Below the pieces are notes generated by a model. It saw nothing but the letters and a program-made list of their open reading frames with translations, had not been told where the DNA came from and did not search any database. Shown here piece by piece: positions 1 through 64,000 of a stretch of DNA of 64,000 nt (positions within the stretch are counted from its first letter, which is position 1; the number at the start of each line of letters is the position of its first letter). Source of the DNA: Ruditapes philippinarum (lineage: Eukaryota); the NCBI RefSeq assembly GCF_026571515.1, contig NW_026852366.1, positions 124,001 through 188,000 on the forward strand, in the 5' to 3' direction. Position numbers and translations under genes: made by a program.

Positions 1-680
1 AAAACATGGATCAAGAATGCGAAGGCATGCTTTCTAGGGAACATAGATAAACAACAAAAAAGAAGTTCTGTTCCTAAGGAACAAATCGATGAACAAAAAA
101 ATGTTAAACTTTTCAAAGCAAGCCTTCCGTAAATGTACCACCCACGCAGGAGGACAGAACGTTTGATTCTATGCAACAAACGAAACGCCAACCCAAGCAA
201 GATAGACTCCGTCATTAAAAACAGAATCAAAAGCATGTAGCTTGTCCAGCATTACCAAAGTAAGAATTACAATGACAGTTCCAGTTATTCGATGATATGG
301 ATACCATGGATGAAAATGTGAATTATGCTTTACGATATTCTTCAAGGATGCAGCATGTCAAGAATGAATGGCTGATGAACAAAAAGAATTCTTGTAGTTC
401 CCCTCTTAATAACAGAGAAAACAATTAATAAATTACCATCGCTCCCTAACGATACATCGAGGAATAACAGCAGAGGTATCCAGTATAACTGATATAACAG
501 AAAACGCAGATTCTTAGATATCAACAGTAATAACCCAATGTGTTATTCAACCCACTTTTAATAGTTTGGGATACATCAACGAAAAAACCGTAAAGTATGG
601 CAGACGCCATAATAGTCTCCCCTGTTTCTGAATGTCACTACCCCGGTATCCCCCTTAGATTAGGTACAAACTGAAAAAGT
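1..680 (+). pseudogene. Indel-riddled copy of the Ser/Thr/Pro-rich terminal exon seen at 9230-9742; the gene starts left of the window
   Basis: Collinear with 9230-9760 (e.g. gtgaattatgctttacgatattcttcaaggatgcagcatgtcaagaatgaatgg) but with many 1-nt indels. These look like consensus errors, so it may be an intact exon. Confidence 0.55.
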
Positions 681-1286
681 GATAGAATAGGCTAACTATT
701 ATAATGGAATATATGATAATTCAAAATTCTGTTTTTTAAGGTATAAATACAAAAATGATAAATCGAAGTTTTTGCCATCCAAATAGATTGAAGCAGCCTA
801 TAGAAATAGATATAATATTCTGCTGATTATTACAATCTTAAAACAGTGACCGTAACAAAACAAAAAACACATTTTCATATCTATATGTACGTATTTCTTT
901 GAACGCTTTCTTTGTTATGATTATGACGTCACGTTAAATTATATTTTAATTTCGTGAAAACACTTTCCGATATATCATCATAAAAATAATAAAAGTTGTG
1001 TTGGGTTAGCTTTTTATTATAAAAATAACTCAAATTACATGATTACACAGATGTTTTCATAATTTTCCACGAAATTTTCTTTTTTGTATATGAATGAATT
1101 GCAAAATATTAATAAATTATATGGATTGCATTTTATGATCCAATTTAGCATTTGCATTTATAATCCAATATGACGATTACTGTGCAATCACTTACTAATA
1201 GGATGAAGAGTATCAACATGATTCTTTTCATTGTTATTTACGCGAATCACCACATGTTACAAATTTATAATTGCTAGTGTGTACTT

Positions 1287-1606
1287 TAGTTCCGCCCATT
1301 GTTTTCTCGTTTAGGGCACACGCGTTCTATTACTTGGGGACCATACGCCGCTTTTCATGGAATGGCACTACTGTGTCACATTCAAGGTTCCATGATAACC
1401 ATCGTATGTACACATCTGCAGATGTTTATAAATTCAAAATTTCATGTTTAAATGTTGAATTCTGCTTAAGCTGGTGCTAGGGGACGTGGACGGTAGTTCG
1501 CACTTGACGGTATCGTCCATGAACAGGCTCAATCAAAACGAACCTGCAACATTTTCAATTTTGCCGTTTTGTGTTTCTTTGGGTATTCTTGTTTTCTCTA
1601 TTTAGT
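1287..1606 (+). mobile_element. Dispersed repeat insertion (probable 3' part of a V-SINE-like element)
   Basis: Absent at the matching site of copy 2 (~10500) and bounded by the direct repeat tttagt. Its core (ccatgaacaggctcaatcaaa..gaacctgcaacattttc) recurs at 28300-28470 (-) and 48385-48475 (+); its left part recurs at 37540-37740 (-). Confidence 0.65.
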
Positions 1607-2925
1607 CATAGTAATTCTTGTTATTATCGATACTATCTTCATCGTTTAATCCTACATTTCCGCGCTTGCAAGTAGCAAGATGTGTTTACTTAACAAGTTT
1701 GTTAAGTGTAAATTAATGTTCACATTTCAGTTTATGCTTTAAATGTCTGTATAGTTGACTAAGAGTTATAATATTTTGGTATATTTTTTATTCTTATTGA
1801 TCTAAAAAATTGACACATCGTCACTAAATGGTATTCGTTTTCAACCAAAGTAATGCTACATTTAGTGCACTGTTAAATCGTGTTTATCAATATTACGATG
1901 TTTGACTTCTTATATCAACAAGTCAGGGACAGAGTGTATTAACCTACATAATGCATTTCAATAAATTACATTGTTAATTAAATACAGTTAAGGCATAAAT
2001 TTATCCATGGACAATTCGTGTTTGGAGAAGCAATATGTATTTTATTTTGCCATTAAACCCCACTTGAATGTATTGATCTTTTGATTTACATTTGAAATAT
2101 CAGAATAGTTCCACAAATACGAAAACCAAGATCATCTTATCATTCTTACACCTCAAAAGACCGTTTATTTGCAAACACATCATTAACATCAACAAATTTC
2201 TTAATCAATATTCATCAATGAATCATGATTGTTTTTTAACTTTTGAAAAAATATTTTAACAATCTTGATTTCTATATACACATACCAAGGAAATCTTCCT
2301 AGATTAATTGATTAACAAGCCTATTTTAGAAATTTAGCGGGCAAACATTAAATCTAGTTAACGACTTATATAAGATTGCACACCTCATTGAATTCTTTTG
2401 TCTTATAAAAGTAAATATACTATTTGGTGACACGGAAGTTCGTTTGTTAATACATTGGATTTAATGAATTGTTGATAAAACCATTTAGAGCAGTTAGAAG
2501 CATGACACAAAAAGTTTATTTTTGGATAATCATGTATATGTTACGGATAAGTCTAGGTAATTTTAAAGAAAGTATCTTTCAAAATTTGTATAGATAAATA
2601 ATATGTATTTAATAAATCTTGCATCCATAAGTATAAAATTTACAAAATTTCAAGTATATAACTATCTTTAACATTAACGTAAATACTTATTATTTCAATG
2701 ATAACCTACTTTCTAGACGATGCATTTCCTAATCGCATTGGAAAGTGCTTTTAATATTTTTTCTAAACTGGTCCATGCTTTGCGTTTCTATTTCGTTATC
2801 TATTTTATTTTTAAAGATGTCACTGTTTTGCGCCAGTACATAAAATGCTGGTTGTCATTAAAATTATTCTTCAGAAAGGGTTGAAGTATATTGGAATTAA
2901 AACTAAGGCTATTTTCCTGACATTA

Positions 2926-4712
2926 CTGTCGTAATCGATTTTTCTTGCTGTAAGGTTTGGAGTTACTTTTCGTGCACGTAAGTACGCAAAAGAAGAACGT
3001 CTTTTGGTTATTAAAAAGATATTACAAAATGCCGGTTAATACCAATAAAATCAATTTTATAATCTATTTTGTTTCCGGTCGTACATTCGTAAATACATTC
3101 TCTTATCTGAACGGAATGTATCACTAAAACATGTATAAAGCAAACATGATAACAATTTGTATCTATATTATCTATATTATCTCGATTACAGTTATTCGAT
3201 CAGATATTCTGGAACTATTAAATGAAGAAGCATGATTGTGACTCATATAAGGTTCAAACCAATGATCTATGGATGATTTTTGATACATTGTGCATCTTTT
3301 AAAAAGATATCAATATTTGTATTATTCATTAGCGGGACATAAAATATGATTTTTATTTAGTGCAGACAGCAGACGGCTATGACGCAAAGTCAGTAGGGGT
3401 AATAATAGGAATAGTTCTAATTCCTTTAGTGATAATAATGGTAATTGTCATCATAATTGTCATATGTTTGAAGAAGAATTGGCAAAGTAAAATACATCAA
3501 AGACGAAGAAGTAGAAGAAGCAGAGAAACAAAATCAAGCACAACTAGAACTGTTCATCAACGGGAAACAACAACTACTGGTAAAAATATGCATTAAATAT
3601 TTTCATTGCAATATTATACTCAGTAATTAAATAACGCATTCTTTCGCAAATCTTGCAAACGCCGAGCACTAATATATATATTTGTTAAAACATTAATTTA
3701 AACATTCAAATATTAATAAATTATGTATATTGACAGACACACCAATTGAAAGATTACCAGACATTCAAGAAGAAGACGACACTGCTGGATTGTCTTATAC
3801 GAGCATAACAGATCAATCTAAAGTTACACTTTTTCAAAAAGATACAGTGTCAAGAGATGGTAACGAAGAAAAAGTAGAAAGTGACGAAGAAAAAGTAGAC
3901 AAAGATAAAGTTAACAAGACACAAGAAAAATGTTCAATAGAAATAGAAAGAGTATAGTCAGAATCTGAAGAGCCAGGATCTTCTGAGATAAAAGAAGAGC
4001 CATGTCCATCTGGAGAGGATTTTATCGAAAACACCAGATTGGAAAACGACCCATGTCAGGGTATAAAAAGTGAAGTATCCATTATGCGTGTGTTTGAAAA
4101 TGAAAGTATTTTGATGTACCGTATTTGAATTCTACAAAAAATATTGTCATTGAGTACGACCCGGCTATGACATACAAAAGGGAACGAGAATTGAAATCAA
4201 AAAGTGACGATAGTCTCCATTTAACGTGTATAAGATGTAAAGAAAATGACATCGCTCCTAGAGATTTTGAATTTACCCGAGACGACAGTGACTTGAATCT
4301 CAAATCTCAAAGTAAGATAGAAATTGACGCACAGTTAGAAACAAAGATAACAAGTAGTTCTGAAGGCACATTACTAGACGATAAGAAGAGAAATGCATTG
4401 AAAAGAAAATCATCTTTAAAATACAAAGTGACAAAGAATTCGATTCAATGGAATTTCAATTATGTATCTCCGTATGCATTAACAGATAAACAAAAGCGCG
4501 AAAATAATGAGTTAAAACTCAAAATTCAGAGGCAAAGAAAACAGGCATTGAGAAGAAAGTTCTTCGAGAAAGAGAGAAAGCAGTATGAAAATCATTTAGC
4601 ATTTGAGAAATGGAAACGACAGAAACACGAGACAAATTTTAAACATTATAGACAAGACATATGGTCCATTTACAGAACAAAATTAGATAGCAATATACAC
4701 TGGTATCCTTAG
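2926..4712 (+). pseudogene. Gene A: pseudogene of the 3-exon ectodomain-less single-pass membrane protein
   Basis: Exons 2926-2977, 3361-3579 (TM: GVIIGIVLIPLVIIMVIVIIIVICLKK) and 3737-4712. Compared with gene B: start ATG>CTG (2926), in-frame TAA (2932), TAG (3955) and a frameshifting deletion near 4112. Confidence 0.8.
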
Positions 4713-4749
4713 CCGATTTTTCTTACTGTTATCACTCTAACTTTGTTAA

Positions 4750-5030
4750 AGGGGCGTCCGTGGCCGAGTGGTTAAGGTCGTTGACTTTAAACCGCTTGCC
4801 CCTCACCACTGTGGGTTCGAATCCTGATAGGGACTTTGAATTCTTTCATGTGAGGTCGCTATCCAGCCAGCTTACGGAACGTCGGTGGTTCTATTTAGAT
4901 ACCCTTTCGTGCCTGAAATAATGCGCACGGAAGGGCACATGAAGTCTTCCTCCACCAGTAAAGCTGGAACGTCGCAATGTGACCTATACTGTTTCGGTGT
5001 AACGTAAAACCCAATAAAACAAACAACAAA
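4750..5030 (+). mobile_element. tRNA-derived SINE (resembles bivalve Meta-domain SINEs, from memory)
   Basis: A box tggccgagtgg, B box ggttcgaatcc, conserved body (gctatccagc..gcttacggaacgtcggtggttcta...gtcttcctccaccagtaaagctg) and A/C-rich tail. Absent at the paralogous site ~13738; further copies occur in the window. Confidence 0.85.
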
Positions 5031-5071
5031 CTTTCAACTTTAAAAGAAATGTTAAATTTTTGGAGTTATAT

Positions 5072-7015
5072 AAACAAGAGGGCCATGATGGCCCTAGATC
5101 GCTCACCTGACTTATCAAACTCATCCAAACAATTACCTAGACAAGCATTCTGACCAAGTCTCATGACAGGTGAGTCAAAAATGTGACCACTACAGTGTTA
5201 ACAAGGATTATCCATATTTGAGCAGTGCGACCTAGTTTTTTACCCAGGTGACACATATTCAAACTTGACCTAGAAATCATCAAAACAAACTTTCAGACCA
5301 ATTTCCAGGATACTTGGATCAAAACAGTAGCAACTAGAGTGTTAACAAGATTTTTCTATTTTTAGCTCCGGTGACCTAGTTTCACATGCGATTTCGAACT
5401 CATCCAAGCAATTACCTAGACAAGCATCCTGACCAAGTTTGATGATAATTGAGTCGAAAATGTGACCACTAGAATGTTAACAAGGTTTTTCCATATTTGG
5501 GCGGTGTGACCTAGTTTTTTATCCAAGATGACCCATGTTCGATATTGACTTAGAAATCATCAAAACAAACTTTCAGACCAATTAACAGAATATTTGGATC
5601 ACAACAGTAGCCACTAGAGTGTTAACAAGATTTTTCTATTTTTAGCTCCTGTGACCTAGTTTTTCATCCGAGATGTCCCATGTTCGATTTGTTCCCAGCA
5701 ATGACCTAGACAAGTTTCCTGACCAAGTTTGCTGACAATTGAGTCAAAATTGTGACCACTAGAGTGTTAACAAGGTTTTTCTATTTTTAGCTCCGGTGAC
5801 CTACTTTTTCATCCGAGATGACCCATGTTCGAACTCATCCGAGCTATCACCTAGACAAGCATCTTGATCAAGTTTGATGATGATTAATGCAAAAATGTGA
5901 CCGCTAGAGTGTTAACAAGGTTTTTTCTATTTTTAGCTCCGGTGACCTACTTTTTCATCCGAGATGACCCATGTTCAAACTCATCCGAGCTATCACCTAG
6001 ACAAACATCTTGACCAAATTTGATGATGACTGATGCAAAAATGTGACCGCTAGTGTGTTAACAAGGTTTTTCTATTTTTAGCTCCGGTGACCTACTTTTT
6101 CATCCGAGATGACCCATGTTCAAACTCATCCGCGCTATCACCTAGACAAGCATCCTGACCAAGTTTGATGATGATTGATGCAAAGATGTGACCGCTAGAG
6201 TGTTAACAAGGTTTTTTTTATTTTTAGCTCCGGTGACCTACTTTTTCATCCGAGATGACCCATGTTCAAACTCATTCAAGCTATCAACTAGATAAGCAAT
6301 CTGACCAAGTTTGATGATTATTGATGCAAAAATGTGACCGCTAGAGTGTTAACAAGGTTTTTCTATTTAAAGCTCCTGTGACCTAGTTTTTCATCCGAGA
6401 TGACCCATATTCGATCTCATCGGAGCTATTATCTAAACAAGCATCCTGACAAAGTTTGACGATGATTGGGTCAAAAATGTGACCACTAGAGTGTTCACAA
6501 TGTATTTCTATTTTTAGCTCATGTGACCTAGTTTTTCATCCGAGATGAGCCATGTTCGAACTCATCCAAGCAATTGACTAGACAAGCATTCTGACCAAGT
6601 TTGATGATGATTGGTTCAAAAATGTAACCACTAGAGTGTTCACAAGGTTTTTCTATTTATAGCTCCTGTGACCTACTTTTTCATCCGAGATGACCCATGT
6701 TCGAACTCATCCGAGTTATCACCTAGACAAACATCCTGACCAAGTTTGATGATGATTGGGTCAAAATTGTGACCTCTAGTGTGTTCACAAGGTTTTTCTA
6801 TTTTTAGCTCTTGTGACCTAGTTTTTCATCCGAGATGAGCCATGTTTGAACTCATCCGAGCTTTCAACTAGATAAGCATCCTGACCAAGTTTGATGATGA
6901 TTGAGGCAAAAATGCGACCGCTAGAGTGTTCACAAGCAATTGTGGACGTACGACGGACGACGGACATTCACCGACCCTAAAAGCTCACCCTGAGCAAGCT
7001 CAGGTGAGCGTAAAA
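5072..7015 (-). mobile_element. Non-autonomous Helentron/HINE-type element with an internal array of ~12.5 x 145 bp
   Basis: One end is aacaagagggccatgatggccctagatcgctcacctg (hairpin plus subterminal IR); the other is gctcaccctgagcaagctcaggtgagc, preceded by a (ggac)n microsatellite. Unit starts at 5614, 5759, 5904, 6050, 6195, 6341, 6486, 6631, 6776, 6921. Absent from copy 2. Confidence 0.85.
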
Positions 7016-8324
7016 TTATATGAAATATTAAACGACACAAACGAACGCGCATTTATGCGCTATTTGATTGTTTCAGACCCAGACGTTCCAACATATGCTA
7101 CATAACATACATGTCCGTCATTCAGTTACAGTAAGAGCACGTACCATTCTACAAGTAACACAATATCATCAATTTGTAACTTTTATTACCTTTTTCACAG
7201 AGTAATAAGTTCGCAACGCACCCCATGAGAATGTAATGGAAATATGATTATGATGTACTTAAAATGATTAAGTAAAATTTGGGACCAACGGATTACAAAT
7301 TATATATATTTTTTAGTTACAAAAGAAGTTTTTTTCGGATTTTATTTATACATGTTTGTCTGAATTTCAAAAAATGTGATATGTGTCTCTTAATACTAAA
7401 ACCTTATTTAATAAAATGTATTTTAGGCTTATCAGTATTTTTCTCATTTACATACAGGTACAGTACCCGTTTCAAGCGAGTTTCACTAACCAAATGATTT
7501 TGTTAGTTTATCAGTTTGATATGCAGTGCTTGACTTGCATTTTTAACAATCATCATTAATTAAATGTTCAGAGTATTGATGTAACAAGTAATTTTGTTCT
7601 CTTTGAGTTGAATATCAATCAATAATAATTGTTTTTGTTTGTTTGTTTTTGTTTGTTTTTGATTTTGTTTGTTTGTTGTTGTTGGTTTTTATATATGTTA
7701 ATAGACATCGAAATTTGTGCAGACGACATGATAGTCTAACTCATTTCCCGAGATGACACTTTCGGTCTCACCCTGTGTTGACAGACTGTGTTGTGGTACC
7801 ATATGTGTAATGTTTACCGTGAATACATTTTATTTAACGCAAAATATTAATTAAAAAGTACGATTATAAAGAGATTTTCTGTTACAGTTGGAGGGGAAGA
7901 AACGAATCTTATTTTTTTTAAAAATAAAACAACCAAAAACAAAGAAAAAACACAGACAAATTTTCATGTCTGTTTTATCATTCGACTTATATACAAAAAT
8001 ATTTAAAGAAAATAGTAAATTAAAAACAGTATACATTTTTGTTTAGATATTTCTAAACTATATAGTAATTGTATTGTTTAGCTTTCGCCCCCTCCTTTAA
8101 GCCTTTAACGATTATTTTTTAAACAATAACACGCTTCAAGCTTGATATGTTGTTACACCTTAAATTTCGTACCTTGATATACCCAGCTTTAAACGTTTCT
8201 TTTTGTTTTAATTAACGTATTAAATAATCATTTGTATGAAGTTACACGTCTCATTGGCTTCTTTTGTCTTTTGAAAGTATGACGGAATCTAACGTAAATA
8301 AACCCCAACAGGACTAAATGAAAA

Positions 8325-8373
8325 ATGACGCATAGAATTATTTTGTGGATTTATATTCTACTTATATGCTGAG
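8325..8373 (+). pseudogene. Gene C': signal-peptide exon of the duplicate of gene C, with a nonsense codon
   Basis: Reads MTHRIILWIYILLIC* followed by g|gtaatt; CGA>TGA at 8370 relative to 15059-15107. Confidence 0.7.
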
Positions 8374-8784
8374 GTAATTTTAAAGGATCTATTTTAATAT
8401 GTTAACAAGTTAAATGTTGATGCTGCACATCAAAGACGCCGCCAAATGATGTAAACAGATACAGGTGATGTACAAAATCAGAATTGAAAATCGTTCTCTT
8501 TTCCGAAGCACTTATTATTTTTTCTCCATGTTCTTGGTATGTGTCTGAAATTCTGAAATGTTTGTCTGTTGCGACAAAGATTGAAACGTCTGGTCGAAGC
8601 AAAATAGATTGGATAATAAGTGAAAGTGAAATGATTGGTAAACTTAAAATAAATTCAAGACAATATGTGCCTAGAATATGTCCATTTAAATATTGGTGCG
8701 AATTGCTTAACGTTCGAATGATTTTGAGGACGAACTGTCTGTTTTTTTACAAATAGCGAAAATATGTCTGTAATATCAAATAAT

Positions 8785-8968
8785 NNNNNNNNNNNNNNNN
8801 NNNNNNNNNNNNNNNNNNNNNNNNNNNNNNNNNNNNNNNNNNNNNNNNNNNNNNNNNNNNNNNNNNNNNNNNNNNNNNNNNNNNNNNNNNNNNNNNNNNN
8901 NNNNNNNNNNNNNNNNNNNNNNNNNNNNNNNNNNNNNNNNNNNNNNNNNNNNNNNNNNNNNNNNNNNN
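8785..8968. other. Assembly gap (N run)
   Basis: Run of n characters. Confidence 1.
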
Positions 8969-9232
8969 GACTCGGTTCGTATTTTTTCCAGGGGTGTGTT
9001 TAAATGTAAACATGACAGTTCTGTTAGCTGAAGAGACTTCAGCGAACATCAAAATAAAAGTGACATTTAAAGTGATGGAAGCCAGTTCTCATAGTTTAAC
9101 AAAGAGGAATATGAGTATATATGAAGATGCATGTACACAGATAGAATGAAGTCCCTATGTCTATGCACATTTACTATATGACCTGTTGACCTTGACCAAA
9201 AAAAATGTTAGATCTGTAGAATTCATAAAAAT
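8969..9232 (+). repeat. Copy of IGHMBP2 intron-6 segment 51040-51303
   Basis: Near-identical over ~260 bp (ccaggggtgtgtt...gacagttctgttagctgaagagacttcagcgaacatc...gtagaattcataaa). Confidence 0.9.
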
Positions 9233-9742
9233 GTATCACCAATGCGGGAGGGACAGAAGTTTGATTCTATGCAATCAAAAGAAACGCCAGCAAGAGATAT
9301 TACTCCGCCATTTAAAACAGAATCAGTGTATGTAGCTCGTCCAGCATTACCAAGTGAGAATACAAAGACAGTTCCAGTATTTGATGATATAATAATGGAT
9401 GAAGATGTGAATTATGCTTTACGATATTCTTCAAGGATGCAGCATGTCAAGAATGAATGGCATGAACAAAAGAATTCTGGGAGTTCCCCTCTTATAACAG
9501 AGAAAACAATAATATTACCGTCGTCTCCTAACGACACATCGAGGAATAACAGCAGAGGTATCAGTATAACTGATATAGCAGAAACGCAGATGCTAGATAT
9601 CAACAGTAATAACACTATGTTATCACCATTTAATAGTTTGGATACATCAACGAAAACCGGAAACTTTGCAGACGGCATTATTGTCTCCCCTGTTTCTGAG
9701 ATGTCACTACCAGTATCCCCCTCAGATAGTACAATAACTTGA
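9230..9742 (+). pseudogene. 5'-truncated terminal exon encoding a Ser/Thr/Pro-rich low-complexity tail (166-aa ORF)
   Basis: Clean ORF 9242-9742, but the upstream continuation present in copy 1 (1-130) is replaced by the IGHMBP2-intron-like fragment. Confidence 0.55.
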
Positions 9743-11777
9743 AAAATGTGATATGAATAGGCTAACAGTATATTGAATGATTGATGTTTCAAATTCTGTA
9801 TTTTTAGGTTATTAAATACAAAAATATAATTCGAGTTTGTGGCATCAAATAGATGAAGCAGTATAGGAATAAGATATAATATTCTGATTATTACAATCTA
9901 AAAACAGTGACCGTAACAAAACAAAACATTTTCATATCTATATGTACGTATTTCTTTGTACGCTTTCTTTATATGCATGATTATGACGTCACGTTAAATT
10001 ATACTTATGAATACTGCCGTGCAAAATCATTTCTGTAGAGTGGAAAATAATCTTTTAATGTATAATATATTGGACAATCTTGGGGATCTTGTTTGTTAAT
10101 GAAAAGAGTCATTATTTAGAAAACTTGACTCCATTATATTGCCTTTTTATATTCCGTGTACACTTTCCAATATATCATCATAAAATTAATGAAGGTTGTT
10201 GTGTTTAGTTTTTCTATTAATAATAACTTATGTTACATGATTACACAGATGTTTTCATGATTTTCCACGTAAGTTTCTTTTTTTGTAAATGCATAAATTG
10301 CAAAACATATTAATATATTTATATTTATATGGATTGCATTTATCATCCAATATAACAATTGCATTTATAATCCAATATGACGAGTGCAGTGCAATATCTT
10401 ACTAATAGGATGGAGAGTTATTGTATCAAAATGATTCTTTTCATTGTTATTTACGCGAATGACCATACTTTGCAAATTTAAATTTGCTAATATGTACTTC
10501 AGTCATAGTAAATTTTGTTATTATCGATACTATCGTCATCCTTTAACCCTACATGTCCGCACTTGCAAGTAGCAAGATATGTATACTTAACAAGTTTGTT
10601 TAGTGTACATTAATGTTTACATTTCAGCATATGCTTTAAATTGCTGTATAGTTGACTAAGAATTGTAATATTTTGGTAGGTATTTCATTCTCATTGTTTT
10701 AATATATAGACACACCGTTTTCAACCAAAGTCATACTACATTTAGTGCACTTTTAAATCGTGTTAATCAATAGTTTGATGTTTGTCTTATATCAACAAGC
10801 CATGGACAGAGTGTATAAACCTTCATAATGCATTTCAATAAGTACATTGTTAATCAAATATAATTAAGACATTTATCTAAAGAAAATTCGTTTTTAAAGA
10901 AGCAATAAGTATTTCATTGCACCATTAAACCCCATTTGAATGTATTGATATTTCAATTTACATTTTTACATTTGAAATATCAGTCTGAGAATAGTTCCAT
11001 AAAACGAACACTAAGATCATCTAATATCTAACCCCCAAAAGACCATCAATTTACAAATAATCATTAACATCAACAATTTCTTAATCGTTATTCATCAATG
11101 CATCATGCTTGTTCTTCAACTTTTGAAAAGATTTTAACAATCTTGTTTTCTATATACACTTACAAAGGAGGAAGTCTTCCTAGATTAATTGTTAAGCAAG
11201 TCCATTTTTGAAATTTAGCAGGGAATCAGTATATTTAGTTAACAACTTGTATAAGATTACACACCTCATTGAATACTTTTGTCTTATAAAAGTTATTATA
11301 CTATTTGGTGACACGGAAGTTCGTTCGTTAATACATTGGATTTAATGAATTGTCGATAAAATAATTTAAAAGCATGACACAAAAAATTAATATATGGATA
11401 ATCATGTATATGTTACGGATAAGTCTAGGTAATTTAAAAGAAAGTATCTTTTAAAATTTGTATTGATAAATAATATGTATTTAATAAATCTTGCATCCAT
11501 AAGTATCAAATTTACAAATTTAAAAGTATCTTACTATATTTAACATTAACGTAAATACTTTCTAAAAGATGCATTTCCTATAAATCGCATTGAAAAGTGT
11601 CAGAAATATTTTTTCTATACTGGTCCGCGCTTTGCGTTTCCATTTCGTAATCTATTTTCAAAGATGTCACTGTTTTGCGCCAGTACATAAAATGCTGGTT
11701 GTCATTAAAAGCATTATTCAGAAAGATATGGGTGGAATAATATTGGAATTAAAACTAAGTCTATTTTTCTGCCGTTA

Positions 11778-13703
11778 ATGTCGTTATCGCTTTTTCTTGC
11801 GGTAAATTTTGGAGTTACTTTTCGTGCACGTAAGTACGCAAAGAAAGAACGCCTTTTGTTTATCAAAAAGATAGTACTAAATGCCGGTTAATACCAATAA
11901 AATCAATTTTATAATCTATTTTGTTTCCGGTCGCACATTCGTAAGCGAAATACACTATATATGGACGGAATGTATCACTATAACATGTATAAAGCAAACA
12001 TGATAACAATTTGTTTTTATATTATCTCGATTACAGTTATTCGATCAGATCTTTTGAAACTATCAAATGGAGAAGCATGGTTGAGGCTCATATGAGGTTC
12101 AAACCAATGATCTATGGATGAGTTTTGATACATTGTACATCTTTAAAAAAATATCAATTTTGTATTATTCATTAGCGGGACATAAAATATGATTTTCATT
12201 TTAGTGCAGACAGCAGACGGCTATGACGCAAAGTCAGTAGGGGTAATAATAGGAATAGTTCTAATTCCTTTTGTTATAATAATGGCAATTGTCATCATAA
12301 TTGTCATATGTTTGAAGAAGAATTGGCAAAGTAAAATACATCAAAGACGAAGAAGTAGAAGAAGTAGAAGAAAGCAGAGAAACAAAATCAAGCACAACTA
12401 GAACTGTTCATCAACGGGAAACAACAACTACTAGTAAAAATATGCATTAAATATTTTCATTGCGATATTATACTCAGTAATTAAAACGCGTTCTTTCGCA
12501 AATCGCACTAATATATATAATTGATAGTATTAAAGATTTCTATTTTAATTTTTGTGGCCACCTGTATAATAATGCATTTTTAAGTGATTTCTGATTCCAA
12601 ATCCTGAATTTTAATCATCCTTTGAGATTAACACGTTGAATATTTCGTTTTTTTTTAAACATCAATTTAAACATTCAAATATAAATAAATTATGTATATT
12701 GACAGACACACCAATTGAAAGATTACCAGTCATTCAAGAAGAACACGAAACTACTGGAGTGTCTTATACGAGCATAACAGATCAATCTAAAGTTACACTT
12801 TTTCAAAAAGATACAGTGTCAAGAGATGATAAAATGGGTGAAAGTAACGAAGAAAAAGTAGAAAGTGACGAAGAAAAAGTAGACAAAGATAAAGTTAACA
12901 AGACACAAGAAAAATGTTCAATAGAAATAGAAAGAGTAAAGTCAGAATCTGAAGAGCCAGGATCTTCTGAGATAAAAGAAGAGCCATGTCCATCTGGAGA
13001 GGATTTTATCGAAAACAGCAGATTGGAAAACGACCCATGTCAGGGTATAAAAAGTGAAGTATCCATTACGCGTATGTTTGAAAATGAAAGTATTTTGAGG
13101 AAAGATGTACCGTATTTGAATTCTACAGAAAATATTGTCATTGAGTACGACCCGGCTATGACATACAAAAGGGAACGAGAATTGAAATCAAAAAGTGACG
13201 ATAGTCTCCATTTAGCATGTATAAGATGTAAACAAAATGACATCGCTCCTAGAGATTTTGAATGTACCCGAGATGACAGTGACTTGAATCTCAAATCTCA
13301 AAGTAAGATAGAAATTGACGCACAGTTAGAAACAAAGATAACAAGTAGTTCTGAAGGCACATTACTAGACGACAAGAAGAAAAATGCATTGAAAAGAAGA
13401 TCATCTTTAAAATACAAAGTGACAAAGAAGTCGATTCAGTGGAATTTCAATTATGCATCTCCGTATGCATTGACAGATAAACAAAAGCGCGAAAATAATG
13501 AGTTAAAACTCAAAACTCTGAAGCAAAGAAAACAAGCATTGAGAAGAAAGTTTTTCGAGAAAGAGAAAAAGCAGTATGAAAATCATTTAGCATTTGAGAA
13601 ATGGAAACGACAGAAACATGACAAAATTTTTAAACATTATAGACAAGACATATGGTCCATTCACAGAATGAAATTTGATAGCAATAGACACTGGTATCCT
13701 TAG
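11778..13703 (+). CDS. Gene B: 3-exon ectodomain-less type I membrane protein; exon 2 is frameshifted as assembled
   Basis: Exons 11778-11829 (MSLSLFLAVNFGVTFRA, donor gtaagt), 12205-12433 (TM) and 12706-13703 (intact tail ending WYP). Exon 2 is 229 nt versus 219 nt in A (extra agtagaagaa), giving a stop at 12399. Confidence 0.7.
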
Positions 13704-15058
13704 CCGATGTTCCTTGCTGTTATCTCTCTAACCTTGTTCTTTCAACATTTAAAAGAAATGATAGATTATTGCAGTTATAAATTATATTACAATTAAACGA
13801 CACGCGCATAAATGCGTAATTTGATTTGTGTCAGACCCACATGTTCCAACCTATGCTATATTACATGCATGGACGGCATTTAGTTATATTGTAAGACCTT
13901 GTGACATTTACATGTAACAAAATATTATCAAATTTAAACTTTTATAAGCTTGATCACAAAGTAATAAGTTCGCAAACGCACCCAATAAGCATTTAATGGA
14001 AATGTGATTATGATGTACTTAAAATGATCAAATAAAATTTGGGACCAACGGATTACAAATTATATTTTTTTTACTTACCAAAGAAGATATTTTCGGATTT
14101 TATTTATAAATGTTTGTCTGAATTTCAAACAAAAAATGATATTAGTCTCTTATTACTAAAACCTTACTTTATAAAATGTATTTTAGGCTCATCAGTTTTT
14201 TCATTTACATACTAATACAATACCCGTTTCAAGCGAGTTTCACTTAACTAGTTTCACAAATGATTTTGCAAGTTTATCAGTTAGTTATGCGGTGCTTGAC
14301 TTTTTTAACAATCATTAATTGAATGTTAAGAGTATTGATGTAACAAGTAATTTTGTTCTCTTTGAGTTGAATATCAATTATAATTGTTTTTGTTGTTGTG
14401 GTTGTTTTTTTATATATATTAATAGATATCGAAATTTGTGCAGACGACATGATAGTCTAACTCATTTCCCGAGATGACACTTTGGGTCTCACCCTGTGTT
14501 GACAGACTGTGTTGTGATACCCATATGTGTAAAGTTTACCGTGAATACCTTTTAGTTAACTCAAAATATCAATTAAAAAGTACGATTATAAAGAGATTTT
14601 CTGTTACAGTCGGAGGGGAAGAAACTTATCTTTAAATTCTTTAAAAATAACACAACCAAAAACAAAGAAAAAAAGTTTAAAATACACAGACACATTTTCA
14701 TGTTTGTTCTTTCATTTGACTTATATACGATAATATTTAAAGAAAATTGTAAATTAAAAACAGTATACATTTTTGTTTAGATATTTTTAAGCCATAGCAA
14801 TTGTATTGTTTAGCTCCCGCCTCTAACCTCAAGCCCTTTAACAATTATTTAAACAGTAACAAACTTCAAACTTAAAATGTCGATACGACTTAAATTTTGT
14901 ACCTTGATATACCCAGCTTTAAACGTTTCTTTTTGTTTTTATTCACGTATTAATAATCACTTGTATGAGCTTACACGCCTCATTGGCTTCTTTTGTCTTT
15001 TGAAAGTATGACCGAATCTAACGTAAATAAACCCAAATAGAACTAACTAAAATAAAAA

Positions 15059-17579
15059 ATGACGCTTAAAATTATTTTGTGGATTTATATTTTACCAATA
15101 TGCCGAGGTAATTTTAAAGGATCTATATTAATATGTTTATTATTTTCTGCACTTCATTTTATCCTAGCATTACTCAAATATTTTTTTTTATTTACAAGTT
15201 GTAAGCCACATAAAACCAAAGTACGTCAAATTATGCCTAATGGTTTTTTCCTTTGATAAAATATAATTCATGCAGATTCGACCAGTTTCATATCTTTTAA
15301 TAGATAGATAACAAAAAATAAAAAAGAACAAATTTATACTTGATACTACATAATATTCTTGAAAGTTATATTCAAAGTGCATGTAACTGAATTGAAAATT
15401 GAACATGCATGAACTTAAAAATGATTGAATTACGGAGGCGTCCTGGGTGACCTAACGTTTTCGCTATAAGATATATTACCATCCTCCAGTAAACTAGATC
15501 CAAATAAGATAAATTTCGATAAAGATATTTTTCTTTGTCAAGAGTTGGATAAGACTGAATTTATTTGATATGGGCACTATGTTATAGACTATGAAATGGG
15601 CAATTCAACTAGCCCTGGTAGACATTTATTTTTGTTGTTGTTGTATTTTTTTGTTGTATTTTCCTGAGATGCTCCACTTTTTCATGCCTCATGAATATTC
15701 TCTACTTGCTCTTTTAATCAAAGCCGTTTGATATGATTTTAATTTACCGATTAACAGAAAGAAATGTCATTTGTTTATTAAAATGTGTGTTGTCGCATAC
15801 TGTCTGATATAGTCAGTTACTTTTGTATTATATATAATCTTGTTTATCCCGATCTCAAATTTATTAGACAGGATCTAAAACAAAAATGCATTCCATTCCA
15901 TGGATCCACACAAGATATTGAAATATTCATTGAATTACATAAGAACCTTTACAAAGTAATTATGATTAATGCAATGAGATAATTTACACGTATTTTCCTT
16001 TTGCTTTTTGTATTAATTTATCAATATATACATTGGTATATAATTTGCTGAAAGATTGCTATATGATTTATATTTTAGTGCAGTCTGCAAACGGTTATGA
16101 TGTGACGTCACCAGGAGCTATAATAGGAATCGTTCTAGTAGCTATTGTTATAATCACGGCAATCGTCATCATAGTTGTCATCTGCTTGAAAAAGACATGG
16201 CATAAACAACGAAGACAAAATACAATATCAAACAAGACAAAGAAAGTTCCAAAAAAGCCAACAACGATTTCAGGTGAATACAGTCATAACATAGAACTTT
16301 ATTAAAAGTTAAATATTCAATATATTCCCTTCTGTTAATCTTTATTGTAAACGGTATGCGGGTGCATAATAAAATGGTTTTCTCATTCATCTTATGTAAT
16401 ATGGTGTATCGTCTTTTTAAATAATTAGTTACAATTGTTGTAGAACTGTTATAATGTTATAATTTATGGTGCCATTTAAGTTGCAATCCATATTTTTATC
16501 TTAAATTAAAATGTAGATTGTGTTTGTTTAGAATTTCTTTTCACAATACATAGAAGCAATATGTAAACCTGAATTTATGTACATATATTTTAGAAACGCT
16601 TATCGAAAAATTGCCTGACATCCCAGAAGTAGACGAAAATATAAGTGCGTCTGGTGTAAGCGTAAGAGATGAATCTAAACTAACGTTTTATCAAATTGAC
16701 AATGAGGCAAGCACTACTGAAGCGGGTGACATTGATAAAGAAAATGAAAAAGTGGAACAATATGAAGCTAACAAAATAAGTGAGGATATGACTGTCTCAG
16801 TGAAAACCGATAAGATACAAACACAAACTGAAGAATCAGAAACATTTGAGAGCAAACCAGATGAACCAAAGTCATCTGGTGAGGATTTGGTAAAGACAAT
16901 CAACTGTGAAAGTGAAACAACACAGGATATAAAAAGTGAAGTATCCATCACACGTGTAATTGAAAATGAAAATATTTTGAGGAAAGATTTACCTTATTTA
17001 AACTCTACAGAACACATTTTCTCAGAATATGATCCAGCTATGACATACAAATCGGAGAGTGAATGGAAATCAAAGAGTGACGAAGGCTTACATCTACAAT
17101 CGATCAGATTTGAGAGAAAAAATATCGCTCCAAGAGCTTTTGAAATAACTCGCGATGACAGTGATTTGAATCTCAAATCTCAAAGTACGATAGAGGTTGA
17201 AATGCACGAAGCAACAAAGGTATCCAGTCGATCCGAAGGAACATTAACTGATGATATGAAAATAAAATCATTGAAAAGAAGATCATCTTTAATATCTAAA
17301 GTAACGAGCAAATCATTCCAATGGAATTTCGATTATATATCTCCATATGCAATGACAGATAAACAAAAGCGTGAGCGTTATGAGTTAAAGCTTAAAATTC
17401 GTAAGCGAAGAATGCTAGCATTGAAACAAAAGTTAGCTGATAAGGAAAGACAACAGTATGAAAATAAACTAGCATTTGAGAAATGGAAACTACGAAAACA
17501 GGGCGAGAAACATTACGAAGGAGACATTGGGTCTTTTAACAAAAGAAAATTTAATAAATATAATTACTGGTATCCGTAA
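15059..17579 (+). CDS. Gene C: intact 3-exon, 409-aa type I membrane protein with a minimal ectodomain, acidic tail and C-terminal coiled coil
   Basis: Exons 15059-15107 (MTLKIILWIYILPICR), 16079-16273 (TM GAIIGIVLVAIVIITAIVIIVVICLKK) and 16594-17579. Both introns are phase 1 GT-AG; 1230 nt open frame. Confidence 0.8.
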
Positions 17580-18378
17580 TCAATGACTTATTATCATTTA
17601 TCCTCTCTAGAATATATTCATTTACTTCAGTGTGGAAGAATAAATACATTTCCACAACGTTGAAAAGTCATAATCATGCAAGTATATAATACTTTATGAT
17701 AAAAGTAAACAAAAAGTACTAGTATCATCTTATTTATTTGAAATCCACAAAGCCAGCAAGTACGTTCGAACACACAAAAAATATGCAAAATAGCATGAAA
17801 TAATGACAAATATTGTAATCTCTAAAACAGTATCAAACGTGCGAAATAAAATGCTGATTTACACAAACGTAGTACATTGAAATACTCGTCTGATAGCATA
17901 CATATAATTAAAGAACATAATCTCACAGGACAACTAAAATTTCAGAAACACATATCGTTTATCAAAAATGTCTGATTTCTTCACTAAGGACAAACATAAT
18001 ATCTTTTAAATATATATTGAATAACAAGTTTTGTTTAATACTATAAGCGTCCGTCTAAATCATCAAATAATGAATCGGCTATTCCTTTTTACATTAGTAA
18101 CTATGTGTTTCAATTCCAACAAATGCACGACAAACAACTTGAACTAAAAATATGTTTTATGCTGCCTCCCTCTCTTGTTATTTATGTAACGATTCATACC
18201 TATTTTACATCTGGGACATACAACTTGCAATGCTACCAATTTAGTTATACGTATATGACTTAGTTTGATAAATTTATTTTGCATAGAGAGTTCAATGTTT
18301 AGATTTAGGCTGAAAAAGATTAAAGTCCAGTACCAGACGTAATTTGCTTGCGTTGATCCTTTAAGAGCGGGTTTTTTT

Positions 18379-21300
18379 TCAAGTTGGATACCAAAATGTA
18401 CTTTTTGCTTTCTCATAAACATTTTCTAAGCTTTTATTTTTCGCCGTTGTTGTCTTCATTTTACTCTGTTTCCACTTTTCAAATGCTAACTGATTTTTTT
18501 GAAGTCGCTTCTCCTTTTCTTTTTCTTTTTGTCTTTTAATTTGCTCTTTCTTCTTTTTTAATTTTACTCTTTTATCAATGATATCTTGCTTTTGTTTATC
18601 AGACAAAGCGTATGGAGATCTGTACACAAAATTCCATTCGAGAGGTTCATAAGATATCTCTGAAGATATACGTGTCGAATTCCCTTTTTCTATAGCATCC
18701 ACTAAGTTTCCTTCAGACTTATGCATTCTGTCTTGTGTTTTAATTTTACTCATTGTTTTATTGTCTGTTTCCATATCCAGAGCACTATCATCTCTTGAAA
18801 ATACGAAAACATTTTTCTGATTATTTTTATTTTCTACACAGTCTATTATAATACTTAAGTCGCTTTTAGAAATGTTGTAATTTTCAGTCTCATTAGTCAC
18901 AGTGGCATCAAAGTCAGAAAAGATATTTTCTGTAGAATTCAAATGTGGCATATCTTTTCTTAATGGTTTTTCGATTTTCGTGATACGTGTTACAACTATT
19001 TCGTCACTTTTGTTTTCTATAATGTTCTCGACGTCATTTGAATCTAAAGGCTCGACAATATCATCAGTAAGTTTACTCCCACAAGAAACGTTCCCGTTCA
19101 ATTCCTGGTTAGCAATACAAGGTACACTGCATTTACCTAGTATTATATCCTCTTGGGTACATTCAGTTGTATTTTTATCAGAGTTTATGGTAGAAGTACT
19201 CATCTGCCCTGATGTTTTGTGATCAGGTCTACTCATTTCAAGTGATAAATCAAACATGTCATCATTGTTGAACTGCGATCGTTCGTCTTTATTATTAAGC
19301 GATTTTCCTTGTGTCGCGGTTTCGTCATTGGATGATAGTGTCGTTTGAATACCATTGTTAATATACAATTTCTCTTTGCTTGTTTGGTTTTTTGGTTCTT
19401 CGTTAATAACTTTTTCTAAAAGGTATGATTTTAAAGTGAATGTATGTTAGTTCAAACTTATACACGTATACTAACGATATAAATTCAATTTCGTATAAAC
19501 TTGTCTGTCAAGACTTTCTTAAAGTTAGCTAAGTTTTTACCGGTCATTTACCTAGTGCAAGGAGTCTCAATAATTAATTTATACACATTAAAATGTTGGG
19601 GTTAATTTAAGTTAATAAAACGATAGTACCTGAAATAATTTCTGATGTGTCGTGTTGAGATGAAATTCTTTTCTTCTGGTTGAAGGTACGTCTCTCTCGA
19701 CAGCATTTCCCTTTCAAACAGACGATCATATTTATGATGATAATTGTCAACACGAGTGTGCCTATGACAATGCCAGCAATTGCTGCAGCGGAAAGTCCAT
19801 TGCATGGTCCTTCAGCTCGTTTGGCTTGTAGAAAAACATCAGTAGATGTATTAATATTATATTGCTCTCATCACTCATATATGTATAAGTTAAATATATA
19901 TAAACAAAAACGATAAATACATAGACAAATGTATTTAAAATCTGATTGTCATGTATAGGAATTTCATGAAAATCATGTATACCAGAGGAAAAGCAAATAT
20001 TAAAATCTATCGAGATATTATACTTATAATATTGAGAGCAGACACTTAATCTGTATTTTGTGTTATTTCAGTGAGTACAGTCAAGCAAAACGGAATCTGT
20101 AATTCTTTCTTTTTATCATTTTTCTCAGGCACCCTATAATACACTGTACCAAAATATTTTTTTTCTCTAAGATTACATCATACATATGCAACATCCTTCG
20201 TTATCAGAATAATAGTAATAAATAGAAAATGTAAACTTAAGCTTTTAGCACAGTGATCTATTTATCTTTCAGACAAGAAAATAGTCTTTATGTTGGTATG
20301 TTGTTATGTACAAGAGCTTTTACTGATTCAATCACTTACGACACAGCTCTGAAAAAGAAACAAAAAACGAGAATTGTCATAGTGCACTAATTGAAATGTT
20401 TTCAATATCATATGAGAAACAACTGATTATGTTTTAGACAATACTAAAAACGATATTCATATCGAATCATTTGTAGAATAATGATAATCACTTATTACTG
20501 TTTAAGTCATACGATACTAAATGCGTACATATGGCAATAACAAATTTAACACAACTGTACATTACTTGCAATAAACACTTTAGTCCAAGGAATTTACCCT
20601 GTAAATATTTGTACTTACTTCTTGGTGTAAGTTGCATGTTCAGTCCTGCAGAAGACATATTGGAAGCAAACACCGGTTGTTCAGAAGGTGTTTGTCCCTT
20701 TCTACAGCTTCCTGGAGTTTGTGAAACATTGAGACTCCCGTCAGAGTTTCTACTTGATACCTAGATGCAATTTTAAAATGTTATATCTTTACAGCTCAAA
20801 TATTAGCAACAAGTAAAAATGACATTTATTAGAATTGTAGATGCGACAAATGATTCAAAATTGAAACGTGTTGCAAGGATCTAAACTCATATCAAGCTCA
20901 AATAGCAGGGAGATTTTTAATTTATTCTGCGTATATTTCTTAAATATCTTTTGCATCCATTTTCTGTTTTAAGTGCCCAAAATAATGAATGTAAAAATAT
21001 TCAAATTTTGTGACCTTACTGGAGTTAAGCTAAATAAAACATGTTTTCTGAAGACAGATTATATGAACGTACCATGCATGTAAATCTATGTGTACCATTT
21101 GAATGATTCACAAAATTATCTTCATTATACAGGGTGTGATATGTGTAGCTCCCAAATGTTAGAGTAAAAACACAAAATACACTTCCATTCCCTTAAACAG
21201 AAAGCACATTTATAGCGATTTATAATGTAACACATATGCAACCCTAAATAAAGCATGGCGATGAAAACGTAAAGCACTGAAGATAGATATGTATATTTCA

Positions 21301-24300
21301 GCTGCAAGAAAATATAGACAGATTTTGAATAGTTACATCATCTTGCCTGACGAACTTCAGCACATTTAAACTAAGAAAGAAGTAGCGTGTATTTTTATTA
21401 TGGATTTATTCAAATTACCAAGGAAACTGCATTATCATTTAATTAATGTAAAATAAGAAATTATGTAAATTTCGTAATCACTTAAAAGTAATTAACAAAA
21501 TCGTGTAGTTTTATCAATTGTTTTGAAAATAAGATGGCACAAAAAGGCAACCTTTTCTTGACTACTTCTAAAACATATCATTCAAATAAATATATGCTCG
21601 TAGTATTTTCGAATTATGTATGTTCTGTAAAGAAAATCCTAGTGGTAATGGTATTTGAGAATAATCTTTTCACCAGAATAAGAAATCTTTGTATCACAAA
21701 TAGTGTAGTTGAATGTCATTCGCTCATAATCTGTACAGACATCCCAAACTTCGTTACCAGTCCCGCAATAGCTATTCTTTGATTCTAAATCTTTGACAAT
21801 GTAAAAATATTCTCCGAAAAACGTCGATGGACATTCTTGTTTAGCGAACACTTCACTTCCTGAAAGATACAGTCTAACTCAGTTGGTAAGTACAATGTAC
21901 GAACATAGCTGATTATATCCTAACTTGTTTGTAGAGTAAAATACAAAAAATAGAATAAATGGAAAAGATAATATTTGTTATGCAGTAGTGCCATCACCGT
22001 CATATGATATCAATATGGTCATGCAAGATTCAAGATATATGTTCATAAACATTGACGCTGACCTTTACTACACTCCACTTTTGTTTTATACAAACGTTTC
22101 AATGATCAACTGAACCACGGTTTATGACATGAACAATTAAAAGTATAAAGTTTGTTTGGTATTTAGATTGTATCTATTTCAAATTTGTATTTATTTACTG
22201 TAAAGATCGCAATGCATGACAGATATGCGTTAGAAGCAAGCGTATTACTTATTATTAATCTGTATAATAAAGATAATTTGTATTATAGTTACAAATAAGT
22301 AAAATGATGAATCAACTGTAAAGAAAAATACATAATCCTTTTTAAATGTACATGTATATGTATTTTCAGAAAATATATTTGATGAATTTATATAGATATT
22401 AAACATTTGTTTGAGATTTCTTACCTAAATAATTATAGCAATTTTAAATATTTCTTTTGACTAGCAATGCAACGACACTCAATATAAACAGTAGATAATA
22501 TTTTATCATCTCTTAACACACAAATAGCTTTACCTTGTTTGACAAGTACATGATATTCGCCAGTTTCTGGAAATTCTGCTGCTTGTGAAGCGGTTTCTGT
22601 ACTAAAACACAGCTGTTTTACTGGATCAGAAACTACTGTAGACGAAAGAGTTGCCGATATCCTCTCATATCGATATTTCTCCTCTTCAGCTTAAAATAGT
22701 AACATCTTGCTTAAAGGGTAAATTGCATATATTCTGAATGAATATGATTACTTAATGAATAAGTTATTATTAATTAATCTTACAATGTACTCGTGGTTGT
22801 TAAGGTTATCTACTACTACTATTTTACTTTTAATTCATTTTTAAAACATACAAGTTGGCATTACCAATGCATTCTTATTGTACAAGCATGAAACGTAAAA
22901 TTACAACAAGTGAATTTAATGAAACATTATATAGTGTGATACAGGGTGGTGTATGCATTTACAGATTGCTCCAGTTTACTTACAGCTGTTTTGCAACACT
23001 TAACTGGTATTAAACAACCAGAGAATGGCATGATAATTTAATAAATCTGATTGATATATTGATTAATTTCAACTTACCCCACAAAAGATAGTAATAATAT
23101 GATTGCGATGTTATTTCTTTCAATTCCATACACAAGTAAGCTGTATACGGCGCACCTAGTATTGTGATGTTCTGTGTTTGTCTTAAACGTAAATTTTAAC
23201 TTTTAATGCACTAAATGTTAAAACATATGATGCTTTCTTGTAAAATCAACTGTTAGCCTTTGATTGCCATATACAAGTGAGCGGCAAAGTAAATAATAAG
23301 CATTGAAATGCTTTTCGTTTGTCAAAACAAATAATAAATCATATTGAAAATTCCTTCTATTTTTTCTGCTGACTGTTCCAAAGTCAGAAATACAAAGCAT
23401 TGTGAAAACTATGTTAAAATTGACAAATAAAGCGTAAAATTTGCAAACAAAATTGCAACAATGCCCTTTTCTATTTTAGCTCTGAAAATGTTAACCATAT
23501 CTACCGCGTTTGGTGCTACATGCACATAGTACGAGAAACTTTGTTGTCTCTAGTCGCTGACTCTTTGCTCTTATTTCTATTGAACTGATCGTAAAAGACC
23601 ATGTTAAAGATTAATATATTCAATTCCGATAAGTCGTAAATAGATAAATAAATAAAAGACCAATTTAAAGATTAATCAATTTCTATAACTTGTATCTAAA
23701 TGAATAAATAAAAGACCATGTTAAAGATTAATCAATTTCGATAACTCGTATATAAATGAATGAATGAATGAATGAATGAATGAATGAATGAATGAATTAA
23801 TTAATTAATTAATTAATGCCAATAATTGATAAACGTTTATTTTATCAGTTGACTATAATAGCAGAATAGTTTGATATTTTGTTATATTTCATGTACGTGC
23901 GACTTTAAAATGCAATGATTGAACAGAATAAGTAACATAGAATTCCTTACACCATGATGAGGAGGAGTTTCGTTGAATCAGTACTAGTATGCAGACATTC
24001 CCAATTCTCAAACAAGTCCCCGTTTTCTGTTTGAAATTCCCACCCTGTCATGTTAGTGGTGCTAAACTTCAGCTCCCCTTTATCGCTGTCAATCCAAACC
24101 GAGTTTTGGAATTGCTCCGGTAATTCACAAAATGAGGCGATCTCTGGAATTTGAATATTAATCACATCTTTACCATACTCATTACTACACTTCTTGCTAC
24201 TGATACATTTGTTTTCCACATTTATGTGGGTAAATTTAAAATATATCTTAATGTGGAGAATCTTCAACATCATTTGTTTCTAAACCAACTTTCAGGACAA

Positions 24301-24793
24301 ATGCCGTGAAGTTGGTGAAAGACTTACACATGCATGTAATATTATGATCATTTCTTGATTGTCAACCATGCCAGTCAATCAAGCCAAGTTCAGAATGTGA
24401 GTAACGTATACATAATATACATTTATATGGGCAAGGATAATAAAAGAACAATTAAAATGAAAAGAAAGCAAATAAAATCAAATTGATGACGACGACGGTT
24501 ATGCTGATGGTTATGAAGAATTTTCTTTCAATGCCCATCATAGAAAGATACGACAGGTATAATATATAAAAACTATATACAACTATTATTGTATCAGATA
24601 TTTTATTCCTAGATTAACACATAAAAAGGTATATTTGTATCAAATATAAAATTTGTACGTTAAAAAAAGATTATCTCGCACGTTGTCTTAAGAAATAAAG
24701 ATAATATTATATTGTATAATTTATAAGAAAATCAAAACACATACCTCGGAAAAGATGAATAATAAGGATCCACATATAAAGAAAAAATAACAT
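18379..24793 (-). CDS. Gene D: 10-exon, 729-aa type I membrane receptor-like protein (Cys-rich DUF7042-like ectodomain, TM, tail homologous to genes A-C)
   Basis: Exons 24793-24745, 24143-23951, 23181-23078, 22689-22534, 21859-21674, 21191-21073, 20760-20619, 20348-20340, 19824-19630, 19415-18379. All GT-AG, 2190 nt open frame. Exons 3-8 match gene E exactly in length. Confidence 0.85.
23614..23818. repeat. Triplicated ~60-bp unit followed by a (tgaa)n/(ttaa)n microsatellite
   Basis: aaagacca..ttaaagattaat x3, then tgaa x~9 and ttaa x~5. Confidence 0.8.
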
Positions 24794-25366
24794 TTTTGCA
24801 GTAGTTCATGTAAAATTCTTTCCATTACAAAAATATTTGTAAAATAGTCACTAACACAAAACTCCAAAGATCACGTTTCGGTTATCGATTTCGGGAAACT
24901 TAAGATAAGATAACTATTGTTTTAGGTACGACGACGGTATGCGAAAAACATAATTGTTTACAAATACAAATGTTAACGATAATTACTTTTAAATACCGGG
25001 GTCGATAAAAGTTCTTATTTAAATGCGTTGTTGTTGTTGTTTTGTCTTTTTTGCAATTTCCTATTGTTAATAAATTTTCAAATATATAGATAGCTTATAC
25101 ATTAAATCAATTTAAAAAAAAAACAAAAAAAAAAACACTCTCAGGGTACTTTGAAATCTAAAACTTTTTTTTATCGATGGCATATTTATGTACACTTAAA
25201 AACCCAAACCTATTGACGTTGAAAAAAGACACGCCTCATTTAGTTATAATACCTTTTGTTTTCATTGATTGATTGATATAGATCGCTTTTCCATAATGAA
25301 AACACTAGCTTTTGAATTTAAGTTAGATCTCGCCATGGACATTTTATAAGCAGGCTAACAAAAAAT
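24794..25366. promoter_or_regulatory. Putative bidirectional promoter shared by genes D and E
   Basis: Only 573 bp separate the divergent start codons. Inferred from position; no motif evidence. Confidence 0.55.
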
Positions 25367-28300
25367 ATGGAAGTTTTGATTTATTTAGGGATATTAAATA
25401 TTTTTCTCCGACAAGGTAATAACATAAGAATTTTTTATTTGTTTATTAATCATAACTTATTAGTTTGTGTTGTAAAATTGTTGACTTGGCGGACCTTGCT
25501 GAATTATTTTTTTTAATTGTGCATCTTAAGGTGTAATAAATTGCTTCAATCTGAATACATCCTAAATAATCTCTGCGCAAATCACCGTTTCCTTGAAGTA
25601 AATGTATATTTTTCAAGATACTTCTTTGATAGCTAACATGAGGTAGAAGCAGGGTTGAAGCAGTACCCCTGTTACCATGACATATATCAATTATGATAAA
25701 AAAGTAAGATCGCTAATTCAATTAGTTATACACAGGGGACGTACCATACTTGGATCGTATTACGTTGTTATAAAAAATAAGTAGAAGATTTCCATATAAG
25801 CTATACCATTTGTTCTTATTTCAGGAGCATCCGCAGCATGCACTTTACCTGAACAATTCCAAAACTCGGTTTGGATCGACAGCGATAAGGAGGAGCTGAC
25901 ATTTAGCACTACCAACATGACAGGGTGGGATTTTCAAACTTTAGGCGTTAGTACCGTGTATGAAGAATGGGAATGTTTCCATACCAGCAATGAAGGTTCA
26001 AAGCTATATCTTATAATGATGTAAGTTAAAAATGTATAGTTTCCCCAAACAAATAATTTGAAATATTTCAGTGTAACTGATGCTTATCTTCAAAGCACGT
26101 TGAAACATTTACTTTTTGTGTGCTTTATTTGTTAATTATTTTGTAATTGAGAGCAATATTACAGAACTTTCTTACTTTATTAACGAACTGTTTTTTTTTA
26201 AATGAGGCAATATAAGGTACGATATGCTTTTGATATAGATATTTTGAACTCTATAACTGTATTACGATTTGGATTTGATATACATGTATATATTTTAGAC
26301 TTATGCTATAATAATGGGGCACGATACTGATAATGTATCTGATAATTTCTAATGGAAAATCACGAGGCTAAAATGCTGCAAATTCATTGGTAGAATTTAT
26401 AAGGTGTTGAATAAATGTTATATCATTAGAGTATATTTCATATTTCAACATGACAAAAATGTCTTACTTACTTGATTTATTTCATTTTTCATTTTAGAAT
26501 TTTTCTCATGCTTCTTTCAATTTAAGTTAAGAATTTGTATTCAGTACAATGCAGATCATATTAAAGCTATATCAAATTACACATCTTTTATGAAATTCAT
26601 AAACCGATAAAATATTTTGTTCGGTTCTTGACAGAATTGTAACTAAAAATCATGGATATGTTACTTACATGTAACACACATGAAATTAGTACGTTAACAG
26701 AATTGAAATAGCTTGGACAAAATAATATATGTTTTCAACCATTTAAAATGATTTTATGCATGTGCCATCCCATTATAAGGAAAACGTTATACAAACACAT
26801 TTCATTCATCAAGGTATTTTAAATGTATTCGTTTCTAAACACTAAATTTGTTAACTCCAGGTGGCAAATGTATGTATGCAGTTGTGTACACTTTAAATCA
26901 AACACCTATGCTTAAACGTAAACTACATGTCATTTTGATAAGTTCAAAAAGTAACATTATTCTTTCACTGATATTCTGTTGCATTTTAATTATGGTAATT
27001 GGACGAGAATAACACACAACTTATTTTATAACAGAATTGCTTTAAGAGTTAAGATTCGCTAGTAGTATATTTTGTCCATGCTTGTTACCGATTTTGCTTA
27101 ATAAAAGTTAAAAAGGGGGCTTAGTTACATTTTCATACAGGAATGGTACGACGAAATCTGTTTTTGGTTTGGGTGAACAATTTCAATTTATAGCATGGAA
27201 AACGATATAACAATGACATTTTCCCGTAAGCACACATTATAACGTACGAAGTACTGCCTTAAATTTATTCATTTAAATGTACTTGAATCAAAGTTGTTTT
27301 TTAATATTCTGGTATGCAACGACTAACAGTTTATGATACAAGAAACTATTAATTGGATTAGATTTTATTATTTATTTCATAAAATTTCGTTTCAGACAAA
27401 CACAGAATATCACAATACTTCAAGAAACATATACAGCTTATTTGTGCATGGAGTTAACGGAAATAACCTCGCAATCATATTATTACTATCTCTTGTGGGG
27501 TAAGTGACAACAACTTAAATTCGAATTGATATGAACATCTGCCTCAAAATCAGATGGATACAGAAAAAGCACAATAATCGCCCATAAGAAATATGAAGTT
27601 TTGTGTCTGAAATGGTACAGGACAAAAGGTCTCATAAAAGTATATTTTATATGTTAAATTACCAATTCATTTAGAAAACAAAGCGTGGGATGAATAGGAA
27701 GTCAATTTGATGGTATAAAGTCCTAAGCACTGCGCCAGTTCATATATTTTGCAGTGTTTAAAAGAACTGTTTAGGTAGAATATGCTATAAACCTTTTGGT
27801 TTCCACTTGTATAAGTCGCGTTTTGTATTTTCATCGCGTGTTTACACCACTTAACATTAGCGGTAAGATGAAAAATATATTCAATATTTATTGGATGAAG
27901 TTGATTTCTAAGTACAAGTTATAACGGGTATGTTTCGCAAAAAAAAAAACTGAGTATATAGCATAATTCATTTCGTCGTTCCAAAAACGAACCTAGACGT
28001 GTGTTTTTGTTTTCTGTTTTAATTTATACCAATGCAATAATTTGTTTCTGAACTAGCGGAAGAGGAAAAATACCGTGAAGAGAGAATATCAACAACGCTA
28101 GCTTCTATGTCGGTATCGGACCCTGTACAGCAGTTATGTTTTACCACAAGTAACGCTGCCCAAGCAGCGGCATATCCGGAAACTGGTGAATATCATATAC
28201 TTGTAAAACAAGGTAAGGCTTTCAAATAGATATAAATGAAACTATGTACTATTACATATATATACATTGTTTGTTAATAAATATATTTCGAAGTCTCTGC

Positions 28301-31300
28301 AGACTAAAATAGAGAAATGTGAATCTCTAAAGAAAGCCCAACACGGCAAAATTGAAAATGTTGCAGGCTCGGTTTGATTGAGCCTGTTCATGGACGGTAC
28401 TGTCAAGTGCAAACTACCGTCCACGCCCCCCTAGCACTGGCTTAAGCAGAATTCAACGTTTAACATGAAGTGACACCGTCAAACTTTGCATGGGATTTTC
28501 TTAACATGTGTCTGTAACAAAAATAGTTAAATATACTTTTGTTTTATAACCATTACATGGAAAGTCTAACCTCTCGTCATGTTCCAGGCATTGTGTTGAC
28601 CGATATGTATTACATGTATGTGAACAAATAAATGTGAACCACTAGAAACTTCTGCTAGCATCGAAGGAAAAATGTTCCTCGAATATTTGCTTGTGATTGA
28701 TACCCCCATCTCCCCAAAATAAATTTCGGACGGATCAAGTGTTATAATATGTGCCGCGTCATGACAAAACCAACATAACGGGTTTGCGCAGTCTGATCAG
28801 GATCCATGCTGTTCGCTATCACTTTCTCTACTTGTAATAGGGCTTGTAAGCGAACAGCATGGATCCTGATCAGACTTCGCGGATGCGCAGGCTTGTCTGG
28901 ATTCATGCTGGTCGCAAACGCATTACGATGGTTTTGTCGTGACGCGGCTCAATTATTTGGAATTGCAATAGAGGTATTGGCATGCATACTTAGTCTAGTA
29001 CTTTGAGTGAATACGACGTGCTCAAATTCAGACAGAAAGTAGTGACTTTAGGTATCAGAATATAAACATTTTCAAATATCGGTGAACGATTTTAACTCTC
29101 TATTATATATAAAAAAATAATCACACATTGTATATCATTTCATATGTTTAAGAATATTATAATCATTTATTGCTAAGGAAGTGAAGTTGCTGCAAAACAA
29201 GAATGTCCATCGACTTTTTTCGGAGAATATTTTTACACAGTAACAAATAAAGACACTAATACAGACTACTGTGGGACTGGTAGCGAAGTTTGGGATGTTT
29301 GTACAGATTACGAGAAAATGTCATTCAACTACACAATTTGCAGTACTCAGATTTCATATTCTGGTAATATGTTAGGCATAGCATTTAATTTACATTTTAA
29401 AATCAATATTTTTATAAATGTAAGATTATTTAGTTAAACATGATATGCTGTGTCTAGTTTGAAGTGCTCACTGTCAACTAACTTATTTGAGCTGTGATCT
29501 ACTAGAAATCTGTATTTTACTTTAGTTAGTGGTTTGATTCACCCCATCAATCACCTTTTACTGGTCGTTTCTGTGTAGATTAGTGAAAGAAGGTTTCTTT
29601 TTTAAACAATAAATACATTTTAAACAATATTATCGTAGGGTCTACCTTTATGCAGACAAGGAGGGCGTTAAACCCTTCAAAATGTTTTGTTTCCTGTCTA
29701 TATCAACCAAGAGTGTTTAAATTATGCTGAATACTTAATTTTCTTGAATATGAACTACCTACAATTATGTAGTGTGTATTCCTTATTCAATGCATTTATC
29801 GCTTTTTTCGGTCATACAATATTTACCTTCTTCGGAAGAGAATGATGATTCTAAATCAACGTAATGTTTGTAGCCATTTCTAAGAAGATGAGTATTTTAA
29901 GTTCAACCAATGCGATTAATGTGTCTATTTCTTGATCATTGTTATGTCTAATGTCTATTCCAGTGAGTTTTTATTTTCATCGCCTTAAATTTTTGACACC
30001 ATCACATTTATTTCTTTTGGGCATACGTGATTTTTTCTGGTTTGGATATCACTGTAAAGGTAAACGGCGACTCTCAAGGAAGACATCAGGTGCCCCTCCC
30101 TTATTGTTTCATGCACGAGCAGAAACCTCTGTAAAACCTCAGTGAAACAAGCCCTCTGGTTAACTAGATGGATAGCGCTTCACATGTAAGACTCAAAAGG
30201 TCCTTATGGGGTTTCAAACCCGAAGCCATAAGGGGATAATTGCTCGAAATCAACGAACAGTTGGCCACCAAAGCACATGTTTTTCAAATTTCAATTTTTA
30301 TCACATCATAACAATATTATGATAATCTTCTCGTTATTTATTTGTCTTGTAATTTCATTTTAAGAAAATGGCAGTGTGTTTTGTGTGTTCAGTTTGACAT
30401 CTGGTAGCTACACATATCACACAGTGTATAATGAAGATAATACTGTGAACCCTTCAGGTGGCACACATAGGTTTACATGTATGGTGAGTGACTTAATGAT
30501 TGTAAATCTTTTCATTAAGAAAATGTATACATGTATACATGTATACTGTTTCTCATTAAGATGTTTTGACGGACATTTCATGATGTCAATCAAAATATAT
30601 AACTTATTTTAGTAACTGTAGTTAAGTGTATCATCGGCATATTTTATTCCTACATACTTTCGCAGATACAAAAATTTGCTTTTTTCATAAGGATCGTTTT
30701 CGCGGAGAGAAGTTTTCGCTCATTAATAGTGACTGTGATATTTCATATATTTTAAACAACTCGTTACAAGAAATATCGGCCATCAACCTGTAAATTATGT
30801 AGATATTAATGCAATACTCGTAATCGTTGGGTCTTGAAAAAAATGAAAACACTTTCACGGTTTTTGACATACAGTGTATAAGTAATTGAGATGATTCATT
30901 AATCAGTAAAAGTCATTTTTCTGCCGTGTGTTTCAAATAATGTCATGTTTCTTTTATTACGTTATGAAACAAACGCACAAAAAGAAAATTACTTCTTAGA
31001 TATATGGCAATATACGCTTACAATAAAATCATCAGGATAAACTTCTTACATATTCTCATAATGATAATTCATATCCATCTATAGGTATCCTCTATAGCAA
31101 CTAATGGAAGTTTAACTGTCTCACAAACTCCAGGCAGCTGTAAAAAGGGTCAAACACCAATCGATCAACCATTGCAGGCATATCAAAACACTCCTGATGG
31201 GCTGAACATGCAGCTTACACCAAGAAGTAAGAGTAATTCAATGTCTATCAAAATCGTCTTAGGATTGAAAATGTTCTAGACTCCTAAATAAAATAGGTCT

Positions 31301-34300
31301 TAAAAATAGATACCGGTAAAATAAAAAATCTTAAAGAATGTACACATGGCTGAATTGGAAAAAAACTGATTAAGTCTGTACTTGGATAGAAGTCGTTAAT
31401 GCACTCACCCTAACACCGGCTTAAGCAGAATGCAATGGAATGTTTAAGTATGGAATAAATAAATCGTATGCACAAAAAATGGTTCATTTTTGCTTAGTTA
31501 GAAAAAAAATCTGTAAACAAAGTGATCCCTCGGAATCATTTAGCACAACAAAATTACAAGAGAATAGCAGACTAGGTTTGATTGAGTATGTACATGAGGG
31601 ATAATGAATAAGTGCAACATCCCTCACGACCCCGAGCACCGGCTTGAGCGGTACTCAAATCTCAACACTTAATTGTGCTGGCATCAATGATCCCGAAGGA
31701 CAAGAGAAATATAACACCTGCTGTTGTGAAGTATAAAAATCTGGAAACAAAGTGATCCCTCGGAAGCATTAATCACAACAAAATTACAAGAGAATAGCAG
31801 ACTTGGTTTGATCCCTCACGCCCCATAGCACCGGCTTCAGTGGTATTCAATTCTCAACAATAATAGTGCTGGCATACCATAAAGCAATTGCGTTATTTCA
31901 CAAAATAAGTAATAAAAAGAGCATCGAAACACAAGGCTATCTGATTTTTACGAGGGGGCGTATCCCCCGAGTATTAATCAGATTGCCGAGTGTTTTGATG
32001 TTCTTTCTCTTTTGAATCATAGTCAAACATATAATCACGTTCCCTGTTGTCACAATATGAAACTCCAGAAAACAATAACCAATGAACGAGCATCTTAATA
32101 TTATATTTCTATTGCTTCTCCTTTCTCTGCCGTCACAATAAGTAAACCCCAGCAAAAATGAACCAATCAATGGACATGCTCTGGAGTGCGGGTAGCTAAT
32201 AGTACTGCACTCCAGTTAACACAATGTGCATGTATATATGTATACGATTTAACTCTGACACATTTTCAACAGAAAGGTCCTAAAACTATGATACAATTTT
32301 AGTTAGTTATTATTTAAGTTTTATTAGGAAACTGGTACTATATGTAACGATGTCTTTCATAAGCTTTAAAATTGTTTATTTTTCTCTTTCAATGCAGGGT
32401 TATGTCGTGAGTAACATTTTATTACATCCTCTCATCTTTTGTTATGAAAATAATGACACGCCTTCAAGATTAATCAACTTATAAAAATCATATATGTTAA
32501 AATCAAACCTGTTCTCCCTCATGCGTCATAAATATTCTAGACATTATGATTATACAAAATGTATTAACAATGTTAAAAGACAGCTTCGCAAAATTATCGT
32601 TTCTCCATATTTCTTTTGTGTAATTCTTATTATGAAAAAATAACTTTAATTCCAAACCTTTTTCAATAGCTAAAACAGACGAAAGTAGTAGTAGCGGGTT
32701 GTCAACTGGTGCAATAGTCGGCATCGTTTTTGGCATTCTCGTTTTAATAGCAGCCGTTATTCTGATGTGTCTGTTGTGTAAAAGAAAGAAAGGGAAACAG
32801 AATAAGAAAGAACAAGAAAATGAAAACGTGAACACTGTAGAATCGCCGAGGTCTAAGAAACGTATGTACGAGCAGACATTGCAACAACATTACAATTAGT
32901 TTGAGTGTCTATTAAGTAAATAAGTAGTATGCACGCGTATAGTGACAACATATAGAGCAAACATTTAGAAAAGTAGTCCACACTGAAAATAAAGCTTGAA
33001 TTTAGAATAAAACAGCTTAGTTGAAATCAATTTTCATTTTATCAATACAACTGTTTCTATTCACGAAATTAGTCGAATTTTGTGTTTTTAGTCCGAATTA
33101 ACCTAAAAATAGTTACACTATACATTTGGTTTGACTCTATAAAGGGTTTTTCTATTTTGATTTTATGAGGTGACAGTCCGGACATTTTGCACAGATCAAC
33201 AATAATAAAGTAAGACATTTAAACTTGCACCATTTGCTTACGGAATTTGGTTGCACATGGAAATTGTGAAGTATTCCTTTATAATGCCTTGTTTCACATA
33301 CGAAAAGATTTAGTATCATTAATATTGCAGTGTGTATTTTCTTTTCAATTCATTTAAATATATTTACTTATTAATACTCCGTAACTTTTTAACAAATAAT
33401 TATTAATGTTTTGTTTTATACTGTATGAAAGAAGCATATCATTTACACGATATTAGCACTGCTAGCATGACAGGTATACATGTAATATGAAAAACAAAAA
33501 TTGTATTTGTCATTTTCAACTTAGTTTAACCAAATGCATAGTAATTTGATAACTGTGCATCTTACACACTTTCCGTTCAATGCATGAGCTGGTTCTCATA
33601 CTGCGTTTATTGCTTATCTAAGTACATATGTAGGATAAAACAAATATAATTTACCCTTAAACTTTTTTTATTTTTATTCTAGTTTCAGTTGATATTGACA
33701 ATATACCTCATCAAAGGTCACCTCTCTGGGTTAACGGACCACAAGGAATAGCCCCTATTGAAACAAAGTATAATGGCGATCACAGAATTTCAAAATCTCC
33801 AGTATTAGACAAACAATACAATCCCTTTTCAGTGTTTCCATTTGGTAAAGGAAAGAAAAGTAAACAAGAAGACACGCAAAACGGACATGAACTAACTGTC
33901 TTTCAATTAGATGGAAATGATAACATCAAGGAGTATCCTTTGAGTAAAGAGAAAAATATACCAAATGACACCAATTTGTCTGACAGTCAAAAATTGAAAA
34001 CAATTACAATGGCTAATAACCAAAAGTCAGAAAGACTTTCTATTGAAGATTTAGAAAATAATAAAGTTATACCGACAAGACCGGACAATTATGCAATGCC
34101 TGTTTTGAGGGCAGAGACAAGTGACAAAGATAGTTCTCAGATATTTCAAACAGGAAGCAATGGTAACACATCAAGAAATTCAAATGTAACACCGAAAGCT
34201 ATTGTGTTACAAACAGATGATAATGCGATATATCCGTCACATACTCAACTTTCATCGCATACTCCAAAAGTTAATTGCGAGAAACAATCAAAGGAAGCTA

Positions 34301-34434
34301 AAATATGTCGTACAAAAATTGACCTTAACGACAGCGAGGTTGCAACCCTTTCTCAAAGACCCTATAAACAGCAGAGTTTAGGATTATCAACAGCAAACCA
34401 AGTAAGAGAATATCAATTACCCCTGTTTTGGTAA
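25367..34434 (+). CDS. Gene E: 10-exon type I membrane receptor-like protein with the same ectodomain as D and an unrelated cytoplasmic tail
   Basis: Exons 25367-25415 (MEVLIYLGILNIFLRQ), 25825-26020, 27396-27499, 28057-28212, 29178-29363, 30365-30483, 31085-31226, 32398-32406, 32670-32861 (TM GAIVGIVFGILVLIAAVILMCLLCKRK) and 33683-34434. 634 aa as assembled; the last exon probably runs on to ~35331. Confidence 0.85.
28295..28470 (-). mobile_element. Copy of the V-SINE-like 3' repeat
   Basis: Reverse complement of 1445-1606. Confidence 0.7.
28751..28950. mobile_element. 200-bp MITE (Sola2-like GAG terminus)
   Basis: TIRs gtgccgcgtcatgacaaaacc / ggttttgtcgtgacgcggctc, a long internal IR (agtctgatcaggatccatgctgttcgct) and AT-rich 4-bp flanks. 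Confidence 0.75.
30040..30270 (-). mobile_element. Degenerate copy of the tRNA-derived SINE
   Basis: ggaagacatcaggtgcccctcc and ggatagcgcttcacatg are reverse complements of the SINE body at 4750-5030. Confidence 0.6.
31508..31875. repeat. Local direct duplication containing SINE-related fragments
   Basis: aaacaaagtgatccctcggaa.catt...caacaaaattacaagagaatagcagact occurs at 31515 and 31745; both are followed by an agcaccggctt motif. Confidence 0.7.
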
Positions 34435-34869
34435 CGGAAAAGTTTAAAAAAACGAAAATGAAAAACCTGAAAAAAAGACTGGAAAGCTTCTAAGGGAAAC
34501 CCCAAAAACAAGCGGAGAAAGTGACACAGTCCTAAAATTGTCAAAAAAAATGGAAAAAGAAAGTATAAAAAGTGTCGAAAAAAAAATCACCGGGAGGGGA
34601 GAAATGGGTGAGCAAACCTTTGAAAAAGAGGGAAAAAAACAAAATTACGGTTTTTTCAAGAGTTAAAAAAAATCTGAAAAAAACTAAAAAGCCCAAAAAT
34701 CGTCACAAAATTCCAAAACCCAAAAAGAAAAACTAAAAAAGAGGGGGCCAAACTCTCAATGATTTATTTAAATCAAAGTCCCGTTGGTTTCATTAAAAAA
34801 ATTTAAAAAAAGGGAAAATTTTCAACGAAGAATCCCAAAAATCACTGAAAAAACCCAATCTTATTTGAA

Positions 34870-35331
34870 TATATCGGAAAATGATAATTCAGGTATATGC
34901 TACGACGATGATAACGAGAAAGCAAGAGTTTAGGGTATTGGAATGATGATTCGTTGGGCAGGCAAATGAGAACGGCGATATTCGAAGAGAGTAGAATAAA
35001 AAACGCCATATGACATTGAGACTGGGCTCTAGGTTCGACTGACGATACAGAAAATGATCTCCACTTGACACTAGATACTGCAATTTTTCCGAAAGGAACA
35101 GTCAGTGCTAGAACTGTAAGTGCCATCACAAGCAGGATTGACAGCAGAGGTGCAAAGTATTTCATCGAAAACGAATCAGCTTCTATTGTTATACAAGTAA
35201 AAGCAGAGGATGTACCAGAAGATTTTGGAGTTGATTATCTTACAGGCGATACACATACAAAGGATGACGAGGAACATGTCACCTTCGAAGAAGATGACGA
35301 CGAGGGGGAAGATGAAAGTATGAAAATTTAG
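34870..35331 (+). CDS. Probable acidic C-terminal continuation of the last exon of gene E
   Basis: Coding-like sequence with ORF 35065-35331 (…HVTFEEDDDEGEDESMKI*), separated from 33683-34434 by a homopolymer-inflated, Lys-rich stretch. Confidence 0.5.
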
Positions 35332-37973
35332 GAGAAACGGGAAAATAATTGGGCGAAATTTGAGGAAAACCCAAAAGAAGGTTTGTAAAAATGCCGTTTG
35401 GAAAAAAACTATGTCTGTTCTTTTTCGGAACAACAAAAGGAGAGGATGTGAAAATTTCCGGGTAGGGTGGTCCTTAAATGACTATGAAAATAATTTAAAA
35501 CAATTAAAAATGGGCCAAAAATTTTTCAAGCCTTCCCCTGCTTTCGTTTTTTTAAACCCAAAATAAAACTATTAAAAAAAAGGGGGATATTTTTTTCTCA
35601 TTAAATTTTTAAAAAGTAAGAGTTTTTTTGGGAAATTTAAAATTTCCCCAGTTAAAACTCAGTTTCCCCTGTTTGCCTAATTGGGAAAAGAAACTACTTT
35701 TGTACAGCAAAAATGAAATTTATGCGTTATATGTGACTTAAGTATATATAGGCGGTTTGAATCAATCTGTAATTAGTTGTATTGTTATTTACAAAGTGAA
35801 GTTAGTCACAATAGGCAAGAAGTTATTTATAGTCATTTTATGTAAAGTTAATATTTTAATAGAAAAATATACATGTTTGTTTATTTGTTTTTGTTGTTGT
35901 TGGTGTTGTTTTCTAGGATCACCTCATCATCAAAAACAGAGACAGAAAAAGGAAGAAACCCACAAAACTTTAAATATGTTCTCTATAATCATATTAAATT
36001 TACTTGTTGTACCCCTATGATCCCTATATCTACATTTCTCTACCACAAAATAACTTCACTTAAGTTTGTTGACATGACTGGACTTTTTTCTAGATATTTA
36101 TATTAAAATGATCTCGAGATTTATGTTCCATTTGTTCTAAGTCTGACAAAAAATGTTTGTGCAAAATCTCCGATCATTCGGGTTTTTTTTCCAAGAGTTA
36201 TTATTATATTTATTTATATTTATTATTATTATAAATATGAAAAGATGACACAAAACGGGATATGAATAGCACAAAAATACAATCTGAGTATATTTCTTAG
36301 TAATACTTTTCATGGCTATGTGATTTAAAGTGTGTATGTAAAAAAATTGATTGTTACCCTTTTTAGCGTTTTAACCCCAGTGGGGGAAAGAATTTCTTAA
36401 AATTTTAGTGGACATTTAAAGGTACAGAAAATAAAAAAAAACAAAAACCAAACCCTTCAGAAAATTTGTTTATTTTTAGTTTCTAAGTAGCCCTAGGTTA
36501 AAAATTAAACGAAATACCGAAACCCTTCTTGTTTTATTCAAAACTACGTATTTTGGGGGGGCTTATCCAAATTTTTGACGGGAAATTTGGGGGAGATGGC
36601 CCCAACCTTTCTAATTCCTTATTTCACTTTTTGGGTTTCGGAATTTTTAGGCCGAGCGGTCTGAAAAGGGCGGACCATACCAAAACGGACAGTATGTCGG
36701 GACAGGGCGGTCCGTGTTTTTCGGACAGGGCACTTTATCTAACTTATTCATTAAGACACAGATTATATACAAATATATCAATATATGCACATGGCAGTAT
36801 AAGTTTAAACAATGTTCTTTACATTTATAACACATAACAATTAAGATTTTTCTATTAGAATCCTCATTATCGGAAATCACAAAAACAAACAGACAATGTA
36901 ACTCGGATGCGTCTAGATGCAATGTAACAAGTTCAGCGCTTTAAAATGGAAAGATGCGATTAAAAAGAGATCGATCCAATATAAATTATTAAAATGAATT
37001 TCTACCAATGTACTAAACTGTAAACATTGATATCTGAAGTCTGCCAACCCCAGATTGGCCGGATGAAATCTGTTTCGTTGGTAAATTTTGACACTAGTGG
37101 TGCTAAATTTTCTGTAATTGGGGACACTTTTTCCTTGAGTTTGTCGGGTGTACAAAAACATTATTTATCTCCAAAACCCCCCTAGAAAGTTTAAAATCAT
37201 CCCTTGGGAAAGCCCGATCATGGCCAAAATACTTAGCTTCTTTGGTTGGTTTAAACCTATTTTATTCCCGAATATTTTGCATGTGCCAAAATAAACATTT
37301 TCAACAATTACAATTTTGGCTGAAAGCAAAATTTTGAGAATGTTATCTGAGCTTTTAAATATAAAACAACCGGGGAAAACAATCTTATTTTTCTGGGAAA
37401 AGGCCCTTTGCTGGAGTTTTTTTTTCCACAAAATTACTGTATTTTTACATTTTTTAGTGTATCCCTGTGCTTAATTTCCAATTTTACCCTTTTTCCCCCT
37501 CTTTTTTTAAAAAAAAAAAAAAAAAGAAAATAAGAAACCCTAAAGAAAGCCCAACGCGGCCCCCCAGCACCGGCTTAAAACAGAAATTTTAAATTTAAAA
37601 AGAAAAGGTACTTTTGAATTTTTAAACATCCGCAGATGGTTTTTCATACAGGGGGTTATCATGGAACCTTTTAAAGGACACAGAGTGGCCCCTTCCATGA
37701 AAAACGGCCCTAAAATGGGTTTTCCCCAAAATCGTGGGTTTATAAACCTTTGATTACATAATCTTTTTTTTATTTTTTTTCTTTTTAGTTGGGTTAAGTG
37801 CCAAAACGATTTTTGGGTGACAAAACCAACATGGCCATTTTGAAACCAAAATACTTTAAAATTTTCTGTCATTTTCAATAAATTTGGCCCCTTTTTTAAA
37901 ATCTTTTGATCAATTTAAATTCTTTGTTTAAAGTTAAAATCCCTTTATATAAAAAAGTAGGAAAAAAACTAGA

Positions 37974-40900
37974 ATTTCCGTAGAAAGTTTTGTTTCTAAG
38001 ACACTTCAACTTCTGGAAAAAGAGAGGACCTCAGAAATTGAAGAGACAAGGTTATATGTTTATGAAATCTATATCTTGGAAATATTTAAATTTATTATTG
38101 TCATTAGTTTTCGCGACCTAGCAATTTTTTTTTCTGTTGGTTTTGTTGAAATTTTTCAGTACTAAGATAAGTTTCACTTATACATGTTTTGTTCACCAAG
38201 AAGTAACCTTTTTATTAAGATTCATAAACAATCATTACCTCAGCTTATTGATAATTGAAGAATAATAATATGAAAAAGGCAAAGCCTCAAAGCGAGCTCG
38301 ATGTACTTAAAAATTTAACGTGAAATAGTATGAAATAATCGCTCATTTCTATCTCAAATGCAGTGACGAGTGCGTGTGACTGGCTCCGCCCCTGTCGTTA
38401 AATGAATAACAAGTTTTGAAAACGTTGATTAAACTTTGTTTGTTTATTTTATTTCACTCTATAATATTTCAAGCGAAATAAAGATTATTAAAAGTGAATT
38501 AAATCGAGGATATTGAATGAGTGTAAGTTCAATACTGAATTTATTGCACGAATTGAATAAAATTATATTATACGAGCCTCTGGCGAGCATAATATCATTT
38601 TATTCAACGAGTGCAATAAATTCAGTGGTGAACTTACACGAATTTAATATTTTATTTAGCACATACCCAAAATAAATACCGTTTAAAGTGAAATAAGAGT
38701 CATTTTACATTGACGCGCCTATAGTATACAGACTTCCCGAAAGTTGAAAAAAACTGTCAGACATTTGGTCTGACAAACCATGAAAATCTGTCGGACCGAA
38801 ACGAAATCTGTCGGACCAAATAAAATTGATCAAAATCAAAGAATAACTTGTGTTTGTATTTCTAAGACACATTTTGTTTTTAATTTTTTCGCCGTAAAAA
38901 TCGGCACATTCCTTACAGCGCATTTTCATCTCCTCCCTATCATACACCAACGATTCACTGTCTTGCTTCTATTTTTCATTAAATTTTGTCTCAGATCTAT
39001 TCTTTTTATCCTTATACTGCTGTTCTGCCTGTTCCTCTGACGTAGATTTTTAATTTTTCCAAGGTTTCTCACCTTTAGCGACGCCATTTTGTATACATGC
39101 GGCTTGGATAAAAGCCGGACAGTCGGACCGATCCGGAGTAAAAACTCGTCGGACCTGATCAAAATTTATCGGACATGTCCGTCGGACCGACGTATTTCGG
39201 GAAGTCTGAGTATACTGCTAACATTTAGCGCGTCTTTACACTTTGTTTGTATAACGCTAATGACTTCACGTCAAAATATATGCACGGCCGTGCAATACCA
39301 TTTTTACGGAGTCGCAAAAGCGGCACGGGTGTGTGATAAATGTAAAACTTAAAATGTTTGCGACATTAAAATAGCGTACTTGATTTGATTGTTTTGCACG
39401 TGCTGTTTGGCGCTACATTGTGACGTCACGTAAACAATACTTTAAACGCCTGTACAGCGTTAACGACTGAATAAAAGATATTGGTGTTCGGATTAATTTT
39501 CTTAGTTAGACCATTTTCTTTCATTCTAGATAGTTTTCACAACAAAATTCGACAAAAAATGTTTTTATTTATCAGATTTTTCAAACAAAATGGCGTCTTC
39601 AATTTTCATTTTAAAGTTGTCATTCGATATTTTATACACAGCTTCCGTTATTCTGGTTCCCTGTCCAATTATGGTTCCCATAGACGTGCGCGGGTGACCA
39701 GTCTACACATCCGTTTTCAGTCAGAATTCCTCAGTTTTTATCGTTATCTTTAAATTCGAAAAGTTGCGATGTGTCCAATTCGGTACTTCGGACGAAAGTT
39801 TTCAAAACCATCACTTAGCAGGTACTGGCGTTACCGTAAAGCTCGCTTTGCGAGCAGGCCCTTCGGGCCAGCTCGTCGAGCTCGCTATGAAAAAGGCAAA
39901 GCCTCAAAGCGAGCTCGATTTTCTTTTACTGTGAAATAGTATAAAATAATCGTTCATTTTTATTTTACATTTTCCGTTTTAAAATTGTCATTCGGTATTT
40001 TGAATTACAGTCAACCCGGCCCCAAGTTAACCCGGCCCCAAGTTAACCCGGCCTCAAAATTGGTCAACCCGGCCCCAAAATTGGTCAAACCTGCCCCACA
40101 GTATTTTAATTTGGTCAATGCGGCCCCAGAATTGGTCAGTGCGGCCCCAAAATCGGTCATTCCTGCCCCAATATATATATTTTTCAAAGAAAACTATTCA
40201 GGTCATTTTGTTGTATGATGGAATAAAAAATGATTTATTATTAATTGAATATTATTAACTATAGAACAATAGTAAAAACACACGAACTGGCATAAAAGTG
40301 TCGGTGAATTTAATTGCGCCAATTAAGACTTTGACACGCAATAGTGATAATGAATAACATCAACAATTATAATGTACATCAACATTATTTCAGATGTGAT
40401 AATCAAACAGTTTAAAGCAATCAATTAACAAAAAGGTATAGCTGTGAAAACAAATCCTTTAAATAAGTTGGTAGTATCTTTCATGTCTTATTGATGTAAA
40501 TTAAAGATGGTTACATTCATGAGTGTAATTAGGGAAAAAAATGCATAGAATTTTGAGTTAAAAGGTTTGTATAAATACAGTTTCCAAAATCTTTTTTTCA
40601 GTTCATTTGAATGTTTTTATTGAATACGTTCATCAGTATAATTAATAATTGTTTCGTGTTTTATTAACTTATTTTCAAAGACTATTTACCGTGTAAAAAA
40701 GTATTGGAATATTACTAAGTGTTTGAAAAATTGATAGTGTTTTGTGTTTAATCACTTTGATAACTGTATTTATGTGGATATATTGTGCGTGACAGACAGG
40801 AGGCAGTAACCTGCGATACCTGTGATAGATGGAATCATCTCATACTTAAAAACTGTTAATGGAAACACTTTAGTGTGCTTTTGGTCATTTCTTTCTTTTT

Positions 40901-43900
40901 CTTTTTTTAACATACAATAACATAGTAATGATTTGAACACATTAAGGTTTCTTTTCCATAATATGTCAATAAAAAAGTTTAGTTTTTATTTAATACTTCT
41001 ATCGTAGAGAGGTTAAGGTTGAAGACAGATGTCACCTTATTTTCGCGACGGTAAAAAGAGTAAACTATGCGTGTTGCTTTTTTGTTAATATTGATAGTTT
41101 TTATATAAAATAAATAATAAAAGATATCATCGCTAAACTTTTGTTGTTTTATGTGTCTATATTTTAAAGCAAAATAAATAATAAAAAAAATGGGGCCTCC
41201 GGTTGACCAGAAATAACATTGGTTTGAGGCCGGGTTGACCAATTTGGGGCCGGGCTGACTAAAGGCCGGGTTGACTCGGGGCCGGGTTGACTTGTACCGG
41301 GTATTTTATACACTGCTTCCGTTTATTCTGGTTCCTCATTTCAATTAATTTATGTTCCCATATAGGTGCGCAGGACACCAGTCTACGCTTCAATCAGAGT
41401 ACATCTTGCCTGCTGCACAGTAAATGGGCCAATTTTTCAAAAATACATGTAATGCAGGCTTTTTCAAAGAATATTTTGCTTTTGCAATTAATTTTTTGTG
41501 TTTTTACAAAGAACTTACTATAAAGCAAATGTGCCCAAAAGTTTTTTTATGAAAGCATTACCCAAAATATAGATACAGACATTTTTATACCCTAAAAATG
41601 CCCAATTTTACATGTAATGTGTTAGCATCTGATTTTTTGGTGTTTTTAGAATTAACACCACTATTATCTGTTCTAATTTATCTCTTAATTTTTTTTACAT
41701 GCACATAGAAAATTTAGTTACCTTTCCAATGATATATTATACTTGGTATACATCATCCTGGTTTTTATCGTTAAGATGATTTTAGTAAAATCAGACTTTT
41801 GTAATGCATCAGTTTTTTCAAAATACAGTTATTAATTAAACAAGTATACCTTTAAGCAATTACAAATAAAATAGTACTTTATTGTCTTAATCTAATGAAA
41901 TATGAATTAAAAACATATGTAAAGTGTTTTCAAAACAAATTTTGAAACAATTTTACCATAGTATGCATTATAGTGGTGAAAAAAAATTTGTGATGAAAAA
42001 ACTGTAACGTCCGTCCCCCTCTCATAAAATATCCAATTTTAAAACAATACTCATAAAAAACAATGTTTCTGGTGCCTATTGATAGTCTTACTATGAAAAT
42101 GTTACAAAAATTGCCAATTTCTATGTTAATGAGAAAAAAAATACAATAATGTAAAAGTTGTGTGTAACATCCGTCCCCGTAACATCCGTCCCCCTATATA
42201 TGGTACTTATTAAATCTCACATAAACTGTAATTGAAAAGGGAATTTTACACTAAAACACCAAAGTTACAATGAAAAATGAAGAAATAATGGAAATAAAGG
42301 ACTGAAATGATGTATTTATATAAAAATTATTATTTGTGAACACCAAATTCCTTAATTTTGAAAAAAAATCATTATTTTTTGCTAAAAAAATAAAATTATT
42401 TACTTTGAAATAAAGTTAATATGTTTTTTTTAAACATCAAATGGGCCTATAAGTTTATAAAAATAATAGTTAAGCTTATATGAATTTATGACAAATATAA
42501 TATTTTGTTATTCTGTGTTTTCAAACTAAGGGTACAGGAGGGGACGGATGTTACAGAAATTAACTATTAGAACTAATGATTCTTTTTACAGTAATACTCA
42601 AACTTATCTTGTTCTTATGACGCATGATAGAGAAGTAGTAAGTTTTGCAACTGTATAGGAATGTTTCACACAACAATAAAATAGTATTAAAAAAAATAAC
42701 TAGAAGAAACAAACACAAAATCCAAAATAGGATATACAGAAAAGGTGTAAACAGTAGAGATGTTGAAAGTATCTTTTTGATTAAAATTAGTCATTTGTTA
42801 AAACATAAATTCTTTAGCCTTAAATAGTTAACAAATCATCTCAGCCCCTCATATGGATCCTTACTATATACACACAGAGGGGGCTGGCACTTAATTGGAA
42901 GTTAACGAGCTGTATATTGGGAGCTGTGTATTGTATATTGGGAAGTGTGATATATTACAAAACAGTAGGGGTGCCAATATAGGGTGATGTACATATGCTT
43001 AAAAACAGTGGGAGGGACTACCATATCTGTTAGAGAAGGCCTGTCATTAAGTAAGCTGTAGATCAATTAAGTCAAAGGATTTATTGAACTTCAAAATTTT
43101 ACAGGCTAAAGATGTAGTCAATTAAAAAATAAACAAATAAAGAAATACAATTCAATACCCTGATTAAATTTCTTTTTCTTCAAAATTCCAGCATATTTTC
43201 TTACAATTTGACCCATTTAGTTATCACTAATAAAGTGGAAGAAAATCTTAAGTAAAGGATATGGTTAGGATTCCTATAATGAAAAAGTTGGGATAATTGT
43301 GAAAAATTGTCTGTATGAACCCTTCGCAAATTATTTTGAACCTATAAATTTTATTGAATGACAAATTAGTTCATAGTTAAGCAGTTCATGTACACTGAAA
43401 TATTTACACAGAGAATTATTATTAAAAGTTAGAAATAATGAGCTTATGACACTGAATCATAATGAAATCTTTGGATAATGCTGCTGACATTCCACATTAA
43501 TTTACTTAAAATTTCATCAAATCGATAGTACTTAATTGCAACAATTTAAAATCTTTTTAATGAAATTTTTTAATTGTTTATAATTTATGTATTTAGTAAT
43601 GACAAATTCAAGCTTGCATATGTTTCAATCTGAAAACTTCTTATTTACTTCACACTGTATCATATCTTTTACAAAAATAAATCTTATTATATAACAAAAG
43701 TATTATTGTAAATGATTTCATGTATAGAAAGGTACCGTTGGTATGACATTCTTTCTTTAACACAGTGTTTTAATGCATTATCTGGAAACAAGGATTATTT
43801 TATTTCATTAGCAATATTCTTATTTTATTCCAAACATTTCAATGTTCATTCAAATGTAAGATAACTGGAAGAAAACTAAGTCATTGCAACTTTTCATTGT

Positions 43901-46900
43901 GAAACGCAAAAAGTAAGAAACTCCATAATTGTCGGGTATATTTCTACATTTTTCTCATAATTTGTTCAATTATTTTACATTTATTGTACTATATAAAGCA
44001 TAATACTCTAAGAAATTTTATTACTTGAAAATAAAACCAAAGAAAGTATGAACTATGAGCTTTAAACATCTAGTGTAACATCCGTCCCCCCAAAAATGTA
44101 ACATCCGTCCCCCTGATGCAATTCATTTCTGGATTATCTGACAAGAAATAAACATAAGAAAGTCCTATAATTTTTACTGTTTTATAAGAAATGTGTTTGC
44201 AAATTTGATTTAAGTATGATTTGATGTACCTATCCTTGTTTTTTTTACTTTGTTTCTAACATGTTTGAAAATTTAATTTTGCAGGGAAAAAACTGACAAT
44301 TTGATAGCAAATATTTTTATATCTAAAATGAATTTTCTCAAAAAATTTTGTGACACTTAACAGAATACATAATATATTAATAAAATAATGAGAAATAATA
44401 CAATTTTAATTGTAAATTTTAAGATATTCAGACTTTGAGTATATCTTTGTAACATCCGTCCCCTACCCACACGGTTCACGTAAGATGTAATATTTTGAAA
44501 AAAGTATTCAAAAACTTATCCTTTCTTTCCAAAAATATTGTTACAGACATCCTAAGATTTTTAAAAAAAGCAAATATTTTCTTGTATGTTTAACTTTATT
44601 TTTTGACTTAGATGCTAACACAATTGGCCCATTTACTTTGCAGCAGGCAATCTGCATTTATCGTTATCTTGTAATTCAAAAGTTGCCATGTGTCAATTTG
44701 GTACTTCGGACGAAAGTTTTCAAAACCATCACCTAGCAGGTACTCGTGTTACTGTAAAGCTCGCTTTGGGCAAGCTCATCGAGCTCGCTATTATCAGTCA
44801 ATTAATATGAATAAGGCAAAGCCTCAAAGCGAGCTCTTGGAGAGAAATTATAGTTCACATACATTTTACTATCATGGCTATCATCACATCGGCGGCAGCC
44901 CCATTTTTTACCACACATTTTATAGATTACAAAATACTTTGAACTGTATTCTTACACTCAACAATACCACATACTATTTTAGGTTCTAAATTCGACCATT
45001 TCGTGATTTAAATATGATATTTATTTGAATACATCTGCAGCGAACGTTAGTTCACTAAAAATCCAATTTTGATTTTAATAATTTCTTTTTGAGAAATGGA
45101 ATTTGCGAAATTGGAACCTACCTGAAGTTGATATTGACCCATCGTCTATTTCTTTTTAGCTCACCTGTCACAAAGTGACAGGGTGAGCTTTTGTGATCGC
45201 TTTTCGTCCGTCGTCCGTCCGTAAACTTTTGCTTTAAATGACATCTCCTCATAAACCACTGAGCCAATTTCATCCAAACTTCACAGGAATGTTCCTTTGG
45301 TGGTCACCTTTAAAAATTGTTCAAAGAATTTAATTCCATGCAGAACTCTGGTTGCCATGGCAACCAAAAGAAAAAACTTTAAATATCTTCTTTTAAAAAA
45401 CCATAAGAGCTAGAGCTTAGATATTTGGCATGAAACATCTTCTAGTGAGTGTCTACCAAGTTTGTTCAAATAAAAGCCCTGGGGTCAAAATTGGCCCCGC
45501 CCCTGGGGGTCATTGATTTTCCCTTTATGCATATAGTAAAAACTTAAAAAATCTTCTTTTAAAGAACCGTAAGAGCTAGAGCTTAGATATTTGGCATGAA
45601 ACATCTTCTAGTGAATGTCTACCAAGTTTGTTCAAATAAAAGCCCTGGGGTCAAAATTGGCCCCGACCCAGGGGGTCATTGATTTTCCCAATATGCATTA
45701 TAGTAAAAACTTAAAAAATCTTCTTTTAAAGAACCCAAAGAGCTAGAGCTAAGATATTAAGCATGAAACATCTTCTAGTGAGTGTCTACCAAGTTTGTTC
45801 AAATTAAAGCCCTGGGGTCAAAATTGGCCCCGCCCCGGGGGTCATTGATTTTCCCTATATGCATATGGTAAAAACTTAAAAAAATCTTCTTTTAAAGAAC
45901 CATAAGAGCTAGAGCTTAGATATTTGGCATGAAACATCTTCTAGTGAATGTCTACCAAGTTTGTTCAAATAAAAGCCCTGGGCTCAAAATTGACCCTGCC
46001 CCAGGGGGTCATAGATTTTCCCTATATGCATATAGTAAAAACTTAAAAAATCTTCTTTTAAAGAACCAAAAGAGCTAGAGCTAAGATATTGAGCATGAAA
46101 CATCTTCTAATGAGTGTCTACCAAGTTTGTTCAAATAAAAGCTCTGGGGTCAAAATTGGCCCCGCCCCAGGGGGTCATTGATTTTCCCTATATGCATATA
46201 GTAAAAACTTAAAAAATCTTCTTTTAAAGAACTCAAAGAGCTAGAGCTTAGATATTTAGCATGAAACATGTTCTAATGGGTGTCTACCAAGTATGTTCAA
46301 ATAAAAGCCCTGGGGTCAAAACTGGCCCCGCCCGGGGGGTGGGGGGGTCATTGATTTTCCTTATATGTGTATAGCAAAAACTTAAAAATCTTCTTTGGAA
46401 AAACCCAAATAGCTAGAGTTTAGATATTAAGCATGAAACATCTTTTAGTAAATATCTACAAAGTTTGTTCAAATAAACACCCGGGGGTCAAAACTGGCCC
46501 TGCCCCAGGGGTGACATTGTTTTTAACTATATGTGTATAGTAAAAACTTTAAAAATCTTCTTTTAAAAAAGCCAATGAGCTAGAACTTAGATGTTTAGCA
46601 TGAAACATCTTCTTATGGGTGTCTACCAAGTCTGTTCAAATAAACAAATAAAAGCCCTTGGGTAAAAATTGGCCCGGGGGTGGGGGGCCTATATACAGGT
46701 GAGCGACCTCAGGGCCATCATGGCCCTCTTGTTTCTTTTTTTGATCGATAAAATACGTGTAAAGTTACATGTACTTTATTTAACCATATACAGGGCTTCC
46801 ATTAAGTTTCAAAATTGGAAGACAGAGCCTTCAACGTATCTAACATTGGAAGTCACATTATAAGGTAAAGAAGGAAAAGTATGATATTCTGGAAGTCGCA

Positions 46901-49900
46901 AGCCAAAACTAAGGTGTAAATTACTCACAAACTTCCACTAATGGAAGTCCTGCATATTATTAAAACCAGTATGTTTAAGAGTCATTCAAATAAAGAAGAT
47001 ACAGCAAAATTAAACATTTTCTGGTCACAACATCAAGTTTTTTCTTCTCATTTTTCAAAATAACTGTGCTAATTTCTTTAGACGGGGAGTCTGCATGTGG
47101 CTAAGTGGTTTCAAACCACTTGCCCCTCAATGCTTTGGGTTCAAATTCCGACAGGGACTTTGGATTATATCATGGGAGGAAGCTATCCAGCAAGAATACG
47201 AAACATCGGTGGTTCTACTCAGGTGCCTGTTTGTGTCTGAAAATATGCATGTAAGGGGACATGAGGTTTTCCTCCACCAGTTAAGCTGAACATCACCATG
47301 ACCTATATTGTGTTGGTGCGACTTAAAACCCAATCTGATTAAAAAAAAAAATCCCCCCAGATCAACGGGATGGGCTTCTTCCCCTATCTTTGGGAAAAAA
47401 ACAACAAAAAAACCTCTGGACATACATAATTAATATTAAGTAAACTAACATTAGTTTTTATATTCATGTCTGTATAGGTCATTGACAGAGAAGTTACCAT
47501 CAAAAGAGCTTCAGCGTAGAGGTGTGTGCCTGTTGAAGCTACATATAAGCAGTAGGAAGACAGGCCTGTTTGGCAGAGTTATCATCAGTTTTGAGACCCA
47601 TCTTGAAGCCCTTCCTTCCCACAGCTTCTCACCAGGTAAGTAAATACAACTAAAGCTTGTTTGTTTCAAAGAAAAAGTTGAGCTATAATGATCGCTGTAG
47701 TCATAAATTTTATATAGCCCATTTTAAAAGTTATCAACAAGAAACTTAGAATACTTGCATATCAAGACAAGCTGCAATTGGTAGTTAAAGGTCATAATTA
47801 TGAAGCTAATACTTTTTTAGTAATGCCCCTTTTTAACTTGTTAGATCCTCTGTTTTGAAGAAAAAGTTGTGCTATTATGATCATTTGTACTTTTTGTAAT
47901 CATGCAAAACACTAAAAATTCCAGTTTGATTACATTCGTCTAATAAGCTGAACAAGAACATTTTATATTTCTAGGTGATATCATTGGTTTAAACACATCA
48001 CAGGGAGACAACCAATCAGACAGCCTTGGATCAGGTCTTGTGACTAAAGTTAGCCAATCAGCTGTCAGTGTAGCATTTGATGAGTCACAAGACCTCTTTT
48101 CATTGGATGATGGGCCTAGTGTTTATTACAAACTAACAAAACTGGCTAATGATGTCACTTATAAAAGGCTAAAGAGGTGAGGGACATATTTTAGGAGCAG
48201 ATCTTTTGATCCAGTGGTTTAATGTTTGACTAGTTATCAAGGTTTTGCAGGATTGATGTCCGCCCTAGGACTTTCAGTACTATTGGTCATGAGGATGGGA
48301 CATTAAAAACTCAGGTCACATATCGGCTCTTCACCAGGCATGTGCTAGGGTGCCGTGATGATAACTTGCACTTTCCATTACCATCCATGAACAGGTTCAA
48401 TCAAGCCGAGTCTGCAACATTGTCTTTTTTGTCATTTTGTGTGTTCTTTAGGGATTCTGATGTTCTCTATTTAACATCCAAAAAAAACAAATAAATCTCT
48501 TAAATTGGCAACTGCTGTATTACAGAATACCCAGAAAAAGGTAACTCAAAGGGGTTTCACAACATTGGCAAGCAAAATAAGGAAAGATACAAATTGATGT
48601 CATTTAATCATTTCTTCTTAGATTCTGTCTATTCTTTGTTTGATTTCTTTTATACCTTTTAGAAATTGTTCTAAAATCAGTGTTTTGCCCATGTCGTCAG
48701 ACGTATAGAACCAGGCTAGTCTAAATACCAAGGTAGTCTACTTGGCAAAGTTCGTCTAACTATACATACATGTAAAAAACATGATCAAATGCATAAAATT
48801 GCAATTAATTTATTCAATTTTTTTTTTTAAATTTAGAACTCTAGGAAATCTGTCAAAGGTTCAGCATGGGGAGTGTGCAAACTTGGTGTCTGTGCTTTTT
48901 GATGAACAGCCCCTCTCGCCTCCAAACAATATACAAGGTAAATGTTTATGCCAAACATAAAGTGTTCATTAAACTAGTACTTTTAAATGGAATAATCACA
49001 TGTAGTTTAAATGATTATTTATTCTTTACTGTAAAACAACACCTGTAGATTCAGGGTGATTTGTATGAACATAAATTTGGGTATTTGTTTTAAATAGGTA
49101 GATAGATTGAACAAAAAAAGTACATTAAGAATGCATGAGACACATACAGTTCAGGCCAATTAGTGAAAAGTTTTAAGGTATGCAAAACAAGCCATTTCTC
49201 CACCAGTAAAAATCTAGTGATAAAGAGCATAAATTTTTTATTTTTTTTGTTATTACATGTAAAACATCACAAGGATTGTGAATAATTCTATGCAATCATT
49301 TAATCCTCGATTACTAATATAACTATTTACTGTTGCAGATATTTGCAGAAGAATGCGTTAATACTGATACAAATGTACTAAGACTGAATCTCATAATTTT
49401 TTTTGTGTAAATGCCTGAGTACCAGGACATGACAAAACAAAATGGGTACCAGGACTTGACTAAACAAAATGGGTACCAGAACTTGACAAAACAAAATGGG
49501 TACCAGGACTTGACTAAACAAAATGGGTACCAAAACTTGAAAGAGCAAAATGTAATGTTCACATCATACATTTAAACAATATGCTAACAGATATTACCTT
49601 TTTTCCAGACTTGAAGTTTATAAATGAGAATCTAGATGAATCGCAACAAGATGCCGTCCAGTTTGCTCTGGCACAGAAAGAGTTAGCAGTGGTTCACGGG
49701 CCACCAGGTACAGGGAAAACTACGACAGTTATTGAGATTATACTACAGGCTGTTAAACATGGAAATAAGGTTCGTACACAATGAAATTAAATTTTGAATA
49801 ATTTTTGTTGTCTGTTTTTAACACCTTGTGATAAAGGCAATTAATGTTAATTGATACAAAATTAGAGGTGTTGAAACCAATTTGTTTGTTAAGCATAATA

Positions 49901-52900
49901 TTGTTTATTTATTCTGTCTTTAGTAATGATACAAAGAATATACCTTGCAAAATAAGTGAAATAAGCAGAAGTCAATCCAGCCGGTTAATATTCATGCACG
50001 GCTTTAATTACAGACGTGGTTCATGTAAGGTGTTGTTGATTATCTATCTATAGAATGACACTTATACGCGTTTACTACAAAAAGGTTCTGCTGTAAAATG
50101 ATTTTTTAATCTTTTATAAATTCACTCTTTGAAATGATATTTATCCCGTAATAAACATATAAATATATTTTGAACAATATTCAAATATATTTTGAACATT
50201 ATTCAAATATGTTTGAATATTATTCAAATATGTTGTGAATATTATTCAACAAGTGCCCAATCAAAGGCAGCCAATTACAATATGCATGAATATAGATTAA
50301 CACAGTACTATTAATAATCATTTGTAAACACTGGTATATATTTTTATGACAATTAAATCATAATATTTAAAAGAAATGACCTATTCAACAAGCTGATGTA
50401 CAAACAAACAATTATGTTGACGTATTTATCATTCAACCAATGTAAACTGGAAAACCTTAAGGCCTATGTCCTACCTAAAATATGATCATATAAATACAGG
50501 ATAATACTTTAACTTCGGGTTGCATGAACTATCAATCTCTCTAAGAAATTTGCACGGGCCCTCCTAGCTCAAGCGAAGAATGATCACATAAAACAAACAA
50601 ATTTTATGTAAATATAATTATCTATTTACAGATATTAGCCTGTGCACCATCAAACATTGCTGTAGATAATCTTGTAGAGAGACTCGCTCGGAGTAAACAT
50701 AAAATCGTACGTCTAGGTCATCCCGCCAGATTGTTACCACACATACAGAAATATTCACTGGATGCTATCCTGTCTACGAGTGATGAGACCAAACTAGTAG
50801 AGGATGTGAGGAAAGATCTTGATAAAACTTTGGTATGCAATTTTCAAATTTTCATTTGGGTCAAAGATTGTTTCATTTGGGTCAAAGATTATTTCATTTG
50901 GGTTAAAGATTATTTCATTTGGGTAAAAGATTATTTCATTTTGGGTTAAAGATTATTTCATTTGGGTCAAAGATTATTTAAGATGGAAATTTGTGTCCAG
51001 TCTAAGTTTGACAAGGTTAGCTTTTAAAAAGCTAGTAGCGACTCGCTTCGTAATTTTTTTCCAGGGGTGTGTTGAAATGTAAAAATGACAGTTCTGTTAG
51101 CTGAAGAGACTTCAGCGAACATCAAAATAAAAGTGACATATAAAGTAATGGAATCCAGTTCTCTCAGTTTAACAAAGAGGAATATGAGTATATATGAAGA
51201 TGTATGTAAACAGATAGAATGAAGTCCCTATGTCTATGCACATTTACTATATGGCCTGTTGACCTTGACCAAAAAATGTTAGATAGGTAGAATTCATAAA
51301 GATGTCTCTTTATACGAAGTTAAGTTGTAATATGTTATTGGCGTCCGCGCCGAAGCTGGAATGAGTGACAGACACAAGTCCTATACAGGAATATATTACT
51401 GAAGATTTCTCTTGGGTGTGGGCGAATTTAGATTCATGGGGCATGTTTAACATTTGATTTGTACAAGTTCTCAAGGCATTGGTACATATTCAATATTAAA
51501 GCTGGAGGCATTGAAGTTTATATCAATAAGACTTAAACATATTTTCCCTAAGCATTTTAATAAGAATTATGTCCACTTCATCTTGGTATGTGAAACATTT
51601 TAAACAAATGGATATGATGTAGATACATGAACAAAATTTTAAAGTGGTCAACAAGGCAATACCACATGCCAAAAATTTAAGGTTTAGGCATTAATAAGGT
51701 ATAAAGTGTGCGTATGTGTTTTTATATAAGACGAGTCCTTGACCTATGTGTAGAACAATATGAACAACTATGAAAGAGGACTCCTGTAGTGTGGTTAATG
51801 TGCAGTCTTTGGTTTCATAGATATAATTTAAAGAGAAACTAAATTACACATTAGGGACAACAGATGAATAGGGATCCCAATTCCTGTTTATGCTCACCAG
51901 AGCACAACTTGCTCATAGTGAGCATAAAACATGAAAAGGGAATTATATTGTAAGAGGGCTTGGTATAATGATCATCTCCTGTACAAAGATTCAACAACAA
52001 TAATCAACACAAATTTAGTTTATTCCATTCCCTATATATCTAATACTATCCCGGATCCCGGGCGTCCCAGATCCCGGGTTTTTTTCCTCCACCCTAAATA
52101 CCGGAAAGGATAAAATGACCGGAAAAAAAGAAAAAGAAAAAAATGCACAGAACCAGATGTACACTTATGTTAATTAACCAAACGAAAACTAACTACAGAG
52201 AAAACAGGTGAAATTGCTAAATCAAAAGTCAGTGTAAATATGATTTATTGAAAAAAATTCATGAAAACAAACATTTTAATCATCATTATATCTTTGCGCT
52301 CAAAGCAATACTTGCTGCTTTTTAAAAATGGCGTGAAAATTGAAGGTTTTTTGACGCTATGTAAGATTAAATTTGATTGGCTAACTAATTTTGGATTCAA
52401 GCCATGACAGATAAATTTTGTAGAAAGCTGGAAGCCAAGCTTCGATTAAATTTTTGGATGGATTCGGAGTTTTAGGTTGTTTCTCAGTAAAATCGTAACG
52501 TAATACGGGCTCGCCGTGGCCTGACGGCAAAATTTAAGTTTCTGATTGGTAGGTTTCATACACAAACTTGAAATTGGTTTTTCTATTAATAACTGGATCT
52601 CAGATTCATGTTGTAATTAGAATGATTTATAAAAGATAACTGATTTAATTACACAAAAGCTGATAATATAATAAATTAATGTGCATTGACAACCAAAAAG
52701 GGGAAAGAACTTTGATCAGTCAATATTGACTTCAATGTTTGAGTAACTTCCTTCATGTGTTTGAAATATGCTGTGTGATAATTAATTTATTGATTTTTAT
52801 TATATTCTTTTCAGTAATTAGTGAAAAATATTCACAGTATTCAAATTATATTTAAATACTTATGAGAAGAATATCTAAAATTGCCAGAAATATACATAAG

Positions 52901-55900
52901 TAAAATCTTTAAAAAGCACATACAGTAAATTAAATGATGACCATTGTCAAAAACATGTTTAAATGACCTATCACTATTTTTTCACATTTTAATCATTATT
53001 CATTTTATAATATTTTAGTCAGGACTGAAGAAAGCTAGAAATAAAGGTGAAAAACAGAAACTTAGGGAAGAGATGAAATCTTTGCGTAAAGAGTTACGCC
53101 AGCGTGCGGACGCTGCCACTAGAGACATTCTGAAACGAGCAGATGTTGTATTGGTCACCCTAACTAGTGCTACAGATGATGGACCAATGAAATTGCTGGA
53201 AGAAAGTCATTTTGATGTGACAATTATTGATGAAGTGTCACAAGCTATGGAAGCAGCCTGCTGGATCCCGCTTTTAAGAACAAAGAAATGTATTCTAGCT
53301 GGGGACCATCTACAGTTACCTCCTACTATACTCTCAAATGAGTAAGTTATATTTGATGTTGCTCAATAAAATGAAATATGGTTATTCTGAAATCTTGAAT
53401 TTGTGTGCCCCCATTTAGGTCTGTCACACTGTTTTGCTGTCTGTCTGTCACACTGTTTTGCTGTCATGCTCTCCATCTTTAGACTGTCAAAGCAGTTGAA
53501 TGAGGTGGTTTCTGTGTCCCATGAATACATTTCTAATTAAATTATTTCTGACCCACCATTGTATAAAGGAGGAAAAATAATTATGTGGTAATGGTTAGCA
53601 ATTATTGTTTCAATGATAAAGTTTGATGAGTTAAGGGTAGATGTAACTGTTTTTATGATGGGCCAATTTAGGGGCCTAGTGGTTAAGGTCTTTGAATTCA
53701 GACCACTTGCCCCTCTCCACTGTGGATTTAAATCCTGCACTCCACTGTGGATTTAAATCCTGCAAGAGACTTTGTATTCTTTCATGTGAGCTAACTATAT
53801 ATTCAGCCAGTTTATAGAATTACAGTCCTCTACTGTGTTGGTATGACATAAAACCCAACCTAAAACAATTTAAAAGTTATGGGGTAATTGCTTCAGTTCA
53901 ATAAAATTTTTACTCAAGCTCTTATGAGTTGCTTTCAAAATGAAGTTTGTTTGTGTATTAAGGTATGACTAATTTTGAGTCTCATTTTTTCATATAAATA
54001 TTTGTTATTTACATTTATTGCATATATCATTGTTGTAGAGCCGCTAAAGGAGGTCTTGCTGTGACCTTGATGGAACGTGTTCTTGACCTTCATGGTGACA
54101 AGGTCATGAGAATGTTGACAACACAATACAGGATGAATGAGAAGATCATGCAGTGGTCATCAAAAGAATTGTACGAGTCCAAATTGATTGCTCATGATTC
54201 TGTGAAACATCATTTGCTGAGGTAATTAGTTTAATTTAAATAGATAGGGTATCTCTGATATGTTTGGCGGTGGGGGCCAAGGTCAAAGGTAACAAAGACT
54301 AGAAATTTATTGGGGAAGAATGTACTTTACTGGTATGCATGCAAGAAATGAAAAGATGGAGGATAGGTACTCTCATGTACTTAATATGGTTAGTAAATAA
54401 ATACCTTCATGTACTTAATATAGTTAATAAACAAGTACCCTCATGTTTTATTATATTTGAGATCTGAAACTTCTTAATACATTGACATTCTTATTATGAG
54501 AGCACCTACAGTACTTTGATTTTTTTCCTCATACAGGGATTTGCCAGGTATTACTGAAAAAGAGACTAGCTTGCTACCATTATTGTACATAGACACTGCT
54601 GGTTGTGACCTACAGGAACTTGATTTGCCCGAGGAAATCTCTAAAGGAAATGAAGGTACTTTTTGTAAAATAACACCCTTCAGATATAAAGACCTTACAA
54701 GCTATAATTTTTGTCTGGAAGCAATCCTGTGACCTATTTCGCATCATTTCTTCTCATCAGCCAATCAATTTAAAAAGTTTTTATTTTTCCAGGAAAAAAA
54801 CACTTTATTTAATAGTTGTAGCAAGAGTCTCTCTTTTAAGTTTACTCCTAGATGTTTAATGGTTGTGCTTATTACTGGCTGATAAGGCTGAAAATAAATA
54901 AAGTTAGATTGATACTTGACATAATTTTTGTCTGAAATGGTCTGAAAAATATCTTCTGAATGATAACTGGAATGATAGCTGAATATTTAAAGTATAGTAC
55001 ATTATGTACATGTATTTAGTTGGAAATTGTAAGTTATGTCTTTATTATTTGTTGCTTGACAGTTTGTCTTTTTTTGAAATACGGCAAAAATATGAAATTA
55101 CTGGTACTGGCCTTAACTACTAATTCACAAGATTGCTCACTTTTCTAGAGTCTCACCATACAGTATCTAATAATACCATGATTTGTGCTTATGTATATAA
55201 TGCTTTAACTTTGCTGATACTGGTTTGGAACATGGCCATGAAAATAATGCAGAATGTTCCTAAAACATAATAAAATAAGAAATAAACCTATTGATTTTTG
55301 AAATCATCATTGTTTACTACATCTAGTACTCAAAATAGAGAGAACGAGAGAAAACAAATTGTTGAAAGTTTAAGTGAACACGCTTGATTTATGTTTTGTT
55401 AAAACAATCTAAACACAATAACTTGTCAAACTTCCATTTAATTTATCAGGGAAAGGATTTAAGGCAGCAGTTTGGCATTTTCGCAGAGAAATATTTCTGT
55501 AGCAGAAATTGTTGCCTTAGTGCAATTACTGGTTAACTCTGGTTAAATTTAGAAGGACTTAACCCATTACTGCACTAAGATGACAATATTGTCTCTGATG
55601 TTAACAGTAGGGAGAAAAAAGCAATTTTGAAAGCTTGTTGTTATATAGAATATGACATATGAATAGTGTACATGTCTAAAAATACATCACGAAATTGTAT
55701 GCCAAATTAACAACATGCAAAAAATTAAAATAGAAGATAAAATAACAGAAATTCACATCAGCGGAGAGAAAGTGTAAAAATTTAATTAATTATCTACCAG
55801 TTTGAAACACATAAGACTCTTCATCAGCATAGAATATATATAACAATATCTCATGACTAAAGTATTGAAGTTGTGGAAAATGAATGCCACATAATTTTAT

Positions 55901-58900
55901 AAAAGATAGTAACAGAAATTGTTTAAAGGCCCACTATGCCTCAGAAATGCCTTATTAATTTTATTTCTCCACATTTTCTTTTTTTGTATCTTTTTACAAG
56001 TCCAAAACTTCTCATTTGCCATACAGAAGAACCATCTTTTACCTAATCTTTAAGTCTTTTGGCAATTAGAATTATTATAGTGAATTAGTATTTTGCATGG
56101 AAGTACTTTGTTTACCTTTATGACACATTACTGCATGTTCAGCGTTATTTTCTCAGTTTTTAGACGTTTTTATTAAAACATCATAAAACACATGTTTGAC
56201 ATTTCCAACGAATTAAACAGTATGGATATCTGAGGCATATTGTGCTTTTTAAATTATTTCTAAAACTTTAAGTAGTAACATTTTGGCTTTACTGCTTAAA
56301 TTTGACTAAAAAATCCTACAATTGGCTTAAATAATCAAGCTAACTAAATAAATCAAAACATACAAGATTTGATTCAATAGTTGATATTTATTTTGGACAG
56401 GTGAGGCAGATATTGTTGCTGTGCATGTTGAGAAGTTGTTGGCTTGTGGTGTACAGCAGGAAGATATTGCAGTTATTGCCCCTTACAACCTTCAGGTATT
56501 CCAGTTATAGAATTTGATTTCTTTCTATTATTGTCTGATGTTGATTTGGTTTCTTTAGTTTGTTGAGTAGTCTACCTGGTTAGTTGAGAGGTCCTATGTT
56601 TTATTCAGATATGTGAATAACAAAATTGTACTGAAAATGTCTGACACAAGATGGACCTACTGTCCTGTTTTTAGCTCGACTATTCGAAGAATATGAGAGC
56701 TATTGTAGTCGCCCCGGCGTCAGCGTCAGCGTCCGCGTCGGCGTCTGCGTTGGTTAAAGTTTTTTGTAAAGTCAAATATCTCAATTATTACTTGAGATAT
56801 TCAATTGAAACTTACAATACTTATTTATAGTAACAAGGTACATCAGATTGACAAGTTGGATAACTCTGCCTATAATATTGACAGAATTATGCCCCTTTTT
56901 AACTTAGAAATTTTGGTAAAAGTTTTTTCTAAAGTCAAATATCTCAATTATTGCTCGAGATATTCAATTGAAACTTACAATACTTATTTATAGTAACAAG
57001 GTACATCAGATTGACAAGTTGGATAACTCTGCCTACAATATTGACAGAATTATGCCCCTTTTTAACTTAGAAACTTTGGTTAAAGTTTTTTGCAAAGTCA
57101 AATATCTCAATTATTGCTTGAGATATTCAGTTGAAACTTACAATACTTATTTATAGTAACAAGGTACATCAGATTGACAAGTTGGATAACTCTGCCTACA
57201 ATATTGACAGAATTATGCCCCCTTGGAACTTAGAAATTTTGGTTAAAGTTTTTTTGTAAAGTCATTTATGAGATATTCAATTGAAATTTAAAATACTTTT
57301 TTATAGTAACATAATGTACATCAGTTTGCAAAATTGCATAACTCTGCCTGCAATATTTGCAGAATTATTTGCCCCTTTGAAACTTAGAAATTTGGTAAAA
57401 GGTTAAAGGTCTTCAAAGATATTTACTTGAAACTTAACACATGCACTTAGGATCATAATTGGAGGGTCATAATTGAATGTCACTGACCAAGTTCCATAAT
57501 TCTATCTTGCATTAAGGCTGATTCATATCCCCTTTTCTACTTAGTCTCTTGGTTAATGTTTACATGCAAGTTTTACATATCTCAATAACTATTAAAGATA
57601 TTTATTTAAAACTTCACATATGCATTTAGGGTCATAATTGTAGGTCACTGACAAAGATCCATAATTCTATCTTGCATTTAGGCTGATTTTTCTCCCCTTT
57701 TTCAACTTAGAAATTCATGGTAAAGTTTTGCTTGTAAGCTGTTATCTCAGTAACTACTGAAGGGTTTGTACCTTTTTTGGGACAATTTTATGCGTTCATA
57801 ATAATAAAGCAGTGATTTACTTGATAAAACATTTTAATAACAAGCCTTTCTACCTTTTCTGTCAAATTTATGTATTCATAGGTAATTAGTATTGTTATAC
57901 TCAATAAAACACCCTTGTGACATTACCTTCCGAATAGTCAAGCCAATACTGTATAATTAGACTCTCTCTAAGGCCTATAACATGAATTTATAAAAAAAAA
58001 TTAGCCCTTTTGTGAACTTAAAAAATTTAACATTATCAAGGCTCTTTTACTATCAAGCACTTAGAATAGTCGAGCGTGCTGTCCTACCGACAGCTCTTGT
58101 TGTTAAAAAAAACGATTAAAGTTTCAATTAATATATTTATTAAAAAAGATGTACAGATTGTTAAACCTATATTTTACTGTTGATAATATCATTATAGTGC
58201 AATATCTAAACTGAGCTGGTCATCATAATTATGATATCATAAGTATTGACTATATGATGTTTGTTTGAATATTTCAAGATTTCAAGCATACATAGTTATT
58301 CAGGATATTGATGGTTTTCCAAGTAAATTAAATTGGGAATAATAAAAAATATCCATTGTTAATAAAACCAGTTTGGCAGAATTTGTTTGATCCAATGACA
58401 GTTTAATGGTATTGATATTACTTAATGTGTTATAAAAAAGGTTACCAAAAAGTAAATAATTCTCAACTTGTAAAAACTTTCTGATAAAGCCTGAAAGTTG
58501 ATTTTTTTATAAGCATTTCTTCATTGTATTCAGGTAGAACTTGTTAGGCTGAGACTTGCCAGTAAATACCCAAAGATAGAGGTTAAATCTGTGGATGGAT
58601 TTCAAGGCAGAGAGAAGGAAGCTGTTATTATCTCCCTTGTTAGGAGTAATACAAGAGGTTAGTTTTTATTGTTCTAGTACTTATATGTCTTGCCATTGCA
58701 AACTTTTAGACATAATTTTCTCAAATTTTGCAGAATATTTTCTCAGTATTTAGTTAAAGGAGCTATTCCCGGGAAACAAACAAACAAAACTGAGGTCCAT
58801 AAGACTAAAAAAAAAATGTATTCCTCTGTTCCCCTGATTTCATAGTGCCCCAGCTGATATAACTATTATGTTAGAAATTTTAATTTTAGGCTTTTGGACC

Positions 58901-60826
58901 TCAATGAAATTCTTATAATTTTGTTTACATTATGTTTTGATCAATGGTCTAAATAATGATGTCATGTCTATTTATAGGTGAGGTTGGTTTCCTGTCTGAG
59001 AGACGAAGAATCAATGTTGCTGTAACTCGAGCCAGGCGCCATTTAGCAGTTATTGGCGACAGTGAGACAGTATGCAAGGACAATTTCCTTTGCACATTGA
59101 TAGAATATCTTAATCAAGAGGCAGAAGTACAGACAGCACAGCAGTATTTGGATGGTATGTAAAATTGAGCAAACAGTGCAACTACTGTTATACTTTAAAT
59201 CAGCTTTAAAGGTATCAGCATAATTTAAGATTATGAAGAAATATGAAGCGGGTAATTGAAGCAGCAACATACACCTCTCAGATAGTAAATATTATTGGAG
59301 GAGTGGCCAAGTGGTTAAAGTTGTTGACCTTAAAAGCACTAGTCAATCATCACTGTCGGTTTGAATCCCACAAGGGAATTTGGATACTTCCATGTTAGAA
59401 ATCTAGCTTATGGAATGTTTGTGGTTCTATTCAGGGGCTTGCTTGTGCCTGAAATAATGCACTGAAGGGCATCTGATGTCTTCCTCCCAGTAAAGCTAAA
59501 AAGTCGTCATATGACCTTTACAGTGTTGGTGTGATGTAAATCCCAACCAGAAAAGGTATTATGGACTTGCATTTGACAGGTGCATTTCATTGAGCAGATT
59601 TCCCAAATTTCATCTTCAAAGTAATTTTCCTGTGTTGCTGAGTGTTAAAGTTTGATGTCTAACATATAATTTGCTCATCACCACTCTGGGTTTGAAACCC
59701 TTAATTCAGGGACTTTGTATGCTCATTCTTTCATGAGAGTAGACTATCTAGGTAGCATACAAAAGGTCAATGGAAAATGATTCTACTAAGGTACCAACAA
59801 GTGCCTAAAATAATTCATGAAGGGGGCACCAGCTGTCTTTTTCCACCAGTAATGCTGGAAAGTCTCCTTGTTCCATCTAATCTTTGCTGTATTAGTTTGC
59901 TTAAAATCCTACAAAACAAATAAAGAACAATGTAATTGACTGTTCCTGTTTTTCTTTCAGAACTGGAATCCTTATACTTTTCATCAACAGTTATAGTTTT
60001 TTCAGTATCAAATTTTCAGAGAAAGAAATTACTTATATTTGAAGGCATTTCAGAAAAAAAATTGTTTAGTTTTACAAAAACACTCTCAGTCTGAAGTGTT
60101 GACAATATAAATAATTGGAAGATTATTGGGCGTTAAAGGGACCCCACTGAGGTTTTTTGACATAATGGGACTGAAAATATTTTTTCCAGATAAATGTACC
60201 ATTTGATGAAGGGTTTAGACCACTTATCTTTGTGCAAAATTTCAGATTATTCGCGCACTTCTTTTTTCCAGAATAATTATTCAAATTTCCAAAAATGACC
60301 AAAACTTAAAAGCGTTTAAAAGCTTTTCACTCAAATCGGGCTAAGAAAAGCATTAAAAATATGATTTTTAATTTATTTCAAAGTATATTTCTTAACTATC
60401 TTTATGTATATTTCTGTTTAAAGTGCCCCAGCTCATTTATGTAAGAAATTTAAATGTTATGTTTTTATGCTTTTAAACCTCAGTGGAGTCCCTTTAAGAC
60501 CTTGTAAATAACTGTTAAATATGTACATTAATAAGAAAGAAAGTACTTTTTTAGACCCTTAAATTTAATAATTTTCCCCTCTATTTAATACAAAGTTTTT
60601 CCCCTTTGTTTTAGATAAAGTTATTCCCCTTTATTTTAGATGGGGTATTACAGCAATGTGATGTAAGCAGACCAGAGCATCTTGATGATCTAATGGCACT
60701 TTCAAAGAAGCAGGGCTCAGATAAAGGGGCCAGGCCAAAGTCACATAAACAACAAACAAATCCTAAACAGCACTCTGATAGAAATAAAAAAGAATTTCAC
60801 CCACATGAAGCTAATAAAAAATTCAG
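37974..60826 (+). CDS. IGHMBP2: DNA-binding protein SMUBP-2 / IGHMBP2, UPF1-like SF1 helicase (3' end outside the window)
   Basis: Exons 37974-38050 ([25 protein letters not shown]; start codon reads ATT), 47478-47635 ([13 protein letters not shown]), 47975-48176 ([12 protein letters not shown]), 48837-48937, 49609-49769 (GPPGTGKT), 50632-50832 ([12 protein letters not shown]), 53019-53341 ([17 protein letters not shown]), 54039-54221 (QYRMN), 54537-54655, 56401-56495 (IAPYNLQ), 58534-58657 ([11 protein letters not shown]), 58978-59154 ([11 protein letters not shown]), 60640-60826. Phases are consistent throughout. Confidence 0.95.
38508..38652. repeat. Imperfect ~145-bp palindrome
   Basis: Arms gtgtaagttcaatactgaatttattgcac..ttgaataaaattatattat / ataatatcattttattcaa..gtgcaataaattcagtggtgaacttacac around a loop acgagcctctggcgagc. 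Confidence 0.8.
38729..39208 (-). mobile_element. 480-bp TIR element (hAT-like deletion derivative)
   Basis: TIR cagacttcccgaaa / tttcgggaagtctg, flanking direct repeat agtata, subterminal tcggacc repeats and a residual minus-strand frame [15 protein letters not shown]. Confidence 0.75.
40006..41296. mobile_element. ~1.3-kb non-autonomous DNA transposon with repetitive subterminal IRs
   Basis: Left: about 7 copies of gtcaacccggcccca. Right: about 5 inverted copies (ggccgggttgac). AT-rich non-coding interior. Confidence 0.8.
41406..44650. mobile_element. 3.2-kb non-autonomous DNA transposon with 29-bp TIRs
   Basis: ttgcctgctgcacagtaaatgggccaatt / aattggcccatttactttgcagcaggcaa. It splits a sequence that is contiguous at 39700-39750. 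The motif gtaacatccgtcccc occurs 7 times inside; no long ORF. Confidence 0.85.
45152..46733 (+). mobile_element. Helentron/HINE-type element with an internal array of ~8 x 166 bp
   Basis: 5' ttttagctcacctgtcacaaagtgacagggtgagc plus (gtcc)n; 3' caggtgagcgacctcagggccatcatggccctcttgtt; unit marker ttggcccc at 45491, 45657, 45824, 46156 and onward. Confidence 0.85.
47084..47350 (+). mobile_element. tRNA-derived SINE copy
   Basis: Same head, body and A-rich tail as 4750-5030. Confidence 0.8.
48193..48490 (+). mobile_element. Degenerate V-SINE-like element
   Basis: Decayed tRNA-like head; gaggatgggacattaaaaactcaggtc resembles the V domain (from memory); 3' part shared with 1500-1606. Confidence 0.5.
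49417..49550. repeat. 27-bp minisatellite, ~5 copies
   Basis: gggtaccaggacttgactaaacaaaat at 49444, 49471, 49498 and 49525. Confidence 0.9.
50160..50250. repeat. ~22-bp tandem repeat, 4 copies
   Basis: aaatatattttgaacaatattc units. Confidence 0.75.
50850..50980. repeat. 21-bp minisatellite, 6 copies
   Basis: tttcatttgggtcaaagatta units immediately after IGHMBP2 exon 6. Confidence 0.9.
53671..53870 (+). mobile_element. Internally deleted tRNA-derived SINE
   Basis: ggcctagtggttaagg...ccacttgcccctctccactgtgg, with a 25-bp internal duplication and a SINE-type 3' end (ctgtgttggt..gacataaaacccaa). Confidence 0.7.
55927..56248. mobile_element. Older TTAA-flanked MITE (Kolobok-like)
   Basis: ttaa|aggcccactatgcctcaga ... 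tctgaggcatattgtgcttt|ttaa. Confidence 0.6.
56668..58101 (+). mobile_element. Helentron/HINE-type element with a 163-bp internal array
   Basis: 5' ttttagctcgactattcgaagaata plus (ggcgtc)n; 3' gaatagtcgagcgtgctgtcctaccgacagctcttgtt; units at 56805, 56968 and 57131, then degenerate copies. Confidence 0.85.
59297..59552 (+). mobile_element. tRNA-derived SINE copy
   Basis: gtggccaagtggttaaag...gtttgaatcc...gtgcctgaaataatgcac...gtcttcctcccagtaaagct. Confidence 0.8.
59632..59925 (+). mobile_element. Degenerate SINE copy
   Basis: Recognisable body (gggactttg..attctttcatg..gtgcctaaaataat..gggggcacc..ttccaccagtaatgctggaaagtc). Confidence 0.6.
60137..60493. mobile_element. 357-bp TTAA-flanked MITE (Kolobok-like)
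   Basis: ttaa|agggaccccactgaggttt ... aaacctcagtggagtccct|ttaa; AG terminus and TTAA TSD. Confidence 0.8.
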
Positions 60827-62814
60827 GTAATATTTTTATGATTCTTCTAGACTGCTTTTTTAAACAGAAGCACTTTTGTAGTTAAAAGAACATTTGTTTG
60901 TGTATTAACATTTGCAGAAGCACAAGGATGTATTTGAAGCCAAAGTATACAGAGCGAGGGATTTAATAAGTCTGAGTGTTTCTGCAGATGCTTATACAGG
61001 AACAAATGGTGCATTAGTGCTATTCTTGGATAAAAGTATATGTTCTGCATGCCATTATTTTGTTAAGGAATAAAGAAACAGGTTTGGTAATGTTTTTCAT
61101 ATGCAAGTTCAATGTCATCTGACAGTTATGTTTTGATAATGAAACTACCAGGGCCATCATTGCATTAAGCTGTCTTACATGGTGCCTTGGGTTGCGCTTG
61201 TGTGGTTTTATCTGTTAATTCCTGTTTATTTCTTAGTTTATGTATACTTGTGTGCACAGTTTTTATGCAAGAAAATTGTTTAAATTGACAATTGTTTAAT
61301 CTGCCTGTTATTCCACTTGTATGATTTTAAATTCCATCCAGCTTTGGGTTTCAACTATGCAAGAAATGTAGCAATCTTTAATGTGCAACTGTAAAAATAT
61401 TTTGCTAGCTACTTTCAAGAAAGTAGTTCTGTTCTGGAGCTAGCTTTAGCTTGAAATACTGTTCATTAAAAACACTCATATAATCTTAATTATGAAAAAT
61501 ATGTGACTGAAAAATCTAACAATCAAAGAAAATAAAATTCAATGTAAAATAATAGCTAAGATACATATTTAATAATTGTTGAAACCTTACATTTCCAAAC
61601 GTCTGCTTACATTGCTGGTTCTATCCATTTTCCTGCCTAGTCATATCAGCCAAATCTGTTGTCCTTGTACAGTACATATTGATCAAATTTCTACTTTAAA
61701 TATTTACATTATCTACATAATCTGTAGACTATAAATACAATCTTCTCATAATTTTATCATGTCACACAATATTTATAGGCACGTTTTCTCTGAACAGCCT
61801 GAAACCCTTCCAAATTGTTTAAGTTAATATATAAGCAATGACCCTTAAATTGCTTTAATTTGAAAATATGATTCGTGTTCCCTGTCTGATATGAACAGTT
61901 TATATCGATTTCAAACCAAAACAGACTCTGATTTTTATTGTGCTCAGAAATGTTGCCAAGACATTTGTTGTGACATTATTACACCAGGCTGTCTTATGAG
62001 TCAGAAGAAAAAGAAAAACTTATATGTATTGTCTCAACGGTTTTTTGTGCCTGCTTATTTTTTTCAACTACACCACAACCTTTGGACATAGCCATGGGTA
62101 GGCCATACAGAAGTTGACTTGACTCATAAATGGCATTGACCTAACATTTACGTTTTCATTTTGCTAAAATTGGTCATACATGTCCGTTGCTATTTGTTTA
62201 TGGATTTGATTCATACTTGAATACAGCAACATTATCTTGTACAAGTGTATATAAAAAACCAACATGATGAATAATGTAGGCCCTGATCATAAAGGTTAAC
62301 ATATTAAATAAAGATAAATTGCTAAAACTTTGTTTATTTATCTTATAATTTGACTTATACTTGAACAAAACAGTTATTCATGTATAGCTATGACTAAATA
62401 GGCATGTTGAAATATTTAAGTTAAGTCTTTGACTGCAAAAGGCCATGAAGGTGAAGTTTGCTTAAATTGAGATAAGATTGTTATTAATTGACATATGTTT
62501 GATACAATACACTGATATTTTAATAGAAAAACAATAAAGTGACTAAACCACATGTGGAATGATTGAAGTATGACCTAGATCTGTGAATGTCTTAGCTGTT
62601 AAGGTCAAATATAAAATTTTAAATATAGTGATGTTTCCATTTAAAAAGAACCGTCACTAGAATGTTCTTCCTGTGTTGTAGTTTGGAGAAAGACTCTTAA
62701 GGTAGTACACCCCTAATGCACTATCTCCACTTTGAAGAGTACTCAAATAGGCTAGAATCACTGTAAAGTGTATTGAAACGGAGGGGCATGGGTTCAAACC
62801 CCAGAAGGGGCAAC

Positions 62815-63800
62815 TTTTTTATGCCCCCGCCATGTAATGGCCGGGGCATATAGTGTTACCCTGTTCCGTCCTTCCGTCATTCCGTCATTCCGTCATTCTG
62901 TCATTCCGTCATCATCAGTTTCCGTTCATTATCTCCCCAACGGTACAACACATTCAACTTAAATTTGACATATGGATATGTCATGAGAAAATACAGGTCA
63001 AGTTCGAATTTGGTCATGGTTCGATGATTTTTGGCAGAGTTATGCCCCTTTTACTTTGAAAATAATATGAAATTTTCAGTTTCCGTTCATTATCTCCCCA
63101 ACGGTACAACACATTCAACTCAAATTTGACATATGGATATCTCATGAGAAAATACAGGTCAAGGTCGAATTTGGTCATGGTTCGATGATTTTTGGCAGAG
63201 TTATGCCCCTTTTACTTTGAAAATAATGTGAAATTTTCAGTTTCCGTTCATTATCTCCCAAACGGTACAACACATTCAACTCAAATTTGACATATGGATA
63301 TGTCATGAGAAAATACAGGTAAAGTTCGAATTTGGTCATGGTTCGATGATTTTTGGCAGAGTTATGCCCCTTTTTCTTTGTAAATAATATGAAATTTTCA
63401 GTTTCCGTTCATTATCTCCCCAACAGTACAACACATTCAACTCAAATTTGACATATGGATATGTTTCTGGAATGCCCAGGCCAATTTCGAATTTGGTCAT
63501 GGTTCAATGATTTTTGGCAGAGTAATGCCCCTTTCACTTTGAAAATAATATGAAATTTACAGTTTCTGTTCATTATCTACCCAACAGTGTTACATATTCA
63601 ACTCAAATTTGACATATGGATATGTCAAAGGAATGGGCAGGTCAAGTTGGAATTTGGTCATGGTTCGATGATTTTTTGGCAGAGTTATGTCCCTTTCACT
63701 TTGAAAATAATATAGATACGTCTTAGGAATAAGCAGTTTAAGTTTGAATTTGGTCATGGTTTTAATGATTTTGGACAACCTGATCTTTCTTGAATATTGG
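62815..63800 (+). mobile_element. Helentron/HINE-type element with ~5 x 161-bp array
   Basis: 5' tttttatgcccccgccatgtaatggccggggcata hairpin, (ttccgtca)n microsatellite, units tttccgttcattatctccc at 62919, 63080, 63241 and onward. Confidence 0.8.
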
Positions 63801-64000
63801 AAATTTTTTGAACTTTTTGTTTCAGCACTCATACTTTTGTGGAAATGTATGTATAGCCATTATTTTGGCTACAAATATGAAATATGCTATTTTCAAAAGG
63901 TTAAGACTGAATAATTTCAGTGCCTTGAATATTGTATGAAAATGGTTTGTGTTAACACTGAAAAGTTTAAAGGGCTTTGAACTTAAAATGAAAACAATAA

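What the first reader, a model, noticed from the sequence alone, without database searches (positions are those of the whole stretch)
2926..35331. Modular receptor/adaptor cluster: one ectodomain with two tails, and one tail with or without the ectodomain
Seen in sequence: D = signal + 12-Cys ectodomain + TM + tail-1; E = signal + same ectodomain + TM + tail-2; C, B and A = signal + ~10-aa stub + TM + tail-1. Signal exons of C, D and E are all 49 nt and phase 1; C and D share W8-I9 and R16, and their TM exons are both 195 nt. None of this is visible in the ORF track. Inference: a mix-and-match family resembling paired receptors with ectodomain-less partners, possibly acting in recognition (immune, allo- or gamete) or ciliary anchoring. 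I know of no description of it.
Basis: partly seen in the sequence, partly recalled or inferred. Interest (0 to 1): 0.85.

Follow-up and report, generated by a model that had tools for sequence, protein, structure and literature searches.

The report
Clam receptor genes with swapped modules
A Manila clam gene cluster holds membrane proteins that combine one cysteine-rich outer domain with two different inner tails, plus a conserved relative that keeps a tail but has no outer domain; it is real and undescribed, but nothing shows the proteins work as receptor-adaptor pairs.

Summary
The window is Ruditapes philippinarum contig C853. The modular layout is real. C (signal, 13-aa stub, TM, tail-1) equals RefSeq LOC132758182 exactly, and spliced transcript contigs support both of its junctions. 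D (729 aa: signal, 12-Cys ectodomain, TM, tail-1) and E (634 aa: same ectodomain, TM, tail-2) are intact GT-AG models lying head to head. RefSeq holds only their 3' parts, starting inside the TM exon just after a 9-nt micro-exon; one transcript contig joins D's exon 7, micro-exon and TM exon.

Corrections: A is a pseudogene and B has a 10-nt frameshift in its TM exon. The gap touches no exon but covers the A/B duplication junction. E's last exon is unproven.

The ectodomain belongs to the uncharacterised mollusc DUF7043/DUF7042 family; a paralogue folds as two beta-barrels. The stub+tail-1 and ectodomain+tail-1 forms both have Mercenaria orthologues, and the tail-2 form has a Mactra orthologue, so all three designs are old.

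No TM charge and no conserved ITIM or ITAM was found, so the receptor-adaptor reading is unsupported. Tail-1 ends in one long charged helix. A protein language model places it nearest CCDC181, but profile searches find no homology.

The same scan noted related genes just upstream on this contig.

The parts
15059..15107 (+). Gene C exon 1: signal peptide exon, 49 nt, ends in phase 1
   Evidence: The joint 15107>16079 is seen in an X1 contig. The product equals RefSeq P0001.
16079..16273 (+). Gene C exon 2: 13-aa stub, TM helix and basic juxtamembrane stretch; 195 nt, phase 1 in and out
   Evidence: The joint 16273>16594 is seen in contigs of three studies, X1, X2 and X6.
16594..17579 (+). Gene C exon 3: tail-1, 327 aa plus stop
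24745..24793 (-). Gene D exon 1: signal exon, 49 nt, phase 1
20340..24143 (-). Gene D ectodomain cassette. Exons 24143-23951, 23181-23078, 22689-22534, 21859-21674, 21191-21073, 20760-20619 and the 9-nt micro-exon 20348-20340. Total 909 nt, phase 1 to phase 1, 12 Cys.
   Evidence: Splice sites and frame. Collinear with E. DUF7042 hit on exon 5. An X1 contig runs from the TM exon into the micro-exon and exon 7 (loose end at 19824).
19630..19824 (-). Gene D TM exon, 195 nt
   Evidence: The joint 19630/19415 is seen in X1. RefSeq P0164 starts at a Met inside this exon.
18379..19415 (-). Gene D tail-1 exon with stop
25367..25415 (+). Gene E exon 1: signal exon, 49 nt, phase 1. Its ATG lies 573 nt from D's ATG on the other strand.
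25825..32406 (+). Gene E ectodomain cassette. Exons 25825-26020, 27396-27499, 28057-28212, 29178-29363, 30365-30483, 31085-31226 and micro-exon 32398-32406. Total 912 nt, 12 Cys.
   Evidence: No transcript evidence was laid on this stretch.
32670..32861 (+). Gene E TM exon, 192 nt
   Evidence: RefSeq P0163 starts at a Met inside it and uses its donor.
33683..34434 (+). Gene E tail-2 exon up to the stop used by RefSeq
   Evidence: P0163 is contained in the model. Tail-2 is unique in the genome.
35065..35331 (+). Possible last exon of E (tail-2b). Its junction to the rest of E is unknown.
   Evidence: 35095-35205 is 49% identical to the C-terminal part of the Mactra E-type protein P0046, collinear with the other exons. 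No in-phase junction was found.
2502..4712 (+). Copy A: signal exon 2502-2556, TM exon 3361-3579 (219 nt), tail exon 3737-4712 with a nonsense codon and a 7-nt deletion. A is a pseudogene.
   Evidence: One TAG was also reported.
11374..13703 (+). Copy B: signal exon 11374-11428, TM exon 12205-12433 with a 10-nt insertion (frameshift and stop), intact tail exon 12706-13703
   Evidence: No RefSeq protein for B appeared.
8325..8373 (+). Orphan copy of C's signal exon, with TGA at codon 16. It lies 412 nt left of the gap.
8785..8968 (.). Assembly gap, on the junction of the A and B duplication units and in no exon

Best explanation
This is part of a gene cluster, specific to venerid-type clams, of type-I single-pass membrane glycoproteins of the mollusc DUF7043/DUF7042 family. 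The cluster diversified by tandem and inverted duplication and by gain or loss of a whole exon cassette.

Shown. The ectodomain is coded by seven exons that together start and end in phase 1. The signal exon ends in phase 1 and the TM exon starts in phase 1. The cassette can therefore be present (D, E) or absent (C) without breaking the frame, and different tail exons can follow the TM exon. D, E and C are intact. D and C are transcribed. A and B are decaying tandem copies of the C type. All three designs predate the split of Ruditapes from Mercenaria or Mactra.

Inferred. By a model of a paralogue, the ectodomain is two disulfide-braced 8-stranded beta-barrels, which would suit binding a ligand. 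Tail-1 is a mostly disordered cytoplasmic tail with conserved short motifs. It ends in one roughly 50-residue charged helix carrying an AFEKWK motif and a terminal WYP. Tail-1 most likely docks the protein to a cytoplasmic partner, possibly the microtubule cytoskeleton as CCDC181 does. On that reading D would couple ligand binding to this docking, and C would supply the same docking module at the membrane without a ligand-binding part, as a constitutive anchor or a competitor.
For: Organism and the C model. D and E models with canonical sites and correct phases. RefSeq fragments P0164 and P0163 lie inside the models.

Transcript contigs: C joints 15107>16079 and 16273>16594, D joint 19630/19415, and D exon 7 + micro-exon + TM exon in one contig. 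C and D are both covered in three contig sets and in raw RNA reads.

Family: the exon-5 profile finds 243 cluster representatives. All 20 whose names were looked up are molluscs, and all 10 that were scanned carry PF23069.

Orthologues: Mercenaria P0004 (stub + tail-1) and P0166 (PF23069 + RLC + TM + tail-1) lie on the same contig. Mactra P0046 is E-type. The tail tree gives a stub clade (87/89) and an ectodomain clade (95/94), each with a Mercenaria member. D/E nucleotide similarity is confined to exons.

Folds: paralogue P0011 has pLDDT 91.9, and fold matches fall in two blocks, residues 27-162 and 169-308. The tail-1 end has a helix at residues 53-105 of the 125-aa piece with pLDDT 90-97. 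CCDC181 clusters are the nearest neighbours for both the C and the D tail.
Against: Function is not tested at all. The CCDC181 likeness scores 0.87, below the tool's 0.9 line. Pfam and PDB profile searches give nothing. hhalign against the clam's own CCDC34 domain matches only 10 columns at 0.8% probability.

The beta-barrel matches have Z of 7.7 or less, which is within the tool's background. The fold was predicted on a paralogue, not on D or E.

E's ectodomain exons and D's exons 1-6 have no transcript evidence here. The signal-to-TM joint of C rests on one contig with a 28-letter side. The direction of the event (cassette loss or gain) is not resolved, because the trees are rooted only at the midpoint.
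Confidence: 0.7

Rival explanations
1. Paired receptor plus adaptor system. D and E would be an activating/inhibitory-type pair with one ligand specificity and two outputs. The ectodomain-less C/B/A proteins would be signalling adaptors that associate with them in the membrane.
For: D and E share 75% identical ectodomain residues over exons 4-8 but have unrelated tails. They share a 573-nt divergent promoter region. C and D are co-expressed in all four runs laid. C is conserved.
Against: The TM helices of C, D, E and their orthologues have no charged residue. No ITAM was found. The only ITIM-like site (ISYEPL in D) is absent from the Mercenaria orthologue. C has the same tail as D, unlike adaptors, which bring a different signalling tail. 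Two of the three supposed adaptors are broken.
Confidence: 0.07
2. The ectodomain-less genes are functionless remnants: truncated duplicates of a D-like gene on their way to decay, with no role of their own.
For: A has a nonsense codon and a frameshift. B has a frameshift in its TM exon. An orphan signal exon carries a stop.
Against: C is intact, spliced and expressed at depths comparable to D. It has an intact Mercenaria orthologue with a good signal peptide. The stub clade is separate from the ectodomain clade in the tail tree, so the form has been kept since before the two genera split.
Confidence: 0.12
3. Assembly artefact for part of the cluster. A and B would be two haplotypes of one gene placed in tandem by scaffolding across the gap, so the cluster would have one A/B-type gene, not two.
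For: The gap sits exactly on the duplication junction. A/B exon divergence (4-6%) overlaps the divergence of C transcripts between individuals, about 3.4-4.6% in X6. JGI fragment P0005 is a third variant that mixes A-like and B-like residues.
Against: Non-coding parts of the two units are only 82-85% identical, whereas intronic contigs of C differ from the assembly by about 1-2%. A and B carry different disabling lesions.
Confidence: 0.15

Closest known systems
DUF7042 domain-containing proteins of molluscs (Pfam PF23069, with DUF7043/DUF7044 N-terminal modules), for example Mercenaria LOC123559173, Mactra KAL4229796 and Potamilus, Sinanodonta, Mytilus and Haliotis proteins
   Same: They share the same two-module Cys-rich ectodomain at the same position (second module near residue 166), a signal peptide and a single TM. 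The four Cys in exon 5 are invariant across 12 copies in this genome.
   Different: None is characterised. The tails differ between members. The conserved ectodomain-less relative and the sharing of one tail by forms with and without the ectodomain have not been described (searches found no paper).
Paired immune receptors with ITAM adaptors (KIR, LILR, PILR or SIRP with DAP12 or FcR-gamma)
   Same: They are clustered genes with near-identical ectodomains on different tails, alongside small type-I proteins with very short ectodomains.
   Different: Here there is no charged TM residue, ITAM or ITIM. The ectodomain is not an Ig or C-type lectin domain. The short protein carries the same long tail as one of the receptors.
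[quoted passage not shown]
   Same: Tail-1 has a charged helical C-terminal region with an A-F-x-x-W-x-x-K type motif. CCDC181 clusters are the nearest neighbours of both the C and the D tail in the protein-language-model search.
   Different: CCDC181 and CCDC34 are soluble proteins. No profile-level homology was found, and the scores are below the tool's 0.9 line.
Calycin-type 8-stranded beta-barrels (lipocalins, Tp0751, nitrobindin, potempins)
   Same: Each ectodomain module of paralogue P0011 aligns to such barrels over 76-109 residues.
   Different: Z is only 5-7.7, sequence identity is under 12%, and Foldseek finds nothing at E of 0.001 or better. The tandem disulfide-rich pair on a TM anchor is not a known lipocalin arrangement.

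Membership tests
Pfam DUF7042 (PF23069) family | HMM match above the gathering score (27 bits) | tested here: inconclusive
D exon 5 alone scores 17.5 bits (E 0.0041) on profile positions 2-54 of 123, because the domain is split over exons. The D-type orthologue P0166 carries PF23069. All 10 relatives found with the exon profile and scanned match PF23069 (24.4-83.9 bits); nine exceed the 27-bit gathering score and P0094 scores 24.4.
Pfam DUF7042 (PF23069) family | Conserved cysteine pattern of the module | tested here: met
   Four invariant Cys across D, E and 10 further copies in this genome. Six invariant and six nearly invariant Cys in the 35-protein alignment.
Paired receptor / ITAM-adaptor systems | Charged residue in the TM helix of the receptor and of the adaptor | tested here: not met
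   The TM windows of C, of the Mercenaria C and D types and of the Mactra E type are purely hydrophobic. The D and E TM exons were read.
Paired receptor / ITAM-adaptor systems | ITAM in the adaptor tail and ITIM/ITSM in the inhibitory receptor tail | tested here: not met
   The regex scan found no ITAM in any tail. The single ITIM-like site in D is not conserved in P0166.
Paired receptor / ITAM-adaptor systems | Closely similar ectodomains on different tails within one gene cluster | tested here: met
   D and E are 75% identical over 204 ectodomain residues and their tails are unrelated.
CCDC34 (PF13904) / CCDC181 | Profile-level sequence homology | tested here: not met
   No PF13904 hit at E up to 10 for 7 tail-1 sequences. 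hhalign of the tail-1 profile against the clam's own CCDC34 domain (88 bits to PF13904) matched 10 columns at probability 0.8%. CCDC181 has no Pfam model, so only the language-model likeness (0.87) is available.
CCDC34 (PF13904) / CCDC181 | Microtubule binding and ciliary or flagellar localisation | not testable with these tools
   This needs co-sedimentation or imaging.
Calycin/lipocalin-like beta-barrel fold | 8-stranded up-and-down barrel with a clear structural match | tested here: inconclusive
   The model of paralogue P0011 has pLDDT 91.9. The best Z is 7.7, under the tool's caution line of 8. Foldseek found nothing.

The most novel reading that the evidence does not exclude
C-type stub proteins and D-type receptors form mixed complexes through their shared TM segment and tail-1 helix. 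These complexes would link a two-barrel extracellular ligand sensor to ciliary or cortical microtubules through a CCDC181-like module. E would send the same extracellular signal to a different output. This would be a mollusc-specific membrane-to-cytoskeleton recognition system in which the dose of the ectodomain-less partner tunes the response.
Probability: 0.07. Interest if true: 0.7.

Novelty: new member of a known kind. Interest (0 to 1): 0.35.

Why it matters
The finding gives correct full-length models for two clam genes that RefSeq holds only as tail fragments starting inside the TM exon, just after a 9-nt micro-exon, under misleading names ('chromatin assembly factor 1 subunit A-B-like').

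It also documents a clean natural case of exon-cassette modularity. One phase-1 cassette is present or absent, and there are at least two tails, or three with the tail-3 exon next door. All forms have been kept for a long time in Venerida. That makes an uncharacterised, mollusc-wide receptor family (DUF7042) approachable by experiment: compare D, E and C.

It does not by itself reveal a new mechanism.

Tried and rejected
- Joined D and E proteins were built only inside scripts, to check frame, count Cys, and compute identities and trees. Under the operators' rule they were not sent to any search or fold tool, so D and E were searched exon by exon, and the fold was predicted on paralogue P0011.
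- Complex prediction on the D tail-1 end with the C tail-1 end gave no answer (score 0.00). This is no evidence either way.
- A PDB sequence profile search with tail-1 found nothing at E up to 10.
- Foldseek against PDB with the ectodomain model found nothing at E of 0.001 or better. The top rows had TM-scores of 0.2 or less and are not meaningful.
- A loose end before C's TM exon, which read in frame, looked like an alternative upstream coding exon. It is an interspersed repeat with more than 300 genomic copies that also sits beside the orphan signal exon. It was rejected as an exon.
- No in-phase splice path from tail-2a to 35065-35331 could be derived from sequence alone.
- Literature searches for DUF7042-7045 and PF23069 found no paper.
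Full report
**Source and layout.** The window is contig C853:124001-188000 of a 1.4-Gb assembly. The tail exon of gene C is 100% identical to RefSeq 'uncharacterized protein LOC132758182 [Ruditapes philippinarum]' (P0001), so the organism is the Manila clam. Self-comparison shows tail-1 four times:
- A at 3679-4709 (+)
- B at 12636-13700 (+)
- C at 16557-17576 (+)
- D at 19368-18382 (-)

It also shows two collinear sets of ectodomain exons, D on the minus strand and E on the plus strand. Tail-1 occurs nowhere else in the genome, and tail-2 is unique.

**The gap.** N 8785-8968 lies between A's stop (4712) and B's first exon (11374). No exon of A to E is near it. An orphan copy of C's signal exon (8325-8373, with TGA at codon 16) lies 412 nt to its left. 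An open frame starts at 9212 to its right. A unit of 131-8403 is repeated at 9229-15137 with 82-94% identity, so the gap covers the junction of a roughly 9.1-kb duplication. Continuity across it cannot be shown here. The C, D and E models do not depend on it, but the adjacency and number of A/B units do.

**Gene C.** The exons are 15059-15107 (49 nt), 16079-16273 (195 nt) and 16594-17579, all GT-AG and phase 1. The spliced product equals P0001 exactly. Reads and contigs were laid on 14700-20600:
- The joint 16273>16594 appears in contigs of three studies (X1, X2, X6).
- The joint 15107>16079 appears in one X1 contig, with a 28-letter side.
- Raw RNA reads (X23) cover the tail.

The runs are labelled RNA only by guess, but intron-less joints show cDNA. 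A loose end before the TM exon that read in frame proved to be an interspersed repeat with more than 300 copies. It is a haplotype or intron variant, not an exon. So C is not the 3' end of a longer ectodomain-bearing transcript.

**Gene D.** D has ten exons on the minus strand, coding 729 aa, all GT-AG and in phase. They include a 9-nt micro-exon (20348-20340) that supplies the twelfth Cys. An X1 contig joins the TM exon to the tail exon (19630/19415). Another runs from the TM exon into sequence that reads as the micro-exon plus the end of exon 7, with a synonymous TGT>TGC change that keeps the Cys. RefSeq has only P0164 (378 aa, named 'chromatin assembly factor 1 subunit A-B-like'). It starts at a Met inside the TM exon and is residues 352-729 of the model.

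**Gene E.** E has ten exons on the plus strand, coding 634 aa up to the stop at 34432-34434. RefSeq P0163 (282 aa) again starts inside the TM exon and confirms the junction 32861>33683. Both RefSeq models begin just after the micro-exon, which probably broke the automatic models. Whether 35065-35331 belongs to E is open:
- The Mactra antiquata protein P0046 (843 aa) has the ectodomain, TM, a tail-2a-like stretch and a stretch 49% identical to 35095-35205, in the same order.
- However, I found no in-phase junction, and no reads were laid there.

D and E start codons are 573 nt apart on opposite strands.

**Copies A and B.** Their signal exon homologous to C's is 55 nt (2502-2556, 11374-11428). 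A's TM exon (219 nt) is intact, but its tail exon has a nonsense codon and a 7-nt deletion. B's tail exon is intact, but its TM exon has a 10-nt insertion in an AGA/AGT-rich stretch that leads to a stop before the donor. One base of that insertion could be an assembly error. No RefSeq protein for B appeared.

**What the ectodomain is.**
- D exon 5 hits Pfam DUF7042 weakly (17.5 bits).
- The genome has at least 12 copies of this exon with four invariant Cys.
- A profile of them finds 243 cluster representatives.
- The 20 whose names were looked up are all bivalves or gastropods and none has a name based on a characterised function.
- All 10 scanned match PF23069, nine of them above its 27-bit gathering score, some with weak DUF7043/7044 hits in the first module.
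- No paper mentions these names.
- Paralogue P0011, folded with 35 relatives, gives pLDDT 91.9.
- VIA-align matches fall in two blocks, residues 27-162 and 169-308, and are mostly lipocalin-like 8-stranded barrels. Z is at most 7.7, inside the tool's background. Foldseek finds nothing.

**What the tails are.** Tail-1 has no Pfam or PDB match. It has blocks conserved between D and C types: ITRV.EN..LRKD.P.LNSTENI, F.F.RDDSDLNLK, SEG.L.D, and WNF.Y.SPYA..KQK. These are followed by a basic stretch, EN.LAFEKWK, and a terminal WYP. The end folds as one helix (residues 53-105 of 125, pLDDT 90-97) with disordered flanks. The ESM Atlas puts both the C and the D tail nearest CCDC181 clusters (0.87; 176 and 172 shared features), with CCDC34 close behind (0.85 and 0.84). 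That is a lead only. hhalign against the clam's own CCDC34 domain matches just the 10-column F-E-x-W motif at 0.8% probability. CCDC181 is a microtubule-binding protein of sperm tails and motile cilia (PMC12123824).

**Age of the designs.**
- Mercenaria has P0004 (signal, stub, TM, tail-1) and P0166 (PF23069 ectodomain, RLC, TM, tail-1) on one contig.
- In the tail tree the stub forms (P0004, P0003, C, B, A) group at 87/89 and the ectodomain forms (P0166, D, P0167) at 95/94. Both designs therefore predate the split of the two genera.
- D, E, P0166 and P0046 form one ectodomain clade (100/100) that is unresolved inside.
- D-E identity (75%) is slightly above D-P0166 (68%). This might reflect gene conversion between the head-to-head genes, but it is not shown.
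- D/E nucleotide similarity stops at the exon borders.

**Mechanism and rivals.** The cassettes are 909 and 912 nt and are flanked by phase-1 junctions. This explains how the modules can be exchanged without breaking the frame. The receptor-adaptor reading fails its defining tests: no TM charge and no conserved ITAM or ITIM. A structure-prediction test of D-tail with C-tail gave no answer. Function therefore remains an inference.

**Earlier notes of this scan.** Notes on the same stretch, and on two related genes just upstream, agree with the models. I tested the C model, the head-to-head pair and D's micro-exon myself.

Noticed in passing
window 9212-9739 (+); copies at window 147-653 and at C853:114000-114501 and 104591-104839: This open frame is 31% identical (E 4e-14) to the C-terminal cytoplasmic part (residues 412-567) of Mya arenaria DUF7042 protein P0114. 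It is therefore a third tail type of this receptor family. It recurs about every 10 kb along the contig. The copy at 9212 looks like an orphan made by the A/B duplication.
   Followed up: partly
window 16273 (donor of C's TM exon), run X6: A contig joins the C-like TM exon at its donor to 47 letters that read in frame as a Ser/Thr-rich stretch. These letters have no match in this assembly at up to 2 mismatches. They may be an unassembled exon or a paralogue present in another individual.
   Followed up: partly
G000:C563:22878-29224 (-): A third ectodomain-bearing paralogue, closer to E than D is: up to 93% aa identity in one exon, and introns alignable at about 70%. It has a TM exon but no tail-1 or tail-2. 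ORFs with an AN1-type zinc-finger pattern (by eye, IGHMBP2-like C-terminus) lie about 3.3-4.3 kb beyond its TM exon, on the other strand.
   Followed up: partly
window 17714-17753: The transcript contigs of C (+) and D (-) end within about 40 nt of each other, so the convergent 3' UTRs nearly abut or overlap (table 8).
   Followed up: no
window 8432-8461 and an X1 contig next to 15137/16076: An interspersed repeat with more than 300 genomic copies sits beside the orphan signal exon. In another individual it appears inside C's first intron, which is a structural polymorphism of that intron.
   Followed up: yes
P0011 (Ruditapes LOC132741821, contig C3496): This RefSeq paralogue ends right after the Cys of the micro-exon position and has no TM segment. 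Other family members may also be cut at the micro-exon in the public annotation, or a secreted form may exist.
   Followed up: no

Follow-up and report, generated by a model that had tools for sequence, protein, structure and literature searches.

The membrane proteins encoded by two convergent genes of Ruditapes philippinarum, here called C and D, carry at the end of their cytoplasmic tails a module that, judged from its sequence, almost certainly shares ancestry with the first repeat of CCDC181, and that, by analogy with MAP9, would act as a low-affinity membrane-to-microtubule tether, a reading to which we give a probability of about 0.55. The window, a stretch of 64,000 nucleotides, holds four copies of the module, A, B, C and D (Table 1), and its preliminary description, which had proposed a CCDC181-like coiled-coil module linking membrane and microtubules, is partly supported. 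That part of a soluble protein of sperm and cilia has been reused, in two separate families of the clam, as the cytoplasmic terminus of membrane proteins is well supported, and it offers a candidate for linking membrane and microtubules directly.

The module in the four copies

The WNF-x-Y-x-SPYA motif and a C-terminal WYP were observed in A, B, C and D, within a single open frame in each, confirming the motif as it had been described; D ends in WYPT and the other three in WYP. In the four-copy alignment 28 of 93 columns are invariant, and none of 2000 shuffles per copy reached the observed motif score, so that the shared motif is not a product of chance. The Phi, W and K of a Phi-x-x-W-x-x-x-K element are also invariant across A-D. 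Since the last exons of A and B are 94% identical at the DNA level, making these two near-duplicates, the copies amount to about three independent sequences, not four. The WYP, previously taken to be invariant, is so inside the window only: it is present in six of ten other proteins with this type of tail (tail-1) and in none of eight proteins with tail-2, the tail of a second clam membrane family that carries the same module. It was also considered as a second tryptophan repeat and rejected, lying 27-30 residues past W in A-D and not fitting the motif.

Gene models and membrane topology

C was modelled as a spliced type I membrane gene of 409 aa, and D as one of 729 aa with a DUF7042-like ectodomain, the 729-codon frame of the latter being stop-free. 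The features of type I proteins are present as predicted, namely a hydrophobic N-terminus, one transmembrane helix with basic residues after it, and a tail on the same transcript, the joints coming from separate contigs, none of them transcript-long. Transmembrane hydropathy values are 3.5-3.9 in P0003, P0007, P0008 and P0009 (3.71 over 19 residues for the helix of gene C exon 2 in P0003), and the module exon is spliced to the transmembrane exon, in agreement with the type I setting proposed before. The 3' ends of C and D converge, as had also been stated; poly(A)-type hexamers lie at 17639 on the plus strand and at 17733 on the minus strand, and contigs of run X1 extend to 17714 on the C side and to 17753 on the D side. 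Raw reads of X23 and X24 (4-5 in 100 per run) gave an exon depth of about 3 or less and none of the listed joints.

The ectodomain of D is assigned to DUF7042 (PF23069) by proxy, through the orthologue P0008, which its exons match exon by exon over the ectodomain at 57-79% and which carries PF23069 at E=7e-10, above the cut-off; fold prediction of the ectodomain from a three-row alignment gave a mean pLDDT of 35, too low for the model to be of use. Among single-pass proteins of this type, those encoded by the neighbouring DUF7042-type genes of the same cluster differ in having unrelated tails without the module, and no paper with the term DUF7042 was found. Two X1 joints, 21845-23078 and 23181-24029, are non-canonical and were discounted, as they probably reflect reads cross-mapped from the paralogue at 25.8-34.4 kb. 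Gene B displays one extra base near 12371, missing from an X1 contig and from one X24 read. Gene A is broken: it carries a TAG at 3955 and has lost 7 bases relative to B. Within tail-1, the second motif is better conserved than the module, with 75% identity to the Mercenaria orthologue (residues 201-240) against 38-58% for the module.

Table 1. Positions in the window of the features of genes A-D
Feature	Position	Strand	Evidence or remark
Gene A module and WYP, broken duplicate of B	4449..4712	+	
Gene A landmarks: W of WNF / S of SPYA / Phi of Phi-x-x-W / WYP	4449 / 4467 / 4602 / 4701	+	sequence
Gene B transmembrane exon; last exon	~12205-12432; from ~12706	+	
Gene B module, WYP and stop	13440..13703	+	
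Gene B landmarks, as for A	13440 / 13458 / 13593 / 13692	+	sequence
Gene C exon 1, signal-peptide-like hydrophobic start	15059..15107	+	three-exon model = P0003; X1 joint
Gene C exon 2: ~10-residue ectodomain, transmembrane helix, basic juxtamembrane stretch	16079..16273	+	hydropathy, joints
Gene C last exon, cytoplasmic tail-1, 5' intron phase 1	16594..17579	+	GT..AG joint, X1 and X2 contigs
Gene C second conserved tail-1 motif, absent from CCDC181	16950..17048	+	
Gene C CCDC181-type module: WNF-x-Y-x-SPYA, ~40-residue basic helix, Phi-x-x-W-x-x-x-K (17475-17498)	17322..17498	+	
Gene C C-terminal WYP and stop	17568..17579	+	WYP not invariant in family
Gene C landmarks, as for A	17322 / 17340 / 17475 / 17568	+	sequence
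Gene D last exon, tail-1, WYPT end, 5' intron phase 1	18379..19415	-	joint in X1 and X2
Gene D CCDC181-type module	18460..18636	-	
Gene D landmarks, as for A	18636 / 18618 / 18483 / 18393	-	sequence
Gene D transmembrane exon	19630..19824	-	
Gene D ectodomain, 8 exons: signal-peptide-like exon, six DUF7042-type cysteine-containing exons, 9-nt microexon (20340-20348)	20340..24793	-	X1 joints

Homology of the module to CCDC181

A profile built from five membrane-protein tails, with zero CCDC181 included, produced 34 matches at E<=0.001 in 1.84 billion proteins. Sorted by sequence outside the module, these are 16 CCDC181, 11 tail-1, 5 tail-2 and 2 unassigned proteins, and an ungapped spacing of 45 residues is kept in all 34; named CCDC181 records were reached at E 7.9e-7, 2.5e-5 and 1.2e-4. 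Alignment of the four window tails with 26 CCDC181 by hhalign gave a probability of 98.2 and E=4.9e-14 over 69 columns. The likeness, for which the preliminary description had pointed to a similar spacing, consists of an SPY-type block followed by the 45 residues that lead to the first Phi-x-x-W-x-x-x-K, and its SPYA form agrees with CCDC181 from molluscs, brachiopods and nemerteans, not with the forms in the records examined from fishes, echinoderms and hemichordates. In the clam itself, CCDC181 is P0070 / L024. Unlike CCDC181, the tails are membrane-anchored, hold one repeat instead of three, differ at the C-terminus, have a much more basic helix and are without the N-terminal blocks; none of the 11 tail-1 matches resembles CCDC181 outside the module, and an hhalign match spans 82 columns only.

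Convergence, or a Lys/Glu composition bias, might also produce such a likeness, and would be consistent with the loss of significance when the helix was X-masked in the target only, the model being unmasked (E 0.98-32 for A-D), with the weak unrelated matches that were all Pfam returned for the tails, and with ESM Atlas leads for C that all stayed below 0.9, one of them a cluster with CCDC34 on 13% of its members. On the contrary, a profile with the charged helix neutralised in both model and target recovered A-D at E 6.3e-6, 1.2e-5, 3.5e-4 and 5.3e-4 (Z=30000), the best of 1224 decoys having E=19 and three other tail-1 proteins remaining weak (E 0.12, 0.15 and 3.4), and a fixed-spacing 14-column score gave 35-38 bits for A-D, where 2000 shuffles of each copy never exceeded 14.3 and 20,880 background positions never exceeded 8.0. 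The expectation that a profile match would survive bias masking thus held for these two forms and not for the target-only mask. Moreover, the clam CCDC34 exon, which encodes a genuine charged helix whose tryptophan repeats are similar, scores -10 bits (E=1500), every one of the 34 profile matches has the two-block pattern, and tail-2 shares an extra upstream motif with CCDC181, all of which leaves this explanation highly improbable and already largely refuted.

Regarding CCDC34 (PF13904), whose family had been named as a further possible relative, the tails resemble it in having tryptophan repeats within a charged helix, but they give no PF13904 match at E<=10, their orthologues give none, the clam CCDC34 exon is without the SPYA block, and the sole PF13904 match in the genome lies elsewhere. 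Full-length CCDC181 is matched by PF13904, at E 1e-8 to 9e-3 in all five longer CCDC181-type proteins scanned. A profile of the four copies alone retrieved no CCDC181 among 4544 candidates in a word-based search, ESM Atlas returned nothing usable for tail-2, and neither three profiles nor the CCDC34 exon found anything significant among PDB sequences, MAP9 not appearing in the profile searches.

Helix and tubulin-type repeat

The Phi-x-x-W-x-x-x-K in which the module ends is the beta-tubulin-binding repeat that the available text of PMC12667982 defines for MAP9 by cryo-EM. As in MAP9/ASAP (PMC12667982), it is placed on a long single helix, here a predicted one covering residues 37-93 (~57 residues, core pLDDT 96-98), whereas MAP9 is soluble and has five repeats 35-36 residues apart; the likeness drawn here is one of motif. 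Foldseek with the helix model gave 0 matches. One Dreissena relative has been automatically named 'MAP9-like', which is a label only. Three such tryptophan repeats occur in 25 of 28 CCDC181, one occurs in all four window tails and in 17 of 18 other tails, and no tail has two; CCDC181 repeats are separated by 41 residues (repeats 2-3) or 33-67 (repeats 1-2), a spacing unlike the 35-36 of MAP9. Among papers that name two of CCDC181, CCDC34 and MAP9, none, judged by its title and the opening of its abstract, treats the presence of three MAP9-type repeats in CCDC181, and the main text of the MAP9 preprint (PMC12667982) has no mention of 'CCDC'. CCDC181 is presented in the accessible part of PMC11491787 as a mouse male-fertility gene with few domains assigned, and the natural truncation, because it isolates one repeat unit, marks the likely minimal functional unit of the protein.

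The module helix is predicted to be strongly basic and free of a heptad pattern, its net charge being +11/+12, against 0 to +4 in CCDC181 and +3 to +7 in tail-2, and its hydrophobic fraction at a/d positions in the best register, by a simple count, 0.36-0.50 in A-D and 0.23-0.43 in five CCDC181; the coiled coil proposed earlier is not borne out by these values. Such a charge, together with the better-conserved motif that the tail has of its own and with the rapid duplication and broken copies of the family, would suit a captured helix repurposed as a generic basic element, one for binding acidic lipids, for self-association or for nuclear import once the tail is cleaved, with the CCDC181 appearance as a relic. 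A basic helix would nonetheless have no need of the strict 45-residue spacing found in the 34 matches, and the less basic tail-2 keeps the same anchors, so that we consider such repurposing quite unlikely.

Proposed function

In the tethering reading, C and D are single-pass proteins whose tail-end module likely grips the outer surface of the microtubule. By a MAP9-like mode, Phi and W would be packed on beta-tubulin and K paired with an acidic residue, the helix would lie across the lattice, and the fixed module length, like a ruler, would place the SPYA block at a distance of about one protofilament. Loss of two of the five MAP9 repeats is given in PMC12667982, as far as its available text goes, as lowering binding by ~80%, and by these data a lone repeat should bind weakly; added positive charge and clustering in the membrane might offset the two lost repeats.

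The invariant residues occupy the exact tubulin-contact positions of the MAP9 repeat, which argues against a module related by descent to CCDC181 that recognizes some partner of CCDC181 other than tubulin, such as a trafficking adaptor or phosphatase, and acts as a sorting signal to cilia or the spermatid manchette. Also against it, the HOOK1-binding region of mouse CCDC181 (residues 393-448) is probably on repeat 2, which is absent from the tails, when placed by counting from the C-terminal end with the spacing in fish and a mouse length that we take to be ~509. In its favor, the CCDC181 partners printed in the accessible parts of PMC12123824 and PMC11491787 are HOOK1, LRRC46 and PP1, a single repeat would, from the MAP9 data (PMC12667982), bind microtubules poorly, and nothing corresponding to the SPYA block appears in the available MAP9 text (PMC12667982). 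On balance, a non-tubulin partner appears rather unlikely.

The tethering mode, that of a single-pass protein with a cytoplasmic microtubule-binding segment, is shared with CLIMP-63/CKAP4 and p180, ER membrane proteins whose segments are unrelated to the module. The clam proteins differ from them in being type I, in the cysteine-containing ectodomain of D, and in an effector that probably derives from a ciliary or sperm protein. The ciliary or sperm site suggested earlier for the tail proteins is only tentatively proposed, and we would not count on it. CCDC181 itself is located on manchette, flagella and the base of motile cilia in the accessible part of PMC11491787, which relays the hypothesis that it reaches manchette microtubules via HOOK1, not directly, and in whose text a microtubule-binding part of CCDC181 was not located.

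At its most extended, the proposal would make of these proteins a clam family of 'transmembrane MAPs', in which CCDC181 repeat 1, bolted to surface proteins, clamps the membrane of cilia or sperm tails directly to the outer doublets. In D, the DUF7042 ectodomain would join this clamp to an outside ligand or to a neighboring cilium, as in the compound cirri of clam gills. The picture is improbable as a whole. If true, it would supply a molecular candidate for the membrane-doublet bridges of scallop gill cilia, ascribed to a dynein-like ATPase in the accessible part of PMC2110547, and would imply a MAP9-like mode of microtubule binding for CCDC181 and CCDC34.

Tail-2 and a probable origin by exon capture

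Every module exon starts in phase 1, and the CCDC181 exon ends 27 codons past W while the tail-1 stop lies 30-32 codons past it, an exon phase and a truncation point that fit capture of the long CCDC181 exon. In an ancestral bivalve, a copy of this long phase-1 exon would have come to be spliced to a preceding transmembrane exon, leaving repeats 2 and 3 behind, and we regard such a capture from CCDC181 as probable. Tail-2 aligns with CCDC181 over 103 columns, and an RP-x-T motif upstream of the module is present in six of eight tail-2 proteins and in 25 of 25 CCDC181; the tail-2 gene P0009 showed weak tblastn matches (E 0.14 and 0.40) to the DUF7042 ectodomain.

In trees of 60 columns, tail-1 and tail-2 each form one side of a starred branch. 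Tail-1 groups with the CCDC181 of Mya, Dreissena, Mercenaria and Ruditapes at 79/94 with tail-2 in the tree, and at 79/98 when two long rows are omitted, tail-2 then being placed elsewhere; the grouping was never starred. AU tests rejected no topology (p 0.42-0.50), and trees of this length resolve neither the donor nor the number of captures. Named records with such tails come from Venerida and Myida only, a narrow range that limits the interest of the finding. The family duplicates fast, with broken copies.

Four tail-1 gene copies in the window

The last exons of A, B, C and D all terminate in the motif ascribed to them in the preliminary description, namely a WNF-x-Y-x-SPYA block, a Lys/Glu helix, a second block and a final WYP, within AT-rich DNA of animal type. 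The stretch from the WNF block to Phi-x-x-W-x-x-x-K in the second block is called the module below. Of the 93 columns in their alignment 28 are invariant; among these are the second-block residues F, W and K as well as the terminal WYP. A and B share 94% DNA identity in this exon, and gene A is broken, with a stop that comes too early and 7 bases deleted.

In contigs of sequencing run X1, presumed RNA, the two C introns and the nine D introns all appear as joints with canonical ends, while one C intron and three D introns were seen in run X2 from a separate study; both transcript chains rest on adjacent joints, no single contig spanning a whole transcript. The joined C frame (409 aa) is identical to the Ruditapes philippinarum protein record P0003, and that of D (729 aa) has no internal stop. 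In C, a hydrophobic start and ~10 outside residues precede a transmembrane helix, which is followed by a ~350-residue tail; D has an additional cysteine-containing ectodomain of ~300 residues, matching Mercenaria P0008, a DUF7042 carrier. Orthologues are P0007 (C-like) and P0008 (D-like) in Mercenaria and P0050 in Dreissena, both genera within Neoheterodontei. Three different tails are paired with DUF7042-type ectodomains and tail-1 is found both with and without an ectodomain; the gene cluster looks modular in make-up.

Positions of features in the window
Feature	Position	Strand	Remark
A last exon	4104-4712	+	ends in the motif
B last exon	to 13703	+	ends in the motif
C last exon	to 17579	+	ends in the motif
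D last exon	to 18379	-	ends in the motif
Second tail-1 motif (in C)	16950-17048	+	matching stretch in A, B, D
D microexon	20340-20348	-	9 nt, held in one joint; gives cysteine at ectodomain end
D paralogue	25826-34434	+	head-to-head; same ectodomain exons at 75-85% DNA identity; tail unrelated, without module
Segmental duplicate	131-8403 / 9229-15137		83-94% identity
N run	8785-8968		
Tandem array	5080-7010		in first duplicate; units ~160 bp
Similar arrays	45369-46675, 56750-57762, 62915-63713		
Helicase-like gene exons	50584-53345	+	superfamily 1, judged by eye from ORF list; presumably IGHMBP2-like

Homology of the tails to CCDC181

The homology of the tails to CCDC181 is well supported. A profile made of the four window tails and the module of tail-2, a second clam membrane family, with zero CCDC181 sequences in it, gave 34 matches at E<=0.001 among 1.84 billion representatives, which were sorted by sequence outside the module into 16 CCDC181, 11 tail-1, 5 tail-2 and 2 unassigned proteins (P0022 and P0029, the latter grouped with tail-2 in the repeat, WYP and RP-x-T counts). 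An NCBI name of CCDC181 or CCDC181-like is carried by 3/16 of the CCDC181 class, names having been looked up for 18/34 matches, most of them unnamed. Comparison of the four tails with 26 CCDC181 in hhalign yielded 98.2% and E=4.9e-14, the clam's own CCDC181 (P0070) was found independently as a weak genome match, and the four-copy profile alone recovered zero CCDC181 in a word-based search. An aromatic residue stands exactly 45 positions after S of SPY in 34/34 matches, and convergence is a very improbable source of the CCDC181 likeness. The CCDC181 link of the preliminary description is borne out. A match to the CCDC34 family, which it named beside CCDC181 for checking, is not supported: Pfam CCDC34 does not match the tails, although it does match full-length CCDC181, and the clam CCDC34 exon receives a fixed-spacing score of -10 bits. 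This exon (L006, G000:C6855) has two strict repeats of the Phi-x-x-W-x-x-x-K type and further tryptophans 41-47 residues apart.

Controls for composition bias used 25/28 CCDC181 sequences, the three without an ungapped module being left out. They showed that (i) when 14 columns that exclude the charged helix are scored at fixed spacing, A-D reach 35-38 bits, where 2000 shuffles of each stay at or below 14.3 and 20,880 background positions at or below 8.0, (ii) a helix-neutralised HMM detects A-D at E 6e-6 to 5e-4 (Z=30000), the best of 1224 decoys being at E=19 and three other tail-1 proteins being weak, and (iii) with only the target X-masked and the HMM unmasked, A-D lie at E 0.98-32. The match withstands the first two treatments and loses its significance in the third.

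A to D belong to none of the CCDC181, CCDC34 and MAP9 families; they are membrane proteins of chimeric make-up, bearing a single repeat unit of CCDC181. No prior description of such proteins was found among the literature matches listed, which included PMC2110547 and came from a collection with few subscription journals.

A single MAP9-type repeat on a predicted charged helix

According to a cryo-EM preprint on MAP9, Phi-x-x-W-x-x-x-K is a repeat that binds beta-tubulin and sits on one helix crossing protofilaments; MAP9 has five, at intervals of 35-36 residues, and binding falls by about 80% when two are lost (PMC12667982). In the mammalian transition zone, MAP9 is also located on the B-tubule (10.64898/2026.06.11.731632). 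By our own count, three such repeats occur in 25/28 CCDC181, whereas each window tail and 17/18 other tails contain exactly one. Repeats 2 and 3 of CCDC181 (P0070 / L024, G000:C2271, in the clam) are spaced 41 residues in 24/25 sequences.

AlphaFold2 predicts one helix over residues 37-93 of the last 109 (core pLDDT 96-98). The "coiled coil" of the preliminary description is a wrong label, because this helix shows no heptad stripe and is strongly basic in tail-1 (net charge +11/+12, against 0 to +4 in five CCDC181); a single charged helix describes the module better.

The most probable reading, plausible by analogy with MAP9 and put at roughly 0.55, is that the module grips the microtubule surface, in line with the membrane-to-microtubule linker proposed previously. 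The single MAP9-type repeat would provide the grip together with a basic face and the SPYA block, set at a constant distance; the ~250 residues between last-exon start and module, mostly disordered by prediction in the Dreissena relative, would supply reach, and membrane clustering avidity. Published work places CCDC181 at manchette, flagella and ciliary base (PMC11491787), with HOOK1, LRRC46 and PP1 as partners (PMC11491787, PMC12123824), and passes on the view that it binds the manchette indirectly (PMC11491787). That the module instead serves as a sorting signal for some partner other than tubulin appears unlikely. Repurposing of the helix as a generic basic element also seems unlikely.

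WYP terminates 4/4 window copies and 6/10 other tail-1 proteins, against 0/8 in tail-2 and 0/4 among the CCDC181 C-termini inspected, some proteins lacking it being automatic gene calls, perhaps incomplete. Its alleged invariance thus holds within the window and not beyond; WYP is a subfamily feature rather than part of the CCDC181 module, and is possibly a C-terminal ligand motif.

Origin of the module exon

The tail-2 protein P0009, encoded elsewhere in the genome, is a second membrane protein that bears this module, while the rest of its tail differs; its transmembrane exon is spliced to the module exon in contigs of runs X1 and X7, and tail-2 aligns with CCDC181 over 103 columns (hhalign). 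A long CCDC181 exon with a phase 1 start has the module at its 3' end and extends 27 codons past W. B, C, D and P0009 likewise have last exons with a phase 1 start, the tail-1 stop comes 30-32 codons after W, and an RP-x-T motif ~40 residues before SPY occurs in 6/8 tail-2, 25/25 CCDC181 and 0/10 tail-1 sequences. Capture of the long CCDC181 exon behind a transmembrane exon fits these features and would explain why the tails received repeat 1 alone. Exons that follow a transmembrane exon often start in phase 1, which makes the phase by itself weak evidence for capture. Trees of 60 columns set tail-1 beside CCDC181 of the same clam lineage, with no starred support, and are compatible with either one or two captures.

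Other observations

An additional tryptophan, 30 residues ahead of the repeat W, is invariant in the tail-2 protein (P0009; L005 / L030, G000:C1082), whose database model lacks further upstream exons. The second tail-1 motif (~33 residues, two tyrosines) has no Pfam match and is not present in CCDC181; it is better conserved than the module, with 75% to the Mercenaria orthologue and several invariant columns in 13 sequences. The segmental duplicate may have arisen by tandem duplication or may represent a second haplotype; it contains a frameshifted E-type tail, gene A in its broken form and a copy of the first C exon that is interrupted by a stop. After about 34400 the window resembles a low-quality uncorrected read. 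Just upstream of the window, tandem DUF7042-type genes (L007 and L008, G000:C853:104001-124000) encode products in which a threonine-rich stalk and a transmembrane helix are combined with a third type of tail.

Follow-up and report, generated by a model that had tools for sequence, protein, structure and literature searches.

Receptor pairs maintained by gene conversion have been described among vertebrate immune receptors of the Ig type. SIGLEC11 and SIGLEC16 are head-to-head genes 9 kb apart, whose extracellular exons have been homogenised within lineages by gene conversion and whose cytoplasmic parts differ; this conversion is described as recent, covering ∼3 kb of genomic DNA, under relaxed constraint (PMC5701461). 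Conversion likewise maintains the extracellular similarity of CD300A and CD300C despite divergent signalling parts (PMC12447643). APCDD1 is a single-pass protein with two apposed β-barrels and a small cytoplasmic domain (PMC10193966). In the literature searched, no paper joining bivalves, paired receptors and gene conversion was found.

Here we describe two genes of the Manila clam, Ruditapes philippinarum, designated D (− strand) and E (+ strand), located in a window (the whole stretch of DNA analysed) of 64,000 nucleotides. Each gene consists of 10 exons and is predicted to encode a single-pass membrane protein. As claimed in the first-pass annotation of this DNA, the start codons, at 24793 (D) and 25367 (E), are divergent and separated by 573 bp, i.e. 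by less than 1 kb, a distance that refers to ATG positions and not to transcription starts. The equal lengths of exons 3–8 (104, 156, 186, 119, 142 and 9 nt, with AG/GT ends throughout) and the identities counted for exon 3 (30/34 aa) and exon 4 (39/52 aa) were reproduced. Exon 1 is also of equal length (49/49 nt), exon 2 measures 193 nt in D and 196 nt in E, and the TM exon 195 and 192 nt, respectively; exons 2–8 are flanked by phase-1 introns in both genes. The 3-nt indel in exon 2 was rejected as a marker of D, as the short form is present in an E-like copy on contig C563. The ectodomains are indeed much more alike than the tails of D and its neighbour C (222/300 aa identical over exons 2–7, 74%, vs 32.5%). 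The span 20340–32406 originally assigned to the pair proved too short: it stops at the 9-nt micro-exons and so misses the TM and tail exons, which extend to 18379 in D and to ∼35500 in E. The claim that the introns do not align held for eight of the nine (at or below the best of 30 shuffles; intron 1, 32 vs 31) and failed for a ∼70-nt block of intron 2 just 5′ of exon 3. This block contains a CTAAC branch-point-like site, and its D/E alignment score was matched by 0/2000 shuffles in a position-restricted test.

The clam locus resembles the SIGLEC11/SIGLEC16 pair in its head-to-head linkage and in combining similar ectodomains with different cytoplasmic parts. In two venerid species, the only ones compared, ectodomains also group within species against orthologous tails, as in the Siglec-11/16 and CD300A/C type. 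Unlike the Ig-fold SIGLEC proteins, D and E are predicted tandem β-barrels; the genes lie closer together, with dS ≈1, diverged introns and a dN/dS of 0.18. No conversion tracts are seen, intron alignment is limited to the block of intron 2, and both tails are long, without a conserved ITIM or ITAM or a charged TM residue. CD300A and CD300C belong to the Ig superfamily and signal by ITIM vs adaptor coupling; none of these motifs is conserved in D and E.

Table 1. Features of the D/E locus and its neighbours (positions in the window)
Feature	Position	Strand	Remarks
Gene A	2502..4712	+	closely similar to B (85-94% nt); reading frame of the tail interrupted in this assembly
Gene B	11374..13703	+	ectodomain-less, C type; 55-nt exon 1 11374-11428, TM exon from ~12205, tail ~12706-13703
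Gene C exon 1	15059..15107	+	predicted, signal-peptide-like, 49 nt, phase 1; donor kept in A and B; outside RNA contig coverage
Gene C TM exon	16079..16273	+	195 nt, same length as in D; contigs in 4/4 runs
Gene C tail exon	16594..17579	+	D-type; the three C exons form an open 409-aa frame without ectodomain
Gene D tail exon	18379..19415	-	D-type; C-terminal core is conserved and has a predicted coiled coil; separate RefSeq gene P0005
Gene D TM exon	19630..19824	-	195 nt; contig depth equal to exons 6-7 in 2/4 RNA-type runs (indirect)
Gene D micro-exon 8	20340..20348	-	9 nt, carries last ectodomain Cys; included in RefSeq P0003, which ends by read-through
Gene D ectodomain exons 2-7, whole	20619..24143	-	two predicted β-barrels, second = DUF7042
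Gene D exons 5-7	21674-21859, 21073-21191, 20619-20760	-	exon comparison with E
Gene D exons 2-4	23951-24143, 23078-23181, 22534-22689	-	exon comparison with E
Gene D exon 1	24745..24793	-	signal-peptide-like, 49 nt, phase 1; matches N-terminus of RefSeq P0003
D/E spacer	24794..25366	.	573 bp; motif ACACRCCTCATT at 25229-25240 (+), 138 nt 5′ of E ATG; putative promoter
Gene E exon 1	25367..25415	+	signal-peptide-like, 49 nt, phase 1; matches P0001
Gene E ectodomain exons 2-7, whole	25825..31226	+	exon 3-4 and 4-5 joints in 4/4 RNA-type runs
Gene E exons 2-4	25825-26020, 27396-27499, 28057-28212	+	exon comparison with D
Gene E exons 5-7	29178-29363, 30365-30483, 31085-31226	+	exon comparison with D
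Gene E micro-exon 8	32398..32406	+	9 nt, predicted
Gene E TM exon	32670..32861	+	192 nt; joint 32861-33683 in 4/4 runs
Gene E tail exon	33683..35500	+	E-type, ~600-640 aa, end approximate; assembly frame broken from ~34413

The gene models were compared with RNA-type contigs from four of six putative RNA runs, which represent whole runs with no cell type or expression level. Both D and E are covered by contigs from the same four runs (presence, not level), and E is spliced at the joints given in Table 1; no E micro-exon joint was found among the 15 of 91 joints listed. The ectodomain-to-TM join of D is based on equal contig depth. A further four runs of raw reads carried an RNA label, but their depth was low and flat, their loose ends lay at GATC and no splice joint was listed for them; they were excluded from expression. 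The apparent stop of E at 34434 is an assembly error, because an extra base is present after 34413 in 3/4 RNA-type runs, with many more indels further on, and the reading frame continues in the database protein P0012, for 547 aa.

RefSeq breaks both genes at the micro-exon: P0001, P0002 and P0003 end at or before it, and P0005 and P0011 are modelled apart. Read literally, this would mean that the ectodomains are mainly secreted and that the TM-plus-tail units are separate genes, and the coverage of E introns 8–9 by some contigs agrees with it. We regard this as very improbable, as P0005 and P0011 each begin where the TM helix ends, and P0004 and P0017 are each a single model with ectodomain, TM and tail. 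In addition, the exon phases of D fit together to give an uninterrupted frame of 729 aa, no AATAAA or ATTAAA is present within D intron 8, and contig pieces stop at predicted exon borders with a common depth. The annotation is corrected accordingly: what RefSeq lists as four models is likely a set of two genes, each divided at a 9-nt exon.

Both ectodomains matched the DUF7042 (Pfam PF23069) HMM above its gathering cut-off of 27 (E, 43.8 bits; D, 37.5 bits), and a DUF7042 match was found in 81/89 aligned relatives. In the ESM Atlas, the closest cluster (0.96) consists of mollusc DUF7042 sequences, and the ectodomain family comprises at least 283 sequence clusters. DUF7042 occurs with DUF7043 and DUF7044 in arthropod proteins and belongs to a family without a described function; no paper on these three domains or on the four locus names was found in the literature searched, and metagenome scans gave no find. 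A structure model of the ectodomain (pLDDT 94.8) predicts two β-barrels, the second of which is DUF7042. The ectodomain had no sequence match to PDB entries, and Foldseek searches with the model returned nothing at E≤0.001. APCDD1 appeared as a structural match at rank 18 (Z 6.3, rmsd 3.3, 114 aligned), with unrelated barrels within 1–2.4 Z. D and E share with APCDD1 a predicted single-pass topology with two β-barrels; they differ from it in that one barrel aligned, at 10% identity and with no sequence match, and in their long tails. By analogy of fold alone, a lipid or lipidated protein inside the barrel might be guessed as the ligand, and signalling outputs of D and E are equally a matter of guesswork. 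D and E may detect one common cue and give different responses to it; their ligand specificity may also have diverged, with 26% of residues differing. A concentration of D/E differences outside the strands was considered and rejected (28/133 vs 46/163, p=0.18, not significant).

The tails had been described as unrelated, and profile alignment bore this out: no homology was found with HMMs and HHalign (probability 0.2% for D vs E; 99.9% for the D/C control). Homology hidden by the assembly frameshift in E was rejected, as none appeared when the intact proteins P0012, P0013 and P0017 were compared. The D tail is ∼370 aa long and the E tail ∼600–640 aa. The TM segments carry no charged residue, ITIM-like matches occur in one of seven tails (D alone, not its ortholog P0004), and ITAM in 0/7. 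Tail turnover is the norm in the DUF7042 ectodomain family, in which 68 tails form 51 unrelated groups. From the proteins compared, the E-type and D-type tails are both old, because the same ectodomain carries an E-type tail in Mactra (P0017; E=3e-19 to P0012), a member of Mactridae, outside Veneridae, and a D-type tail in Mercenaria (P0004). Of the two origins proposed in the first-pass annotation, tail swapping is unnecessary, because both architectures exist in outgroups and tails turn over freely; the other, ectodomain homogenisation, is supported by the trees described below. An E-tail search returned no Mercenaria protein; its query was a fast-evolving part of the tail, with which the Mactra ortholog was not recovered either. 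The D-type tail resembles CCDC181/CCDC34 clusters (0.87 and 0.84, below the 0.9 bar), a lead that Pfam did not confirm.

Separate phylogenies revealed a conflict between ectodomains and tails. The ectodomain comparison covered two venerid species, with two Mercenaria proteins, P0002 and P0004 (the latter without its N-terminus). In the ectodomain quartet (201 columns), 14 sites grouped the sequences by species, vs 2 and 1 for the cross-species pairings, and the four-point bootstrap for within-species grouping was 0.996. AU tests rejected RpD+P0004 (p=0.002) and RpE+P0002 (p=0.0007) on a tree without the long-branched P0024; a tree including P0024 gave the same grouping. Long-branch attraction is unlikely, because the branches are short (0.09–0.22). 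In the tail tree, P0009 was placed with C/B (96/95) and P0004 with D (80/92), and a within-species clade D+C+B was rejected (p=0.0002). Because ectodomains cluster by species while D-type tails follow orthology, these sequences suggest that the ectodomain was likely homogenised after the Ruditapes–Mercenaria split. Against this, the RpD+RpE node (85–89/92–93) lies below the starred level, and there is a residual cross-species signal (12 vs 5 sites, p=0.14).

The homogenisation is not recent. The D/E ectodomain pS was 0.54 (0.47–0.63), compared with 0.75 for the D/E TM exon and 0.75 (0.65–0.87) for the D/C tail core, used as an internal clock. The per-exon dS and conversion tests proposed earlier showed uniform dS among exons 2–7 (p=0.35) and no D/E tract in the silent-site test (p=0.75), and recent gene conversion was rejected, the longest identical D/E run being 23 nt (p=0.56). 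With dS ≈1, no tract, no exon heterogeneity and diverged introns, conversion itself was not caught in the act. RNA allelic variants in D matched E letters in 3/10 cases, with no pattern.

We favour, with a probability of about 0.6, the reading that D and E are old paralogs between which a block of exons 2–8 was copied, as inverted neighbours, after the Ruditapes–Mercenaria split, each gene keeping its own TM-plus-tail exons; the ligands of the two receptors would then likely be identical or similar, and their cytoplasmic partners different. The route could be gene conversion or a single block replacement, with the inverted head-to-head layout allowing pairing and exchange, and the phase-1 boundaries would make the block replaceable, or dispensable, in frame. 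Exchange has probably since stopped or become rare, and the similarity may now be held by purifying selection. Uniform dS with no tract is also what one event would leave in which, after the Mercenaria split, an inverted copy of the 5′ part of E took an existing D-type TM and tail, the similar Mercenaria ectodomains being a separate local duplication. D-type cassettes without an ectodomain adjoin the locus, contig C563 holds partial E-like copies, and P0002 has a D-like N-terminus (Trp8-Ile9), hence it may be a duplicate of D. Such a capture is conceivable but rather unlikely, as an ectodomain is already present in P0004, the Mercenaria ortholog of D, which itself probably never lacked one, and besides P0004 only one Mercenaria D-type tail was found. 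Moreover, Trp8-Ile9 and the last five bases of D exon 1 recur in C but not in E (dN 0.52 to E), as would be expected if the block were internal and flanked by D-type sequence at either end; the ancestry of exon 1 is weakly marked (D–E 30/49, D–C 28/49, E–C 24/49 nt).

An ordinary old duplication, in which selection keeps the ectodomain while the introns and the disordered tails have undergone drift or replacement, would explain the species grouping by hidden paralogy or a tree artefact. The low dN/dS and the free turnover of tails are in its favour, as are the node support, which is below the starred level, and the small number of Mercenaria proteins. We find it harder still to accept, since synonymous sites are younger in the ectodomain than either in the D/C tails or in the TM exon, AU tests reject the orthologous ectodomain pairs, and the short branches leave little room for long-branch attraction.

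Gene C is a predicted paralog of D with signal exon, TM and tail and no ectodomain, an architecture also present in Mercenaria. It was likely derived from a D-like gene by in-frame loss of the block, which would make it a ligand-blind form with a D-type tail. The TM-exon frame of B meets a stop in this assembly. The possibility that A, B and C are alternative last exons of upstream ectodomain genes was rejected, as those genes own a stalk, TM and tail, and A, B and C own an exon 1. We also put forward, as a speculative extension that we doubt more than we believe, a venerid paired-receptor module of independent origin in a non-Ig tandem β-barrel family: the two receptors would be co-transcribed, their ligands kept alike by conversion recurring over an inverted repeat centred on the promoter, with two unrelated long tails lacking ITIM/ITAM, and the conserved C would act on the D-type tail, either as an adaptor or as a dominant modulator. 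Crossing over between these inverted blocks may also switch the promoter segment from one tail to the other; this would account for the N-terminus of P0002 being D-like. If the favoured reading is true, the same evolutionary logic as in the vertebrate pairs operates in a mollusc family with another fold and other signalling tails. The locus provides a natural three-way comparison (one ectodomain with two tails; one tail with and without ectodomain), helpful in finding what the ectodomain family does. The upstream regions of D and E were not found to be alike, with no score above shuffles, and ACACRCCTCATT had no match on D's strand; the motif precedes E, C, B and A.

Genes D (minus strand) and E (plus strand) each comprise ten exons with canonical splice sites throughout, and the joined exons of D form an open frame of 729 aa. 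The first-pass annotation proved right that this head-to-head pair is real: its counts were exact (30/34 identical residues in exon 3, 39/52 in exon 4, start codons 573 bp apart), and the equal lengths of exons 3–8 were confirmed. Its gene span was correct up to the micro-exons, with the transmembrane (TM) and tail exons of both genes lying beyond it, and its interpretation (co-regulated receptors produced by tail swapping or ectodomain homogenisation) was only partly right. Six nested pairs of inverted repeats (95–190 nt, 73–89% complementary), centred at ~25,000 of the window, coincide with exons. The sole alignable D/E intron block (27317-27395 versus 23182-23262) lies ahead of exon 3 and surrounds a CTAAC site that resembles a branch point. 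The introns of E carry high-copy dispersed repeats (28300-28950 and 31500-32250), which dominate read alignments and among which lies a 32-nt inverted-repeat element (28786-28880).

Features of the D/E locus and its surroundings (window positions)
Feature	Strand	Position	Description
D/E exons 1–9	−/+		49/49, 193/196, 104/104, 156/156, 186/186, 119/119, 142/142, 9/9, 195/192 nt; tail exon follows
C exon 1 (predicted)	+	15059–15107	49 nt, phase 1; donor conserved in A and B
C, ectodomain-less D paralog	+	15059-17579	signal exon, TM exon, D-type tail
B, ectodomain-less D paralog	+	11374-13703	signal exon, TM exon, D-type tail
A, ectodomain-less D paralog	+	2502-4712	signal exon, TM exon, D-type tail
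Tandem array		5100-6950	unit ~145 nt
Tandem array		45300-46690	unit ~166 nt
Tandem array		56750-57760	unit ~163 nt
Tandem array		62915-63775	unit ~161 nt

Transcript support was sought in Logan contigs from four runs of four studies (four of six such runs, their RNA status being guessed). Among the 15 of 91 joints listed, the exon 3-4, 4-5 and TM-tail joints of E were found in all four runs, and there was no joint of D. In two of the four runs one contig depth (19.4; 14) was common to the variants of D in exons 6 and 7 and in its TM exon, on pieces terminating at predicted exon borders, which indirectly supports their origin from one transcript. RefSeq, whose Ruditapes philippinarum entries include sequences identical to both ectodomains, divides both genes near the 9-nt exon, D into P0003 and P0005 and E into P0001 and P0011; that secreted and membrane products come from separate genes is nevertheless highly improbable. 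The stop of E at 34434 is an assembly error, because contigs of ~1840 nt read on with many indels and P0012, a protein with an intact E-type tail, supplies the rest of the frame. Single-base indel errors are frequent at 34413-35500 and 131-946, and have truncated P0011.

The ectodomain scores above the Pfam threshold for DUF7042. Its AlphaFold2 model (89 sequences; pLDDT 94.8) is nearly all β, and lipocalin/streptavidin-like barrels match each of its halves (22–167 and 178–320), the best with a Z of 8.7 (rmsd 3.6, 115 aligned), with APCDD1 among the structural matches (Z 6.3); a Foldseek search gave no match at E<=0.001. The fold class is fixed by these results, but not the function. The family comprises 283 clusters at E<=0.001; by our hydropathy rule, 76 of the 150 clusters listed have a TM segment, 57 have none and 17 are fragments. 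Distant members occur elsewhere in the 1.4-Gb Ruditapes assembly (contigs C3496, C11173, C14566, C13929, C2126, C1584 and C12845), on both strands in C3496 and C14566.

The tails of D and E are unrelated, as had been claimed: HMM scores were negative both ways, and HHalign gave 0.2% versus 99.9% for the D/C control. Conserved ITIM/ITAM motifs were absent from both tail types. Among 68 family tails (64 of at least 60 aa from the 150 clusters listed, plus four from the D/E locus and Mercenaria), 51 unrelated groups were distinguished, so that unrelated tails are ordinary in this family. D-type tails are carried by D, C, B and A, and by the Mercenaria proteins P0004 (with ectodomain) and P0009 (without). 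They share a conserved basic C-terminal core with a predicted coiled coil (18379-18750 and homologous tails), whose ESM Atlas features resemble those of CCDC181/CCDC34 clusters (0.87/0.84), a lead only.

In the D-type tail tree orthologs pair across species, and a Ruditapes-only clade was rejected (p=0.0002). An E-type tail is joined to this ectodomain in P0017 of Mactra antiquata, outside Veneridae; both architectures therefore likely predate the Ruditapes–Mercenaria split (171–194 million years, TimeTree values as quoted in PMC12229300). A one-off tail capture, the strongest rival, is doubtful. The ectodomains group by species, against the tails (14 vs 2 vs 1 informative sites in 201 columns; bootstrap 0.996; node support 85–89/92–93), and the AU test opposed pairing the Ruditapes D ectodomain with P0004 (p=0.002); the N-terminus of Mercenaria P0002 is D-like. 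Plain divergence plus hidden paralogy seems unlikely. Synonymous divergence (pS 0.54, dS 0.97 for the D/E ectodomains; pS 0.75, saturated, for the TM exon and D/C tail core) is consistent with a younger ectodomain. In a third species, ENA contigs contain an exon 7 like that of D as well as a D-type tail; the contigs have the same length (5512) and are probably one contig.

Our preferred reading, to which we give a probability of about 60%, is that the inverted neighbours D and E exchanged their exon 2–8 block after the Ruditapes–Mercenaria split and that selection then maintained its similarity. The two proteins would bind a similar ligand and relay to different cytoplasmic partners, and C would provide a D-type tail free of ligand input. 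Such an exchange would be old, because neither a conversion tract nor exon-to-exon heterogeneity was found in the ectodomain exons, the introns have diverged and dN/dS is 0.18.

As described in PMC5701461 and PMC12447643, SIGLEC11/SIGLEC16 (head-to-head, with homogenised extracellular exons) and CD300A/C resemble the D/E pair. However, tests for two of their defining features, conversion tracts and an ITIM versus ITAM/charged-TM contrast, found neither in D/E, and for this reason we do not class it with these paired receptors. APCDD1 (PMC10193966) may be an analogue by architecture only. Searches for DUF or locus names, for APCDD1 with mollusc and shell, and for bivalve with paired receptors and gene conversion found no literature, most subscription journals lying outside their range. 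Within an uncharacterised family, D/E represents a variant of an evolutionary pattern that is already known.

In C, exon 1, a 195-nt TM exon and the D-type tail form an open frame of 409 aa lacking the ectodomain; RNA-type contigs extend over its TM exon and its tail exon. Mercenaria P0009 is laid out likewise, with 16 residues including Trp8-Ile9 followed directly by the TM stub. Since exons 2–8 are flanked by phase-1 introns, loss or replacement of the block would preserve the frame. A and B lie within a ~8.9-kb tandem duplication (85-94% nt identity) and have one frame break each, which may reflect pseudogenisation or assembly error. Each of the genes A, B, C and E has a 12-nt motif 86–138 nt upstream of its start codon. 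At <=1 mismatch it has five matches in 134 kb versus 0.9 expected, a generous chance figure because the motif was chosen from these very sequences; the fifth match is within a duplicate of the C upstream region. On the strand of D there was no match at <=3 mismatches. The motif terminates in TCATT, which resembles an initiator element.

Two more family genes are located upstream (L018-L019, G000:C853:104001-124000, and window 132-653, 9212-9742), with an ectodomain exon 5 ~45% identical to that of E, a Thr-rich stalk, a TM segment and a third tail type. They were duplicated recently (pS 0.09-0.15), 9212-9742 being an orphan copy of their tail. Decayed or badly assembled E-like copies (exon 1 three times, exon 2 twice, one exon 3-9 run without a tail) occur on another contig (L013-L016, G000:C563:22877-58333), which also matches 50161-64000 of the window at 70-95%. 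Superfamily-1 helicase exons, presumably resembling IGHMBP2/SMUBP-2, are found at 50584-50949 and 53019-53345.
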